This document shows, in pieces, positions 1 through 61,890 of a stretch of DNA of 61,890 nucleotides. The stretch lies in NCBI RefSeq assembly GCF_004010195.1, contig NC_057756.1, positions 1,557,476 to 1,619,365 of the forward strand, written 5' to 3'. The notes below the pieces were generated by a model, which did no database searches, was not told the origin of the DNA, and worked only from the letters and a program-made list of their open reading frames with translations. The position numbers and the translations under genes were made by a program. How positions within the stretch are numbered: the first letter of the stretch is position 1; each line of letters begins with the position of its first letter. This DNA comes from Chiloscyllium plagiosum. Its lineage: Eukaryota.

Positions 1-2098
1 TACATCCCACACGGACTCTGGAGCACCTTTAAACCAGCAGAGTTCGGACCCGAACAGGACAAACAGTGCAGACTATAGTTTCAAAAACACCAGCAACGGT
101 TGTCCTTCAAGATCCTCCGCTCCACGCTCGCAGCAATGCGCCGGCACCTAACCTCTCTACAGTCAGCCCTGCCTCAGTTGAGGGCCACACTCTCTCAGAA
201 TTGCAAAGGACCCACTCTGTACTACATCCTCAGGAGAATTCATACTCTCAACAAACAGTATTTCAACTCCACCTCAAACATCAAAACTGTAAGTACAATA
301 AACTTTTATCTACCCATCTCCATAACCAGCGCTCCTCAAACATTCCAGAAGATTCCCACAGCCTCTGGAACTGCTCGGACGCCATTAGCCATGCGGCTGG
401 TGCAGTTGCCGCACCCACGCTGATTGATGATGTCACTTCTGCTCCCATCATGGCCACTCCCACAGCCACTTCCGCCCCACACAATTCCTCATGCATCACG
501 CGTGACATCACTTCCGCCCCTCACATCATCGCGATGTTACATGCTCAATGACTTCCGCCACCCCGACTGCCATGCCCGCCACCACTTCCACCCCCACCAA
601 CACCACTCACCCTCATTCTGCTGACACGCCCCCCACAGATCACACTGTCACCAGTCCCGGCCCCCAAAACCCTGAGGGGAACACCACCCCTGCTCATGAC
701 TCCACCCCCATTCTCCCCACCATCACAACCACTCCAGTTACTGGCTCCGCCCCCACTCCCAGCTCCACACCCACACCAGATCCCAGCTCCCAGCCCTGCT
801 GAGTTTTCATCACCCCTCCATGGCCTCCCCCTCACTGAGGACGAACGATCAGTCCTCAGCAAAGGACTCTCCTTCATCCCCCTACATCCACGCATCAATG
901 AATTTAATACAAGCCGTGACGTAGAAGACTTCTTTCGCTGCCTCCACCTCCGAGATTTCTTTCACAATCAGGCCACCTTCCGAGGACCCCTTCGCCCACC
1001 TCCAACACACTGCATGCGCCTGGAAACCCCACGCTGGCCTATTACCTGTCCTCAACCTCTTCATTTCCAACTGCCGCCGGGACATTGACCGCCTCAACCT
1101 GTCTACTCCCCTCCCCCAATCCAACCTCTCACCCTCACAACCTGCAGCCCTTCAATCCCTCTGCTCCAATCCCGACCTCACCATCAAACCAGCAGATAAA
1201 GGGGGCACAGTGGTAGTCTGGCGGACTGACCTCTACACCGCTGAAGCCAAATGCCAACTCGAGGACACCTCTACCTACCACTCCCTCGACCATGACCCCA
1301 CCCCTCTTCACCACACCATCAACCCCCAGACCATACTGAACCTAATCACCTCAGGAGATCTCCCACTCACAGCTTCCAACCTCATAGTTGGGAACCCCAC
1401 ACTGCCAGGTTCTACCTCCTTCATAAGATCCACAAGTTTGACCACCCTGGCTGACCCATTGTCACAGCATGCTCCTGCCCCACTGAACTCATTTCTCGAC
1501 CCTGTCCTATCCCCCCTAGTCCAGGATCTCCTCACATGCGTTCGAGACAACACACACGCCCTCGACCTCCTCCAAGACTTCCGTTTCCCCGGCCCCCAAT
1601 GCCTCATCTTCACCATTGATATCCAATCCCTCTACACCTCCATCTGCCATGACCAGGGCCTCCAAGCCCTCAGTTTATTCCGCTCCCGACATCCCCAACA
1701 GTACCCTTCCACCGATACTCTCATTCGTTTGGCCGAACTGGTCCTCACCCTTAACAATTTCTCCTTCGAATCCTCCCACTTCCTCCAGACCAAAGGGGTA
1801 GCCATGGGCACACGTATGGGCCCCAGCTATGCCTGTCTCTTAGTTGGCTACGTAGAACGGTCGATATTCCGTAATTACACCGGCACCACTCCCCACCTCT
1901 TCCTCCGTTACATTGATGACTGCATTGGCACCACCTCGTGCTCCCACGAGGAGGTTGCACAATTCATCAACTTCACCAACACATTTCATTCTGACTTTAA
2001 ATTTACCTGGACCATCTCTGACATCTCCCTCCGCTTCCTGGACCTCTCCATCTCCATTAATGACGACCGACTTTACACTGACATTTTTTACAAACCCA
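1..2098 (+). mobile_element. Penelope-like retroelement ORF (N-terminal region + RT), disrupted, runs into gap
   Basis: Translations give SVLSKGLSFIP, IKPADKGG, FTIDIQSLYTSI, QTKGVAMGTRMGPSYACL and FLRYIDD, typical of PLE RTs; stops/frameshifts split the ORF. Confidence 0.9.
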
Positions 2099-2477
2099 NN
2101 NNNNNNNNNNNNNNNNNNNNNNNNNNNNNNNNNNNNNNNNNNNNNNNNNNNNNNNNNNNNNNNNNNNNNNNNNNNNNNNNNNNNNNNNNNNNNNNNNNNN
2201 NNNNNNNNNNNNNNNNNNNNNNNNNNNNNNNNNNNNNNNNNNNNNNNNNNNNNNNNNNNNNNNNNNNNNNNNNNNNNNNNNNNNNNNNNNNNNNNNNNNN
2301 NNNNNNNNNNNNNNNNNNNNNNNNNNNNNNNNNNNNNNNNNNNNNNNNNNNNNNNNNNNNNNNNNNNNNNNNNNNNNNNNNNNNNNNNNNNNNNNNNNNN
2401 NNNNNNNNNNNNNNNNNNNNNNNNNNNNNNNNNNNNNNNNNNNNNNNNNNNNNNNNNNNNNNNNNNATTTGTGGGTG

Positions 2478-2512
2478 GACTAGCTTTCGGTGCACTGCTC
2501 CTTCGTCAGGAG
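2478..2512 (-). ncRNA. Minimal hammerhead-ribozyme-like motif in PLE-derived repeat
   Basis: Minus strand reads CTGACGA-AGGAGCAGTGCACC-GAAA-GCTA; related copies at ~42812-42845 and (truncated) ~58078-58100. Confidence 0.55.
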
Positions 2513-2699
2513 ACTAGTGGGGCAGGATACTGAATTTATCGCAAAAGACCAATGTATCATGCAACTGATACGACATATTGAACAAATCCATTCACTTTGG
2601 AAGGAGAAACAGGAATACAGAATAATGGGATAATGGTAAGATTCTTGGCAGCGTGGAAGAGCAGAGAGATGTCAGTGTCTTTTTGCACAGAGCCCTGAA

Positions 2700-3137
2700 A
2701 ATTGCCACCCAGTACTTCCCAGGAGCTGAAAAACTAAGCCATGTTCTTCGTGACCTGCAACACATTGTCAATGAGGATGAGCACCTCGCCAAGACAGTCC
2801 CCACATCTCCATTGCTTGCTTTTAAACAACTGCCAAACCTCAAACAGATCATTGTTGGTAGCAAGCTGCCCGGCTTTCAGGACATCTCCATACAACCCCG
2901 TCACAGTAGGCGCTGCAAGATGTGTCAGAGTATGGACATGGATACAACCATTACACTTGGGGACACATCCCACCATGTACATGGCAGGTACTCATGTGCC
3001 TCAGCCAACATTGTCTATCTTAGATGTTGCAGGCAAGGTTGCTCTGAGGCATGGTACATTGGAGAAACCGTGCAAAGGCTACGGCAATGGATGAATGGGC
3101 AGCTCACAAAAATCAACAGACAGGAGTGTTCCCTCCT
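2700..3137 (+). mobile_element. Penelope-like GIY-YIG endonuclease fragment
   Basis: ANIVYLRCCRQGCSEAWYIGET...RLRQWMNG; closely similar to the minus-strand copy at ~58850-59270. Confidence 0.85.
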
Positions 3138-3342
3138 TAGGGGGGAGGGGGAGCAACCCGAAGTTGTGGTTCACATTGGCACCAATGACATAGGTAGGAG
3201 GAGGGCTGAGGATGTTAGGTAGGCTTTCAGGGAGCTAGGTTGGAAGCTCAGAGTTAGAACGAACAGAGTTGTTGTCTTTGGTTTGTCACCCGTGCCACGT
3301 GATAGAGAGTCGAGGAATAGGGAGAGAGAACAGTTAAATGCG
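3138..3342 (+). mobile_element. CR1 ORF1 (SGNH esterase) fragment
   Basis: GEGEQPEVVVHIGTNDIGR motif. Confidence 0.8.
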
Positions 3343-3344
3343 CC

Positions 3345-3440
3345 TTTATTCCTGATGAAGGGCATTTGCCCGAAAAGTCGATTTTACTGCTCCTCGGATG
3401 CTGCCTGAACTGCTGTGCTCTTCCAGCACCACTAATCCAA
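3345..3440 (+). mobile_element. Short PLE-derived repeat with hammerhead core
   Basis: CTGATGA-A-GGGCA-TT-TGCCC-GAAA-AGTC followed by the family tail ...GGATGCTGCCTGAACTGCTGTGCTCTTCCAGCACCAC; decayed copies at ~9820-9930(-), 20375-20480(-), 28975-29100(+), 33655-33770(-), 45428-45520(+). Confidence 0.7.
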
Positions 3441-4344
3441 AATATGCTGTGTCATATTAAAGTTCTACTTCTTTCACCATCATACACTGTTGCCACTGAT
3501 AACAGAGAGAATGTGATATAATTAATTGAAGCAGTATTATTTCATTTGGAATCACAACGGATGTATACCTTTCTCACTGTTAGATGTCTCTAACTATAGG
3601 TCTGTATTCAGCTTGGCACCCGGATCCAAACATGTGTTCCAGATAGCAATGCCTGCAAATATAATTACTATGAATTGCATGAGTACACATTCGTTCTCAT
3701 GGACTATAATAAGGGCACTTTGCCTGCACAGTCATCTCTATTCTACTTTATTGCTCAGAGCACATGTGAAAGATTATAAAAGTTTACTTGCCAACTGCAA
3801 TCTTCAACTGCAGCAGCATCTTTTTTTGGTCATAGAAACCACATGGAAGAAATAACCACTGGTGTGTTTTCTCTGAGGTAGCACTTCTGCTATCAGGGAT
3901 AAACCCTCTTTGAACAGTATTTTTATTACTTTACATTCTATTACTGATAACATTATTTTATACAGGTCTCAATGCGCTTTATGCATCTACTGTCTTCTGA
4001 CTCTGTCCAATTGTTCTGAATGGTGACAAACCAATATTACCTAGAATTTGGTACCACTTTGCATTCCACAATCTCGTTTAAATTCTGTCAGGAATACATG
4101 TTCTTTCACTCTTGTCCCCTGTTTTGGTTTCTTGTGAGTCATCCTCTTTCCTTCATTTTAGATGTCTTGGTCTTCTTCGTGTCTTCGCCTGTTCCCCTCG
4201 TTTCAATGATGAATGTTTCCTCTCGATTCCAAAAACTTCCTCGTAAAAAAAGTAGCTAGTTAGGAGTCTTTCCTTAACCTCGTTGCAGAAGTATTAAACA
4301 TTGTGACATTGATCCAAGAGAGTGGGCGCTGGAAGAGATATAAG

Positions 4345-4572
4345 AACGAAGAACAAAGAACAAAGAAAATGTACTGCCCAGGAACAGGTCTTTCGGCTCT
4401 CCAAGCCTGAGCCAATCCAAATGTACTGTCTAAAACTGTAGGTCAATTCCTAAGCATCTGTATCCCTCTGTTCCCCACCTACTCATGCATCTGTCCAGAC
4501 GCATCTTAAATGAATCTACCGTGCCTGCCTCTACCACCTCTGTTGGCAACGTGTTCCAAACGCCTACCACTG
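4345..4572 (-). mobile_element. CR1 3' end
   Basis: VWNTLPTEVVEAGTVDSFKMRLD plus (GAACAAA)n tail; matches 56070-56285. Confidence 0.85.
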
Positions 4573-4809
4573 GTGAGAGGATTTCTGCAATAGTGTTACA
4601 TATGTATTTAGTAGAGCCAGCATTAATCGTAACCATGTCGTTGCAAAGAAATTTCAAAAGTGCACTGCACAATTATGTGAAACATTGTCAAATTATCTCG
4701 AGTGCACAAGAGGTAGACAAAATCCAAGCAGTCCATTTCAGCCCGAGCTTCCGTCGATCATCAGGAATGACGGCATCGATAGACAACAGTGCTGTCCTAT
4801 AACAATTGT

Positions 4810-5510
4810 TCGTTAATAACCTGTTTACTAAATCTCAGTTTAGGTTTAGCCAAGGACACTCGACTTTGGAACTCAGTTCAGCTTTGATCCAATCATGAAC
4901 GAAAGAGCTTAACTCTAAATAGTGAGAGCGAATCCCTTTGACACGACGGCCACATCCGAACATGTATGTCATAAAGAAACCTTCAAGAAGATTGATGTCA
5001 ATGGGACCAACACCTTAAGGTTTCTCATTGTAATTATCTCAATACCAGAGCATCACTGCAGAAGGTTTCCTGGGCAATGAACTCGCAGAAATATCTTCAG
5101 TTCCTTCATCAGTGACCTCATCCTCTTACACATTGTAAAAAGTGGAGTTGCCCATTGATAGTTGTGCAACGTTCAAATGTATTCACAACTCTTGAGATAC
5201 AGATGCCTCTGTTCGTATTTATCAAAACCTCCTCAACATTCAGGTTTGGACTGATTTTGGCAAGAAATAGTCTTAACACATAATTATCTGGCAAAAGAAA
5301 GTGTAACACTTGTAGTCCAAGAAATAGCGAGGCCCCTCATTATTCCACGATATTGTCATCGTTGACTCCTCCGCCAGAAAAATACATTTGTAGAAAGTGA
5401 CCCCAAAAAAGCATGCAAGTACCACGGCTACAACCGACGTTCAAATGCTGTGGATTCTACAACAAATAACTTCCTTTCTGTTTCCTAAGTTCTGATCCAC
5501 TATTTCTTGG
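4810..5510 (+). mobile_element. Highly decayed CR1/L2-clade RT fragment
   Basis: Remnants of QFGFRQGHS...KELNS and later RT motifs with many lesions. Confidence 0.5.
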
Positions 5511-5519
5511 CCAATAAGG

Positions 5520-5843
5520 ATGAGCATTTTTATGTGTTATAAAGCAGTTTTTTTCTTAATGTGATCTCTGATGTTCGGGGAACTGTTCACGAGCGGAGTG
5601 ATACAGCACTCCATCAATACGCCTATATTCCAAATGACAGGCTTTGGGGTCCATGCATGCAATGCTTTCGCAGTTCCTTGATGTGCTTTAAGGTAGGCCA
5701 TCGGCCAGGGCTTGCTTAAAATTGCAAGTATAATAAAAGATCAGTTGATGTAAAACACGGCTGAGAGACTGTGACCAGTATTGGGCACCAGTGCGGAGTT
5801 TTTGTGTGGTGAAGTAGGTAGATCTTGAGCCAACATTATTCAC
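5520..5843 (-). CDS. Candidate terminal exon of the micro-exon coiled-coil gene (codes G-E-stop, then 3'UTR)
   Basis: Acceptor aattgcag|GT GAA TAA closes a phase-1 chain; left boundary approximate; only a variant poly(A) signal (CATAAA) seen near 5530. Confidence 0.4.
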
Positions 5844-6379
5844 CTGCAATTAGCATACACAATATTGCACACAGGAAAGTTTCTCTGAAGTGATGACAAT
5901 TGAAGTTCAATCAAGTAGTCACAGTTTGAGTTTATTTTTAGCCATTCTGCCTGTTGAAGTGGAAACTGGTCAAGTATACCTTACTGGATTTAAAATACCT
6001 TGCTCTAATTTTATGCATTTTCTCTAGCTGTTCCACAATGTCATTTAACAATGTGATTATATCCTATTTTATCCCAATATAATCATGGTCAATATATATT
6101 TATTTATCTTTTATTGTTATCTATCAACTTCTTCATATTACATTTACCATTTTTATTGTCACAGTCAAACTTGGTGCATTAATGTCAGTGTTACCTGGAA
6201 GCCCAAAAGATTGACTTCCTTATCTTGATCTACAGTATAATTTTCAGTTACAACGGTTTGCTAAATTAATATTCTGCATGTTGCATCACATAAGAACATT
6301 GCACAATTCGTAGAAATTCACATTTCTCATATGGTTTATCTTTACTTTTATTAAATTATGACTAATGCTGATATCACAA

Positions 6380-6930
6380 CGATAGCACAGTCAATAAAGC
6401 ACTCCAATGGCTCTATGTCCTTAAAAACAAAGTAAATTCGGCATTCTTGCCTTCAGATGCATCACCGCCCAAGATCAAAACAAGTTCCACAATGTTGTAA
6501 ACGCGACCCAGTTTATAAAACACACACGCACACAGATACACACACAAAGTAACCTTCCTTCGATTGACTGTATGTACACTGCCCATTCCACGGGAAAGCA
6601 GCCAACTTAATCAAACACTCCACCCTCCCTTCCCTCCGAACTGCACCCTGTATATACTGTCTTCCATCGGACAGACGTTTGAACATACATGCTAATAGAT
6701 TCAAGGGCCTCTTCTTCCAAGCTTTTATGAGACTTATGACTGGTCCTCTCCTGTGGTAGGACTGACTATTCTCTGAACCTTCTCTGTAGCTGTAGCACTG
6801 CATACTGCAACTGATCAATTCCCCCATATATTCGATGCATTTATATGTGATGCAATTTGTCTGGATAATACAGATGCCAAAATATTTCACTGTACCACGA
6901 TATCTGCGACAATAATACATCAAATTAAAT
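6380..6930 (+). mobile_element. Decayed Rex1/Babar-like LINE 3' end
   Basis: Resembles the C-terminal AQDxxKLQRVVNxAQ region and 3'UTR of the better copy at 24150-25095. Confidence 0.55.
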
Positions 6931-8090
6931 CAAAGATGATGAATGTTATTTAACATATAGTACCGAATTATTTTACAGTGTTATTTGTTTTCTCTGCAAT
7001 CTATGGGTATTCTCCCCATGTGCAGACTTTCAGTTAATATAAGTTACTGGTTGGATTGATATTTCATTATGACATATACTTATCCTTATGGATGTAACTT
7101 TTTATCATTTTAAAATAAACATTCCATTTACTGCTTAATGTTTACTGCAATTAACTACTTACAACTCTATCCCAACAATTCCCTAACAATAGTAACTAAA
7201 CACATTTTACACAGCAATTTATTATCTAAATTATACTTCTGCATAGATATAATGCAGTTAATTTAAGATTCCAAAATATCATTGAATGACATGAATTTTA
7301 CTTATGGAAATGAGTACCAGAGAATATTAAAGTAACTTGCAATGTCACAGATATAGAAGGTGCAACGTGGTCAAGAAACCTTGGTATATTTCGATTATTT
7401 TATTATAACTAACACCTGAAATCTGTCTGGGATCAACAGTAAAGTGTTAAACTTAATTTAGAGTCTGCACTTCCTATTTCGCAACTTTTGTTGTCATTAA
7501 CTCTATATTCTTATGAGCCTGTTACAGTGATTGAATTCAAACAATGTCTTCTGATATACATGCAAAAATATCCCTAGTTCATTGTTAATAATACAAACGT
7601 GATGCATCATGGAGTCATGAAAGAAAATCAGATCAGACAGAGAATGCGCAATATGCTAGTAGTTGATACTGTGAGAAAATCGTACTTAGTGTTTCATTTC
7701 TGTTATCACAATTTATAATTGGAGCATTAACAAATACAAAGAAATGGAAAGGAGGAGGGGCAACGAACAATAATTGCATTTTTGATGCATAATTAGTTAA
7801 CAAAAGTGATAATGTTGCAATGACTCGAAATATGAACAATGACATAGAGAAATTCTCGAGGATAAGTACAATAAATGAAAGCAGGATTACTCACAACAAA
7901 TGCAGTCCATATTGGGGTGGGGGGGGGGGGGCGGAGGGGGGGTGAAGGCAAATGGAAAGAGCCTTCTTCTATGTTTATTTATGATAAATGAAAATGAAGA
8001 TGAAGCAACTATTCAGTCAGATGCAATCTAATCAGGTCAGATAAAAAGAAATACTCAAGAAAAATATTGAGCAAATTTTGGAATGCATAC

Positions 8091-8117
8091 CTTTCTCCTT
8101 ACTTCTCAGTTTTTGTT
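8091..8117 (-). CDS. Micro-exon, 27 nt: EQKLRSKEK
   Basis: tttag|AACAAAAACTGAGAAGTAAGGAGAAAG|gtatgc; phase 1; similar to the 18590 exon (KLxxKEK). Confidence 0.8.
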
Positions 8118-9154
8118 CTAAATTTAATAAATAAGAAGTGTTATTGACATAAATGTGAAAATGCAATATATCCACAATAACTATTGCTTGAAACAACAGG
8201 CCGATGTATGTACATATCAAATTAAAACACAATTCTCGTGTTTCTTGAGTTCTGGATTACTTTATCTTCGTCATTAAACTTCTGAAATGACAATAATTGA
8301 TTTGTAGGACTTGTGAAACAACTGAGAATATCTCAATGATCATGTTAAAATATCGTGCAGCTGCCGTTTCGCTACTTTGCTAAATCATATATTCAGTCTA
8401 GGTTACGAATCTCATTTTACGCATGATTAACATACGGTCATAACTTTAATATGCATGAAGCAATGGACATGTAATTATGCAGAACGGAATTTTTGAAAAA
8501 AAAAGAAACAATTTGCAAGTATGCTTTCTTCACAATTTTTGTCGTTTCTGTAGAAGTTACGAAAATGACATTTCTTCCACAACAACTTGAATGTTAACAA
8601 AAAAAAGTTTTTTCCTTCGTGTGGAAACTTTTACGATTCTGTAGTATTGTTTGGTTGTGTGCCCGGTTCAAACAACGTTTGTACCCAGTTCCAGCAAAAC
8701 ATTTGAATTGCATAAACTTTGAAACGTTAAACCAGAATAAGAAAATAAATTTTCTCAATACTAATACTTGATTTGTTAAGACATGAATGCTCATTATATG
8801 GCTGGCCTTTTGTTTTCCCCCGCTCTTCCGATGGACCATTTATAACTTTATCAATCAAAATTTTATCCAGTTTTATCTTGAAAATATTCAATAAACCTGG
8901 TTCTGGTGGGTTTTCTTTTTTTTTGGGGGGGGGGGCGGGGGCAGAGAGAAGTCTAATGACAGACAACAGAGAGAAAGAAAAATAAGCAAATATTTCTCTA
9001 AAATAGTCCTCCTTATTTTTCGAAGCTCTCCATTCCAGAAGCATTCTCGAAGGGAAGTGATATCTTAGTATCCACTAAATGAGGTCTTTCCATCGTCATC
9101 CATTTTCAACAGATCACCTTTCACGCTTAAAAAATGCTTCAATGGATTAAATAA

Positions 9155-9470
9155 TCCCTACAATGTGGAAACAGGCCAGCTAGATCAACATGTCCAAACC
9201 GACACTCGACAGAGTAACCAATCCAGACCCATTCCTCTACCCTATTGCTCTAATTTATCCCCCTAAACAATGTACCTAACCTAACACATCCCTGAACACT
9301 ATGGGCAATTTAGCATGTCTAATTCACCGAAACTGCATATCTGTGGAGCCCTCAGTGGGTGTCCATGCAGACACGTGGATAACATACAAAGACAGTCATC
9401 CGAGACTGGAATCCAACCCAGTTCCCTGGTTCTGTGATGCAGCAGGGCTTACCACTTAAACACTGTACCG
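9155..9470 (-). mobile_element. HE1-type tRNA-derived SINE (decayed)
   Basis: Aligns by eye to 59545-59850 (GGGCAATTTAGCATG core, GTGGAAACAGGCC tail). Confidence 0.75.
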
Positions 9471-9989
9471 GTAACAACATTATCATTCAAATGCATAAAT
9501 AAAATGCTCAAATCTAGAACGACAGTACATATTGTTCAAGTTGACCTCATACGATGAACTCTCCACCTATAGTAATTATTGCAGAGACGACTCTCAAATC
9601 AGATTTAAATGCATGCAACGGCTTTGCCAAGTCACTGGAAATAAATTAAAACTGCTATACATAATGCATAAATAAAGAACAAAGAATTTAAAAAATTACA
9701 ACACAGGAACAGCCATTCACCCTCCTCGTCTGCACTGATCCAGATCCTCTGTGTAAACCAGTTGCCTATTCTCTAAGAATCTGTATCCATCTGCTCTATG
9801 ACCATTCGTGTACCTGGGAGGAAGTGAGGACTGCGAATTCGGGAGATCAGAGTCGAGAGCGTGGTGCTACAAAAGTGCAGCATCAGAGGAGCAGGTGAAT
9901 TGATGCTTCAGGCGCCGGCCCGACATCATCATTCGTACTTATATATGACATAAACTGGGATCTTCATTAACCCTGATTGCTTAAGATAT

Positions 9990-11820
9990 CTCATGACCCC
10001 TTTTAGTACTCTTAATTCCTCGTTTCAGATTGGTCCTTCTTTCCCAATATTCTTCCAAACCTTTGTCTGTTTTCTGTCACCGAGACCTTACATATGCTTT
10101 CTTTTGCCGCTTAGTTGGTCTCACAATTTCATTTATAATCTATGGTTCCATAATCTTGCCATTTTTAATCCCTCATTCTCAACGGGGCATGTCTGTTCTT
10201 CACTCTAATCAAACTCCCTTAAAAAACCTCCCACATAGCAAATGTGGATTTCTATTCAAACAGCTGCTTCAAATCCACATTCCCCAGCTGCTGCCGAATT
10301 TTGCGATCATTAGCCTTCCCCAAATTTAGCACTATTTATTTAGGACCGTCTTGACATTATCCATGAGTATTCTAAAATTTACGCAATTATGAAGACTATT
10401 CCCAAAGTAATCACTTATTGAAAATTCAGACATGTGGGTGCGCTCTATCACACGTTTCCTATTTCTGAGCTCTACTAATATTGTCTCACTGTTCGAGTCC
10501 TCCACAGTGCCCTCCGCCAGCAAAGCTGCCATATCCTCTCTGACCAGTAATGCAAAACCTCCACTCCTTTCATCTTCCTCTCTGTCCCGCCTGAAGCTTC
10601 GTTACCATGGGATAATTAGTTGCTAATCATCCCTTCCCTCAACAAAGTCTCAGTAATAGCGATAACGTCATATTTCTAGGTAATAAATTAAACCAAATAT
10701 CATCTGCCTTACCAACTACACTTCGGACATTAAAACAACTGCACTGCAAAGCCCCTTGTGTCTTTACAATCATCATTTGCTCCCTGCCTACTCTTCCCCT
10801 TTGTCACGTTAACTTCATTTTTTAGTTCCTGCAAAGCTTCAATTACTACCTCCTTACTGTCCACTAACTTCCTCAATTCGTTTTCATCCCCATGCCACAT
10901 TAGTTTCAACCCGCACCAACAGTGTAAGCAAAAACACCTCTTCAGACCTTCCTTCCAGTCTGGCCCAGGCTTGGCACATCCAACTCGTAAAAGTCCCAGC
11001 TCACCCAAAATCAGTCGCAATGTTACAAAAATCTGAACACCTTCCTTCTGCATCATATCTCAAGCCACACATTCATCCTTCCTATTGTTATATTTCCAGC
11101 CTGATGAGTATATAGCACTGGTAGCATGCTGAGATTACTACCTCTGAGGTCTTACTTTTTAACTTTGCTCCTAACTCGCTGAATTGTGTGTGTGGACCTC
11201 ATCTCATTTTTCTTAAACCTATATCATTGCTGCTTACATGCATCAAGGCAGCTGGCTGCTCATCCTCACCCTTCAGGATGTTATGTAGCAGATATGAAAC
11301 ATCTCTGACCCGTGAACCTGGGAGGCAACATACCATTCAGGAGTCTCGTTAAAGGCATATACACTTCCCTTGTAATTGAATCCCCGATGACTGTAGTCTT
11401 TCCACTCTTTTACCCTTAATTCTGTACTGCAGAGCCAGTTACGATGCCATGAACCTGGCTGCTGCTGACTTCTATTGGTGAGCCATCACTACCACAGTAT
11501 GGAATACAGTATACCTGCTTTGGAGGGATATGACCGCAGAGGACATCTGAAATGCCTTTCTTCTCTTTTTCTGTCTTTTATTTATCTATTCCTTCTCTCC
11601 CTCAGAAATTAGAATCTACAGTATTACTAATTCGCTAAACGTTCTATCCATGACCCCTTCAGCATCAAGGATGCTCCAAAGTGAGTCCACGTGCAGCTTC
11701 ATAGCTGTAATGCAGTCTAACAACAGCTGTAACTGGACACCTTTACTGCACGTGAAGGAGTCAACACCATCAACAGTGTCCCCCTGAGTTCCCACATTGA
11801 GTAAAATGAGCACAACATGG
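9990..11820 (-). mobile_element. Decayed CR1 (ORF1 + endonuclease, internally deleted)
   Basis: SETILVELRNRK, GNSLHNCVNFRILMD and ORF1-like LQLLLDCI...VMDRTFSELV remnants. Confidence 0.7.
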
Positions 11821-12544
11821 TGAGGCAGTTTTACAAATGGAATCAAGAATGGCTGTAAATTGTAAATGGGTCGTGGTGCTTTGGGGTAATATGGAAATTG
11901 GTGTATTCAGTTAGGAAAGATTAATTGGCATCACAAGGATGTAGCAATATTTCAAGAGATTGATTGAAGTGACTATCATTACTGTAGAACTTATCAATCT
12001 TGTTCAAAACACAGGAAAACATTGAAACCAGTGGAATTCACTAAACAGTTTGAAGCTAATTGAATTTGTTCCAATCAAGATCTTCATGAATCTGACGGAA
12101 CAGGAAATGACTGAATCCAAGTTACATCAGATCACTAACACCAACAAAAATGCATCCTGTTGGTTTCAAATGCTCATGAACAAAGTAATGTTATTTGGTA
12201 ATTTTACCCAGTTGCAAAATATGGTTTTGTCGATACATTTTCCTCTCTGCTCATGAATCTCTTAAGTTCATTTGTATGTAAGTAAATTATTTTGATTTTG
12301 TTATGAATCGGAATGATCTTTCATGGTTCCAGAGGGTGATACTGTGTACAAAAAAAGTACATGAACTAATACCACGGCATTGAAGATAAACCTCAATTTT
12401 GATTGCTCATATTAACTGGGAAGTACACCTTCATTATTTATAGCTTACGTACACCGTTTGTGCGTGCAACTGAAATACTTTATTTTCCCAACAATTTCAT
12501 ATGGTATCCTTAGAAATCTGATATAAGCTCTCTTTTTTGTTCAC

Positions 12545-12580
12545 CTGAATCTTGGCAAGTTTCTTTCAAAATTTTCTGTT
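12545..12580 (-). CDS. Micro-exon, 36 nt: EQKILKETCQDS
   Basis: ttttttgttcaatatcag|AACAG...GATTCAG|gtgaac; paralogous to the 15905 and 19674 exons. Confidence 0.85.
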
Positions 12581-14478
12581 CTGATATTGAACAAAAAACA
12601 AGTTTCAATGGGTAAAGCCAACAGTTCTTAAACTGTTAAACAATATACAAAAATATTCTGAAAAGCATCTATAAGGAATTTGGCCAGACAGACGCCGAGA
12701 TTGTCCCATTTCATTTGTGACATTACTGAAGATGCAATCACTTAATCATTGAACATGAAAAACGTACTTGGATGAAGAAAAAGAAGAACATTCTCCTTTT
12801 TCAGATTCAACACTGGTTCTCTGGCAGTTGCGAGTAAGAGCGTTGTAACATTGCTTTTGCTTGTGTGTCACTTTTTTTTTATCATGATAGTTCTTGATAA
12901 GTCTTTCTTAAACTGGCCATTCGAGAAACAGACTTCGACCAATGGAATGTGCTCCTTCTTAGATGGAATCCTTGTTGTGATATAGTTCTAAGTATTTTAT
13001 TTGTGAATCTTGTTTTTGTTGCTTAGTGTTTGATATTAGTGCTGGCAGAACTTAACTGAACAATTATGCAAGCAATGTGAGGGCTACAAAAAGCCACAGA
13101 CGAGGAATACATATGTGCTCTCTTAACAGAATAAGACTTTACAGCAATTCTGATAATGTGAGCAAATTGTAACTATATCCAATAATTTTATTACACTTGA
13201 AAGTTCGAAGATAATATTAACATATAACATAATCACTCACTGGAAAACAAATGAAATCCGCTGACGCATTTAATGGATGGAAAGTTATCATTTTAACTGT
13301 AATAAAGATGTGAGCTTTTCGATGAACCAAAATGGCTGCCACTCAAGCGAAGCTATCTTTCGAAGCCATTATGTAATAACCCATTCACCGGTGGACAATA
13401 TCTAAGTGCCATATCGCTAAGATACATTATTTTCATCAACACATGCCCAATGAGTCTCCATATGAATAATTTATTCCTGCTGTAATGGAGTGCTGTTACT
13501 GTATGTTCCACTGAACTTTTAAATATCCTTCCATTCGGTCGCATGTATATATAAGTTTCACATTTGAAGCGTTGTGCATGAGGTCATCATATCTCATGAT
13601 AATATTTATGAATTTGACTGCAAAGGTGGAAATGTTGGATTGATAAATGGGAAGAAGTTCTCATGGTACCAAAAAAGCATTATCTCCAGAATCCCCCACC
13701 TCGCCAACCTGAGGTTGCGAAAGAACATGTATTTAATTTAAGTTGATAACATTCACTGCCTTGACCAAACTTGGAAATTAATTGTTACCGAAAATGAACT
13801 TAAAACATTCTGCATTGTCCTGATGTTCATAGTAGGTCAGGTATCACATTCAGTTATTTCATAATCGAAAGAACAAAATAAATATGGGATGTGGAAACAG
13901 AGACTTTTTTTAAAAAAATGCATTGTTCGACCTCTCACAGACTGCTTTACATCTAAAGAAAAGTGTAGCCGGATGATAAATAGGCTGAATTAACTCCATT
14001 GTGCTAAACACTCTAAATTGTCTTTAAAGCATTTAGTGAAGTGATTTGCTTATTTTAATTTAAAAGATAAAGAACATATGTCGAAAACATAATCCTTTTT
14101 ACATGATTTACATGACACAATCCCCAAGCTGCTGGAATGAGGACTGGGATGTTACATTCGTTTCTTCACTGGTATGCATGTATTACAACCCCAAAGTACA
14201 TCTTCGTCAATGCAGTTATCTGCTGCAAAGAGTGTCAAGGTCCACATTCCAAACGCTTTGTAACTGATGCGTGATGTTCTGAATTCCCCAAATGTTTTAG
14301 AAAAACTCTCCAATTTTCAAAGGCAATTTTCTGGGCCTCTATCCAACAGCACCATAGCGTACATGTCAACTCTCCTGAAACTCTGAAATACGTTCCAACT
14401 TTGATTGCGTAAGGCACAGCTGGTTCTTATTCAGAACAATGATCAGGCACTTTCCAGATTCAAAAGGAAAATATTTAC

Positions 14479-14505
14479 CATTCGCCAACCTTTCCACAGC
14501 GGCCT
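14479..14505 (-). CDS. Micro-exon, 27 nt: EAAVERLAN
   Basis: ttaacag|AGGCCGCTGTGGAAAGGTTGGCGAATG|gtaaat; keeps the heptad register. Confidence 0.75.
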
Positions 14506-14919
14506 CTGTTAATTGCAAAGGGAAATGAAACATATTTTAAAATATGAAACACAGGCAAGTGTTAGCACAAGATGCAGATCATTTACATTTGCCACGGGGT
14601 ATATATGCAGTCCATTGTCCACTCAATTAAAATTTTGATTAAAATTGCAAAAAATAATTTTCATTATGAAAGCAGCTTAAATCAAATTGTCATCCCGCCA
14701 ACATTTATATATCAAGATCCTCCGAAATCCTGTCTCTTGTTATCATTAAACGTGATTTTTCCAGCAATGATGGTAGTGTCATCAACAGTTCCGAATTGCA
14801 GATCTTTGATTCAATCGCTACAGAAACAAAACAGAATAATTACTTTTGTATGAGACTAAGGTACACCATTAGTCGTCAGTACAATGCACCGAATGTACAG
14901 GAACAGAGCCAAAAAAATC

Positions 14920-15725
14920 GTAAGATCATAAGAAATAGGAGCTAGAGTAGGCCATCTGGATGATCGATCCTGCCACGCCATTCAATTAACTCATAACTGG
15001 ACTCGTGGACTCAGCTCCACTGACCTGCCCGTTCACCATGAAACATAATTACTTTTCTGATCAATAATCTATCTATCGTTGCCTTAAAAAAAATCAACGC
15101 GGTAACCTGAACAGCTTCATTAGGCAGTGAATCCTACAGATTCACAGCCCTTATCTGAAAAAAATTCTTCTCCATTTAGTCACAACTTTGCTCACCATCA
15201 TATTGAGACTATACCACCAGTTATGGTTTCATGAGCCAATGAAAAGAAAAGCTCCTTACATTTGTTTTATCCGTTCACTGGATAATCGTATAGGTTTTTG
15301 CAAGTTTCCACCTCACATTTTTCGAAATTCCTGTGTGTGCATTCCCGTTGACTTAATTTCTCCACATAATTCAACACGCTCAATTCCGAATTCAAACTAT
15401 TGAACCTCCTTTGCATCCCCTCCGTGCAAATGCATCCTTTCTCAAATAAGGAGACCAAAACATTCTTTAGTACTCCAGTGTGGCCTGACGATCGCTGTGT
15501 ACAAATACAGTATTACCCTTCTGTTTTTAAACTTCATCCCCCCCGAAATGAAGAACAATATCCCATTTGCCTTCTCAGTTACCTGCTGCAACTGCAAACC
15601 AACTTTTTATGATTCCTTCACAAGCACATCCATGTCCCTCTGCTCAGAACACTGTAATTTTTCACGAATTGAATAACAGTCCATTTTGCTGTCAATCCTA
15701 CCATAATTGATGACTCCACATTTAA
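14920..15725 (-). mobile_element. Decayed CR1 3' region
   Basis: Tail taagaaataggagc...gtaggcc; EGMQRRF remnant. Confidence 0.7.
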
Positions 15726-15904
15726 CACAATCTCCTTTGAGCCATCACCACAGTTTTATTTCATTTAAACCACATCTCTACTTTCATTATGCTTCAGTAA
15801 TATTTTTGAAGAAGACAACTACTTCTATTTTGGAATTCATTCTAAGATTTCTCTTTCTAAGACTGTAATTTCTTATTCCATGTGCTTAGCAACATGATTC
15901 TTAC

Positions 15905-15940
15905 CCGTGTCTTGGAGATTGACCTTCAAGGCGTTTATAT
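15905..15940 (-). CDS. Micro-exon, 36 nt: DINALKVNLQDT
   Basis: ctttcatcacag|ATATAAAC...GACACGG|gtaaga. Confidence 0.85.
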
Positions 15941-17921
15941 CTGTGATGAAAGGGACAACACATGAATTTTGTTGGGTCCGACCATCTCAGATTATGACTT
16001 TGGCTAAAGTGGAAGAATTCACGTTCACGCGATGAACTGTTTCATGGAATATGCTCCAAAAATTTGAGTGTTTAAAAAACCTAAAGGAAAAACGAGGTCT
16101 TGAACAGGATTAACATGTCAAGAATGGTTACAAAACATTCCTCAGTAGGTGATATTTACCCGATTACATCAACTTGCTTGAATGGAACAGCAAGTAGCAT
16201 CGAGAATGTAACTGTGAATCATGTTAGTTTTCACCTGTTTAAGTCCAGATAGAATAAAAATCCAATACAGTTCCGTCAAATTTGCAACAAGAGTATGCTG
16301 GGCAAGACGTCTTCCTTTCAAGACTGGGAACACTTAAGCTGGCACTGATGAGAAATAAAGAAATCACAAAAAAACTCTTAAGTTTCTCTATTTTGTTTTG
16401 AACCATATTCCAATGAAGGTTCCCCAGCCTGGACAACGTGCATGAACTAAGATGCAGATCAAAGCAAAGTACATACACACCGGACATATATATTTGAATG
16501 GCGCCATGTGATATATAATATTATAAGCATAGCACTGTCTCTAAAACATTACATCGAAATCATATAGGCGAGATAGGTTGAATGTGTAGCTGTGCAAGTT
16601 TGAATTTGAGTATTGAACAAGTTATACGTTTCACAGATTTTCAACTGTCAGGAGTGTAAAAGGGTATAAGATGCCGTGTAGATAGGTGTGCTATCATCAA
16701 TTAAAGGTGTTGTGTTAATAGTGAATAATAGAATGGGGTTAGTACTGTCTGGTAATAGCGGCATTAATGTAGGTTGTCAGCAGTGGACGATAGCTTACTG
16801 TCGATTGGTGGATGGATGAACTGGTGTGTTGGGGAAATTTCGTTTGAAAATGTGATATTATCGGTCAGCTGTTAGCGTCAGGGCTTTGTCGATGAGCAAA
16901 GAAATATGTCATTACGAAGGAATGTGTTAAAGTGCCTGCGATAGAGTAATATGATGATGACATGCAATGTGACATAGGATATCTTAGTTTATTCTCAGAT
17001 ATCAAGGTGCAGGGTCAGGCTGCATGGTTTTGATGATATTACTGAGTTAGGATGAAAAAAATACAAAATAGTTGATCAGAAAATGTCGATGGTGAGGTTT
17101 CAAGTTTTCAAAATGCAAAGTTCTCTTGCACGTTTTCAGAAGGTCTTTTCTGTAACATTTCATGCTGGGTCGCAGATCAAAATGGGATAGATTGTAACAT
17201 TTCTAATGGTCTATTGGTGAAACAGATTAGCAGCCTACCTGGGACTGAGCTAAAATGATTGTAGATCATTGTCATGTCGCTTATGTAAACCGTTTAATCA
17301 GTGAATCTTGCTGTTTTCACAATTTAGCACTTCCATTTATTGCATCAATGCAGCATTCCAAAGTATTGACTCCAATGAATAATACTGCAGTTTAACAGTA
17401 TTTTGTTTCTCATGAGATCAGTTGGACTATCATGCCACATTTTAATTTTTGCTGTTTGTGAATTCAAATCACAAAAATGAAAGATTCAATGCATTCTGTC
17501 TCATAACGGTGGATTGCTTTACAGCCACACCACACATTTGCAGCAGAGTGCTGAAACATTATTGGTATGAACAAAACATTCATTACAAAACAACTTATTG
17601 AAAGCCGTTCCACAGTTTCTGTTCCTTATCACAAGGCTGGTTCAAACATGCTTTTGAAAGAATAGTGGCGTGAACCACTATGGTTCGGCTGTAACAGACA
17701 ATTAATAAACAATATACAAATACAAATTTATCAACGTCATGGATAGTGATCAAATTAATGGCGCATGCAATCATTAACGCATTAAATAAATAAGTTAGAA
17801 CCTTCTGCTTATTCGAAATCGTTGTGCCTGTTTGATTATGCTTATAGTTATGGTGTGATTGCACATATTTTAGAGAAGGAAAATACATAACTTCAGAGAA
17901 AATGTTAATGCATTTTCCTTT

Positions 17922-18255
17922 TGGGGCATGGTGGCTCACCGCTTAGCACTGCTACCTCATAATACCAGGGACTTGGGTTGAATTCCTGCCTTGGTTAACT
18001 GTTCGTGTGGAGTTTGCACATTCTCCCCGTGTCCGTGTGGATTTCCTCCGGGTGCTCCAGTTTATTCCCACAGTCCAAAGATATGTAGGTAAGGTGAATT
18101 GACCATGCTAAATTGCCTATAGTGTCGGGGCATTAGTCAGGAGCAAATAAAAGGTAGGGAATGGGTGGGTGGGTACTCTTCGCAGTTTCGATGTGGACTT
18201 GTTGGGCCGAAGGGCCTGTTTCGATACTGTAGGTAACCAAAATTAATCGAATCTA
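17922..18255 (+). mobile_element. HE1-type SINE
   Basis: GGGGCATGGTGGCTCA head with A/B-box remnants, GTGTGGAGTTTGCACATTCTCCCCGTG core, CR1-like tail. Confidence 0.85.
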
Positions 18256-18589
18256 ATCATAACAGGAGCAGCTGGAAAAGTCCCTTAATTATGAACTTAT
18301 TGTGATTGAGAAAATGACCTCGAAGATGTGCCTCGACTAAAGTATTCTCCTGAAACGCTTCCATATTTTCTTTGTGTGTATGTGTGTCAATGACATTAAT
18401 GCTATCGTTAAGAACAATAAAAGAACGAATGTGTCACTGTTTTTGCATATCCAACCCATTTTAAATAAATGTAAATCACATGTAACTTTCAAAATTGATG
18501 TTGACGTCCATAAAAAACTATTATTTTAAAAAAATTATCTTTGCATACAATTTAATAACATAAATTATATTTCCGCATCTTTGACTTAC

Positions 18590-18616
18590 CTTTTTCTTTC
18601 TGAGTCAGTTTAATAT
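18590..18616 (-). CDS. Micro-exon, 27 nt: DIKLTQKEK
   Basis: ttccatttgttag|ATATTAAACTGACTCAGAAAGAAAAAG|gtaagt. Confidence 0.85.
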
Positions 18617-19673
18617 CTAACAAATGGAAATGGAGTGAATGTTAAGTACTCAAGTAAACAAATATGACTGACAGATTAGGAGCAATTATTGAGAAAAATC
18701 TTATTTAATGCAACACAAATAAATTCACAAATCCAATAATCACACAAGCGAATTATCCAAATTCCAGTTTATCAAGATGTTTCTGTAATAACTATCTTGC
18801 TAATTTCAATGAGATGTTGCTGGTGCTTGAAGTCAAATGAAAGCAAAATTATGTACAATATCCTGGTTTGGGTTTGGTTAAAATGAACGTTAATGGAATC
18901 GTGCATGGGGCTGATTGGTACCGAAAAAAAACTTATTCAGAAAATGGCTTGCATAAGGTTAAGTTTACATTGTAAAATGGGACATGAACTATCTTTATTA
19001 AATTCTGAGAAAAGTTTGGCTACTGATAGGTATAGTCAACTATTGATGCATTGTGAATGTGAATTTCCATGTTGCCCGTTATGTTATGAAGTGGTTCAAA
19101 GATATAAAAAGAAAACAAACACAAGAAAATGAAGTCTGGTTATAGAAAAGAGGAAGACAAAACACAGAGCCGTGGAGTTTCACTAAACTAAATGGTATCA
19201 CTAAATGAAACTGAAAATAAATCATCTGATGCTTAGAATCGTAATTCAACGTTCCATTTGGAAGTCAAAACGCTGACGTGAACCAGCAAGTAATACATAG
19301 TCGAAATAAGTCATTCTAGCATTTCTGATTTCATGAGGCAATGTACTCGGTTTTCACTCTATTCATTCGTCACAAGTATATTTTCTCATCATCATTACAG
19401 CGATGTACATCCTATTCTTTATACTATCTCAGAATTTAAAACTGAATCAGTAAAAGTAAATGAAAGCCACATCAGAGAAGATGCATTCTTTCTGTGAGCT
19501 GTGCGGCAGCATATACTTTTTTAAACGAAAAATAATGTTTTTTTTTAAGAAGAGGAAAACAAACCAATAGCTTTTCCCTTCGGAGCATGAATATACAAGC
19601 ATATGGATTTTAGCCAAAAGTTGAGCAATGTTGAAAACACAAGGAAGATCGGGCTCATGAACTGAAACCTTAC

Positions 19674-19709
19674 CCGTGTCCTGCAGAGTTTCCTTCAAAA
19701 TCTGTAGAT
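19674..19709 (-). CDS. Micro-exon, 36 nt: DLQILKETLQDT
   Basis: tactttcttaag|ATCTACAG...GACACGG|gtaagg; same exon end and donor as the 15905 exon. Confidence 0.85.
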
Positions 19710-22167
19710 CTTAAGAAAGTAAGTATTAATAATGAAAATAATTCAATTTCACGTGAACATACTTTTATAAATTTCAGGCTGAGGAGATGTACTGCATGCA
19801 AGTTTCATGTCACTAAGCTAAAAAAATTAAAAAAATCAACTCTGAATAGACAAACGACTTCTGAGGCACAGCGGATTCATATTCATTTAAATTATAATTG
19901 CCGAATCAATAAATTCAACATGCAAATAACATCATGACTTGACTGCTGGAGTTATCCATTCACATTTTTGTCATATCTAGAAGAAATGTGAGGTTGAATT
20001 TGATATAGATTGAACAACCACCTCGATGTCCACAAACAATAAACTTCATGTTTACTTTTCCTTAACTGAAATAATATGATTAAAATTCTATTAATTATTT
20101 AGATATTATTACCATCTGAGGAGCATGTTTAATTATACTGTCTAACCTGTAACCAATTGAAAGTACTTGCATCGATCACGTTTTGGTGCATTATTGATGT
20201 AATCATCCTTACTTTCTTGGAACATTAACTACCATAGTTAAAAGCATTCGTGTATTCCATTAGTTTAGCCTTGAAATACAAAACCTAGCTCTGCACGTCC
20301 ACGTATCACACAAACCTTGAACAATCTGTTAAAAAACAAACCTGTACTGTGCTATTTGAGGATGAAAGAGAAAGTGAGGACTGCCGATGCTGGAAATTAC
20401 AGTCGAAGATTGTGGTGCTGGAAAAGCACAGCCGATCAGGCAAGATCCGAGGAGCATTAGAATCGATGTTTCTACCATAAGCCATTAATTGAAATGACCA
20501 GCATGACATGTACTTCGCAGCATAGCATAAAATATTCTGCACGATTGCAATTCAATTACATTCTTGATTTAGTATTATCCTGTTTTATCTCAAAATGTTC
20601 ACAATTCGTTGAGCACTTGCTTCTTTTATTCTTATAAACGTTTAGGAATCGTTACTGAGTCCAACTTGAAGTTACATTGTTCAATACTTATCGGCAGCAT
20701 TTTGTCTGGCAAATACGATAATGCTAGTTTACGCCTTCCTAAATTACTAATTTTCTTTTAGCTCTGATGAGCTCAAATATAACTTTTCTTAAGTCATTCT
20801 AGACTCAATCATGAATTGCAACAATTATTACATAAGATGTGCTCTCTCAGTCGCATTTTTTTCCATAAATATCAAACTAACTTCAAAGATTATCATTAAG
20901 GAAGAGAATTGAAAACCTTAAAGGTCCATCAAAGCATAGCTGTATCCACCTTAGAAATTAATTGAAAGGAAGTCACGCTTCTTTGAGGACTTCGCTACTT
21001 TTAGTGCTGTTGATTTCTGAAATCGATTTAAATTCCATTTCAGTAAATAAGAGCATGTTAAAATTCGGGGCAAATCAAATTTTTGTACCAAAAAACAACA
21101 AAAAAAGCACATTATGAGGAGCAGCATTGCTCGTTGAATAGACACTGCCCTCAAACAATTATAATGTTATATAAATGTTGAAGGATCTTCCATGTCCAAC
21201 ATTTGCTTAAGCACACAAGGCACAATCCATCAGACCATAACGGAATCTTCGTCAGACAAGATGCCTTGAAGGCAGAAAACTCATCCGGAATCAGATGGCC
21301 TAAGAGACCTTGGAGTTTGTTGGTTCTGGTCAGACTGTCGTTAAAGAGTAGATAAATTCAGATAGGTTGAGTGGACTAAACAGGTTGACTATAATCTCTG
21401 TAATTCTAGCTTTGTAACTTAGTCAAATTGAATTGTGAGTTTTCTGGTGCTTGCTACATGAATGCTTAGCTGGTATTTGAGTGATTAATTATCAATATCT
21501 GGATCAGCTAAGCTTTGGTATGTGCTTGGTGTTATTGTCCGCTGTAAAACGTGTCTGCAGCTGTATTGTGGAATGGCACGAGAAAAAAAAAGATTTCAAT
21601 TATGTAATATTTCCTAGCATTTTTCATGATGTATTGCAGATCTTCACAACGTCAGTGTAAAGCAATTCTGAATTATAATATTGAGAAGGATTTTGTTGTG
21701 CACGGGAATTGTTCATTTGATAATGAAAATTCCTGTTCAATTTCTATGCAGAGCATGGCGTGAGGGTATCAGAATGTCTCAGCATGAATTTTGCTTGTAT
21801 ATCCAATCGTTGACCAGAATATGTGGCTCATACGTCTTCTCTATCATGAAGATCTAAAAAAAAACTACCTGAAATATCTGATAATTCTTTAACTCAAAGT
21901 ATGACAATGCTCCACACATATAAAATAGTCCTTAAATTTCCTTTTGTTAGTCAAGACCACTGAAAATTAACTGACAATGCTATATTCTTGGCTCGTTTCA
22001 TTCCTTACTTTTGTTTGTCGAGATTCCTCCAATGTTGTGTAATTTTCCAATTTTATCCAGGATCTATCCCGCAAATGCAATGTTATTTGTCTTGATCTCT
22101 CTACTAGAACTTGCAAAAGACAATAATGATGAAATATCATCGATTCTGTGTGAATTGCTGCGCTTAC

Positions 22168-22194
22168 CTTTCAGTTTTTCTTTGAGGAGGGTCT
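22168..22194 (-). CDS. Micro-exon, 27 nt: ETLLKEKLK
   Basis: gttttgattag|AGACCCTCCTCAAAGAAAAACTGAAAG|gtaagc. Confidence 0.85.
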
Positions 22195-23169
22195 CTAATC
22201 AAAACATAATTAAAATCTAAGTGCATATTTATGTATATTTTGTGCACTGATCCCTGTCAAAACATATTCAGAACTAGCATAGATTCAACACAGAGAAAAG
22301 AGTGAAAGTGAGAAACCGGGCCAAGAATTTTGATCTTGCAGCCAACTGTCGAATATCGAAACCTTAATTAAAAACTCTGCTCGATAATTGCAAGACAACT
22401 GGAAATAATATCAGCAAAATAAATTGCAATACATCTACATGAATTGATCTTACGATAGTTGAACCTGTTTCGTTATACCCAAAGCTGGGTTGCCTTTATT
22501 TTGAGAAGGTGCAGATTAGTAATGTCGAAATAAAACAAAGTCTCAGAGTATCAGGTTAGAAATGAGTTGTGTTGGAAAACGGTGACTGCTTCAAACACGT
22601 GTGTAAAGATCCATACACCAGAGCCAAGAAACTTTAGAGTGTTGTGCGTAGCATAATAAGAAATGAAGGTTAACTTTAATTACAATTGATTGATATGCAT
22701 TGTTGTTACGTAACAATTATGTAATTTCGAATTTGGGTCAAAAATGTAGCTGACACAAAGTTAACCGCTAGGGAGAGACAATATGGATAATGTGCTTTTT
22801 AAATAGTTCAATGCTTCAACTAAAGGTTGACTTTCTTTCCGTGTAATTTCTGGATAAATGAGAATGTATTTTGACATAATTTAGAGGGCTTAAAATATGT
22901 TGAACTCAAAGAATTTTATGTAATTATCAAAACGTCACTGGACAGAAAGATTATGTATGGAAATACAAGACTGAGTGTATAACACGAGTATACCAACTCA
23001 ATAGACACGATGTAATCAATTTACTGTCCAGATTTTTAACTAACATGCCAGTAGTGATGCTACTATTCGTAAATAATCATTATAATCAGAGCAATTCGGA
23101 TGTTCAAATTAATACTCATATTGGCAATAGGGTAATTTTGATAATTATAGTATTCTTATAACGAGACTG

Positions 23170-24150
23170 AGTTCCTTCCAGACTCAAGCACTTGTGCATC
23201 CGACGTTGGTTGTGGAGAGTTGTTTTTTCATACTGAACGCCTGTACCCAGCAGAATTCCAAATCTATTGATGTTGGGTCGACTGTTGTTTGTCATTGACA
23301 TAAATGATTTGGATCAGAATTCAGGAGGCATGCTTAGTAAGTTTGTGTATGACGCCGACATTGGTGGTACAGTGGACAGTGAAGAGAGTTATCTACGGTT
23401 GCAAACGGACCTAGATTTATTGGACAAATTGGCCGAGGGCTGAGGGCTGAGACTAAGTTAATTTGGATGAATGCAGAGTATTACGTTGTAGTAGAACGTC
23501 GAAGGGCAAGATTTATACAGTTAATGGTAAGGTCCTGGGTTGTGTTGTCCAACAGAGGTACATAGAGATTCACTTACACAGGTCTTTCAAAGTAGCATCA
23601 CAGGTATACAGACAGGTTACTTAAGAACACATTGAGCATGTCTACATTCACTGCGCAAACCATTGAGTATCGTCATTGGGAAGTGATATTGATGTTTTGC
23701 AGAACATTGGTGATGCCTGCTTTGGAGCACTGTGTACAATTCTAACCGTTCTGCTATAGGAAGGTTATCATTAAATTCGACAGGTTTCGGAAGGAGGAAA
23801 CATAGATTTTGCTGGGACTGGAAGGTTTGAAGTACAAGGAAAGGCTGGGTAGACTGGGACGTCTTCCACTTGAACGTAAGAGCTTTAGGAGTGACCTTAG
23901 AAAGTTGTAAAGACGTCATGAAGGGAAAAGTAACGGTGAATAACAAAGGTCTTTTTTCCTAGCAGTAGGAGGTTCCCATCCAGAGGTCGTATATTTAAAG
24001 TGAGAGGAGAAACATTTGAAAGGGAATGACGGGCAACTTTTCCACAGAGGCTGGTTCGTATGTGCAATGACTGCCAAAAGAAGCAATCGACTCAGTGCAG
24101 TTCCAGCACTTTGGGGAATTTCAGAAAGATATATGAGTAGGAAAGATTCA
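23170..24150 (+). mobile_element. Decayed CR1 RT/3' region
   Basis: Remnants of LLFVIxINDLD...GMLSKFxDDxxIGG; homologous to 49950-50440. Confidence 0.8.
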
Positions 24151-25095
24151 GATGGATTGAATTGAATTTATTGTCACGTGTACTGAAGCACAGTGAAAAG
24201 CTTTATTTTACGAGCAATAGAGGCAGAGCAAAGAGTTAAGTAGAATAGATAAGTAAACAATAGGTAAACAGCGGTTAAAAAATACCCCCAAAAACACAGG
24301 TAGACGCGAATGTTAAGAGATTGTCAATCCATTCAGTATTTTAAAAACAGTAGGGTAGAAACTGTTTCGAAATCGGCTGGTGCATGTTTTCAGGTTTCTG
24401 TACCTTGTCTCCGATGGTAGAGATTGCAGAAAAAACTTTGCCAAGGTTGGAGAGATCTTTAAGAATACTGGCGGCCTTTCCTTGACATCAGACCTGATAG
24501 ATGGATTCTATAGATGGAAGATTGGCCTTTGTGATTGTCTGGGCTGAGTTTACCACTCTCTGTAACCGTCTCCGATCTTGAATAGTAGAGTTGCCATACC
24601 AGGTAGTGATACATCCAGTCAGAGTGCTCTCGGTGGCGCACCTATGAAATCTGGCCAGTGTATTTGCTGTCATGCCAAACTTCCGCAGCTACCTGAGGAA
24701 GAAGAGACGTTATTGGGCCTTTGGAACCAATGCATCCACATGAAGAATCCTAGAAAGCTTGTTGTGGATGACAACTCCGAGGAGCTTGACACCCTCCACT
24801 CGTTCCACCTCTGTGCTGTCCATGTGACATGAGTAACATCCACCGAAAGTCAATAATGATTTACTTGGTTTGCCTGCATTCAGAGCTAGGTTGGTCTCAG
24901 TGCACCATTGTCCCACATCTTCCACTTCCCGTCTGCAGTTTGTTTCGTGGTTATATGAGATTCGATCGACTATGGTGGTGTCATCAGCAAACTTGTAAAT
25001 GACATTATTCTGGTATTTGGCGACGCAGTAATAGGTATGCAGTGAGTACAGTAAGGGGCTGAGTACACACTCCTTGGGTGCTCCAGTGTTGAGTG
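24150..25095 (-). mobile_element. Rex1/Babar-like LINE 3' part
   Basis: QWCTETNLALN, GCITTWYGNSTIQDRRRLQRVVNSAQTIT; (TTGAA)n tail on + at ~24156. Confidence 0.8.
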
Positions 25096-25982
25096 TTAGT
25101 GAGGATAAACCTCAGTAAAATAGTTAAATCTGGGAAACTTGGTCAGTGTTGGCGAGGCGGACCAAAGAGTCTGTTTCTGTGTTGTATTACTCAAAGACTC
25201 TCGGACGTAAGTTCTTTCATTTGACAATCTCAGCATAATTGTAAAAAGTGGCTTGTTTTCATGTGGTTTCTTTAGCATCTAGGTTTACACTTTGTACGCA
25301 GCCTGATCTTACTGAAGTAGCACGAAGTATCACATCCGTCCATTCTTTATACAGATAGTTAATTCCTACAATGTTAATTGTATTATTATATTTGATAAAT
25401 TTCCAAGAAGGAGTATACATGGTATTTCGCTGCATGCCATCGGTTTTGCTTAGCTTCAAATTGCACCAATAACACGTAGCACACAATTCAAAAAACATTT
25501 TTTTAATATATATTGTTAATTTTACGGACAGCGATGTTTTTAATCTCCATGAACGCGTTTTGAAAGCTAATTCTGATGCTTGTAGCTTTGGTTAGTTGTG
25601 ATTTCGAAATCAATGGTGATGAGTATCTTGCTGATGAAACTTATAACTATTGCTGCAATGAAAATAGTAAAGTGCATAACTCTTCTACTGAGTGCATTTA
25701 GGGAATAATTGACAGTGCAGAAAACTATCGAAGAATGCCTACGGAGAGAATGGCGACCGGGTCAGTGTGGGTCATTAAAATGTTTTTTTTTTCCCTCATG
25801 CTGATAACTATTTCGAGGTTAATGTTTCCCTAGAATTATAGCGCTCACGATAGTCATTTCATTGCATTAAATTCAGTCGACTGCTTTAAGGGAGAACAGA
25901 GAATGCTCTTGTTTGAAAATAGCGCACATATATATACATTTCAAGTATTTCTATGGAAATTCGAAGTTGAACAAACACTTAC

Positions 25983-26018
25983 CCAGTTTTTGGCATTCGT
26001 CCCTCGTTTTCTCTAATT
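25983..26018 (-). CDS. Micro-exon, 36 nt: ELEKTRDECQKL
   Basis: aatacag|AATTAGAG...AAACTGG|gtaagt. Confidence 0.8.
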
Positions 26019-28069
26019 CTGTATTCATATGGGCAAGTTGAAACAGGTAACCTCTTATAATTCATATCGTAAAGAGTGAACACATTCCGATGGAAAACTA
26101 GACATTATTACTGATGCAAAATCAAAATGCAAAGTGTGAATTTTGGTTGGCAAACCCATTTTAATGTGTATATATTTCAATAGTGGTGCACACCATTCGG
26201 TTTTCAGCCATGAATTGCACGTTCGTCTGAATGTATATTATCTAGATCTTGACCCAGATCATCAGTGAAGTGTGTTTGCCATAAGCAAAGGAAAGCAATC
26301 CAAAACGGTGCAGAGTTAATCATTATGAATCATAGCATTACATAAAAATGGATTCTGTTGGAATTCCTACACGAACTCCATCCACTAACCATGTGGACAT
26401 CTGCTTTTCTTATTATGTTATAATCATGACACTATCATGTCATGAAAGTAACTTGCTGCACTGAAAGAGTCCTTAGTAATTAGTATTGCTATTCAACTGA
26501 ATTTAAACGATTAGATTCCTGCTTAATAGCAAGTCATCATTTCATAACCTGAATATGTATTTGTTGATCACCATTTAATTGTTTTATTTTGTGTTCTGTA
26601 CGTATGATTCGTCTTCCAATGTATTTTCCATAATAGGTCCTGTGTTTGCAACTAAAGTAAAGGCGCTCAGCTCTCTTTGAATCTTTTTTCAATGACACAA
26701 ATCAATGATGTCATCTAATTTGATTTCACCAATCAGATGAGTGCATCTTTTTTCTCTGTGAAAAACATAGATTTGTTCTTTTAACATACTAATGACAAAT
26801 TTAGTGTTATATTTGGATCTTCGGTCATATTCCAACGAAGAATCCACTCGAGCTGTAATATGCCTGTTATCATGGCACGAATACTCTCTGCCACAAATCA
26901 GAAAGTGGGCACGACTGAAATGGAGGTTTAGCAGTTTACAAGTATTAGTATCGACTGGACACATCTTTATCCAGACAATATTGTACACATCACCGTCAGT
27001 AGACATGCAGAAATCCTTTAAACAGCGTTACATTGACATTGGTTCCTCTTTAGACTTTATCATATTGGCCAGGAAGACACGAATGATTCTGTTCTAAATG
27101 GTGTTTCTGTCATTTTCTGTAGCACCCACCCATCCCATTTTTCCAAACCCCTCCAGCCTGAACATTATCTGAGCTCACTATGTGGTTTAATCGTTAACCT
27201 TTAAAATAAAATCCATTACATTATTTGTTCTTTATGTCTCACGTGGTGCCCAGAAACATGCCTAATAAGATGCACTGAAACATTTGTTCAGTTTGTGCAA
27301 TCATTTTGGAATCTATCTTAATTTTTTGCACCTACATGGGATGTTCGATACATTGGCTGAAAATAAAATATTGCAATTCGATTTTAACTCCTTGAAAAAA
27401 AACGGTGGAAATTATCGTCCTTAACATCATTAATCCGGTTGCTTAAATCCCGTCATTGACTGAGTTACAAAATTTGAACACAGCCAGATAGAACCACGAT
27501 AGATAGGCACCATATCCACAGCATTCTTTACCTCCATCACTGATGCTTAATAACCAAAATGTGTAGTATCTACAAGATGAGCTATAAGAATGCAATAAAT
27601 GGCTACAGATATCATGTTGTATCACATTAACAACGTTCCCAAACTGTCAGAGAGCAGATCCACGCGAACACCACCACTTCAATGTTCAATTACAAAGCAC
27701 ACAACATCATAATTTCGAAATATGTCACAGTTGTTAATCGATATCTTGATATTGTTCAATGATTGTTGCATTTGGAAATAGACTGCTTCAGTGCTTGAGG
27801 ATTCATAAAATGAAAAACTGCGGAGTAGTCAAGGAAAATCTCAATTCCCATGACCAATCATGAGCCTCACACTGGCTCTGCACCACTGCTGCCTCACAGT
27901 GGCAACGTTCAAGATTTGATTCCACTCTCTGGCAGTTGTCTGTGTGGGGATTGCACATTGTCTTTATGTCTGCATGGGTTTCTGGTTTCCTCCCACAGTT
28001 CACCGATGTGCAGTTTTGGTACAATCACAATATTAACTGATCATGTTTGGTCGACAGGCAATATTAAAA

Positions 28070-28975
28070 ACTGTAAATTTGCTTCGCCCGCGTTCTCCAA
28101 TGACCTCCACCAGATCTCAGCCGCTTACCGAACCTCCAACCTTGAAAGCCAACCTTACAATCGCAATAACGTTAGAATCTTCTTGTCCTCTACTTCCACC
28201 CCACAAACCTCCAGATATATCTCATTATCCTCTGCGATTTCCACCACCTCAAAAAGACCTCATCACCAAGGACATGTTTCCCTCTCCACCGCTAATTTCT
28301 CGTGTTAGGTCCACGCCCCCACGAAAGCACTTTGCATTCCCAGCACCTTGCCGTGCCACCACAATGTCTTTAAAACCTGCACTCACACCTCAACCCCTTA
28401 CCTCCGTCCGAGGGTCCAAAGGAGCCTTCCAAATTCGTTAGAGCTTTACCTGTACTTCCACACAAGTCATCTAATGTTTCCATGCCTCCTGATGTGCTCT
28501 ACTCTACTTTGAGGAGACAGGAAACCAACTTGCAGAATGTTATAGAGAGTATCTCTGTGACAAACACTCAAAACCATCCTACCACCCAGTTACCGAACAC
28601 TTTAACTACCCCTCCCACTCTGAAAGACATTCAAGTCCTGGGCCTCCTCCACTGGTAAACACTTAACACCTGGCCCCTGGAGGAGGAACGCCTCATTTTC
28701 AATCTTGGGACAAAGGAGCTACACGGGTCAATGTGGATCTAACCAGTTTCCTCATTTCCCCTCCCCTCAATGTTCCTCAGATCCGACCTTTCAACTTGGC
28801 ACTGACCTGTTGACCTATCCTGCCTGTCCGTCTTTCTTCCCCTATCGGCTCCATCCTTATCTCAGACCTATCATGTTCGCAGCTAATTTAATCTACCTAT
28901 CGCATTTTCAGCTAACTTCTCCCCAGCCCCACCACCCTGCCATTCATCTCTCCGCCCTCAATGGTCCACAAGCCT
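28070..28975 (+). mobile_element. Decayed Penelope-like 3' region (GIY-YIG + 3' repeat), interrupting an HE1-type SINE (27880-28020 / 29110-29250)
   Basis: PLTSVRGSKGAFQIR, LYxxET...LAEC..E remnants; ends in a hammerhead-type short repeat. Confidence 0.65.
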
Positions 28976-29793
28976 TGTTCCTACTGAAAACCTTATGCTC
29001 GAAACATCGACTCTTCTGCTCCTCAGATGCTACCTGACAGGCTGTGCTTTTTCAGTACTACAGTCTTGTAGTCTGATCTCCAGCATCTGTATTCCTCACT
29101 TTCCACTGACAGTATTAACTTTGCCTAGGGATATGCAGGCTCGGCATATTAGCCATAGGAGGGATAAGGTAGTGAGGTGGGTCTGTGTTGAATAGTTTTC
29201 GGTGGGTTGATATGCACTCAATGGCCCTAATGGCCTGCTTTCATACTGTTGAATGCCTATTCTATCACCATAAAAGCTGAAGATGCTTGGTCCGTGAAGG
29301 TCTCATGCACAGAGATCCTGCAGCTAGGATAGCGGATTTAAAATAACAAAAGCAATCTTATCGAGAATGAAGTGTGGCATAAACTGGTGGCGAGATTCTG
29401 ACTGAATCCCCATTGGCCTAAGTCGAATGGTGGCCACAGACGAGTTGTCGTTTGTTATGTAACAAACCTCCTTCATTAGTACGATCCTTTATCGTAGGAA
29501 GCTTTGTTCTTATGCGGTCTTATCTAAATATGACTTCTGGACAACAGGTAGTATGCTTGAGCTTTGTTGGGCCTCCGAAAATTCCATGCAAGCTATTCAG
29601 TTGCACAGGTCATTCAGAAATCTCAGAACATAATAAAACAAATAAGGATATGTTGTAGACCTTGGTACTGGAGCGACAAAGGGAAGCTCAACCTTACAAA
29701 TCATTCATTCAAATATCAAGTGGTTAAGTTCAAAAATGGGAGAGATGATCCGAACAGATTCCACTCAGCATAAGCATGCACAAGGATTCATAC

Positions 29794-29829
29794 CTTGCAG
29801 GGAGTGTTCCAGGCACAGTGTCTTCATCT
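29794..29829 (-). CDS. Candidate micro-exon, 36 nt: EMKTLCLEHSLQ
   Basis: caatcag|AGATGAAG...CTGCAAG|gtatga; right size and phase, but weak pyrimidine tract and imperfect heptad fit. Confidence 0.55.
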
Positions 29830-30930
29830 CTGATTGTGCTTACTTCCATCCTCTGGGCAGACTGAACAGCAGTGTTCTACAAGCTTACAACATTGTCTCC
29901 CGGTATGCCAAAGTCTCATAGCCTCAATGACAAGAAAATGTCCTGTATACTAATCCCAGTCTCTCCACACTCATCGCTGCATCCCTCTGGCGTTCGAAAT
30001 AGTTCTTTCCCTGTTGGGCATCCATTGAATTAAACACCAGGAGTACCAAGGAATTGCAACGAACTCGGGAGGGAGACATCATAGGTCAGCGCTAATAGTA
30101 ACTGGGAATCACAAACTCTAATCTAGCTAGTCGAGCTATAAAGTTCCTGGTTATTAGGCACATTCCTGGCAGGTGGTGAGATAAAGAAAAATTGGAAGCA
30201 GACATCTGGACAAAAGCATTCCATCCTCTGAATAGAGCAGTTTTTTGACTGAAAGAAAAATGTCTTAATGTTAGTTTTTGAAATAATTGGCATTTCTTCT
30301 CTATTCTGCATTGCCAGAGTTGATCACCATCTGCTGACTTCCTTTCCCATCACGAAAGATACTTTCATCCCTGGTACCAATGCTTTTTTGCCAGCTGTAC
30401 CCATCATGATCTATAATTACAAGTTACCCGCAATGCCATCTAACCCAACAATCTGCCCAGTATGATTTCTGAAAATCTAGCAATATATCCAACATCCAAA
30501 TGGCAAGCGTCTCACCTGGCTCTCTAATTAACTGGCACATAACGTTTGTGACATCGTACCCCCAAGTCAATTGGTAGCAAGTTCTGCTTTCACGCTATTT
30601 TCACGTAACCTTGATATCATAATTTTCTGATACACGACTCTTTACACGTTTATCGTTGCACTATACCAAAACAACTAAAACAACTTCCTGTATACACAAA
30701 ATTAGGAAGAACTTGTCAGAGGGGCGTCTGATTGCAAATGATAGCTGTCAATATAATCTTCCATCGCGCCTGGCTTGCAGCTAAGCTGTAAAAGAAAAGT
30801 TCGAACTTTTGTAAGGGCCTGTTTCTGAATAGGCCCTGTGGAGTATCTCATCTCAGACATGCTGAACTGCTGTTTCTCGAGGTTTAAGTTGCGTTTACTT
30901 ATTACTCCATCACAACTGCTTTCTTTGTAT

Positions 30931-31510
30931 GTAGTTTTGCTCACTGAGCCGCAAGGTTCATTTCCAGATGTTTCGCTACCAGACTAGGTAACATCTTCAG
31001 TGAGCCTCCGGATGAAGCACTGCTTCGTATTTATATGTTTGGGGTTCTATGGGCTGGTGATGCCATTTCCTGTGGTGATATCATTTCCCACAGTGATGCC
31101 ATTTCCTATGACAATGTCATTTCCTGTTCTTTTTCTTGGGGTGGTAAATGGGGTTTATGTCAATGTGTTTGTTCATAAGAGTTCTAGTGGGAATGCCATG
31201 CTTCTATCAAAAAACACATTGAGTTGGACTCCATTTGTCACCCTCTGAGAAAAAGAACATGAAATGACACCACCATAGGAAATGACATCACCACTGGAAA
31301 TAGCGTCACCGCAGAGAATGTCATCAGCAACCCAAAGAAGCCCAAACATGCAATTAGAAAGCAGGAACCATCAGCAGTGCTTCATCTGGAGTCTCACTGA
31401 AGATGTTACCTTGTATGGTGCCGAAACGCCTGAAAATGAATCTTTCAGCTCAGCAAGCAAACCTACATCCAGAACATCAGCCTGAGCTACAAAACTTCTC
31501 AAACCTCGCT
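30931..31510. mobile_element. Fold-back PLE-derived non-autonomous element with a hammerhead-like motif in each arm
   Basis: Inverted arms (GTGATGYCATTTCC repeats vs GAAATGACA repeats); right arm CTGAAGA-TGTTACC..GGTGCC-GAAAC; same CCTGAGCTACAAA tail as the 54070 element. Confidence 0.75.
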
Positions 31511-31829
31511 AAATTATTTCTCGTCTGCCCCACTGGCGAAGCTACAAAGCAGCAAATGATAGACGGATTAAAGTATGTGTATCAGCTCCCATTCGAATCT
31601 AAGCTCCAGAACTATGCCACATCCACTACGGTTAATGGTACTAAACCTTTCAACAAATTATTGAGGTCTCCCTTCTGATGTGTTAGAGATTATTGAGTTT
31701 AGGAAACGAATTTTAGAATCCCTTCAGTTACGACATGGTGAGTGATTTCTAGCTTTAACAAAAGTCTAATTAATAATAACTTCAACATGACAACAGCAAC
31801 CACGTTGTCAGTTGTACAATGACAACGCT

Positions 31830-32285
31830 TTCATATTTTTTCATTTGTGGGACATGGACATCACTCGCTGGCCAGCATTGATACCCTTGCCCTATTTGCT
31901 CTTGCGAAAGTGGTGGTGGGTAGGCTTCACTTGCTGTGGGTCATTTCTTTGCTGTGACTTTCTAGAGATTGATACAAGTGAGTGGCTTGTTAGGCCATTT
32001 CAGCGAGCACTGGAGAGTCTCCCACGTTGCTGTGGCTCTGGGGTCACGTGTAGGTCAGATCAGGTATGAATGAAAGATTTCCTTTCCTGAAGGAGACTAG
32101 TGAACCAGATGGATTTTTTTCCCGAAAATTGAAATTGGTTTATTAGTCATCAGGTGAGTTTAATTCCAGGTTTTGCATATTGAATTCAAATTCCACCATC
32201 TGCCCTGGTGGGATTCGAACCTACGTCCCCAGAATATTCTTCTGGGTTTTTGGATTAAGAGTCGAGCAATAATACCACTTGGAGA
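31830..32285 (-). mobile_element. tRNA-derived SINE, SacSINE1/DeuSINE-like
   Basis: B-box GGTTCGAATCCC on minus strand near 32215; body shared with 45110-45800 and 61605-61740. Confidence 0.6.
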
Positions 32286-32684
32286 CAGTGAGATCTGCAG
32301 GTGGTGGAGATCACAGCACGGCAGGCAGCAGCTGAGGAGCAGGAAAATAATTAACACAACTAGGCCATCGTCTCCACCATTTCATTTTTGCGACATTGCC
32401 GAGTGTTCTTTGATGCTGTACTCAATAACAGTCCATTTTAATGTTAGGATCTGTTGGCAAGCCTCATGCCTGGAGTACAACTCATTCTTTCATATTTTGA
32501 CAAAACATTTAACTGTCACTGGAGATAACTGTCCACAATGAAACAATGTGCAGATTATCCTGATTTAAATACTGCTTCAATGCGCTATTGACGTTTCCTT
32601 CAATCTTCTCTCTTGATAGTAAAGCGCAGAGATAATCATGCCAATTGACTGTATGCGACTTCTCTTGGTTTTAGAACAAAGGTC

Positions 32685-33650
32685 AATAAAACAAAGAGCA
32701 GTGCTGCACAGGAAGGCCCCTTTTCCCTCCACACCTTAGCCAATCGTTATGCTCGATCTAAAACAATAAAACAAAACTTGTGCTTTTATTTGGTCGATAG
32801 CCCTCTACTCTTTCATTAAGTTAACCATCCAGATGCCGCTTAATTGTCGTCAAAATGTTTGTTTCCGTCATCTCCTCTGGCAGTATGTTAAAGGTTACTA
32901 CCACTTCCCTCGTAGATCTCCCTTAGACTTTCCCCTGCTTTCCTTGAACCTATACCTCCTTGTTAACGTAAATTCAAATCTGAGAAGAATTCTCTGGCTA
33001 CCTACCCTATCTATGCTTTTCATAATTCTGCAGATCTCTATCAGGTCTCTTCTAGGCTGTCGTCTTACCAATGAAAGGAATCCTTGTCTTTTTAACGTTT
33101 CCTCTTAGCCACGCTTTAGAGAGTAGGAAACATCCTGGCGAACCTGCTGTGTGCAATCTCCAAATTTTCCACAACCTTCTGTTACTGTAGCGATCACAAT
33201 CAAGCACAATGCTCCAAAGGCAAAATGGCTTGCCAACTTTTTTCCTCTATGTCCCAACCGTTGAAGTCAAGGACGTCATTTTTAGGGAAATTTGGACCTG
33301 CTTATCCAAATCCATCTTTATGTTAATATTACAAGTGTTCTGATATTTACGTTATAAATCACACCTACATCTAATCCTCCAAAATGCATCACACCACGTT
33401 TGTCTGGATTAAGCTCCACCTGTATTTTCAGCGCTCAAGTCGCCAATCTATGTATATACTTGCACAATTCCCGTTATTATCAGCAACTCCAGAAATTGAC
33501 CAATCAGATCTACCACGTTTCCTTCACGACCATTGTTTTATATTGCGAAAAAACACAGGCTCCATTAGAACAGACAACCTGTCTCCATTATGTAAAACAC
33601 CCTTCTATCACTCCTGCCTGTTTTCATGACCAAGTCAGTTTTGTATCCAG
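32685..33650 (-). mobile_element. Decayed CR1 RT/3' region
   Basis: Recognisable CR1 3' segments (ctctatcaggtc..., aacatcctggcgaacct...). Confidence 0.65.
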
Positions 33651-34190
33651 GAGAAAGTGAGGTCTGCAGATACTGGAAATCAGAGTCGAGAATGTGGTGC
33701 TAGGAAAGCACAGCAGGTCAGGCAGTATCAAAGGAACAGGAGAATCGACTTTTCAGGCATAAGCCTTGCCAGCCTATCCAGAAAGCCGTGTGAGCTTTTG
33801 GGCCATTAACCACACAAATCTTTTCAGAATACACAACAAAACATATATTGAAAGATGTTAATGCACATAAATGCATCGTCAAGTGTTTCACCAAACAAAA
33901 TGTGTGTGTGTGCATGCATGCGCATAAATACACATATATATGCTCATATACAAGTTTTATATGCATAGCACTTCAAGTTCACAAAAGTATTATACTCATT
34001 TAATGAAGGAAAGTCAACAATTAAAGGTCATGTTTTATCAAAGAACAAAGACATTTGGCACCACTGTCCAATGAACAAACTTTGAATATTTCAGACTGCA
34101 GCATCAACTAAGTATGACAGACCGTATAAATTATGAAGTATGATTAAGGTAACCTTAAATTGCAAATGCAAACTGACAAAATGCATTCAC

Positions 34191-34217
34191 CTCTGAGCTT
34201 CTCAAGATTCATTTCGT
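34191..34217 (-). CDS. Micro-exon, 27 nt: DEMNLEKLR
   Basis: ttaaacag|ACGAAATGAATCTTGAGAAGCTCAGAG|gtgaat. Confidence 0.7.
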
Positions 34218-35045
34218 CTGTTTAACGTGACAAAATAAAGACGATTTATTTAAATGTTAAAAGGACAAAACATTCTTTTAGTGATTTTCTTTGAGAAAAT
34301 TCCATTCCTTGAAACATAGTTGTCATTGTTGTGCAGTAGACACAATAGTACATTAAGACATAACAAAAAAGAAACGACGTGTTGTGCAAATCAGTTGATG
34401 CTGCAATTTTGATAGCGGACATGAAGACGTAGAAGGAAAAGCATCGTGCATACCATGGTCGAATATTCACACTCGCATATCAGGCTCATTATCAATATTT
34501 GTTTAATCGTTAAATCTGTTTGACGGTCCACCAAGTACTACAGTCCCTCTGGAGTGTAAATTGCCATGATTCACGAGAGGTCATGTGAGAGGCATGCTAT
34601 CAATTTGAGGATTATACATCAAAGAGTTTGGTGGAATTCTTTTCAAATTTATATCTATTAATTGACAGATTAACGTGTGTTTTCTTTGTGTTGCAGGTTC
34701 TTTGACAATTTCTGGCCTGAGGGTAGAAGAAGTATAAATCACCAGAAATGCATTCGCTCTAAATAGTATTTTCCAAATGAATGAGTGTAACTGGTTAAAG
34801 TCCTTGCAGTTTGGAGATCTTTGTTTCAATAAAAGAAAAGTAGTGTTCAAACAAGTAGATCAATATCCGCGAGAACTGCGTGTTTCTTTCATTCAGATAA
34901 TGGCCGATCTCATAATGATGCCATTTTAGTACATCAAAAGCAGCAGGTCTCTACTGTCCACATTATACATAATAATATAGAATTAATAATCGTTTGAAAC
35001 TTCGAAGGGAAATAGTGACGCCAGCAACAGAAAATTCAGTATTAC

Positions 35046-35063
35046 CTGCCTTTATCTTTTCTT
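35046..35063 (-). CDS. Micro-exon, 18 nt: EEKIKA
   Basis: Strong T-tract ...ttattttcaatataacag|AAGAAAAGATAAAGGCAG|gtaata. Confidence 0.7.
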
Positions 35064-36312
35064 CTGTTATATTGAAAATAAAAAAAAATACAGATATTTT
35101 TTCAATGCAAGAACAACATTGAACATATTTTCTGGATAAGTAACAACTTTCCAATCTGCCCTGAAAGTCTGCATACTTTGCTATCGTTTAAGTTGAAGAC
35201 GTTTTGCAGCAATAGTTTTCTACTTCTACAACCAAGGTGGCAACAGCTCGCAGGAGTGTTTGAACTCAAGATTTATATGTCCTCAAAAGTAAGATAAAAA
35301 GAACATTTATTAATTATATTGCATCAGAGAAAAATAACTGAACAGCGAAAAAAAATGTAATTTCCTTCAGCTCCAATTTCTGGCGATCTAGCCTTTTAAC
35401 CATGAAGGTAACACATACTTGAGAGGAACAGAACGGTTTCAGGTAATATTCAGGAATTACATTTAGATAATATTTGAACACTGGTAAAGAAATGTGTCAT
35501 GTTACGTTCAGTAAATAGGTTTTTGATCCTTCTTGCGGAGTGTGGCATGTTAGTCATGTTCTATATTTTTAGAAAAAGAGCCAGAACACGTGTCACAAAT
35601 TAAAACTCATTCAAAAAATGTATCACATTTAACTAGATATTTCGAATGATGTCAAGATCAAAACCAAGAATAGTCTCTTTTTTTCAAACGTTCCTACCCT
35701 AAAATGAATGTTTCGAACACATCACCATGTCCTTTTCAGAAGAGCCAACGCCAAAGATAAGCTTGAGTTTGAACTGTGTATTGCAGCATTGTGAAAATAT
35801 TTAAGGCTTGCAAGAAACGATCCCATGTAACGGGGAATGTTCAATTCTCATAACAATTCACATGTAAAGTACTACGGATTTATTAGCTGTTCTTGGCGAA
35901 GTTGGTAGCTGAGAGCTCGTGGAAGGTTTTATGTGATAGTGATGTGACAGAGAAGAAACCATGAACCGAAAAATTATACAGTATTCGTTTGAATAACCGA
36001 TTGAAACTGAAGAAAGCTTCCCCGGCTTTCCAGTGTTTGAACTGTACATTACCTTTGTGTACATTTATCTACATACAGTTATACATTAGAACATTAGAGA
36101 AGAGAAATGACAGTTTTATATGATACTGAACATACCAAGCAGTGCATTACTGAGTATAGTGTGAATAGTGAACCGATTTTAAAGCAACATATGCTGTTTT
36201 CTTGTTAATTTGCATCACATTAACAAAATAATTGAATGAAGCTATCAGTTGTAAATGAACGAAGTCTTTTCAAAGCGAATTATTTGCATGGTTTTAAATT
36301 ATCTCAACTCAC

Positions 36313-36348
36313 CTAACTCAGCAATGTTCTTCTGCATAGTTCGTTGCG
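36313..36348 (-). CDS. Micro-exon, 36 nt: AQRTMQKNIAEL
   Basis: tacttttcag|CGCAACG...GAGTTAG|gtgagt, both sites near consensus; first residue depends on the upstream exon. Confidence 0.8.
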   Translation of the reverse strand, partial: RNELCRRTLLS

Positions 36349-37741
36349 CTGAAAAGTAATCAAGGTTTTAAGTAATTTTCTTATGGGAAGCTTAGCTGAA
36401 CATGTTGCTGGGATAATATTTTGCTTGTGACATATGGAAGTCTGTGATAGGAATATCGTGTGAGGGCAATCAGGCACGTGGCCTGGGGGATGAATAATTT
36501 GAAAGTGTGTATTGAGTAAAGAAATGCAAAAATATTATCTCGCCTGCTGCCCGACGCCCAACAGGACAAGAAAAAGTCAGAAAAGTTACGTATCATTAAA
36601 GTCTAAGCTAGCAAGGAGTACACAATTGAAAACGGAATGAAGCCTGAGAAAAGTGTACAAGATTATATGCGTGGGCACTATTTCCCTTGTAACAGTACAA
36701 AAAAGCTACAATTTGTTTTGATAGAGTAACTCGGAATTCGGAGTACACTGCATTGAAAGTTTGCAGCAGATAGAAAAAAAATCTCTATTTGGAGCACAAC
36801 TGGCTATAGATTTTTGGCGATTTTTATTAGAAATAATAATTCTTGGTATGTGATGCTTTTTCAATGCAGCGAATTCAAAAGCGAATTGTATAATTAATTT
36901 ATCCCCATGGTTATCAATGCTGTGAGGAAGTCAATATATTGATTCGAAACTAAAACCTTGTTCTGAATTCTAAACAAAATATGAAAAGACAGCGAGGTTG
37001 GAAAATCTTATCCTAGTGTTGTGATTATTCCGTCATACAATTTCCCCATCATATTATACGTTATAAATGACCAATTCAGTAGATTTTTGACGAGATTAAT
37101 TCTAAATACTGACCCAGATTCAGGAATATCATATTAAGTATCGTTCAATACCACTCTTGAAACACAGTAGTCAACTGTTTAAGTTTATTGGATGATGTAA
37201 CTATAACACTCAGAAGTATTTAGTGCTGCAACAGACAGAATCCTTGGAATCCGTGGACAGAGAAATTTAAACTTTCAAACGGACTGAATTAGTCGGTTTC
37301 ACAATGCTACAGTTCTAAATTTAATTTTGACAATATGACAACTACTGACAAATTTCCACTAAAAGCTATGGAATAGAATGCCAGGATAAACCTGACCTAG
37401 TCTATTGGAAATATTTCATATCGTATCCATGGTCAGTGAACATATCTGTCAATTATAATTCTAACTAAAACTTGTGGTCCACATATATTTGAAAACAGAT
37501 AATGTTCGTGGCCAAATAACTTGAGTTTTGATTAAGGAGAAAATAACGTGCAGTAAGAATCGTAGAATTATCACAGCTTGGATTGAATCAATTCGGCTGA
37601 TTGTTTCTATACCGACTCTAACCAACCATTGTAACTTACTGCAATATCACTTAACCTTTGCCGGAGCCTTTGCATATTACTTCGACTTTAATATTCATTT
37701 AATGAGCTGTTGTATATCTAATTTTAGTAAGTTTTCATTAC

Positions 37742-37777
37742 CTTTGCAGGCAGTACATTCCTGACCAGATATATTAC
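37742..37777 (-). CDS. Candidate micro-exon, 36 nt: GNISGQECTACK
   Basis: gttgtgcag|GTAAT...TGCAAAG|gtaatg; size and phase fit, acceptor context weak, not coiled-coil-like. Confidence 0.45.
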
Positions 37778-38189
37778 CTGCACAACAACGTTTTGTTCTC
37801 TCGAGTTACAACTGCCACATTTGCATCCGGACCTTCCACCTTTGCATTTCAATCTTTCTTTTATCGGCAGCACATAATCTCAATGAATGTACACAACCCA
37901 TAAATCGCATTTCTTAAAGTTCTATTGCAAATAATAAAACTTCCCATTAACTACAATTCTCTGTTTCCTATTTCAGAGTATTTTATCCAAGTCGCCATTT
38001 ACAGCGATATCAGCAACTTTACTTTTCTCACAAGTCTGAAGTAAACGCTATTTTGAAATGCTCTTTAAATTTCGTTGTCCATGATTTCTGCATCGCTATT
38101 CCATTTTGTGACTTCCATATTCAAAAGAACAGCAAACTCATGTTTTTCCTCCATGACAAATTTGGTAATAAATGTACATCCGAGTAACT

Positions 38190-40114
38190 ACTAGTTGATT
38201 GATTCGGTGCAGCTCTGATCTCAAAAAGTATAAATGGAACGCCTGTATCCCAACATCTGGATAATCATGACCATAAACCTTCAACATTGTCTCTAGGTTT
38301 CGTGCCATCTCTCCAAAACACCCTGCAATTCCGAATGTTATGCAGTAGATTTGTTTTACTTTATTCCCATGTTATCCATAAGCACCTTGTATAGTTTGAT
38401 TGTGAAGATTGATGCTTTTTCTGACTAGATCTTTATTTGTATACCGTATCTAGTTAAAAAAAAATTAAATTGTTCTCCAAACCTTTTGTCTGTGATTTTC
38501 CATAATGGGATTATCTTTGGAAATCTAGGCGGATCATCTGTTATCGCTAATAAATAGTTATTCCACTTTTTGTTTGAGAAAGGGGATCTGTGTAATCAAG
38601 CCTAACTTTAGAGAATTGAGCACGTTTTGTTTCACAATGAACTCCTGTTACAAATAGCTTCTCTGACGGTTGTCCCTCAGGAGTACATATCTCCTCATCC
38701 TTTAGTATCAAAGACTGAGACGATCCTCAATTCCTGAACATTGTAACCTCCTTGCATGCTACTGCTGGCCTATGTGAATAAACTTTAACCTTGTATGTAT
38801 ATTTTTCAAGCAGATCTGGCACTTCTTCCTTAATCAGCCTCTGATAATCTTGTACACTCTGGGGCGGATCTCTAAATTCCCTGATGCTCTACTAAAATAC
38901 AAATTAAAACAAAATTCCCAGGCTTGTTGGTTTTCGTACCTCTGGCTTTCTAGTCGCCCACTGACACAGTGATTTTGTGTGTCCCACTTTTTTTAATGGA
39001 AACACTAGAGCTTTTAACTTCTTTGTCTCTATTTTTTTCCCACTGTAGTAAGTTATACTTATGGTCTTCAGTGAGATCTACCTTTCCCTTTCCACGTGAG
39101 GATTTCTGTTTGCCACATTTTCTATCCCTCATGGAGTGAAATAGATGCTGCACACCAAACCGGGTTTTGTGGACCAACTCATTGTCATCATCGTGTGAGC
39201 TGCTAACCTTGCTGTTTTAGCACTCAATTTTTACAAATGAGTTCGGACTACTTCAGGCAGTGAATTTTTGAATTATTCCAAAATAATTCCCACTCTAGGG
39301 GCGTCATAGGTTTTGGTTGACTATTAAGTGTCTAATCCCTCTATCGAAACTTCTCTATGTGATCCTTTCAATCTCAATTCAGATTTGACCTAGATCCCTC
39401 AGAAGATTCCAGAAACATTGTCAATTGGCTTCTGTTATAAGTTCATATGCACTTAAAATGACTTATTTTCACCTCCTATACTCGGCAGGTCTCCTCCGAT
39501 CGTGTTGCAAATACCTCACGAGCCATTTTGTTTTTGATTGCATCAACAAAACACAGATTGCCACTGGCCACTGCATTGATTTAGCCAGCTTTTCAAAAGC
39601 GATGAGAAAGGCTTCCACTTCCTCTCATCAAATTTAGGCAATGCTTCAACATACTCAAATATTTTCTCAGTGGGCTTCTGACTACCTGGGGCTTTCTCCT
39701 CCTCACTCGCTTCCTGATGAAGCCTACACTCAGTCTTTGTCTCCAGATGTTTAAGATGAATTTCCTTTTTAAGTGTCAGTTTTTGAAGTTCAAAAGCTCT
39801 TTCTCATTCTTTCTCTTCTGCAGCTCTATTTTTTCCTTTTCTGCTTTTGATCGCAACTCAGAATGTTTTATTTCTGCTGGCCTTTCCCAGTCTCTCGTTT
39901 CTAACTCAATCCGCTACATTTGCAATAGAATTCTTGCCATCTATATGGATTCTGATGTTTTCTCCAGCAAGCTTATATTCGGGGCTACTGCTGTAAGTAT
40001 TTACGCTTTACTGACAGAAGCAGGCAGTTCAAGGTCCAGTTGGTCTGATATGTCCCATAGCTCGGTCTTGTTCATTTTTTGGCAAAAACTTCCAAAGTCA
40101 ATGCATCCACTCCG
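38190..40114 (-). mobile_element. Ty3/Gypsy LTR-retrotransposon relic (gag, protease start, integrase core), internally deleted
   Basis: gag PKFDE..VEAFLIAFEKLAKSMQWP (~39560-39640); protease FRN*GSSQSLILKDEEICTPE (~38680-38750); integrase KSGNNYLL...RFP..IPL..TRYG...HSELQGVLERWH (~38290-38570). Confidence 0.85.
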
Positions 40115-41188
40115 NNNNNNNNNNNNNNNNNNNNNNNNNNNNNNNNNNNNNNNNNNNNNNNNNNNNNNNNNNNNNNNNNNNNNNNNNNNNNNNNNNNNNN
40201 NNNNNNNNNNNNNNNNNNNNNNNNNNNNNNNNNNNNNNNNNNNNNNNNNNNNNNNNNNNNNNNNNNNNNNNNNNNNNNNNNNNNNNNNNNNNNNNNNNNN
40301 NNNNNNNNNNNNNNNNNNNNNNNNNNNNNNNNNNNNNNNNNNNNNNNNNNNNNNNNNNNNNNNNNNNNNNNNNNNNNNNNNNNNNNNNNNNNNNNNNNNN
40401 NNNNNNNNNNNNNNNNNNNNNNNNNNNNNNNNNNNNNNNNNNNNNNNNNNNNNNNNNNNNNNNNNNNNNNNNNNNNNNNNNNNNNNNNNNNNNNNNNNNN
40501 NNNNNNNNNNNNNNNNNNNNNNNNNNNNNNNNNNNNNNNNNNNNNNNNNNNNNNNNNNNNNNNNNNNNNNNNNNNNNNNNNNNNNNNNNNNNNNNNNNNN
40601 NNNNNNNNNNNNNNCCAGCAGCACATCGGGATGGGAGCCTGGGACACACAGGGGGCTCCCACCCCCGGATTGATTCGGGGGAAGGGAGGGGAGAACCGGG
40701 AGCTGGTTGGGAGATGCCGAGCGGAGCAGGAACTGGGCCCGGAACTTGGAGTGAGCGGGCTGGGGGGGAAGGGGGAGGCCTTTCTCGGGCTCTGTGTGTG
40801 TGGGGGAGGGGGCTGCTGGGGGAGACAGAGCGGGAAGGAGCTGCTGTGGGACATTCCTGTGGTTTGCAATCCTCTGAACACTGATGGCAATTCATTGTTT
40901 GGCTCCTGTTTCAGGCTGTCTGTTGATATTGGGCAGTGAATAATGGATGCACAGACTATAATTGTGTGACAATCCCAGAAAGGACACGTACCAGACTCAA
41001 CAGATTCAAAGTTTCGAGTGAAACATTAGAAAAAGCGCCTCTTCTTCCCTTCAGTTTGTGTATTGGCAACTTGATATTGATGTATGTCACCATTGCAGCT
41101 GCTTCAGTCATGGAGGTGTACTGATGTTAGTTTCTGGATCTCACCCAATCGTTAAAAAAATGGAAAGAAAAGGAGATGAGGAGCCACT

Positions 41189-42720
41189 CAGGGCAAGAGT
41201 GAAATCAAAAGCTGGTTCTGTTCGAATTGCTGAGTTTTAAAAATCCTAATGATTATTAACTGAATGCCACACTGATCAGTTTGATCTTGCCTAACTTGGC
41301 TTATGGCTGATTTACAGCTGAAAAATTTTCTGTCTCCCTCCAAGCAAGTATTCGAAGGACCAAGACAATGTAATATTCCCTCTCTACAAAGCCATGTGTG
41401 ACCAGCTACTTCCACCAAACACGAGGTATGTTACCACTGTCAATGCGGAAAACATCCTTTCCACAATCACAGAGCAGATTGAATCAGACTTCGTTTGAGT
41501 TCAATTTCCAGAGATTTATCCAACAAATAGTCAGACACAACTGTGGAAAGACAAGTTTTTTTTTTCTCTCTCCATTCTCCATAGATGTCTTCCCAGTTCC
41601 AATTAATATCATTCATAAGGCATTAACATTCACACCATGTTTGAAGTGTTATAGGCTGACTCCTTGTCTAAAGTACACAGTTGGGAACTAAATCAAGATT
41701 ACACTTAAAGACATTTTAAATATCACAAACCAGATAGACAATTACATCATGCTGCTACATTGTTTCGACAGCCATATGTGATAATTATTGACTCATTACT
41801 GAGCACACACACATACACAAAGGAACTGACTGAATCCCAGATGCACTCAATGTATCGACACACAAAATACAACGACTAACAACAATGTACATCCATGTAC
41901 ACTGTAGGAAACAGAAATGGTTAAAAACATAAAAGAAAAAGACATCAGGAGCAACTCGGGGCAAGAGTGGAATCAAAACCTGGTACTGTTCGAATTAATT
42001 GCTGGGTTTAAAAAACCCTAATGATTATTAACCGATTGCTGCATTGATTAGTGTGATCTTGCCTAATTCAACTTACATTATCTTACAGCTGAAAATTCGT
42101 GAGTTCCTCCAAGCAAATACTCGATGGACCAAGACAATGTAATATTCCCTCGGTGCAAAACCAAGCGTAACCAGCTGCTTCAAACAAACACCAGGTATGT
42201 TACCACCGTCAAAGCAGAGAACATGCTTTCCATGGTCACAGAGCAGATTGAATCAGATTTAAATTGAGCTCAATCTCTGGAGATGTACCCAAACAAATGA
42301 ACAATTAGCCGAGGGAAGACAAGTTTGCTCTTTTTCTTCATTCTCAATAGATATCTGCTCAGTTCCAATTAATATCATTCATAGCCCATTAACATTCACA
42401 TCATGGTAGAAGTGTTATAGGCTGACTCCTTACCTAAAGTACAGAATTGGGAACTAAATTAAGATTTCATTTAATAAGGGCATTTTCAATGTCACAAGCC
42501 AGATGAACAAAGAGAGTGTGCTGTTACATAGTGACAAGTAGTGTCACTGATAGGTAGTGAATCACTACTGAGTACACACATACACATGTACACAAAGGTA
42601 CTGACCGATGCAGATTGAGTTAAAAATGCACTCCCTGTATCGACACACAAGGTACAAAGACTGACAGCGACATGTTTTTATATACACCGCAGGTACCAGA
42701 AGCAGATACATACAAAATAT
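41189..42720 (+). repeat. Direct tandem duplication, two diverged copies of ~770 bp
   Basis: GGGCAAGAGTG(A/G)AATCAAAA starts at ~41191 and ~41959; colinear throughout. Confidence 0.9.
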
Positions 42721-43699
42721 TTATGGCTCACAGGAGTCCACAGTACACAAAAAGACACCTGAGCCTATCAAGTCAATACCAGACAAAACCAAAGTTAAAA
42801 ATTATTTGGAAACACTAGCTTTTGGAGCACTGCTCCTTCATCAGACACCTCCAAATTGAGACAAAACCAAGTACCAGACAATTCTAATCCAATTCAACAA
42901 GCATTCAATTTCAATAGATATGTCAAGGCAGCACAAGAGCTGCCAACCCAACTTTTATCACAACATCATTCTGAAATTGTTCATCTTTCTGGAATAGAAA
43001 CCATGTTTTCCCTCTGCCCAGCAGTACGTTTTTGTTAAAAATAATTGTGTGACTTTGTTTCCAAATTCACTTCAATTTTCAACAAAAAGTCCCACTTGAC
43101 CCTCCCTATGAGATATTACAAAAAAGCAAGAAAATATACTGCCGCTTTTCTTCAAATTAACCATAGAATCAAATAATCACTTTTTTAAGCCAGTGAAAAA
43201 AAGATCAATTTAATCAAATCATGTAACTTGTAAATTTTCTCTTTTTTTTGCAAGAAGAGTTCAATCATGTTCAATAAATTTGCCTTGATAGTTTAAATCT
43301 TCTCCACTGTTTATAGAAAGTGCAAGTCCTTTTGCTTTCCTCATCCCCACATAGAGCATCAGAAAAATACTGCTGATGGCTTGCACCATCACACTACAGA
43401 TCAGAGCTATATAATATTCATGATAGAATAATGAAATGAATTAGCTAATTCTCTTTCCTGTAGAAGGAACATTGTGGTCAGTCAGCTGCAAAGTTCATTG
43501 CCCTTTCCCTTAGGTGTTACGTTCTTTTGTTAGTATCTGTCAATTTCTCAGCATTATTCATAAATGGATATAACTATGCACTGAGAAAGGCCGAAAGCAT
43601 TCTGAAGAACAGCCCTTGCTATCATTCCTCTCAGTTTGACTCTACGCTGTAGTAGTTACAAAGCCCCTTTGCTTTTCCATGACACAAAACAAATGCATG

Positions 43700-45110
43700 G
43701 AGCCAGAACTGACAGGTACAGATTGATAACTGCACTCACACTTTCACAGAGCAGAAAAAGACAGGCATGGATCAATAACTAAATTCACAGATTCACAAAG
43801 CAGAAGCTGGTATATACAGATTGAAAACTATACTTATATATTCTCAGAGCAGAAATGAACAGAGAAAGATTGATCACTATACAGTCAGTCACACTGCACA
43901 GATTGCTAATGACACTCACTAACACATACAGTAGAAATTGGTAACTGTATTTGCATATTTACATTCCAAAAATGGCTAAGCAAATGCACATACTCACAAC
44001 ACAGAAGCTGATAGGGAAAGATTGATAAATGCACTCACATATTCACATAGCAGAGACTGACAGGACAGATTAATAACTGTACACTCAAATACACAGAGCT
44101 GAAACTGACAGGGACAGATTGGCACATACACTCAGACATTGACAGAGTAGTTACTGACAGATTTCTTATCAAACTTGCTCTATCACATCCAAATAGGAGA
44201 AACTGACAGGAACAGATTAATGATAATATTCTCAGTTTCATTTTGCATAAACTGACAGGTACAGTTTGATAACTAATCTCACAGTTTCACAGAGCAGAAT
44301 CTGACAGGTGCAGATTGATAACTATATTCAGATTGACAAGCAAAAACCAACAGGTATAGCATCGTAACTATATTGACACGTTCACCATTAGAAACTCAAG
44401 ATGTAGGTGCATAACAACACTCATTCATTTGGCAGAAGCAGAGCTACAGCTTGATAACTACAGTTGCCCATTCACATTGCAGTAACTGACAGGGACAGAT
44501 TGATGATACTCACATATTCACATGACAGAAACTGACAAGTACAGATTTGTTAACTACAGTCACACATTTGTATTGCAATAACTGACAGGGACCCTCCTTA
44601 TAAAATATTACAAACAAGCAGGAAAACAACGTCATTTGTTCAAATTATCAAGATAGCTTCCCACAGTATCCTGGGATATATTTGATCAGGTCCCGGAGAT
44701 TTAGTCACTTTTTATATTTTTTTAAATCTCCAGAGCCACCTCTTCTGTCATGTGGACTGTTTTGAAGACATCACTCTTTATTTCTCCAAATTCCCTAGTC
44801 TCCACAGGGACAGAATGATAACTAAACTCATATGTTCAAATAGGAGAAAATTACAGGGAGCGAATGGTAATTACACACATTCACAAACCAAAAACTGCCA
44901 ACTGCAGATTAATAGCTACATTTTCAGTTTACAGAGCAGAAACGGAGGGGACAGCATGATAACTGCTCTCACATATTCACAGAGTAGAATCTAACAGGTA
45001 CATATTCATAACAAAACTCATACATTCACCTTGTGGAAACTGCCAGGTATGGATTAATAACTGCACTCATATTCACAAAGCAGAAACTAACAGGAGCAAT
45101 TTGATAACTT
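43700..45110 (+). repeat. Degenerate minisatellite, ~50-nt unit
   Basis: Recurrent CACATATTCACAGAGCAGAAACTGACAGG(G/T)ACAGATTGATAACT; interrupted at ~44595-44800. Confidence 0.85.
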
Positions 45111-45800
45111 TGTTTATTCATTCCAGGATGAAGGAATCACTGGCCAAGCAAGCATTTATTGCCTACCCCTAATTGGGCAGTTAAGAGTCAACCACATTGC
45201 TGTGGATCAGGATTACATGTTGGAGAGACCGAGTGAGGATGGCAGACTCCTTCCCTAAAGGGCATTTGTGAACCACATGGGTTTTTCCAACAATTGACAA
45301 TGGATTCACTGTCATCATTGGACTCTTACTTCCAGATTTTACTGATATCAAATTATGCAATCTGCCGTAGCAGGATTTGAACCTGGTCTGGTCTGCAGAA
45401 TATTACCTATGTCTCTGATTCAATCCAAGTGAAGGGCTTATGCCCAAAACCTCAATTCTCCTGCTTCTCGCATGCTGCCTGACCTGCTGTGACTTTCCAG
45501 CACCACACGTTTCGACTCTGAATTAACAGTCTAGCGATAATCCCACTCGGGCAGAGCCCCTATTTGCCCAGAGGACAGGTCAGTGCCTACCACATTGCTG
45601 TGGGAGTGCAATCGCATGTCAGCCAGAACAGGAAAGGATGGCAGATTTTGTTTCCTAAAGGACATTAGAGGAGCATATTTATTTTTCCCTGAGAACTGGC
45701 ATTAAACACTTATTTTCAAGTTATTCTTGAATTAAAATTCCACTATCTGCCATGATGGGAGTTTGTCCCTGGTCCACAGAACATTACCTGGTTCTTGAGA
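45110..45800 (-). mobile_element. Two SacSINE1/DeuSINE-like copies with an inserted hammerhead-type short repeat
   Basis: GCATTTATTGCC..CCCTAATTG..CACATTGCTGTGG body occurs twice; 45428-45520 matches 3345-3440. Confidence 0.6.
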
Positions 45801-45994
45801 CTGTTGCCTTCCCTATTTAGATTCACTCTAAGGGCATGCAGGTGGGGGGACAGTTCATGGCAGTGAGTTAATGGGGGTTGGGGTAGATGTCACCTCATAA
45901 ACATTGACAGAAAGATGGATGCACCCCCACCTCCCCGACAGTGCTGGCGGGGGTAAAATTGGGGGTATTGTGGGGTGCAGGGCAATGGACGGGT

Positions 45995-46205
45995 GCCCAA
46001 CCCACAATGCACGGCGCATGTGAAAACTCCCCATTCCTCAAAACGTTTGGGGGGGGGGAGGGGTGATAAGAGGTGGCGGGTGCGCAGGCGTGACGCCATT
46101 GTGGCCGTGAGGTGGACAAGTGCGCAGGTGCAGTGCCCGTGGGATTGAGTGCGCGCGCAGGTGCGTTGCCGGCTGGGAAGCAGCGCCTGCGCATTGAGGA
46201 GACCC
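45995..46205. promoter_or_regulatory. CpG-rich promoter-like element
   Basis: Four NRF1-like motifs (TGCGCAGGCGT, TGCGCAGGTGCA, GCGCAGGTGCG, GCGCCTGCGCA) and a ZNF143/Staf-like CCCACAATGCACGGCG at ~46001. Confidence 0.65.
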
Positions 46206-46404
46206 AACTAAAGGAGGCCTTAAGGCACAGAAACAGGTCAGAGAAAGACTTAAAAACATAATAATTGCAAATATATATATTTTTTAATATGTAATCTAAC
46301 ACAGAGATAGGTAGGTGCAGATTTCAGGGATCAGAGAGATTGTAGAAAAAAATATATAATGAAAATGCCATTTGAATCTACCATCTAACAGAGGAAAGGG
46401 ATCA

Positions 46405-46785
46405 CACATATGACACCACTGCCCCAGTGTGAGGGTGGGGGTCTGCTATCAGTGTGACACCACTGCCCCAGTGTGGGTGGGGGGACTGCTATCAGTGTGA
46501 CACCACTGCCCCATGTGAGGGAGGGGGGGGACTGCTATCAGTGTGACACCACTGCCCCATGTGAAGGGGGGGACTGCTATCAATGTGACACCACTGCCCC
46601 AGTGGGGGGGACAGCTATCAGTGTGACACCATTGTTCCAGTGTGACACCATTGTTCCAGTGTGAAGAGGGACTGCTATCATTGTGACACCACTGCCCCAG
46701 GGTGAAGGGGGAGCAGTGGCAGTGTTATACCACTGCCCCAATGTGAAACTGGATTGTTATTATTGTGCCACCACCCCCCCAGTAT
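46405..46785 (+). repeat. Minisatellite, ~42-nt unit
   Basis: GACTGCTATCAGTGTGACACCACTGCCCCA(G)TGTG(A)GGGG repeats. Confidence 0.9.
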
Positions 46786-46848
46786 GGAGTGGTCCAGGAT
46801 ATTTCCATGTTTTCTTGTTTAACTACCATCTCTCTATTCTTCTGTGTG

Positions 46849-46880
<32 letters not shown>

Positions 46881-46882
46881 AG

Positions 46883-47071
46883 GCACCAAGCTGTCACAGA
46901 AGGGACGTCTATGCGGGGAAAACCGACAGGAGGCACTTGAGAAGTAGTGGGTGGGGTGAGGGCTACACCGGGTGCACAGGAAAAGTCTTTGCCTCTTCTG
47001 AGTCTCTCCACCTCCTTCCCCCACCCTCTGCTCTTTTGAGACGTCTGACACTACACTCCGTGGGATGGCAG
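46883..47071 (+). CDS. Probable upstream exon of the ZNF gene (5'UTR + ATG GCA G, coding 47065-47071)
   Basis: (CT)n-tag acceptor; gggATGG Kozak context; CAG|gtaggt donor; phase 1 matches the acceptor at 52929. Confidence 0.65.
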
Positions 47072-48420
47072 GTAGGTTTAGGAGGAGAGACCATGCCTGT
47101 GTGAGGCAGGTGGGAATGATCCAAACAGAGAATAGCCTCAGACCACTCAGTCCTCTCTCCTTCCTTCGTCAGACTGCTAGCCTGTTTGTGTATGCCATAT
47201 GCTCGCTACTCTCATTTCCCCCTCACCTCTGCCTCCACCTCCTGTTCCATCGTATCCCCATCTCGTTCTCTTAAACTCCTGGGAATGTGATCCCAAATTT
47301 TCACAATCCCATCCGAGGTGAGGCAAATCTTTCTGTCCCAGGAGTTGGGATCAAGGTGGGTTTTGGGGGGGAGCGGGTGCGTCAATCTACAGGCTGGTTA
47401 CCTGTGCAGTGCCGTAGGGATCAGTGCTGGGGCTACAGTTGTTTCCAACATCTATTCAGGACTTGGACAAGGAGAGTGAGTGTGGATGACATACTAAAAT
47501 AGACCGAAAGGCAAGCAGTGAAGATGACACACATGAGTTTGCTGAGGGACATTGGAAGCAAAAAAACATAGAAATTCAGAGAGAAAACACTCAGGTTTGG
47601 AAGCATCCTTGGAGTGGGAACAGGGTATTTTTTTTCTCTCTGGGAGAGATATCCCGGGGAGTATGTCTGGGGAAATTATTTGTGTGGAATCCCAGTAGTC
47701 AGTGGAAAATTTTAAGGAGATCTCAGATATCTGTAAAAATGATAAGGTTGTAATGGTAGGGGATTTTAAATTTCCAAACATAGGCTGGGACTGCCATAAT
47801 GTTAAGGGCTTGGATGGAGAGGAATTTGTTAATATACTCGAGAAAATGTTCTTATTCAGTATGTGGGTGTACCTATGAGACAAGGAGTGAAACTTGACCT
47901 TCTCACGGGAAATAAGGCAGGGCAAGTGACTGAGGAGTCAGCGAGCAGAACACTTTGGGGGCAGTGATCTGAATTCTATTAGTTTAAATATAGTTATGGA
48001 GAAAGATAGACCTGATCTAAAAGTTAAAGTTCTAAGTTGGAGGACGGCCAATTTTGACGGTATTAGGCAAGAACTTTCAAAAGTTGGTTGGGAGAGACTA
48101 TTCACAGGTGAAGGGAAGTAGGGAAGTGGGAAAGTGGGAAGCCTTCAAAAATGAGATAAGAGGCCAGAGGCAGTATGTTCCTGTTGGTGTGAAGAGCAAG
48201 GCTGGTAGTTACAGGGAATGCTGTATGACGAGAGAAACTGAGGCTCTGATCAATAAAAAGGAGGTGTATGGCAGGTATAGAGAGCTGAGATTGGGTGAAT
48301 ACCTCCAGGAGTATAAGGGCAGTAGGAGTATATTCGAGGGAAATCAGGAGGGCAAAAAGGACATGTGAGATAGCTTTGGCAAATAGGGTTAAGGAAAATC
48401 AATGGGGTTCTACAAATACC

Positions 48421-48702
48421 TGATTGATTAGATTCCCTACAGTGTGGAAACAGGTCCAGACCACACCGACCCTCCGAAGAGTAACCCTCCCAGACCCATT
48501 TCCCTTTGAATTTAGCATGGCCAATTCACCTGGCCTGCACATTTTTGGACTGCGGGAGGAAACCGGAGCACCCAGAGGAAACCCACGCAGACACAGGGAG
48601 AACATGCAAACTCAACACAGTCAGTCACCCGAGGCTGGAATCGAACCTGTGCTTCTGGTGCTGTGAGGCTGCAGTGCTAACCACTGAGCCACCGTGCCGC
48701 CC
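48421..48702 (-). mobile_element. HE1-type SINE inserted in CR1
   Basis: Minus strand begins GGGCGGCACGGTGGCTCAGTGGTTAGCACTGC; host reads through as GFYKY|IKDK. Confidence 0.9.
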
Positions 48703-49185
48703 ATAATATATTAAGGACAAAAGTGTAACTTGGAAGAGAATAGGGCCCCATAAAGAACAACAAATCCATCCATGTGTGGAACCACTGGAAATGGGTTGAG
48801 ATACTAAATGAGTATTTTGCATCAGTATTTACTGTGGAGAAGGATATGGAAGCTAGAGAACTTGGGGAAACAGTGATATTTTGAAAAGTGTCCATCTTAC
48901 AGAAGAAGAGGAGGTGCTGGAGGTCTTAAAATCCAGAAAGGTGGATAAATCCCTGGGTCAGGTGTACCCTAGAACTCTGTGGGAAACTAGTGAAGTGATT
49001 GCTGAGCCCCTTGCTGAGATAGTGTATCATTGATAGTCACAGGTGAGGTGCTGGAAGACTGGAGGTTGGCTAACATGGTGCCACTAATTAAGAAAGGTGG
49101 TAAGGAAAAGCCAGGGAACTATAGACCAGTCAGCCTAATATCAGGTCGGTAAGTTGTTGGAGCGAATTCTGAGGGATAGGGTGTA

Positions 49186-49661
49186 CAGGGGAACCTCGAT
49201 TATTCAAACAAGATGGGCAGGTGGTATTTCCTTTGGATAATTGATTATTCGGTTAACTGATTCAATGCCACTCCTCTAGGGCTCGGAGTTTGCTGAAGTT
49301 TCCTTTTTCCTCTGTCGCAGGGTTTGTTTCTGAGCAGACACACACTTTGTGTATAAGGGATCTGCAGCATTGCTGAAGCCCCTTGTATAGAACTCCCAGG
49401 GAAAGTGTGGAGAGAGAGAGAGAGAGAGAGATAGGGCTGGCGATCAGACATTTAGAGACAGTGCCTGGGCTCCCATCGATGTCCAGGACTGTTCTCAGCC
49501 GTATTTCAGTAAGCCGAATTTATTTTTAATCATTGTAAACAAGAGAAACCATCAGTGTTGGAAACACCACTTTGATGTAATGTTTCTATCGGGACCATGA
49601 GACCTTCTTTGAATAATCCGAAATTCAGATAATTGATGTTCAGATAATCGAGGTTCCTCTG
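49186..49661. mobile_element. Non-autonomous Tc1/mariner-superfamily (pogo/Tigger-like) DNA transposon
   Basis: TA|CAGGGGAACCTCGATTAT ... ATAATCGAGGTTCCTCTG|TA: terminal inverted repeats with TA duplication; no ORF. Confidence 0.9.
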
Positions 49662-50444
49662 TACGTATATTTGGAAAGTTAAGGACTGATTAGGGATCAT
49701 CAACATGGCTTTGTGGATGGGAAATCATGTCTCACTAACTTGATTGAGTGTTTTAAAAAAGTGAAAAAGAGGATTGATGAGGGCAGAGTGCTGGAGGTTG
49801 TCTGTATGGACTTCAGTAATGTGTTCGATAAGGTTCCACGTGGTAAACTGGTTGGCAAGAATACATCACATGGAATACAGGGAGAGCTAGCCATTTGGAT
49901 GCAGAACTGGCTCAAAGGCAGGGGACAGAGGGTGATAGTGGAGGGATGCTTTTCATACTGGAGGCCTGGGTCCACTGTTTTTGTCAATTGTATAAATGAT
50001 TTGGGTGTGAACATAGGAGGTATGGTTAGTAAGTTTGCAGATGACACCAAAATTGGAGGTGTAGTGGACAGCAAAGAAGGTTACCTCAGAGTACACCGGG
50101 GACCTTGATCAAATGGGCCGAGCTGGCGTTTAATTTAGATAAATATGAGGTGCTGCATTTTGGAAAGGTAAATCAGGACAGGGCTTTTTCCACTTAATGG
50201 GAAGGTCCTGGGGAATGTAGCTGAACAAAGAGACCTTTTAGTGCAGGTTCATAGTTTCTTGAAAGTGCAGTCTTGAGTAGACAGGGTGGTGAAAAAGGCG
50301 TTTGGTATGCATTCCTTTATAGGTCAGTGCATTGAGTACAGAAGTTGGGAAGTCATGTTGAGGCTGTACAGGACATTGGTTAGGCCACTTTTGGAATACT
50401 GCATGCAATTCTGGTCTCCCTGCTATAGCAAAGATGTTGTTAAA

Positions 50445-51443
50445 TCAGGCAATCATTGACTAGTGGTGTGCCTCAGGGATCGGTTTTGGGACCACAGTTA
50501 CTTACAATTTATATAGATGATTTGGACCATGTGTACAGTGTCAACTTTGCTGATGACACTAAGATGAGTGGCACAGCAAAGTGTGCAGAGGACTGTGAAA
50601 CTTTGCAGAGGAACATAAATGCTTTAAATGAGTGGGTAAAGATCTGGCAGATGGAATACAATGTGAGTAAATGTAAAGTCATACATTTTGGTAGGAATAA
50701 CAGCAAACTAGATTATTACTTGAATGGTACAAAGTTGCAGCATGCTGATTTGCGGAGGGACGTGAGCGCATGAAGATACAAGAAGTAATTAGGAAGGCAA
50801 ATGGAATTTTGTCCTTCATTGTTAAAGGGGTTGAGTTTAAAAGCTGGGAGAATGTTACAGCTGTACAAGGTACTGGTGAGGCCGCACCTGGAGTACTGCG
50901 TGCAGTTTTGGTCTTCTTACTTGAGAAAGGATGTACTGGCATGGGAGGGGGTGCAGAGGAGGTTCACTGGGTTGATTCCAGAGCCCAGAAGGGTTGGTTT
51001 ATGAGGAGAGGCTGAGTAGATTGGGCTTATATTCATTGGAATTCTTATATTCATTGGAATGAGGGGGTATCTTAAAGAAACATATAAAATTATGAAGGGA
51101 GTCAATAAAATAGAATTGATAGGTGTTTCCACTGGTAGGTGAAACTCGGACAAGAGGGCACGGCCTCGAGGTTAGAGGAAGCAGGTTTAGAAGTGAACTG
51201 AGAAGGAACTTCTTCACCCAGAGGGTTGTTAATCGACAGAATTGCTTGCCCAGGGAAGTAGTTGACATTACTTCAATAATCACTTTTAAAGCTAAGGTAG
51301 ATACCTTTTTGAAAAATAAGGGAATTAAGGGAACGGTGAAAATGCGGGTAAGTGGAGCTGAGTCCATGAAAAGATCAGCCATGATCATATTGAATGGTGG
51401 AGCTGGCTCAAAGGGCCAGATGGCATACTCTTGTTCCTACTTC
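50445..51443 (+). mobile_element. 5'-truncated CR1 of a second subfamily inserted in the first
   Basis: Starts at TSGVPQGSVLGPQL, has its own 3' end, flanked by TTAAA; host resumes. Confidence 0.85.
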
Positions 51444-52514
51444 TTAAACTTGGAAGGGTGCAGAAAAAATTTTACAAGATGTGGCCAGGGTTGGAGAGTT
51501 TGAGCTATGGGGAGAGGCTGAATAGGCTGGGGTAGTTGTACCTGGAGTATCGGAGGCTGAGGGGTGACCTTCTAGCGGTTTATAAAATCATGAGGGGCAT
51601 GGATAGGATGAATAGCTAGGGTTTTTTCCCCAGGGTAAGCCAGTCAAAAACTAGAAGGTATAGGGTTAGGGCGAGAAGGGAAAGATTTGAAAGGGACCTC
51701 AGGGGCAACTTTTTCACGCAGAGGGTGGTGCGTGTATGGGATGAGCTGCCAGAGAAAGTGGTGGGGCTGGCTCAATGAAAATATTTAAATGACACCTGGA
51801 TTAGTAGATGAATAGGAAGGGTTCGGAGGGTGTGGGCCAAATGCTGGCAAATGGGACTAGATTAATTTAGGATATTTGGTTGGCATGGACAAGTTGGGCC
51901 AAAGGATGTGTTTCTGTGCTGTCCATCTCTGTGACTCTCGTCAGTTGCTTTGTCACTTGCTGAGCTTTTTTCAGAAATGTCTGTTTCTAATTGCCAGAAT
52001 CCACAATTCTTTGGGGTTTTTTTTTGCACTGAGGGATTAAGTGAGTGGGGGAAAAAAAACTCAGCAGATAAAATATAATATGGGGAAATGTGAGTCGATG
52101 CATTTTGGCAAGAAGAATAGAGGAGCTGAATATTATTTAAATGGAGAAAGACTGGAACTGAGGAATTCAGAGTCCACGTGCATAAATCACAAAACAAAAC
52201 TAGCGTCTAAGTTGAACAGGTAATGGGGATAGCAAATGGTCTTTATTTCAGGAGAAATGCAGTATAAAAGTTGGGAGGTTTTTACTAAAACTGTACAAGA
52301 CCTAATAGAGGTTTACACAATTATGAGGGGCATGGATAGGATAAATAGACAAAGTCTTTTCCCCAGGGTCGGGGAGTCCAGAACTGGAGGGCATAGGTTT
52401 AGGATGAGAGGGGAAAGATATAAAAGAGACCTAAGGGGCAACTTTTTCACACACAGGGTGGTGCGGGTATGGAATGAGCTGCCAGAGGAAGTGATGGAGG
52501 CTGGTACAATTGTT

Positions 52515-52890
52515 CCATCGATCACTCCCAGGACAGGTACAGGGGATTAGATACAGAGCAAAGTTCCCTCTACACCATTTCCCCCCACCCCCCCTCCCCC
52601 CCACTCACCCACCATCGATCACTTCCAGGACAGGTACAGGGGATTAGATACAGAGCAAAGCTCCCTCTACACCATTTCCTTCACACATCCCCCACCCACC
52701 ATCGATCACTCCAAGGACAGGTACAGGGGATCCTCCCCCCACCCACCATCGATCACTCCCAGGACAGGTACAGGGGATTAGATACAGAGTAAAGCTCCCT
52801 CTACACCACCTCCCCCGCCACCTCCCCCCACCCACCATCGATCGCTCCCAGGACAGGTACAGGGGATTAGATACAGAGTAAAGCTCCCTG
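52515..52890 (+). repeat. Minisatellite, ~60-100-nt unit
   Basis: CCATCGATCACTCCCAGGACAGGTACAGGGGATTAGATACAGAG(C/T)AAAGCTCCCTCTACACC, about 5 copies. Confidence 0.9.
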
Positions 52891-52928
52891 TACATTTTCA
52901 TTCTAAAATAATTGCTCTCTTCCCTCAG

Positions 52929-53494
52929 TCCCACCGAAGGGAGACATGGTACGGCTGATCCGACAGGAGGAGGAGGAAATTGTAGTGGAGGGGCCTGCCC
53001 CCGTACCCTCCAGAGGAAGAGGAGGAAGATTGAGCGACCAGGATGGGCGGCGCCCCCGGCACCAGTGCGGCATCTGCGGCAAGGGCTTCCTGCACCCGTC
53101 GTCAGTGAGGACCCACCAGCGGGTGCACACCGGCGAGAGGCCGTTCCTCTGCGCATCCTGCGGCAAGGCCTTCAAGCACCTCTCCGAGGTAACCGTCCAT
53201 GAGAGGGTCCACACGGGTGAGAGGCCATTCGCCTGCGGCATCTGCGGCAAGGCCTTCGTCAACTCCTCCAACCTGCTGACCCACCGCCGGGTCCACACCG
53301 GCGAGAGGCCCTACAAGTGCACCGTCTGCGGCAAGGACTTCACGCAGTCTGGCGAGCTCAAGAAGCATGGACGTGTCCACACCGGCGAGCGGCCCTACAA
53401 GTGCACCGTCTGCGGCAAAGGCTTCACCCGCTCGCCCCACGTCAAGCGGCACCAAAGGGTCCACACCCGGCACCTGGGCACCGTGACCCTCTGA
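52929..53494 (+). CDS. C2H2 zinc-finger protein, five fingers, no KRAB/SCAN/BTB seen
   Basis: Five intact CxxC-12x-HxxxH fingers with four TGERP linkers, high GC3, acceptor ctcttccctcag at 52928, in-frame ATG at 52946, TGA ends 53494. Confidence 0.95.
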
Positions 53495-54069
53495 CGAACT
53501 CCCCCACTCTGCCAGCTTGATCTGTGGGAAAGGGCCAGCAGTGTGTAAACTCTACATTTCTCTCTCTCTCTCGTGCACATCGTCTTCTGTCAGCATTGTG
53601 ATGTGTGTTGTCGGTCCATCCGGCTTTTGCTTGTGCCCCAGTTCCCCACTGGCAAGCTGCAGCCAGGAAAGGCCTACATTTCTGTCTGTGAGCGAGCCAT
53701 TTGTTTCAGGAAGCGATCAACACTGTTTGCGTGCAAGCACACACACAAGACACCCAGATGTTGACTCCTGCGTATACTCTTTGCACACGTGCACAACCTG
53801 ACTCATGCAAACACATGCGCACAGTGTATCTCATACACACTTTGCACACTGACTCTTGCACACACACAGACATTGATTCATGTGCACACACAAGACAAAC
53901 AGATGTTGACTCCTGCGTATACTCTTTGCACACAGACACCGACTCATACACACTTGTGCGCATATGCACAGACACTAATTCACGCGTAGACTTCTTGCGC
54001 GCGCGCACACACACAGACACTGAGTCACATATACACACTTTGCACATACATATTCTCACGCATACACTT

Positions 54070-54298
54070 GTTGTGGTTCTGTTCGCCGAGCTGGGAATTT
54101 GTGTTGCAGATGTTTCGACCCCTGACTAGGTGACATCCTCAGTGCTTGGGAGCCTCCTGTGAAGCGCTTCACAGAAGGCTCCCAAGCACTGAGGATGTCA
54201 CCTCAACAGGGGACGAAACGTCTGCAACACAAATTCCCAGCTCGGCGAACAGAACCACAACAATGAGCACCTGAGCTACAAATCTTCTCACAGACTTT
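54070..54298. mobile_element. 192-bp palindromic PLE-derived element with hammerhead motifs on both strands, plus 3' tail
   Basis: Arms 54070-54165 and 54166-54261 are near-perfect reverse complements around GAAGC|GCTTC. Confidence 0.9.
54186..54225 (+). ncRNA. Minimal type-I hammerhead ribozyme motif
   Basis: GCA-CTGAGGA-T-GTCACCT-CAAC-AGGGGAC-GAAA-C-GTC-TGC: core, stem II, GUC cleavage triplet and 3-bp stem I (GCA/TGC). Confidence 0.75.
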
Positions 54299-55509
54299 GC
54301 ATACACTTTGCACACGCACACACTGACTGATGCGTACACTCTTTGCGCACGCACACACACTCACACAAACATACACTGACTCATGGACTGCAGCCGTTCG
54401 CAAAGTTCTCACCACCTTCTCAAGGACAGCTCGGGATGAACCATAAGTGCTGGCCAAGTTGCGACACCTACATCCCATGTGCATATTCTGTTCTCATGTT
54501 CATACATGCACATGTACTGACTCACATGCAGAATGTTTGCACACCCTCACACTCAGCAATGTAGACACACATTGACAAAGCATTTGGAACACTAGCTGTT
54601 CAGTCCCTCAGTCACTGGTCAGAGGCAGCAGCTTCTCGACAAATGGTGAGTGAGAACAGTGAGCTGCCTTCCAATTCATTGTTGCCTGTCTGCATGGAGA
54701 GATGGTGAAGTAGCCTCTTTAGAGTCTGGAGTCTTTCCGCTCCAATCTTGTTCACGCACGGACTGTGTGCCAGCCTAGCAGTCAATCACAGAGTTATGAC
54801 CAACTGAACACTCCTAATCACCATATTGGTCGAGGACCCAATCAACAGGCTGTCACCAGGCAGATTGGCCTTGAGCACTCACCCACAGGGTTCTCGTGTC
54901 CGGCAATCTCCTGTCCTGTCACTTCCTCTCCCACATCAACAAGGCGACAGTGTAAATACAGCTCCCAATGTGCTATAAAACCACTGCATCTCTTTGTACA
55001 GCTTCCTTCTTTTAGAACAGACCTTTCTCCATTTCGGTCACAAACCAAAAATAAAATCAAATATCGTGATCTTCACAATGTATACTCGTGCAAGCGCACA
55101 CTATCTTTTGTGTACCCACTCTGGTACACCCACATGTACTTATATGCTCATATATGTTTACATTTGGTGTGCATACACACACTTTCTGGCTCATGTGCAC
55201 ACTCTGCTATGTGCAAACACACACAATTACACACAATTTGGTATACACAAACGGAATTTTACACATACTTTCTGGTAGGTGCAAATACACACCCAGACTT
55301 GTGCACATTTTGGTGCATGCACACTCTGGGGACACAAATACCTGCATACTCGTGAAAACACTCCACTGATATATGTGTTGGCAAACTGATTCATTAGCAT
55401 ACACTCTCAGGTACACACCTGCACGGATTTATTAGCATACACAGGTACACTCAGGTCCACTGGCACACAGACACAGTCTGACTGATAAACATACAATGAT
55501 AGATATACA

Positions 55510-55980
55510 CTGGGGGAGTGCTGCAGATATACCATGTATTGGAGAGAGTGCTACACTACTGGAGGGTTATTACTGATGGAATGTCATTCTGTCAGAGGGT
55601 CTGCGCTGTCTGATGTCAGCGCTGAGGGGGTACGCACTGTCAGAGGGTCAGTATCGAGGGAGTGCTGCATTGTTGAAGAATCAGCACTGAGGGAAGAAGC
55701 ATTGTCAGTGTCAAAGGATCAGCACTGAGGGATTGGGTACTGTTGGAGGTTCAGTACTGCAGGAGTGGGTGCTGTCAGAGGGTCAGTACTGAGGGAGTGG
55801 GCTGTGTCAGAGGGTCAGTGCTGAGGGAGTGGGCAGTGTCAGAGGGTCAGCACTAAGGGAGTGGGCACTGTCTGGGTCAGTATTGAAGGAACAAGCACTG
55901 TTGGAGAGTCAGCACTGAGGTGCAGGCACTGTCAGAGTGTCAGTACTATGGGAGTGGGCACTGTCAAAGAGCCAGTGCTG
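55510..55980 (+). repeat. Minisatellite, ~30-nt unit
   Basis: GTCAGAGGGTCAGTACTGAGGGAGTGGGCACT repeats. Confidence 0.9.
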
Positions 55981-56069
55981 TTTTCTTGTGGAATTTTCAC
56001 ATCTGAATGGAAATGAATAAGAACCTGAACTATCCTGTCAATACAAAATAACTTTCAAAGCTGCCCGTT

Positions 56070-57655
56070 TAACAAAGAAAAATTACAACCCAGGAACTGG
56101 CCCTTTGGCCCTCCAAGCCTGAGCCGATCCAAATCCACTGTATAAACCTCTGCGCGATTCCTAAGCATCTGTATCCCTCTGCTTCCCCACCTACTCATGC
56201 ATCTATCCAGACACATCTTAAATGAATCTACCGTGCCTGCCTCTACCACCTCTGCTGGCAATGCATTCCAGGCACCTACCACCTTCTGTGTAAAGTATTT
56301 ACCACGTATGTTCCCCCTTAAACGTTTCACCTCTCACTTTGAAAGCATGACCTCTCATTATTGAATCCCTCACCCTGGGAAAAAGCTTATCTCTATCCAT
56401 CCTGTCTATATTCTTCATGATTTTATAGACCTCAGTCAGGTTCCCCCCTCAATCTCCTTTCTTTCTAATGAAAACAATCCTAACCTACTCAACCTCTCTT
56501 CATAGCTAGCACCTTCCATACCAGGCAACATCCTTGTAAACCTCTGCACCCTCTCCAAAGTATCCACATCCTTTTGGTAATGTGGCGCCCAGAACTGTAC
56601 ATAGTATTTTAAATGCGGCCAAATCAGTCTTGTACAATTTTAACATGACCTGCCAGTTCTTATACTCAATACCCCATCTGATGAAGGCAAACATACCATA
56701 TGCCTTCTTGACCTCTCTATCCACCTATGCAGCCACCTACAGGATGCAATGGACCTGAACGCCCAGATCTCTCTGCTCATCAACTTTTCCCAAGGCTCTT
56801 CCGTTTACAGTATAGTTCGCTCTAGAATTAGACCTTACAAAATGCATCACCTCATATTTGCCTGGATTGAACTCCATCTGCCACTTCTCTGCCCAACTCT
56901 CCAGTCTATCTATGTTCTCCTGTATTCTTTGACAGTCCCCTATGCTTTCTGCAACTCCACCAATCTTCGTGTCAACTGCAAATTTACTGATCAGACCATC
57001 AATGCCCTCTTCCAGATCGTTTATGTATATCACAACCAACAGCGACCCCAGCACTGATCTCTGTGGAACACCACTGGTCACTTTTCTCCATTTTGAGAAA
57101 CTCCCTTCAATGACTACTCTCTGTCTCCTGTTGCTCAACCAGCTCTTTATCCACCTAGCTAGAACACCCTGCACACCATGGGGAACCTTATCAAACGCCT
57201 TACTAAAGTCTATGTCTATGACATTTACAGCCCTTCCTTCATCTATCAACTTCCTCAAAGAACTCTTTTAAGTTGGTAAGGCGCAATCTCCCCCACAAAA
57301 TAAAAACCATGTTGCCTATCACTGAGAAGCCCATTCCTTTCCAAATATAAATAGGCTTTATCCCTCACTACCTTCTCCAACAACTTCCCCACCACTAACA
57401 TCAGGCTCAATGGCCTGTACTTACCTAGAATTTCCTTCTTGTCCAGGGGGGTCATGGAATAACTTTAGCGAGCAGAATGAAGGAGAATCCCAAGGCCCTT
57501 TATTCGTATATAAGAAGCAAGAAGGTAACTAGAGAAACGGTCAGCCCACTACAGGATAAGGAAGGAAGGTTGAGTATTGACCTGAGAAAATGGGTGAGAT
57601 TCTCAATGATTACTTTGCATCAGTGTTCACTGAGGAGAGGGACATGATAACAAGT
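56070..57655 (-). mobile_element. CR1 RT-3' end (56070-57452) with an inverted upstream ORF2 piece (57452-57655, +)
   Basis: YRPLSL, DFSKAFDKVPH, SGVPQ.SVLG, WQMEFNPGK on minus; KENPKA...DYFASVFTEE on plus. Confidence 0.88.
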
Positions 57656-58029
57656 CGTCACACCAGCCCAGCACCAATTCCACTTTGAGCACAGTTATAG
57701 AATCATATGGCATGGTAACAGACCCTTCAGTACAACCTGTCCATGTCAACCAGGTTTCTCAAACTAAACACTTCCCATTTGCTCGCATTTGGAATGCTGC
57801 CGAAAATTCCACGCTCAAGTACAGGGTGAGGTTCAGCTTCATTGGCCTCCTCTCCCACTATGAAGGAAAATCAGGGTTGACAGATATTTAACAATCCATT
57901 CATACAATTCTTCCTCCGCAACTCCATCCCAACAACTTTCTAACACAGGCTGTCACAAAAACCTATCTTCAAGATCTTATGCAGGTTTGGAAATTTGGCC
58001 AGAGATTTGAGTCCAACGTTGATCATTCT

Positions 58030-59430
58030 TAAAAATCACACAACACCAGGTTATAGTCCAACAGGTTTAATTGGAAGCACACTAGCTTTCGGAGCACCGC
58101 TGATAGTTTCACTTCTTTCATGTGTAAATCACAAAACTTTTTTTTAAGTTGCATTGTCAGGTTAACCAACAATTGGTGTTAGCGAGACAATATGTTGAAG
58201 ATGTTAGCCCCCTGTGTTCTCTGTCTATGCCATGATGTTTAGATTGTTTCTAATCTAAAAAGTGAGATAACAAAGTTTTACATGAATTCATGCAGTTTTT
58301 GAGCAAAGTACAATGTAACTCTGCAAGTACAAATTCACCCCACAAATGTATATGAATATGGGTGTGTGTGTGTCTGGGTTGGGGAGGGTTGTGAGTGTGA
58401 GAGAGAGTTTATACATATGCGTAGAGTGTCTTAAGTCTATGAGGAGGTGCGTGTGGGAGTGTGTGTCTGTCTCGGGTGGGGGGGTTGTGAGTGTCTGTGA
58501 GAGAGAGTGTATAGGTGTGTATGTGAGTGTAGAGTGGTCTAAGTTTCTGAGAGGATGAATGTGGGAGTGTGTGTGTCTGTAAGGGTGTGCGTGAGTGTCT
58601 GTGTGCATGTCTGTGTATATATGTGTCTATTTGTGTGTGTGTATAGTGCAATGGTGGTCACCTGTAGTGTGACATGAACCCAAGGTCCCAGTTGAGGCCC
58701 TCCCTATGGGGATGGAACTTAGCTATCAGCCTCTGCTCGGCCACGTTTCGCTGCTGCCTGTCCCGAAGTCCGCCATGGAGGAAGGTCACCTGAAGGTCCG
58801 AGGTCAAATGTCCTGGACCACTGAAGTGTTCCCCAACTGGAAGGGAACACTCCTGTCTGTTGATTTTTGTGAGGTGCCCATTCATCCATTGCTGTAGCCT
58901 TTGCATGGTTTCCCCAATGTACCATGCCTCAGAGCATCCTTGCCTGCAACGTATAAAATAGACAACGTTGGCTGAGTCACATGACTACCTGCCATGTACA
59001 TGGTGGGAGGTGTCCCCATGTGTAATGGTGGTATCCATGTCCACACTCTGACACATCTTGCATCACCTACCGTGACAGGGTTGTATGGAGATGTCCTGAA
59101 AGCCGGGCAGCTTGCTACGAACAATGATCTGTTTGAGGTTTGGCGGTTGTTTAAAGGCAAGCAGTGGAGGTGTGGGGAAGGTCTTGGCGAGGTGCTCATC
59201 CTCATTGATAATGTGTTGCAGGTCACGAAGTACATGGTGTAGTTTTTCAGTTCCTGGGAAGTACTGAACAACGAAGGGTACCCTGTCGGTTGCAGCACGT
59301 GTCTGTCTCCTGAGGAGGTCATTATGGTTCCTTGCTGTGGCACGTCGGAACCGACGGTCAATGAGTTGAGCATCGTACCCCATTCTTATGAGGGCGTCCC
59401 TGAGTACTTCCAGATGCCCATCACATTAAT
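58030..59430 (-). mobile_element. Penelope-like element 3' part (GIY-YIG + 3' repeat)
   Basis: DRVPFVVQYFPG, PLLAFKQPPNL, WYIGET, VGEHFSGPGH, EQRLIAKF..HREGLN. Confidence 0.9.
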
Positions 59431-59544
59431 CATACTGACATACCCCAGCTCCTTAAATCCATCATCTAGTCTCTCTCCTTTGTGCTGTGGCAGTTGTCAA
59501 TTACGAGCTCTACAACCTTGTCTAGGCTCCAGTTTAGGTTAGAT

Positions 59545-59850
59545 GATTCCCTCCAGTGTGGAAACAGGCCCTTCAGTCCAACAAGTCCATACTGACCTTC
59601 CGAAGAGTAACCCAGATCCATTTCCCTCTGACTAATGCATCTAACACTGTGGGCAATTTAGCATGGCCAATTCACCCTGACCTGCACATCTTTGGATTGT
59701 GGGAGGAAACCAGAGCACCCGGAGGAAACCCATGCACACACGGTGAGAATGTGCAAACTCCACACAGTCAGTCGCCCAAGGCTGAGAATCAAACCTGGGT
59801 CCCTGCTGCTTTGAGGCTGCAGTGCTAACCACTGAGCCACCGTGCCGCCC
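59545..59850 (-). mobile_element. HE1-type SINE
   Basis: Head GGGGCGGCACGGTGGCTCAGTGGTTAGCACTGC, full body and tail. Confidence 0.9.
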
Positions 59851-59984
59851 CTTTGATTGGTATTGTGCCAGATTGAAACATGCTACAAGAAGAGGTCATT
59901 CACTCATCATCCCAATGCTGGCTTCCTGACAGGAACAACCCAGTTCTTGCTCTCTCCCTCTAACCCAACTGACCACATCTAGCC

Positions 59985-60807
59985 TCCTCCCTCCACTTTG
60001 AATCCACATTCTCCTCATTCTCTTACTCTACCTCTCCACCTCTCTTCGCTCCCTCTATTCTACGCCATCTTTCTCTCTCCCTCTCATTCCCCCTTTCTCC
60101 CACACCCCTCCCTCTCTCTTTCACTCCCTCACCTCCCCACTCCCTTTTCGACCCCCCCTTCCCCNNNNNNNNNNNNNNNNNNNNNNNNNNNNNNNNNNNN
60201 NNNNNNNNNNNNNNNNNNNNNNNNNNNNNNNNNNNNNNNNNNNNNNNNNNNNNNNNNNNNNNNNNNNNNNNNNNNNNNNNNNNNNNNNNNNNNNNNNNNN
60301 NNNNNNNNNNNNNNNNNNNNNNNNNNNNNNNNNNNNNNNNNNNNNNNNNNNNNNNNNNNNNNNNNNNNNNNNNNNNNNNNNNNNNNNNNNNNNNNNNNNN
60401 NNNNNNNNNNNNNNNNNNNNNNNNNNNNNNNNNNNNNNCTACGTCTTCCTCTCTCCCTCTAGTTCTACCACTCTCACTTTCTCTGTTACTCTCTCTGTCT
60501 TAGTTTCTCTTTCTCTCTCTCTTCCTCTCACTCTCTTCTTGTCTTTTTCTCTTTCTGTCAACTTCTTTGTCTCTCCATCAATCTCTCTCTCTCTCTCTCT
60601 GTCGCTTTCTTTCCGTCTCTTTGTCTCCTCATCTCTCTCTCTTTCCCTATCTTTGTCTCTCAGTCTGTCCTTCTGTCTGCCTCAACTTCTCACTATCTGT
60701 CTCCCATTCGCTTTCTCTCGCTATCTCCCCGTTTCTCCGTGTCTCCTGTTCTCTATCTCTCTCTCTCCCTGTCTCTCCGTCTATCTGTACCTCTCTCTCT
60801 ACCTCTG

Positions 60808-60838
<31 letters not shown>

Positions 60839-60840
60839 AG
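59985..60840. repeat. CT-rich low-complexity tract spanning a gap
   Basis: Almost pure pyrimidine on +. Confidence 0.9.
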
Positions 60841-60909
60841 TTCATTTCCATCCCACCGCTCCCTAAATCCCCCTCAGTATTTCTGTCTTTATCCTGGGGA
60901 TACAAACAT

Positions 60910-61203
60910 TCCGCAGCGCGATCGGAACCTTCTCGTGTGGCCGTGGAAGCGCCATCGGAATGCAGTCTGCTGCAAACCTTAGGGTTTGGTGAAGTGAGGG
61001 GGGGAATGATGGCGACCGTCTCTTCCCGTAAGCCCCCACGCGCCTGAAAGTGCTCTATGTCAGGGCTGGGGGTCACGTTGCGCCTGCGCCGCACTTAACT
61101 ACACCGCCCCGCTGCACGCCGGGATGTTGGAGGACTGCGGGATCGCGGAGCTGGGAGGAGCAGCGGCCGAGGCTGGGCGCACAGACTCTGGGGGAAGAAG
61201 GAG
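60910..61203 (+). promoter_or_regulatory. CpG-rich promoter and probable first exon of an unidentified gene
   Basis: CpG-dense, NRF1-like GCGCCTGCGC at ~61080, consensus donor GAG|gtgagt at 61204. Confidence 0.55.
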
Positions 61204-61279
61204 GTGAGTGCAGTCTCGGGGGGCGATGGGTTGGGGGGGGGAAGGGCTTCACCCACCTCCGCCGGGTGGATAAAGGTAG

Positions 61280-61595
61280 AATGAACCCCCTTAAAGGGGA
61301 ATGCATCTTCTTAAACGGGAGTGCACCCCCTTAAAGCGGAATGCATGCTTTTAAAAAGCGGTGCACCCTCCTAAAGGGGAAGGCACCCCCAACCCCCGAA
61401 AGAGGAATGTATCCCCTTAAACGGGAATGCAACTCCCACCCCCTTTTAAAGTGGAATGCATCCTCTTAAACGGGAATGCACCTCCTTAAAGTGGAATGAA
61501 GCCCTGAAAGCTGAATGCATGCTTTTAAAGAGCGTGAAACCTCTTAAAGGGGAGGGACCCCTTTAAAGAGGAATGCAACCCCTTAAAGCGGAATT
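61280..61595 (+). repeat. Minisatellite, ~20-nt unit
   Basis: CCCCTTAAA(G/C)(C/G/T)GGAATGCA repeats. Confidence 0.9.
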
Positions 61596-61744
61596 TTTAA
61601 AATAATCATTCATTGGATGAGGGCGTCGCTGGCTAGGCCAGTATTTATTGCCCATCCCTCATTACCCAGAGGGTAGTTTAGAGTCAACCGCATGGCTGTG
61701 GGTCTGGAGTCACATGCGGGCCAGACCAGGTAAGGCTGGTTAAA

Positions 61745-61881
61745 AATAAAAGCAAATTTCTGCGGATGCTGGAATCTGAAACCAAAAGAGAAAATGCTGG
61801 AAAATCTCAGCAAGCCTGGCATCATCTGTAAGGAGAGAAAAGAGCTGACGTTTCGAGTCTAACTGACCCTTTGTCAAAGCT
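61745..61881 (-). mobile_element. Short PLE-derived repeat with variant hammerhead core
   Basis: Minus strand AGCT-TTGACAA-A-GGGTC-AGTTA-GACTC-GAAAC-GTC-AGCT. Confidence 0.55.
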
Positions 61882-61890
61882 AAAAAAAAA

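Follow-up and report, generated by a model that had tools for sequence, protein, structure and literature searches.

In the chicken BG genes, a long coiled-coil tail is encoded by many tiny split-codon exons, 13-36 per gene, each of 21 or at times 24 nt and coding for one heptad (PMC4046983). These genes form a clustered multigene family with variable exon number and in-frame alternative splicing; leader, IgV and TM exons are present, and B30.2 is absent (PMC4046983). The butyrophilins and ERMAP (IgV(-IgC)-TM-heptads-B30.2) have phase-1 heptad micro-exons that lead to a phase-1 B30.2 exon. Butyrophilins have a few heptads (PMC4046983; PMC12841164), and the latter source reports cartilaginous-fish butyrophilins with variable heptad number.

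A coil followed by B30.2 is also the order found in class-IV TRIM genes and in TRIM-like coil-PRY/SPRY genes. TRIM coils are short and are not known to be made of micro-exon arrays. PMC2657112 describes these genes as clustered, expanded and often immune, and documents that TRIM and NLR genes have exchanged B30.2 exons by shuffling.

The locus described here lies on contig NC_057756.1 (C47) of Chiloscyllium plagiosum, and the window is the whole 61,890-nt stretch analysed (positions 1,557,476 to 1,619,365). On balance, the window is probably an inner part of one minus-strand gene of at least about 485 kb (C47:1296.6 to at least 1781 kb), in which a micro-exon coil array ends in a B30.2 exon. 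The array is like the BG tails in its long coil of many tiny split-codon exons, but its exons alternate between 36 and 27 nt, so that a pair gives 21 residues, the main array has no fewer than 39 of them, and the predicted terminal exon is a B30.2, with no Ig or TM exon found in 332 kb. The locus is like the butyrophilins in that heptad micro-exons lead up to one phase-1 B30.2 exon, whereas Ig and TM parts are absent from the public relatives of this gene.

Micro-exons of the window

The original prediction was of about 13 minus-strand exons over about 32 kb, and it holds: from 36348 to 8091 the minus strand has 11 AG..GT exons of 36, 27 or 18 nt, all in phase 1 and ending in G, that read as a single heptad coil (Table 1). 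The eight from 26018 to 8091 (36, 27, 36, 27, 36, 27, 36 and 27 nt) read in phase 1 as exactly the peptide that had been given, with L, I, V or C at 11 of the 12 first heptad positions and Q at the other, and the three proposed upstream exons are also present. The pieces at the outer limits are weaker, both the candidate at 37777-37742 and a minus-strand acceptor at about 5842 that is followed two codons later by an in-phase stop.

Table 1. Micro-exons and candidate micro-exons of the window (window positions; splice sites as acceptor..donor)
Feature	Position	Strand	Length (nt)	Phase	Peptide	Splice sites	Remarks
Exon	36313..36348	-	36	1	AQRTMQKNIAEL	ttttcag..gtgagt	PSSM 18.1 bits (seed exon)
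Exon	35046..35063	-	18	1	EEKIKA	ataacag..gtaata	
Exon	34191..34217	-	27	1	DEMNLEKLR	aaacag..gtgaat	
Exon	25983..26018	-	36	1	ELEKTRDECQKL	atacag..gtaagt	
Exon	22168..22194	-	27	1	ETLLKEKLK	gattag..gtaagc	
Exon	19674..19709	-	36	1	DLQILKETLQDT	cttaag..gtaagg	Matches 36-nt exon pattern exactly
Exon	18590..18616	-	27	1	DIKLTQKEK	tgttag..gtaagt	
Exon	15905..15940	-	36	1	DINALKVNLQDT	atcacag..gtaaga	Matches 36-nt exon pattern exactly
Exon	14479..14505	-	27	1	EAAVERLAN	taacag..gtaaat	Most divergent, PSSM 7.7 bits
Exon	12545..12580	-	36	1	EQKILKETCQDS	atatcag..gtgaac	
Exon	8091..8117	-	27	1	EQKLRSKEK	aatttag..gtatgc	1 mismatch to genome-wide 27-nt exon pattern (C47:1565561)
Candidate exon	37742..37777	-	36	1	GNISGQECTACK		G-ending; non-coil, Cys-containing peptide; membership uncertain
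Weak candidate exon	37840..37857	-	18		ERLKCK		Acceptor poor; membership uncertain

The plus strand and shuffled sequence had been named in advance as controls, and almost no comparable exons were found in either. A strict splice-site filter left 14 matches among 3494 candidates on the minus strand, eight of which make up the eight-exon chain, and 15 among 2813 on the plus strand, none of them coil-like. When composition was added to the splice filter, window positions 5001-38000 gave 9 matches on the minus strand and 0 on the plus, whereas dinucleotide-shuffled versions yielded 0.68 on average and never more than 4 (200 shuffles). The heptad register is unbroken across the eight exons; in the 84-residue core, 67% of the a/d positions are hydrophobic versus 31% of positions overall, a value reached by none of 2000 residue shuffles. 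Identity among the three 36-nt exons that resemble one another most is 53-69%, and this similarity is absent from their 200-nt intron flanks.

Extent and regularity of the array

Alternating 36- and 27-nt exons extend over at least 197 kb of the contig, far beyond the window. A peptide PSSM made from 35 seed exons was run on 332 kb (the window plus L002-L028) with a cut-off of at least 8 bits, and matched 46 of 1445 AG..GT candidates on the minus strand versus none of 1346 on the plus. Freedom from stops was required of candidates, and so the stop-free phase of the 46 is no test. Only peptide content was scored; nevertheless, the splice sites of the matches are good, with a final G in 43, an initial E or D in 42, and C or T at -3 in 44. 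Among the 12 matches that were not seeds, half have a GTAAG or GTGAG donor (5% of all candidates do), and the mean pyrimidine tract is 0.70 versus 0.47 for all candidates.

The same counts bear on whether the array is a working gene at all. It could consist of decayed or never-expressed exon copies, or be a chance pattern, and the failure to find a public protein carrying array exons would fit such a reading. This is highly improbable given the 46-to-0 strand bias, the excess over shuffled sequence, the good splice sites under a peptide-only PSSM, flanking introns that are fully diverged, and a heptad register that is maintained from exon to exon.

The introns of the main array measure 0.6-25 kb. 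A 36-nt and a 27-nt exon together encode 21 residues, or three heptads (12 + 9), with the consensus E-I-E-x-L-K-x-x-L-Q-D-L/T followed by E-E/Q-K-L-x-x-K-D/E-K. The stalk of CD23 (FCER2) is likewise composed of 21-residue repeats, each said to be one 63-nt exon. The two systems are alike in having a three-heptad unit of 21 residues as the module of exon duplication, but CD23 is a type II lectin receptor with one exon per unit, and here the unit is divided between two exons. A CD23-type C-type lectin receptor was considered and rejected: the minus-strand frames scanned gave no Lectin_C match and no WIGL-type motif, and the downstream domain is B30.2.

Genome-wide, a degenerate 34-nt pattern comprising the 27-nt exon and its splice sites has 50 matches versus 5 for a reversed control. 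Half of the 50 are on C47, in three strand-pure runs at 651-971 kb (+), 1343-1781 kb (-) and 4293-4506 kb (+), so that the window exons fall within a minus-strand stretch of about 440 kb. The array is not continuous: over 82 kb (window 38-62 kb plus L012-L016) no micro-exon was detectable, while a zinc-finger frame on the plus strand and fragments of transposons are present there, and hence two genes rather than one might make up the array.

The interruption, together with the stop that follows the acceptor near 5842, is what one might expect if the locus held one or more coil-only genes, comparable to the B30.2-less BG tails, with the B30.2 exon 260 kb away left unspliced and its proximity reflecting a gene cluster. 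We consider this distinctly unlikely. Distinct exons of the same design continue on the minus strand for at least 160 kb downstream of window position 5842, each of the three C47 runs is accompanied by one cognate B30.2 exon (see below), and coil and B30.2 are joined in public models of related genes.

The B30.2 exon and its relatives

No B30.2 exon had been found when the gene was first proposed. One does exist, outside the window and 260 kb from its left edge, with strand and intron phase matching those of the micro-exons: a terminal B30.2 (PRY/SPRY) exon at C47:1296.6-1297.1 kb (-), 46 kb downstream of the array. It is one of five mutually closest B30.2 exons (E 1e-115 to 4e-30; next match 3.7e-21), three of which are on C47, 24, 46 and 71 kb downstream of the three runs and on each run's own strand. 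Each C47 run thus has exactly one cognate B30.2 exon on its 3' side, in the correct phase. The remaining two are on contig C37, which also carries such micro-exons, and one of these sits downstream of three same-strand pattern matches. All five have a strong acceptor, begin at codon position 2 and are open to a stop codon.

From the position and phase of array and B30.2 exon, the order of coil and then C-terminal PRY/SPRY is predicted for this gene too, and we infer that the two are joined through phase-1 micro-exons. For a C37 paralogue such a junction is present in a public model: P0026, which has just a few coil exons, splices a 27-nt phase-1 G-ending micro-exon (cag..gtaaga, L036:4286-4312) to the B30.2 exon at 100% identity. 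Between the last clear micro-exon at C47:1343 kb, known from the pattern search alone, and the B30.2 exon, the 10 kb read contain only weak candidates.

The BG/butyrophilin-like tail originally suggested is supported in part, by an exon design with phase-1 heptad micro-exons and an in-phase B30.2 exon; the affinity of the B30.2 domain gives mixed signs. A true butyrophilin or BG membrane protein, with a leader, IgV (perhaps IgC) and TM exons upstream of C47:1781 kb, an expanded heptad tail and B30.2, might be argued from solved structures, among which the top 34 matches to this gene's B30.2 are all butyrophilins (E 1.5e-26 to 7e-21, BTN3 and BTN2 being the best; TRIM7 is next at 1.2e-20), and from the many C2-set Ig exons on C47 at 5.7-10.2 Mb. 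Nonetheless it is unlikely. The minus strand of the 332 kb read has no Ig-like or TM exon (the TM scan gave low-complexity matches only). Of 1319 V-set and 302 C2-set candidates, 150 each were scored, and none of those lies close to an array, which at this coverage is a weak argument. The paralogue L029 is closer to TRIM58, TRIM21 and pyrin than to butyrophilins.

In a quick tree (46 of 91 other single-domain matches left out), a branch with SH-aLRT 100 separates the five B30.2 exons and three catshark and ray models (P0025, P0021 and P0015) from the remaining domains; within this group the three C47 genes, this one included, come together (SH-aLRT 94). This eight-member clade stands apart from 4 butyrophilin domains, shark and mammal, and from 45 other B30.2 domains. 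It therein appears to be separate from both TRIMs and butyrophilins and proper to elasmobranchs.

P0025 (945 aa), P0021 (451 aa) and P0015 (372 aa) are named 'zinc-binding protein A33-like' or 'TRIM39-like' by their sources. In Pfam they match SPRY and weakly PRY only, with no match to RING, B-box or Ig; each starts with Met, enters the coil at once and ends in B30.2. The three contain no membrane-type or leader-type hydrophobic segment, their highest 19-residue hydropathy being at most 1.34 versus 2.44 in a shark butyrophilin model. The family was first put forward as possibly an unrecognised coiled-coil one, and a family of its own does fit better than a BG/butyrophilin tail; parts of it have nevertheless been recognised, in the form of automatic gene models from other elasmobranchs.

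These source names, the coil-B30.2 order and the location of two family members within the large TRIM cluster of C37 could also point to a TRIM gene with a RING/B-box exon upstream, a giant, extremely expanded coil and B30.2, to which B30.2 exon shuffling would be congenial. Such a gene is very unlikely here: the public relatives lack RING and B-box, of 312 B-box candidates, the 150 that were scored include none on C47, and the long SH-aLRT 100 branch divides the clade from TRIM B30.2 domains.

The three models are like this gene in belonging to the same B30.2 clade and in having KD-x-E-I-x-x-L-K-like coil motifs in common with it, but they pair with the two C37 paralogues and have shorter coils that are not regular 21-residue arrays (21-residue PSSM units of at least 8 bits: two in P0025, one in P0015, none in P0021). 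The best alignment of the 111-residue window chain among 121 proteins is to P0025, with a score of 107 that 0 of 300 shuffles reached; since coiled coils readily align with one another, the evidence is weak. The exon profile has no match among the 154-2000-residue proteins of a 5.8-billion-protein collection, and a search of the 306-2000-residue proteins found nothing near-identical to this gene's B30.2 exon; thus there is no independent model of this particular gene.

Predicted gene and product

In the gene that we favour, an array and a B30.2 exon joined in RNA, the coding sequence would consist almost wholly of symmetric phase-1 micro-exons, 36 and 27 nt in alternation, followed by a single B30.2 exon. 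The exon signals with their strand bias, the heptad register, the array extent, the position and phase of the B30.2 exons and their clade are observed; the joining in RNA, the unity of the gene, the cellular location and any function are inferred. Such a gene would encode a long alpha-helical coiled-coil rod, of 411 residues from the 39 exons of the main array and probably more, bearing a B30.2 ligand-binding domain at its C-terminus, and the gene would be a member of the distinct elasmobranch coil-plus-B30.2 clade. As the clade models start with Met and coil and have no RING, B-box, Ig or membrane segment, the protein is most likely cytosolic. The B30.2 domain and the gene clusters lead us to guess at an immune-type role as sensor or scaffold.

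If spliced as predicted, this would be among the most extreme vertebrate micro-exon genes, with a coding sequence of several hundred residues and hardly any exon above 36 nt spread across about 0.5 Mb. Micro-exon genes of this kind largely escape both short-read aligners and gene finders. The design of heptad micro-exons, known to date from avian BG and in short form from butyrophilins, would then reach the cartilaginous fish, with a different module size (21 residues as 12 + 9) and a B30.2 clade defined apart from TRIMs and butyrophilins. The locus offers a definite example on which to try micro-exon-aware annotation and to ask whether splicing varies the length of the rod.

Micro-exon B30.2 genes of this kind could conceivably be the ancestral form of the short butyrophilin heptad tails and of the BG tails. 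It is also conceivable, as a long shot, that elasmobranchs have half-Mb genes in which a B30.2 sensor is mounted on a rod of up to about 100 interchangeable micro-exons, and that cassette splicing gives a diversifying repertoire of innate immune receptors. Every exon is 3n in length, with its first base at codon position 2 and a final G, so that any subset would splice in frame, and cassette splicing could therefore vary rod length and sequence, as it does for the tails of chicken BG. Skipping of a 36 + 27 pair would leave the heptad register intact, and exon sizes do mostly alternate among the 39 PSSM matches of the main array, with same-size neighbours in seven pairs.

Predicted micro-exons of the window

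The simplest account of the sequence data is one giant gene, spanning C47 (contig NC_057756.1) from 1296.6 to at least 1781 kb and belonging to an elasmobranch coil-B30.2 clade, in which symmetric micro-exons would encode a rod. The minus strand of the window holds eleven short segments of this kind between AG and GT (see table), all with their first base at codon position 2 and a G as last base. When they are read in phase 1, the spliced peptide of the original prediction is recovered in every letter, and L, I, V or C does occupy 11 of its 12 first heptad positions. The outer limits that had been proposed for the gene (5836 and 37777) correspond to weaker pieces. The exon-like piece at 37777-37742, directly upstream of the first coil exon, encodes a non-coil peptide with Cys (GNISGQECTACK), and near 5842 a minus-strand acceptor (ttgcag) is followed by two phase-1 codons and then TAA. 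The latter might serve as an alternative terminal exon, which would truncate the protein ahead of the remaining array. A coil-like frame at 39779-39913 had no clear splice sites.

Equally good chains on the plus strand or in shuffled sequence had been named as the finding that would count against the gene, and none appeared. A splice and composition filter applied to window positions 5001-38000 kept nine candidates on the minus strand and none on the plus strand, and in 200 dinucleotide shuffles the same filter kept 0.68 on average and never more than 4. Under strict splice-site criteria, 14 of 3494 minus-strand candidates passed, including 8 from the predicted chain; on the plus strand 15 of 2813 passed, none coil-like. 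In the 84-residue stretch encoded between 26018 and 8091, the a/d positions are 67% hydrophobic in one register versus 31% overall, a value reached by none of 2000 shuffles. Identity among the three closest 36-nt exons is 53-69%, whereas their flanking introns (200 nt) give local scores of 10-19, the level of background. This is what old duplications look like when the exon alone has been retained. The four RVT_1 fragments of the window lie inside putative introns.

Features on contigs C47 and C37 (w, position within the window; kb, position on the contig)
Feature	Location	Strand	Detail
Micro-exon, 36 nt	w 36348-36313	-	AG..GT
Micro-exon, 18 nt	w 35063-35046	-	AG..GT
Micro-exon, 27 nt	w 34217-34191	-	AG..GT
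Micro-exon, 36 nt	w 26018-25983	-	AG..GT
Micro-exon, 27 nt	w 22194-22168	-	AG..GT
Micro-exon, 36 nt	w 19709-19674	-	AG..GT
Micro-exon, 27 nt	w 18616-18590	-	AG..GT
Micro-exon, 36 nt	w 15940-15905	-	AG..GT
Micro-exon, 27 nt	w 14505-14479	-	AG..GT
Micro-exon, 36 nt	w 12580-12545	-	AG..GT
Micro-exon, 27 nt	w 8117-8091	-	AG..GT
Exon-like piece, 36 nt	w 37742-37777	-	phase 1, G-ending, good splice sites
C2H2 frame, >=5 fingers	w 52907-53494	+	Pfam zf-C2H2 3e-30, zf-H2C2_2 3e-37
RVT_1 fragment, LINE-type	w 925-2517	+	530-codon open frame, broken by N run
RVT_1 fragment, LINE-type	w 24710-25111	-	reverse transcriptase
RVT_1 fragment, LINE-type	w 49683-50108	+	reverse transcriptase
RVT_1 fragment, LINE-type	w 56737-57267	-	reverse transcriptase
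Run 1, 10 matches	C47:651-971 kb	+	27-nt pattern
Run 2, 7 matches, includes window	C47:1343-1781 kb	-	27-nt pattern
Run 3, 8 matches	C47:4293-4506 kb	+	27-nt pattern
B30.2 relative	C47:994.5 kb	+	E 1e-67
B30.2 relative	C47:1296.6 kb	-	E 2.5e-45
B30.2 relative	C37:22229.9 kb	-	E 1e-37
B30.2 relative	C37:20720.1 kb	-	E 4e-30

Extent of the array and related arrays

A peptide PSSM built from 35 exons, which takes account of the peptide and the AG/GT dinucleotides and nothing else, was run on 332 kb (the window, C47:1557476-1619365, and 270 kb of flanks). At 8 bits or more it matched 46 AG..GT segments of 36 or 27 nt among 1445 stop-free candidates on the minus strand, and none of 1346 on the plus strand. 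Twelve of the 46 were absent from the building set; six of these have GTAAG or GTGAG donors, versus 5% of all candidates, and their mean pyrimidine tract is 0.70 versus 0.47. Among all 46, a final G is found in 43, a first residue of Glu or Asp in 42, and C or T at -3 in 44.

The main array (C47:1398-1594 kb) contains 39 of the matches, encoding 411 residues, with exons spaced 0.65-24.5 kb apart. The 36- and 27-nt sizes mostly alternate (seven neighbouring pairs are of the same size), and the consensus reads E-I-E-K/A-L-K-x-x-L-Q-D-L/T, then E-E/Q-K-L-x-x-K-D/E-K, so that one 36+27 pair forms a unit of 21 residues, or three heptads. Position 7 of the 27-nt exons, a heptad core position, is Lys in 14 of 19, and a charged core residue thus recurs regularly, every 21 residues. 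A second exon group lies at C47:1678-1719 kb; no micro-exon was detectable in the 82 kb between the two, where transposon fragments and a C2H2 zinc-finger frame on the plus strand occur.

Related arrays were sought across the 3.56-Gb assembly with a degenerate 34-place pattern covering the 27-nt exon and its splice sites (up to 2 mismatches). It gave 50 matches versus 5 for the reversed control. Half of them (25/50) fall on C47, which makes up 0.3% of the genome, in three strand-pure runs, and five are on C37, a second contig, all on the minus strand. The 34-nt exon string of C47:4292620 recurs at C41018:814, C57012:18 and 165, and C95580:4494; these four matches on three small contigs probably represent haplotigs of the third array or duplicates of it that were left unplaced. 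Two other probes were discarded: a 30-place pattern built on the 36-nt exon had too much background to be useful for mapping (358 matches versus 219 in the control), and a fused 27+36 consensus for intron-less copies matched only a dispersed repeat. This repeat, present on more than 20 contigs (e.g. C4:71162920, C13:54814803), encodes an EEK(L/S)KNKDKE(I/V)-like motif and looks like a transposon coil region; it is unrelated to the arrays.

B30.2 exons and public gene models

A SPRY search of the genome showed a single match for C47, located a short way downstream of run 3 at 4577.7 kb (+): a stop-terminated frame of 177 codons with a Pfam SPRY match. Used as a query, it recovered the four relatives in the table, after which the next match has E 3.7e-21. 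The earlier statement that no B30.2 exon was found holds for the 332 kb read, but one occurs on the same contig at 1296.6 kb (-). Measured from the last pattern match of each run, the three C47 B30.2 exons lie 24, 46 and 71 kb downstream, each on its run's strand. All five genomic exons have a strong acceptor (pyrimidine 0.71-0.82) and a first base at codon position 2, which is the micro-exon phase. The 10 kb upstream of the 1296.6-kb exon contain weak candidates only (two of 27 nt, one of 15 nt), all G-ending.

Among solved structures, butyrophilins take all of the first 34 places for the 1296.6-kb B30.2 (E 1.5e-26 to 7e-21), ahead of TRIM7, TRIM58 and TRIM21; for the 4577-kb paralogue, TRIM58, TRIM21 and pyrin rank higher than butyrophilins. 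Most of the 150 best SPRY matches, and most B-box matches of the genome, fall in C37 9-34 Mb; this region is a very large TRIM/B30.2 cluster that houses two members of the coil-B30.2 clade.

A search with a profile made from the five B30.2 exons gave 519 proteins at E <=1e-15 among the 8000 candidates scored, mostly of TRIM type. Three public gene models scored much higher than the single-domain level: P0025 (945 aa) and P0021 (451 aa) from catshark, and P0015 (372 aa) from a ray. Each has an N-terminal Met followed by coil, Pfam matches to SPRY/PRY only, and no TM-like segment. In a tree of 57 B30.2 domains from a quick maximum-likelihood search (5 genomic, 3 coil-only, 4 butyrophilins and 45 others, with 46 further single-domain matches left out and a careful search unfinished), a branch with SH-aLRT 100 separates the five genomic exons and these three models from all the others. 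Within this clade P0025 is the partner of the C37:20720 kb exon, P0021 and P0015 group with the C37:22229 kb exon, and the three C47 exons form a cluster (94) that contains no public model.

The two exon types are joined in one public gene model, P0026 (316 aa). Its residues 137-268 are 100% identical to the C37:20720 kb B30.2 exon; residues 128-136 map, again at 100%, to 27 nt that lie 4.4 kb farther upstream (L036:4286-4312), in phase 1, ending in G and flanked by ccag and gtaaga. An independent gene model thus joins a micro-exon of the array kind to a B30.2 exon of the family. In P0025, only the B30.2 part matches the assembly (59% identical to the C37:20720 kb exon); the first 770 residues gave no genome match in a search with a stricter first pass, where weak matches may be missing.

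Coil comparisons are weak evidence because coiled coils align easily. With this limit, the best of 121 proteins for the 111-residue chain of the window is P0025 (score 107, reached by none of 300 shuffles), and a 21-residue PSSM ranks P0025 first and P0015 second in that set. When 14 exon peptides were combined into a profile whose first row was an 87-residue frame from the window, none of 5287 candidates matched at E <=10. Two proteins from a whole-library profile search, P0003 and P0004, are repetitive and irrelevant; the 87 columns include intron read-through, and the search was counted as null.

Comparison with BG and butyrophilin tails

Searches of open-access papers and bioRxiv turned up no report of coil exons that alternate between 27 and 36 nt, nor of a coil-B30.2 family in sharks. 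The original prediction had suggested a BG/butyrophilin-like tail, and the predicted design does resemble such tails. By one account, BG tails are built from exons of 21 or 24 nt, 13-36 per BG gene (PMC4046983); the predicted giant gene differs in module size and scale. BG proteins and butyrophilins also have Ig and TM parts, which seem to be absent from the predicted gene within the DNA tested. Ig, lectin, SPRY and TM motifs were not found in the 332 kb of window and flanks, Pfam scans of minus-strand frames around the array (137 + 149) gave no domain, and no B-box, V-set or C2-set lay near any array among 150 candidates scored per family. No CpG-island-like bins were found. A weak PF22812 match in the flanks (L028:3577-3777) was set aside, its frame being proline-rich and of low complexity.

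Ig-type exons do occur elsewhere on C47. A V-set exon at 10206150-10206700 carries a nectin/PVR-like signature (…IYSCEFATYPDGN…), with a C2-set exon 1.5 kb after it, at 10208040; being nectin-like, the pair was useless as a butyrophilin probe. About 10 further C2-set matches lie between 5.7 and 8.5 Mb.

Follow-up and report, generated by a model that had tools for sequence, protein, structure and literature searches.

The closest described counterparts of the Chiloscyllium plagiosum locus analyzed here are chicken BG genes, butyrophilins, and TRIM proteins with a PRY-SPRY region. As far as the cited accounts describe them, chicken BG genes contain 13–36 exons, 21 nt long except for a few that measure 18 or 24 nt, together with an IgV exon and a transmembrane exon but no B30.2 domain (PMC4046983, PMC5938342), and the butyrophilins BTN/BTNL combine a few heptads with IgV, IgC, and a transmembrane region (PMC6790196, PMC8813856, PMC12841164). 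Positions 8091 to 26018 of the 61,890-nt C. plagiosum window, the whole stretch of DNA that we analyzed, carry a series of very small exons read from the minus strand. This slice is probably (about 0.7 by our estimate) the middle of one cartilaginous-fish gene of ~790 kb, in which ~148 micro-exons would encode a predicted coiled-coil rod of ~1,470 residues that ends in a B30.2 (SPRY) cap, acts as a spacer or tether, and grew by crossing-over of exon blocks.

Within the limits of those accounts, the shark gene resembles chicken BG and the zipper protein in dividing a long predicted coiled coil among many tiny split-codon exons (PMC4046983, PMC5938342), and, as in chicken BG, exon copy number varies between genes and heptads cross exon junctions. 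It differs from chicken BG in having ~148 exons of mostly 27 or 36 nt, a core of two exons and three heptads, a terminal B30.2 domain, and no Ig domain that we could find. The cytoplasmic part of BTN/BTNL proteins, as described, is likewise encoded by tiny heptad exons that lead into a terminal B30.2 exon, but the length of the shark rod and its exon number are unlike theirs, and its B30.2 domain has no Pfam PRY match and falls in a separate clade. TRIM proteins with PRY-SPRY likewise place a coiled coil before B30.2 (PMC8813856), and TRIM21 and pyrin match the shark domain nearly as well as BTN3A1; unlike the TRIM proteins so described, the shark gene has no RING or B-box that we found, a far longer coil made of micro-exons, and a B30.2 domain outside the TRIM groups.

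Micro-exons of the slice and of the whole array

All eight segments of the slice are bounded by AG and GT and are in phase 1, and the five peptides quoted in the preliminary description lie where it placed them, within such exons. The identical GACACGG/gtaag ends that it reported belong to exons 19709 and 15940 (exons are named here by their higher coordinate). With an exon profile trained on two paralogous genes alone, seven of the eight exons scored 11.9–20.3. The proposed size series of four 36,27 pairs is thus solid at seven positions; the sixth exon, 14505, is flanked by splice sites, yet the family profile rejects it. Because it is the top-scoring AG/GT 27-mer of its intron, where ~0.02 such segments are expected by chance, and stands in heptad register with Val and Leu at positions a and d, exon 14505 is plausible but unproven as a real exon, and the alternation claimed for the slice depends on it.

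Micro-exons of the slice and their upstream neighbors in the window, in transcriptional order
Feature	Coordinates	Strand	Profile score	Remarks
36-nt phase-1 exon	36313..36348	(-)	7.9	first exon 3' of the 84-kb zinc-finger interval
18-nt phase-1 exon	35046..35063	(-)		interrupts the 36/27 alternation
27-nt phase-1 exon	34191..34217	(-)	7.5	
36-nt exon	25983..26018	(-)	15.0	12 residues, heptad a/d at 2, 5, 9, 12
27-nt exon	22168..22194	(-)	11.9	9 residues, heptad a at 4
36-nt exon	19674..19709	(-)	16.0	69% identity to 15940-15905
27-nt exon	18590..18616	(-)	20.3	
36-nt exon	15905..15940	(-)	15.5	
27-nt exon, doubtful, divergent	14479..14505	(-)	-3.9	splice scores 3.0 + 2.0
36-nt exon	12545..12580	(-)	12.1	
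27-nt exon	8091..8117	(-)	16.1	last in the window

Paralogy among the 36-nt exons holds for 19709, 15940, and 12580, which are mutually 53–69% identical in nucleotide sequence (shuffle p ≤ 0.001), but not clearly for 26018, whose identity to the others (44–47%) equals the gene-wide mean (45.7%). The two 27-nt exons named as paralogues, 18616 and 8117, are indeed 59% identical (p 0.009). The alternation is not strict, as directly upstream of 26018 the order is 36 (36348), 18 (35063), and 27 (34217); the 18-nt exon has a 15-nt counterpart at the same position in a sister block 77 kb downstream.

The same exon types recur far beyond the slice. In a scan of 788 kb that used splice signals only, 70 of 353 minus-strand candidates were 27 nt long and 46 were 36 nt long, versus only 10 and 4 of 282 on the plus strand. 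The phase-1 frame contained stops in 3 of the 70 and 3 of the 46 candidates, compared with 30 and 35 (27 nt) and 38 and 20 (36 nt) in the other frames. Independent profile counts were 130 versus 4, with 1 in 274 kb outside the array span. The total of ~148 micro-exons, 14 of which were added by hand at lower score, comprises 87 of 27 nt, 52 of 36 nt, and 9 of other sizes (a single one of 21 nt). The predicted rod has 1,474 residues, five prolines, and a strongest local period of 3.5, and 15 of the 27 differences between the six closest exon pairs fall at third codon positions. The 27- and 36-nt segments bear clear exon signals, a reading frame, and a heptad pattern. The array region also contains one 27-nt candidate that carries a stop and one exon-like piece of 26 nt.

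Gene extent and the B30.2 family

Beyond 8091 the array extends a further 260 kb downstream, ending at a B30.2 exon (C47 1297146-1296623, minus strand); the preliminary description had overlooked that the slice belongs to a giant B30.2 gene. In total, ~4.4 kb of rod-coding sequence is spread over ~790 kb, and 72 of the ~148 exons lie on the window's side of an 84-kb interval that holds zinc-finger genes, splits the arrays, and is bounded by two 500-N scaffold gaps. Exons 123178, 120443, 36348, and 34217, from the two sides, match the downstream sister block in order (ranks 5/86, 2/86, 8/51, and 3/86), although the blocks were picked by eye and the three outermost pairs have poor ranks (51/51, 53/86, and 37/51). 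A motif search found no second B30.2 ORF between the arrays, nor did we find a start-like or terminal-domain exon there, and a retroelement cut by the gap at 40115 does not detectably resume beyond the gap at +109157, a result that speaks neither for nor against a misplaced zinc-finger block. Judged from exon type and order, one gene likely continues across the zinc-finger block, an extent of ~790 kb that is new here.

The terminal exon matches SPRY (E 4.3e-15), its acceptor is in frame, and its B30.2 frame is intact; Pfam PRY gave no match. Its best PDB matches are the B30.2 domains of BTN3A1 (E 1e-28, top by a small margin), TRIM21, and pyrin. Four further B30.2 exons in the genome are preceded by the same exon types, giving at least five genes, and two of these paralogues lie on contig C37, which holds most C2-set and B30.2 matches. 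In a midpoint-rooted tree of 38 B30.2 rows, with family rows chosen by similarity to the query, the gene, its paralogues, and other cartilaginous-fish models form a 13-row clade (100/100 support) apart from the tested TRIM B30.2 domains and from two V-set-bearing B30.2 proteins. A TRIM identity suggested by the two top matches was rejected, as both are fused TRIM models whose scores sum two B30.2 domains.

Rod-plus-SPRY models related to the shark gene occur in chimaera, rays, and sharks. Those from Narcine (XP_069775384), Scyliorhinus (XP_038672306), and, through its cluster representative, Leucoraja (XP_055510696) fall in the same B30.2 clade, as does the Callorhinchus type (XP_042192744, "nuclear-pore anchor-like"). 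A 1,697-residue Callorhinchus model joins a rod to the same type of B30.2 domain and scores 147.8 with the exon profile versus 67.9 ± 16.0 when shuffled; in the five family models tested, the rod fits the 9- and 12-residue exon profiles better than shuffled sequence does. Most cartilaginous-fish family models are short 3' fragments that have TRIM-like stand-in names but no RING or B-box. A search of long proteins with one family model's B30.2 domain returned only that model and one other, the N-terminal 330 residues of one model had no usable match in the ESM Atlas, and the N-terminal 394 residues of another had none in the genome. Judged from titles and abstract openings, we found no open-access paper on a cartilaginous-fish rod–B30.2 family.

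Heptad register, duplication, and splicing

As the preliminary description proposed, a 36+27 pair encodes exactly three heptads and keeps register, with hydrophobic residues at 2, 5, 9, and 16 of the 21-mer; within the window, 11 of 12 a positions are hydrophobic. Of the 51 intervals between 36-nt exons, 26 measure exactly 21 residues, the commonest module, and 91 of 133 junctions alternate, versus 63.2 ± 5.5 in shuffles (p 1e-4), in runs of up to 13 exons. One paralogue also has a long alternating 36/27 run. Strict alternation fails across the gene, where 37 of 133 junctions are 27-27, 5 are 36-36, and 9 exons have other sizes. Register is unbroken at 90 of 120 typed steps, and any missed exons would inflate the count of breaks. 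Lys occupies position d of the third heptad in 29 of 41 pairs, and thus the coil formed by these pairs may be loose.

The pair fares less well as a unit of duplication. The likeness of two 36-nt exons is a poor guide to that of the 27-nt exons that follow them (Mantel rho 0.115, p 0.065; 0.005, p 0.47 for the reverse order), although the 27-nt exons following the three most similar 36-nt pairs are 74–89% identical. In the youngest duplications the copied unit was a 36-27-27 block or longer (alignment score 22.2 vs ≤7.3 in 60 shuffles), and young duplicates with similar 36+27 segments also include the third exon. The pair is the commonest module, but as the unit of duplication it is not supported: the clearest duplications took at least three exons. 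The self-comparison for residual intron homology came out empty: comparisons of flanks and of the window gave only overlapping flanks and short repeat-like matches. Since all exons share phase 1 and have lengths divisible by three, copying or loss of any block would preserve the frame, and the pair is likely dominant because it adds three in-register heptads.

Paired skipping as a dial of rod length received no support, since relatives' predicted isoforms differ by single-exon-sized blocks. Internal differences among database isoforms, all predicted models, are 6, 9, 9, and 9 residues (four of four single-exon sized, none of 21), and two predicted Callorhinchus models are 12 gaps apart, of which 8 are exactly 9 or 12 residues and none is 21. 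Of four runs compared with 7500-17900, an interval with four exons, one gave 76 reads, nearly all on dispersed repeats, and another gave 0; no joint was seen at any exon, a result that tells neither for nor against splicing there. We infer that the array exons and the B30.2 exon are joined into one transcript.

Alternative readings and proposed architecture

Could the gene be a true receptor of the butyrophilin/BG type, with IgV (and IgC) and transmembrane exons located in an assembly gap or farther upstream, and with a cytoplasmic tail formed by the rod? Phase-1 heptad micro-exons ahead of a B30.2 exon reproduce the butyrophilin layout in the parts of the literature consulted (PMC6790196, PMC8813856), BTN3A1 is narrowly the top PDB match, and two paralogues lie on C37, the contig with most C2-set and B30.2 matches. 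Such a receptor nevertheless seems unlikely. No Ig domain was matched in 1.06 Mb from -300 to +762 kb (best E ~1, with the C profile built from one sequence) or by a Pfam scan of seven family models, no transmembrane-like candidate exon lies on the minus strand upstream of +529 kb, and the B30.2 domain groups apart from the V-set-bearing proteins. Likewise, the 233 kb preceding the first exon yielded neither a 5' end nor an anchor, and RING and B-box were not found by pattern search at +500 to +762 kb or in the seven models. At its predicted N-terminus, the Callorhinchus model has a short hydrophobic stretch and then basic residues. The zinc-finger interval and its two gaps would also fit two genes or a scaffolding artefact, with the window's gene starting near 36 kb (72 exons over ~300 kb) and a separate gene without B30.2 made up of the array at +120 to +529 kb; the shared strand and exon types, the ordered sister-block match across the interval, and the lack of any start-like or terminal-domain exon found between the arrays make this quite doubtful.

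The strict 36+27 cassette as duplication unit, with regulated pair skipping tuning rod length, is the weaker part of the preliminary description. It would account for the three-heptad pairs, the excess of alternating junctions, the similar 27-nt exons after the top three 36-nt pairs, and the alternating paralogue; we regard it as improbable given the 27-27 junctions and off-size exons, the Mantel result, the third exon in young duplicates, the missing intron homology, and the lack of 21-residue differences among predicted models. That the array is a dead gene or a non-coding relic of old duplications, as the stop-bearing candidate and the 26-nt piece might suggest, is very improbable in light of stop depletion confined to the phase-1 frame, the third-position differences, the intact B30.2 frame, and the family models in three groups of cartilaginous fishes.

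For the single rod–B30.2 gene that we favor, oligomeric state and function are what we infer from the predicted protein. The rod would most likely set a distance, as a spacer or tether does: with the chains wrapped into a parallel coil, the ligand-binding B30.2 heads would be kept well away from a putative N-terminal anchor, an architecture that would amount to a greatly stretched butyrophilin/BG cytoplasmic tail. Unequal crossing-over of exon blocks, with two, three, or more exons in each, is the likely mode of growth. Modules of 30, 39, and 48 residues may be fixed breaks or hinges. A bolder reading, which we hold to be rather unlikely, is that the genes form an undescribed Ig-less butyrophilin/TRIM B30.2 branch in cartilaginous fishes, in which ~150 micro-exons over nearly a megabase are a parts kit for a rod that, from the standard rise per residue, would be ~200 nm long: 36+27 pairs would be rigid three-heptad segments, lone 27-nt exons would act as defined hinges through nonad or stutter breaks, and the exons chosen in each tissue would determine how far and how flexibly the B30.2 head reaches.

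The architecture of this gene is extreme, and databases hold its family mostly as fragments under misleading names. In the oldest lineage of jawed vertebrates, it would extend the heptad-exon design of butyrophilin/BG tails to a core of two exons and three heptads, and it may offer a natural test of whether the register of a coiled coil limits how exons are duplicated and spliced.

Micro-exons of the window and probable extent of the gene

The five peptides quoted in the preliminary description lie on the minus strand within AG/GT-bounded exons, both boundaries of which fall one base into a codon. Scanning the whole window turned up eleven exons of this kind, the final eight being the alternating 36- and 27-nt exons of that description. 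Seven of these eight scored 11.9–20.3 against a profile for which two paralogous genes were the only training set, but exon 14505 (named, like others here, by its first minus-strand coordinate) scored poorly, and an 18-nt exon occurs among those upstream. Because it has usable splice sites, maintains the heptad register, and is of a kind expected only ~0.02 times by chance in that intron, 14505 is a plausible but unproven exon.

The micro-exons are not due to chance. When 788 kb was scanned on both strands using splice signals alone, 27-nt candidates numbered 70/353 on the minus strand versus 10/282 on the plus strand, and 36-nt candidates 46/353 versus 4/282. Stops in the phase-1 frame interrupted only 3 of the 70 and 3 of the 46 minus-strand candidates, compared to 20–38 for every other frame. 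The independent, paralogue-trained profile called 130 minus-strand and 4 plus-strand exons, plus a single one in the 274 kb that lie beyond the exon span.

Exons of the same types extend far beyond the window, and the series ends in an open terminal exon that Pfam assigns to SPRY (E 4.3e-15); a profile built from this exon and two paralogues matched the B30.2 domains of BTN3A1, TRIM21, and pyrin about equally. Our working set contains 148 exons, of which 134 exceeded the threshold and 14, weaker or of unusual size, were included by hand; 87 are 27 nt long, 52 are 36 nt long, and 9 have other lengths. Together they predict a rod 1,474 residues long that contains five prolines and shows a period of 3.5 residues. 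Introns have a median length of 3.1 kb, and the largest, 84 kb, contains two 500-N scaffold gaps as well as C2H2 zinc-finger genes, which lie on both strands; the zinc-finger block represents either nested genes or a misplaced segment. In a comparison of blocks chosen by eye, exons on either side of this interval corresponded in order to those of a sister block downstream (ranks 5/86, 2/86, 8/51, and 3/86), with ranks of 51/51, 53/86, and 37/51 for the outer three pairs. The ordered match on both sides favors one gene, likely of ~790 kb. The 233 kb upstream of the first exon yielded no Ig, transmembrane, or RING-like exons.

Positions of features (window coordinates unless marked C47, the window's contig, on which the window occupies 1557476-1619365; signed positions are carried beyond the window's ends)
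Feature	Position	Strand	Detail
Span of the same exon types	+528,800 to -258,212		
Terminal exon	C47 1297146-1296623		
Eleven-exon series	36348 to 8091	-	36, 18, 27, 36, 27, 36, 27, 36, 27, 36, 27 nt
Exon 14505	14505-14479	-	profile score -3.9
Clearest young duplicates	+217 to +262 kb		
26-nt piece	26755-26730	-	good acceptor and donor, in-frame stop; perhaps a 27-nt exon that has decayed
Charged 9-residue stretch	22034-22008	-	adjoins strong donor, lacks acceptor AG; may be a second decayed exon or a chance occurrence
Zinc-finger genes	52907-53494	+	between the two 500-N gaps
Zinc-finger genes	~+65500 to +83200		between the two 500-N gaps
Decayed Gypsy-like retroelement	38000-42700	-	interrupted by gap 40115-40614
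LTR-like copies of Gypsy-like element	41150-42670		two, ~77% alike
Reverse-transcriptase retroelement fragment	925-2097	+	

Heptad register, duplication, and splicing

A 36+27 pair does equal three heptads in register. Among 41 such pairs in which the 27-nt exon was of the typical class, positions 2, 5, and 9 were hydrophobic in 88–95% and position 12 in 32%; position 16 is hydrophobic by class definition, and Lys occupied position 19 in 29/41. Alternation was found at 91/133 junctions, above the 63.2 ± 5.5 of shuffled orders, but it is not strict. Of the 51 modules, 26 have 21 residues; among the other 25, nine have 30 residues, four have 48, and three have 39. The register continued across 90/120 steps, with twelve shifts of +2 and eleven of +4. 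According to PMC4786415, +4 is a tolerated stutter, and +2 is the insertion with the greatest strain, which formed beta-layers in trimeric coils.

Overall, both the observation in the preliminary description and its interpretation are borne out in part. The arithmetic and the strong alternation stand, but the proposal that the pair is the duplication unit is not supported. Across the gene, the signal for joint duplication of pairs is weak (Mantel rho 0.115, p 0.065), the clearest young duplicates are 36-27-27 blocks (score 22.2 versus ≤7.3 in 60 shuffles), and no residual intron homology is left around any of the 148 exons. Within the window, exons 19709 and 15940 are mutual closest relatives (69%), but the 27-nt exons that follow them are only 30% alike.

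Paired skipping as a length dial is not supported. Within single database releases, and with N-terminal differences excluded, internal differences between predicted isoforms of relatives amount to 6 and 9 residues in Narcine and to 9 in both Scyliorhinus and Callorhinchus. Two releases of the long Callorhinchus model are 12 gaps apart, 8 being exactly 9 or 12 residues and none 21. These models, in which micro-exons are prone to mis-alignment, point to variation by single exon rather than by pair. Thirteen of the 148 exons, including 35063, start with NAG, and such tandem acceptors could add or drop one residue.

A rod-B30.2 family

Of the four nearest B30.2 exons in the same genome, C47 carries two (42% identical) and contig C37 the others, and the 100 kb upstream of each contains 27- and 36-nt exons that belong to the same types. 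Alternation extends over a long run in one paralogue, and 27-nt exons predominate in one C37 gene; the C47 paralogue L103 carries three near-identical 21-nt exons directly before its B30.2 exon. The five domains of this genome and eight others (six models from chimaera, ray, and sharks, plus two more) form a clade of 13 rows (100/100 support) that is separate from 25 further B30.2 rows, among them TRIM and V-set-bearing proteins. The rod-plus-SPRY layout recurs in a Callorhinchus model of 1,697 residues, which matches the exon profiles well above shuffles. The affinities of these relatives suggest that the host is a shark. The first 25 residues of the Callorhinchus gene model P0005, without an Ig domain, comprise a short hydrophobic start and then basic residues, which may represent a signal anchor or an artefact of prediction. 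In the turtle Carettochelys model P0004, a run of near-identical charged repeats of 14 residues separates two B30.2 domains and may represent an independent two-heptad expansion. We found no paper on this family in the open-access literature.

In its working, the rod would resemble the cytoplasmic tails of chicken BG proteins, described in PMC4046983 and PMC5938342 as 13–36 exons of 21 nt with no B30.2, and those of butyrophilins, described in PMC6790196 and PMC8813856 as a few heptad exons followed by B30.2. However, the rod gene departs from each group in features that define it, and neither the RING nor the B-box of TRIM-type proteins was seen in a pattern search over +500 to +762 kb or in seven family models.

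Added here are a quantitative test of the proposed pair module and a probable enlargement of the gene from ~300 to ~790 kb. The product would most likely be a long parallel coiled-coil tether bearing B30.2 heads. Symmetric exon phase allows blocks to be gained or lost freely, and selection for the heptad register would favor a 36+27 core while tolerating occasional break-forming modules; skipping, if any, would be a by-product of this exon design rather than a demonstrated regulatory dial.
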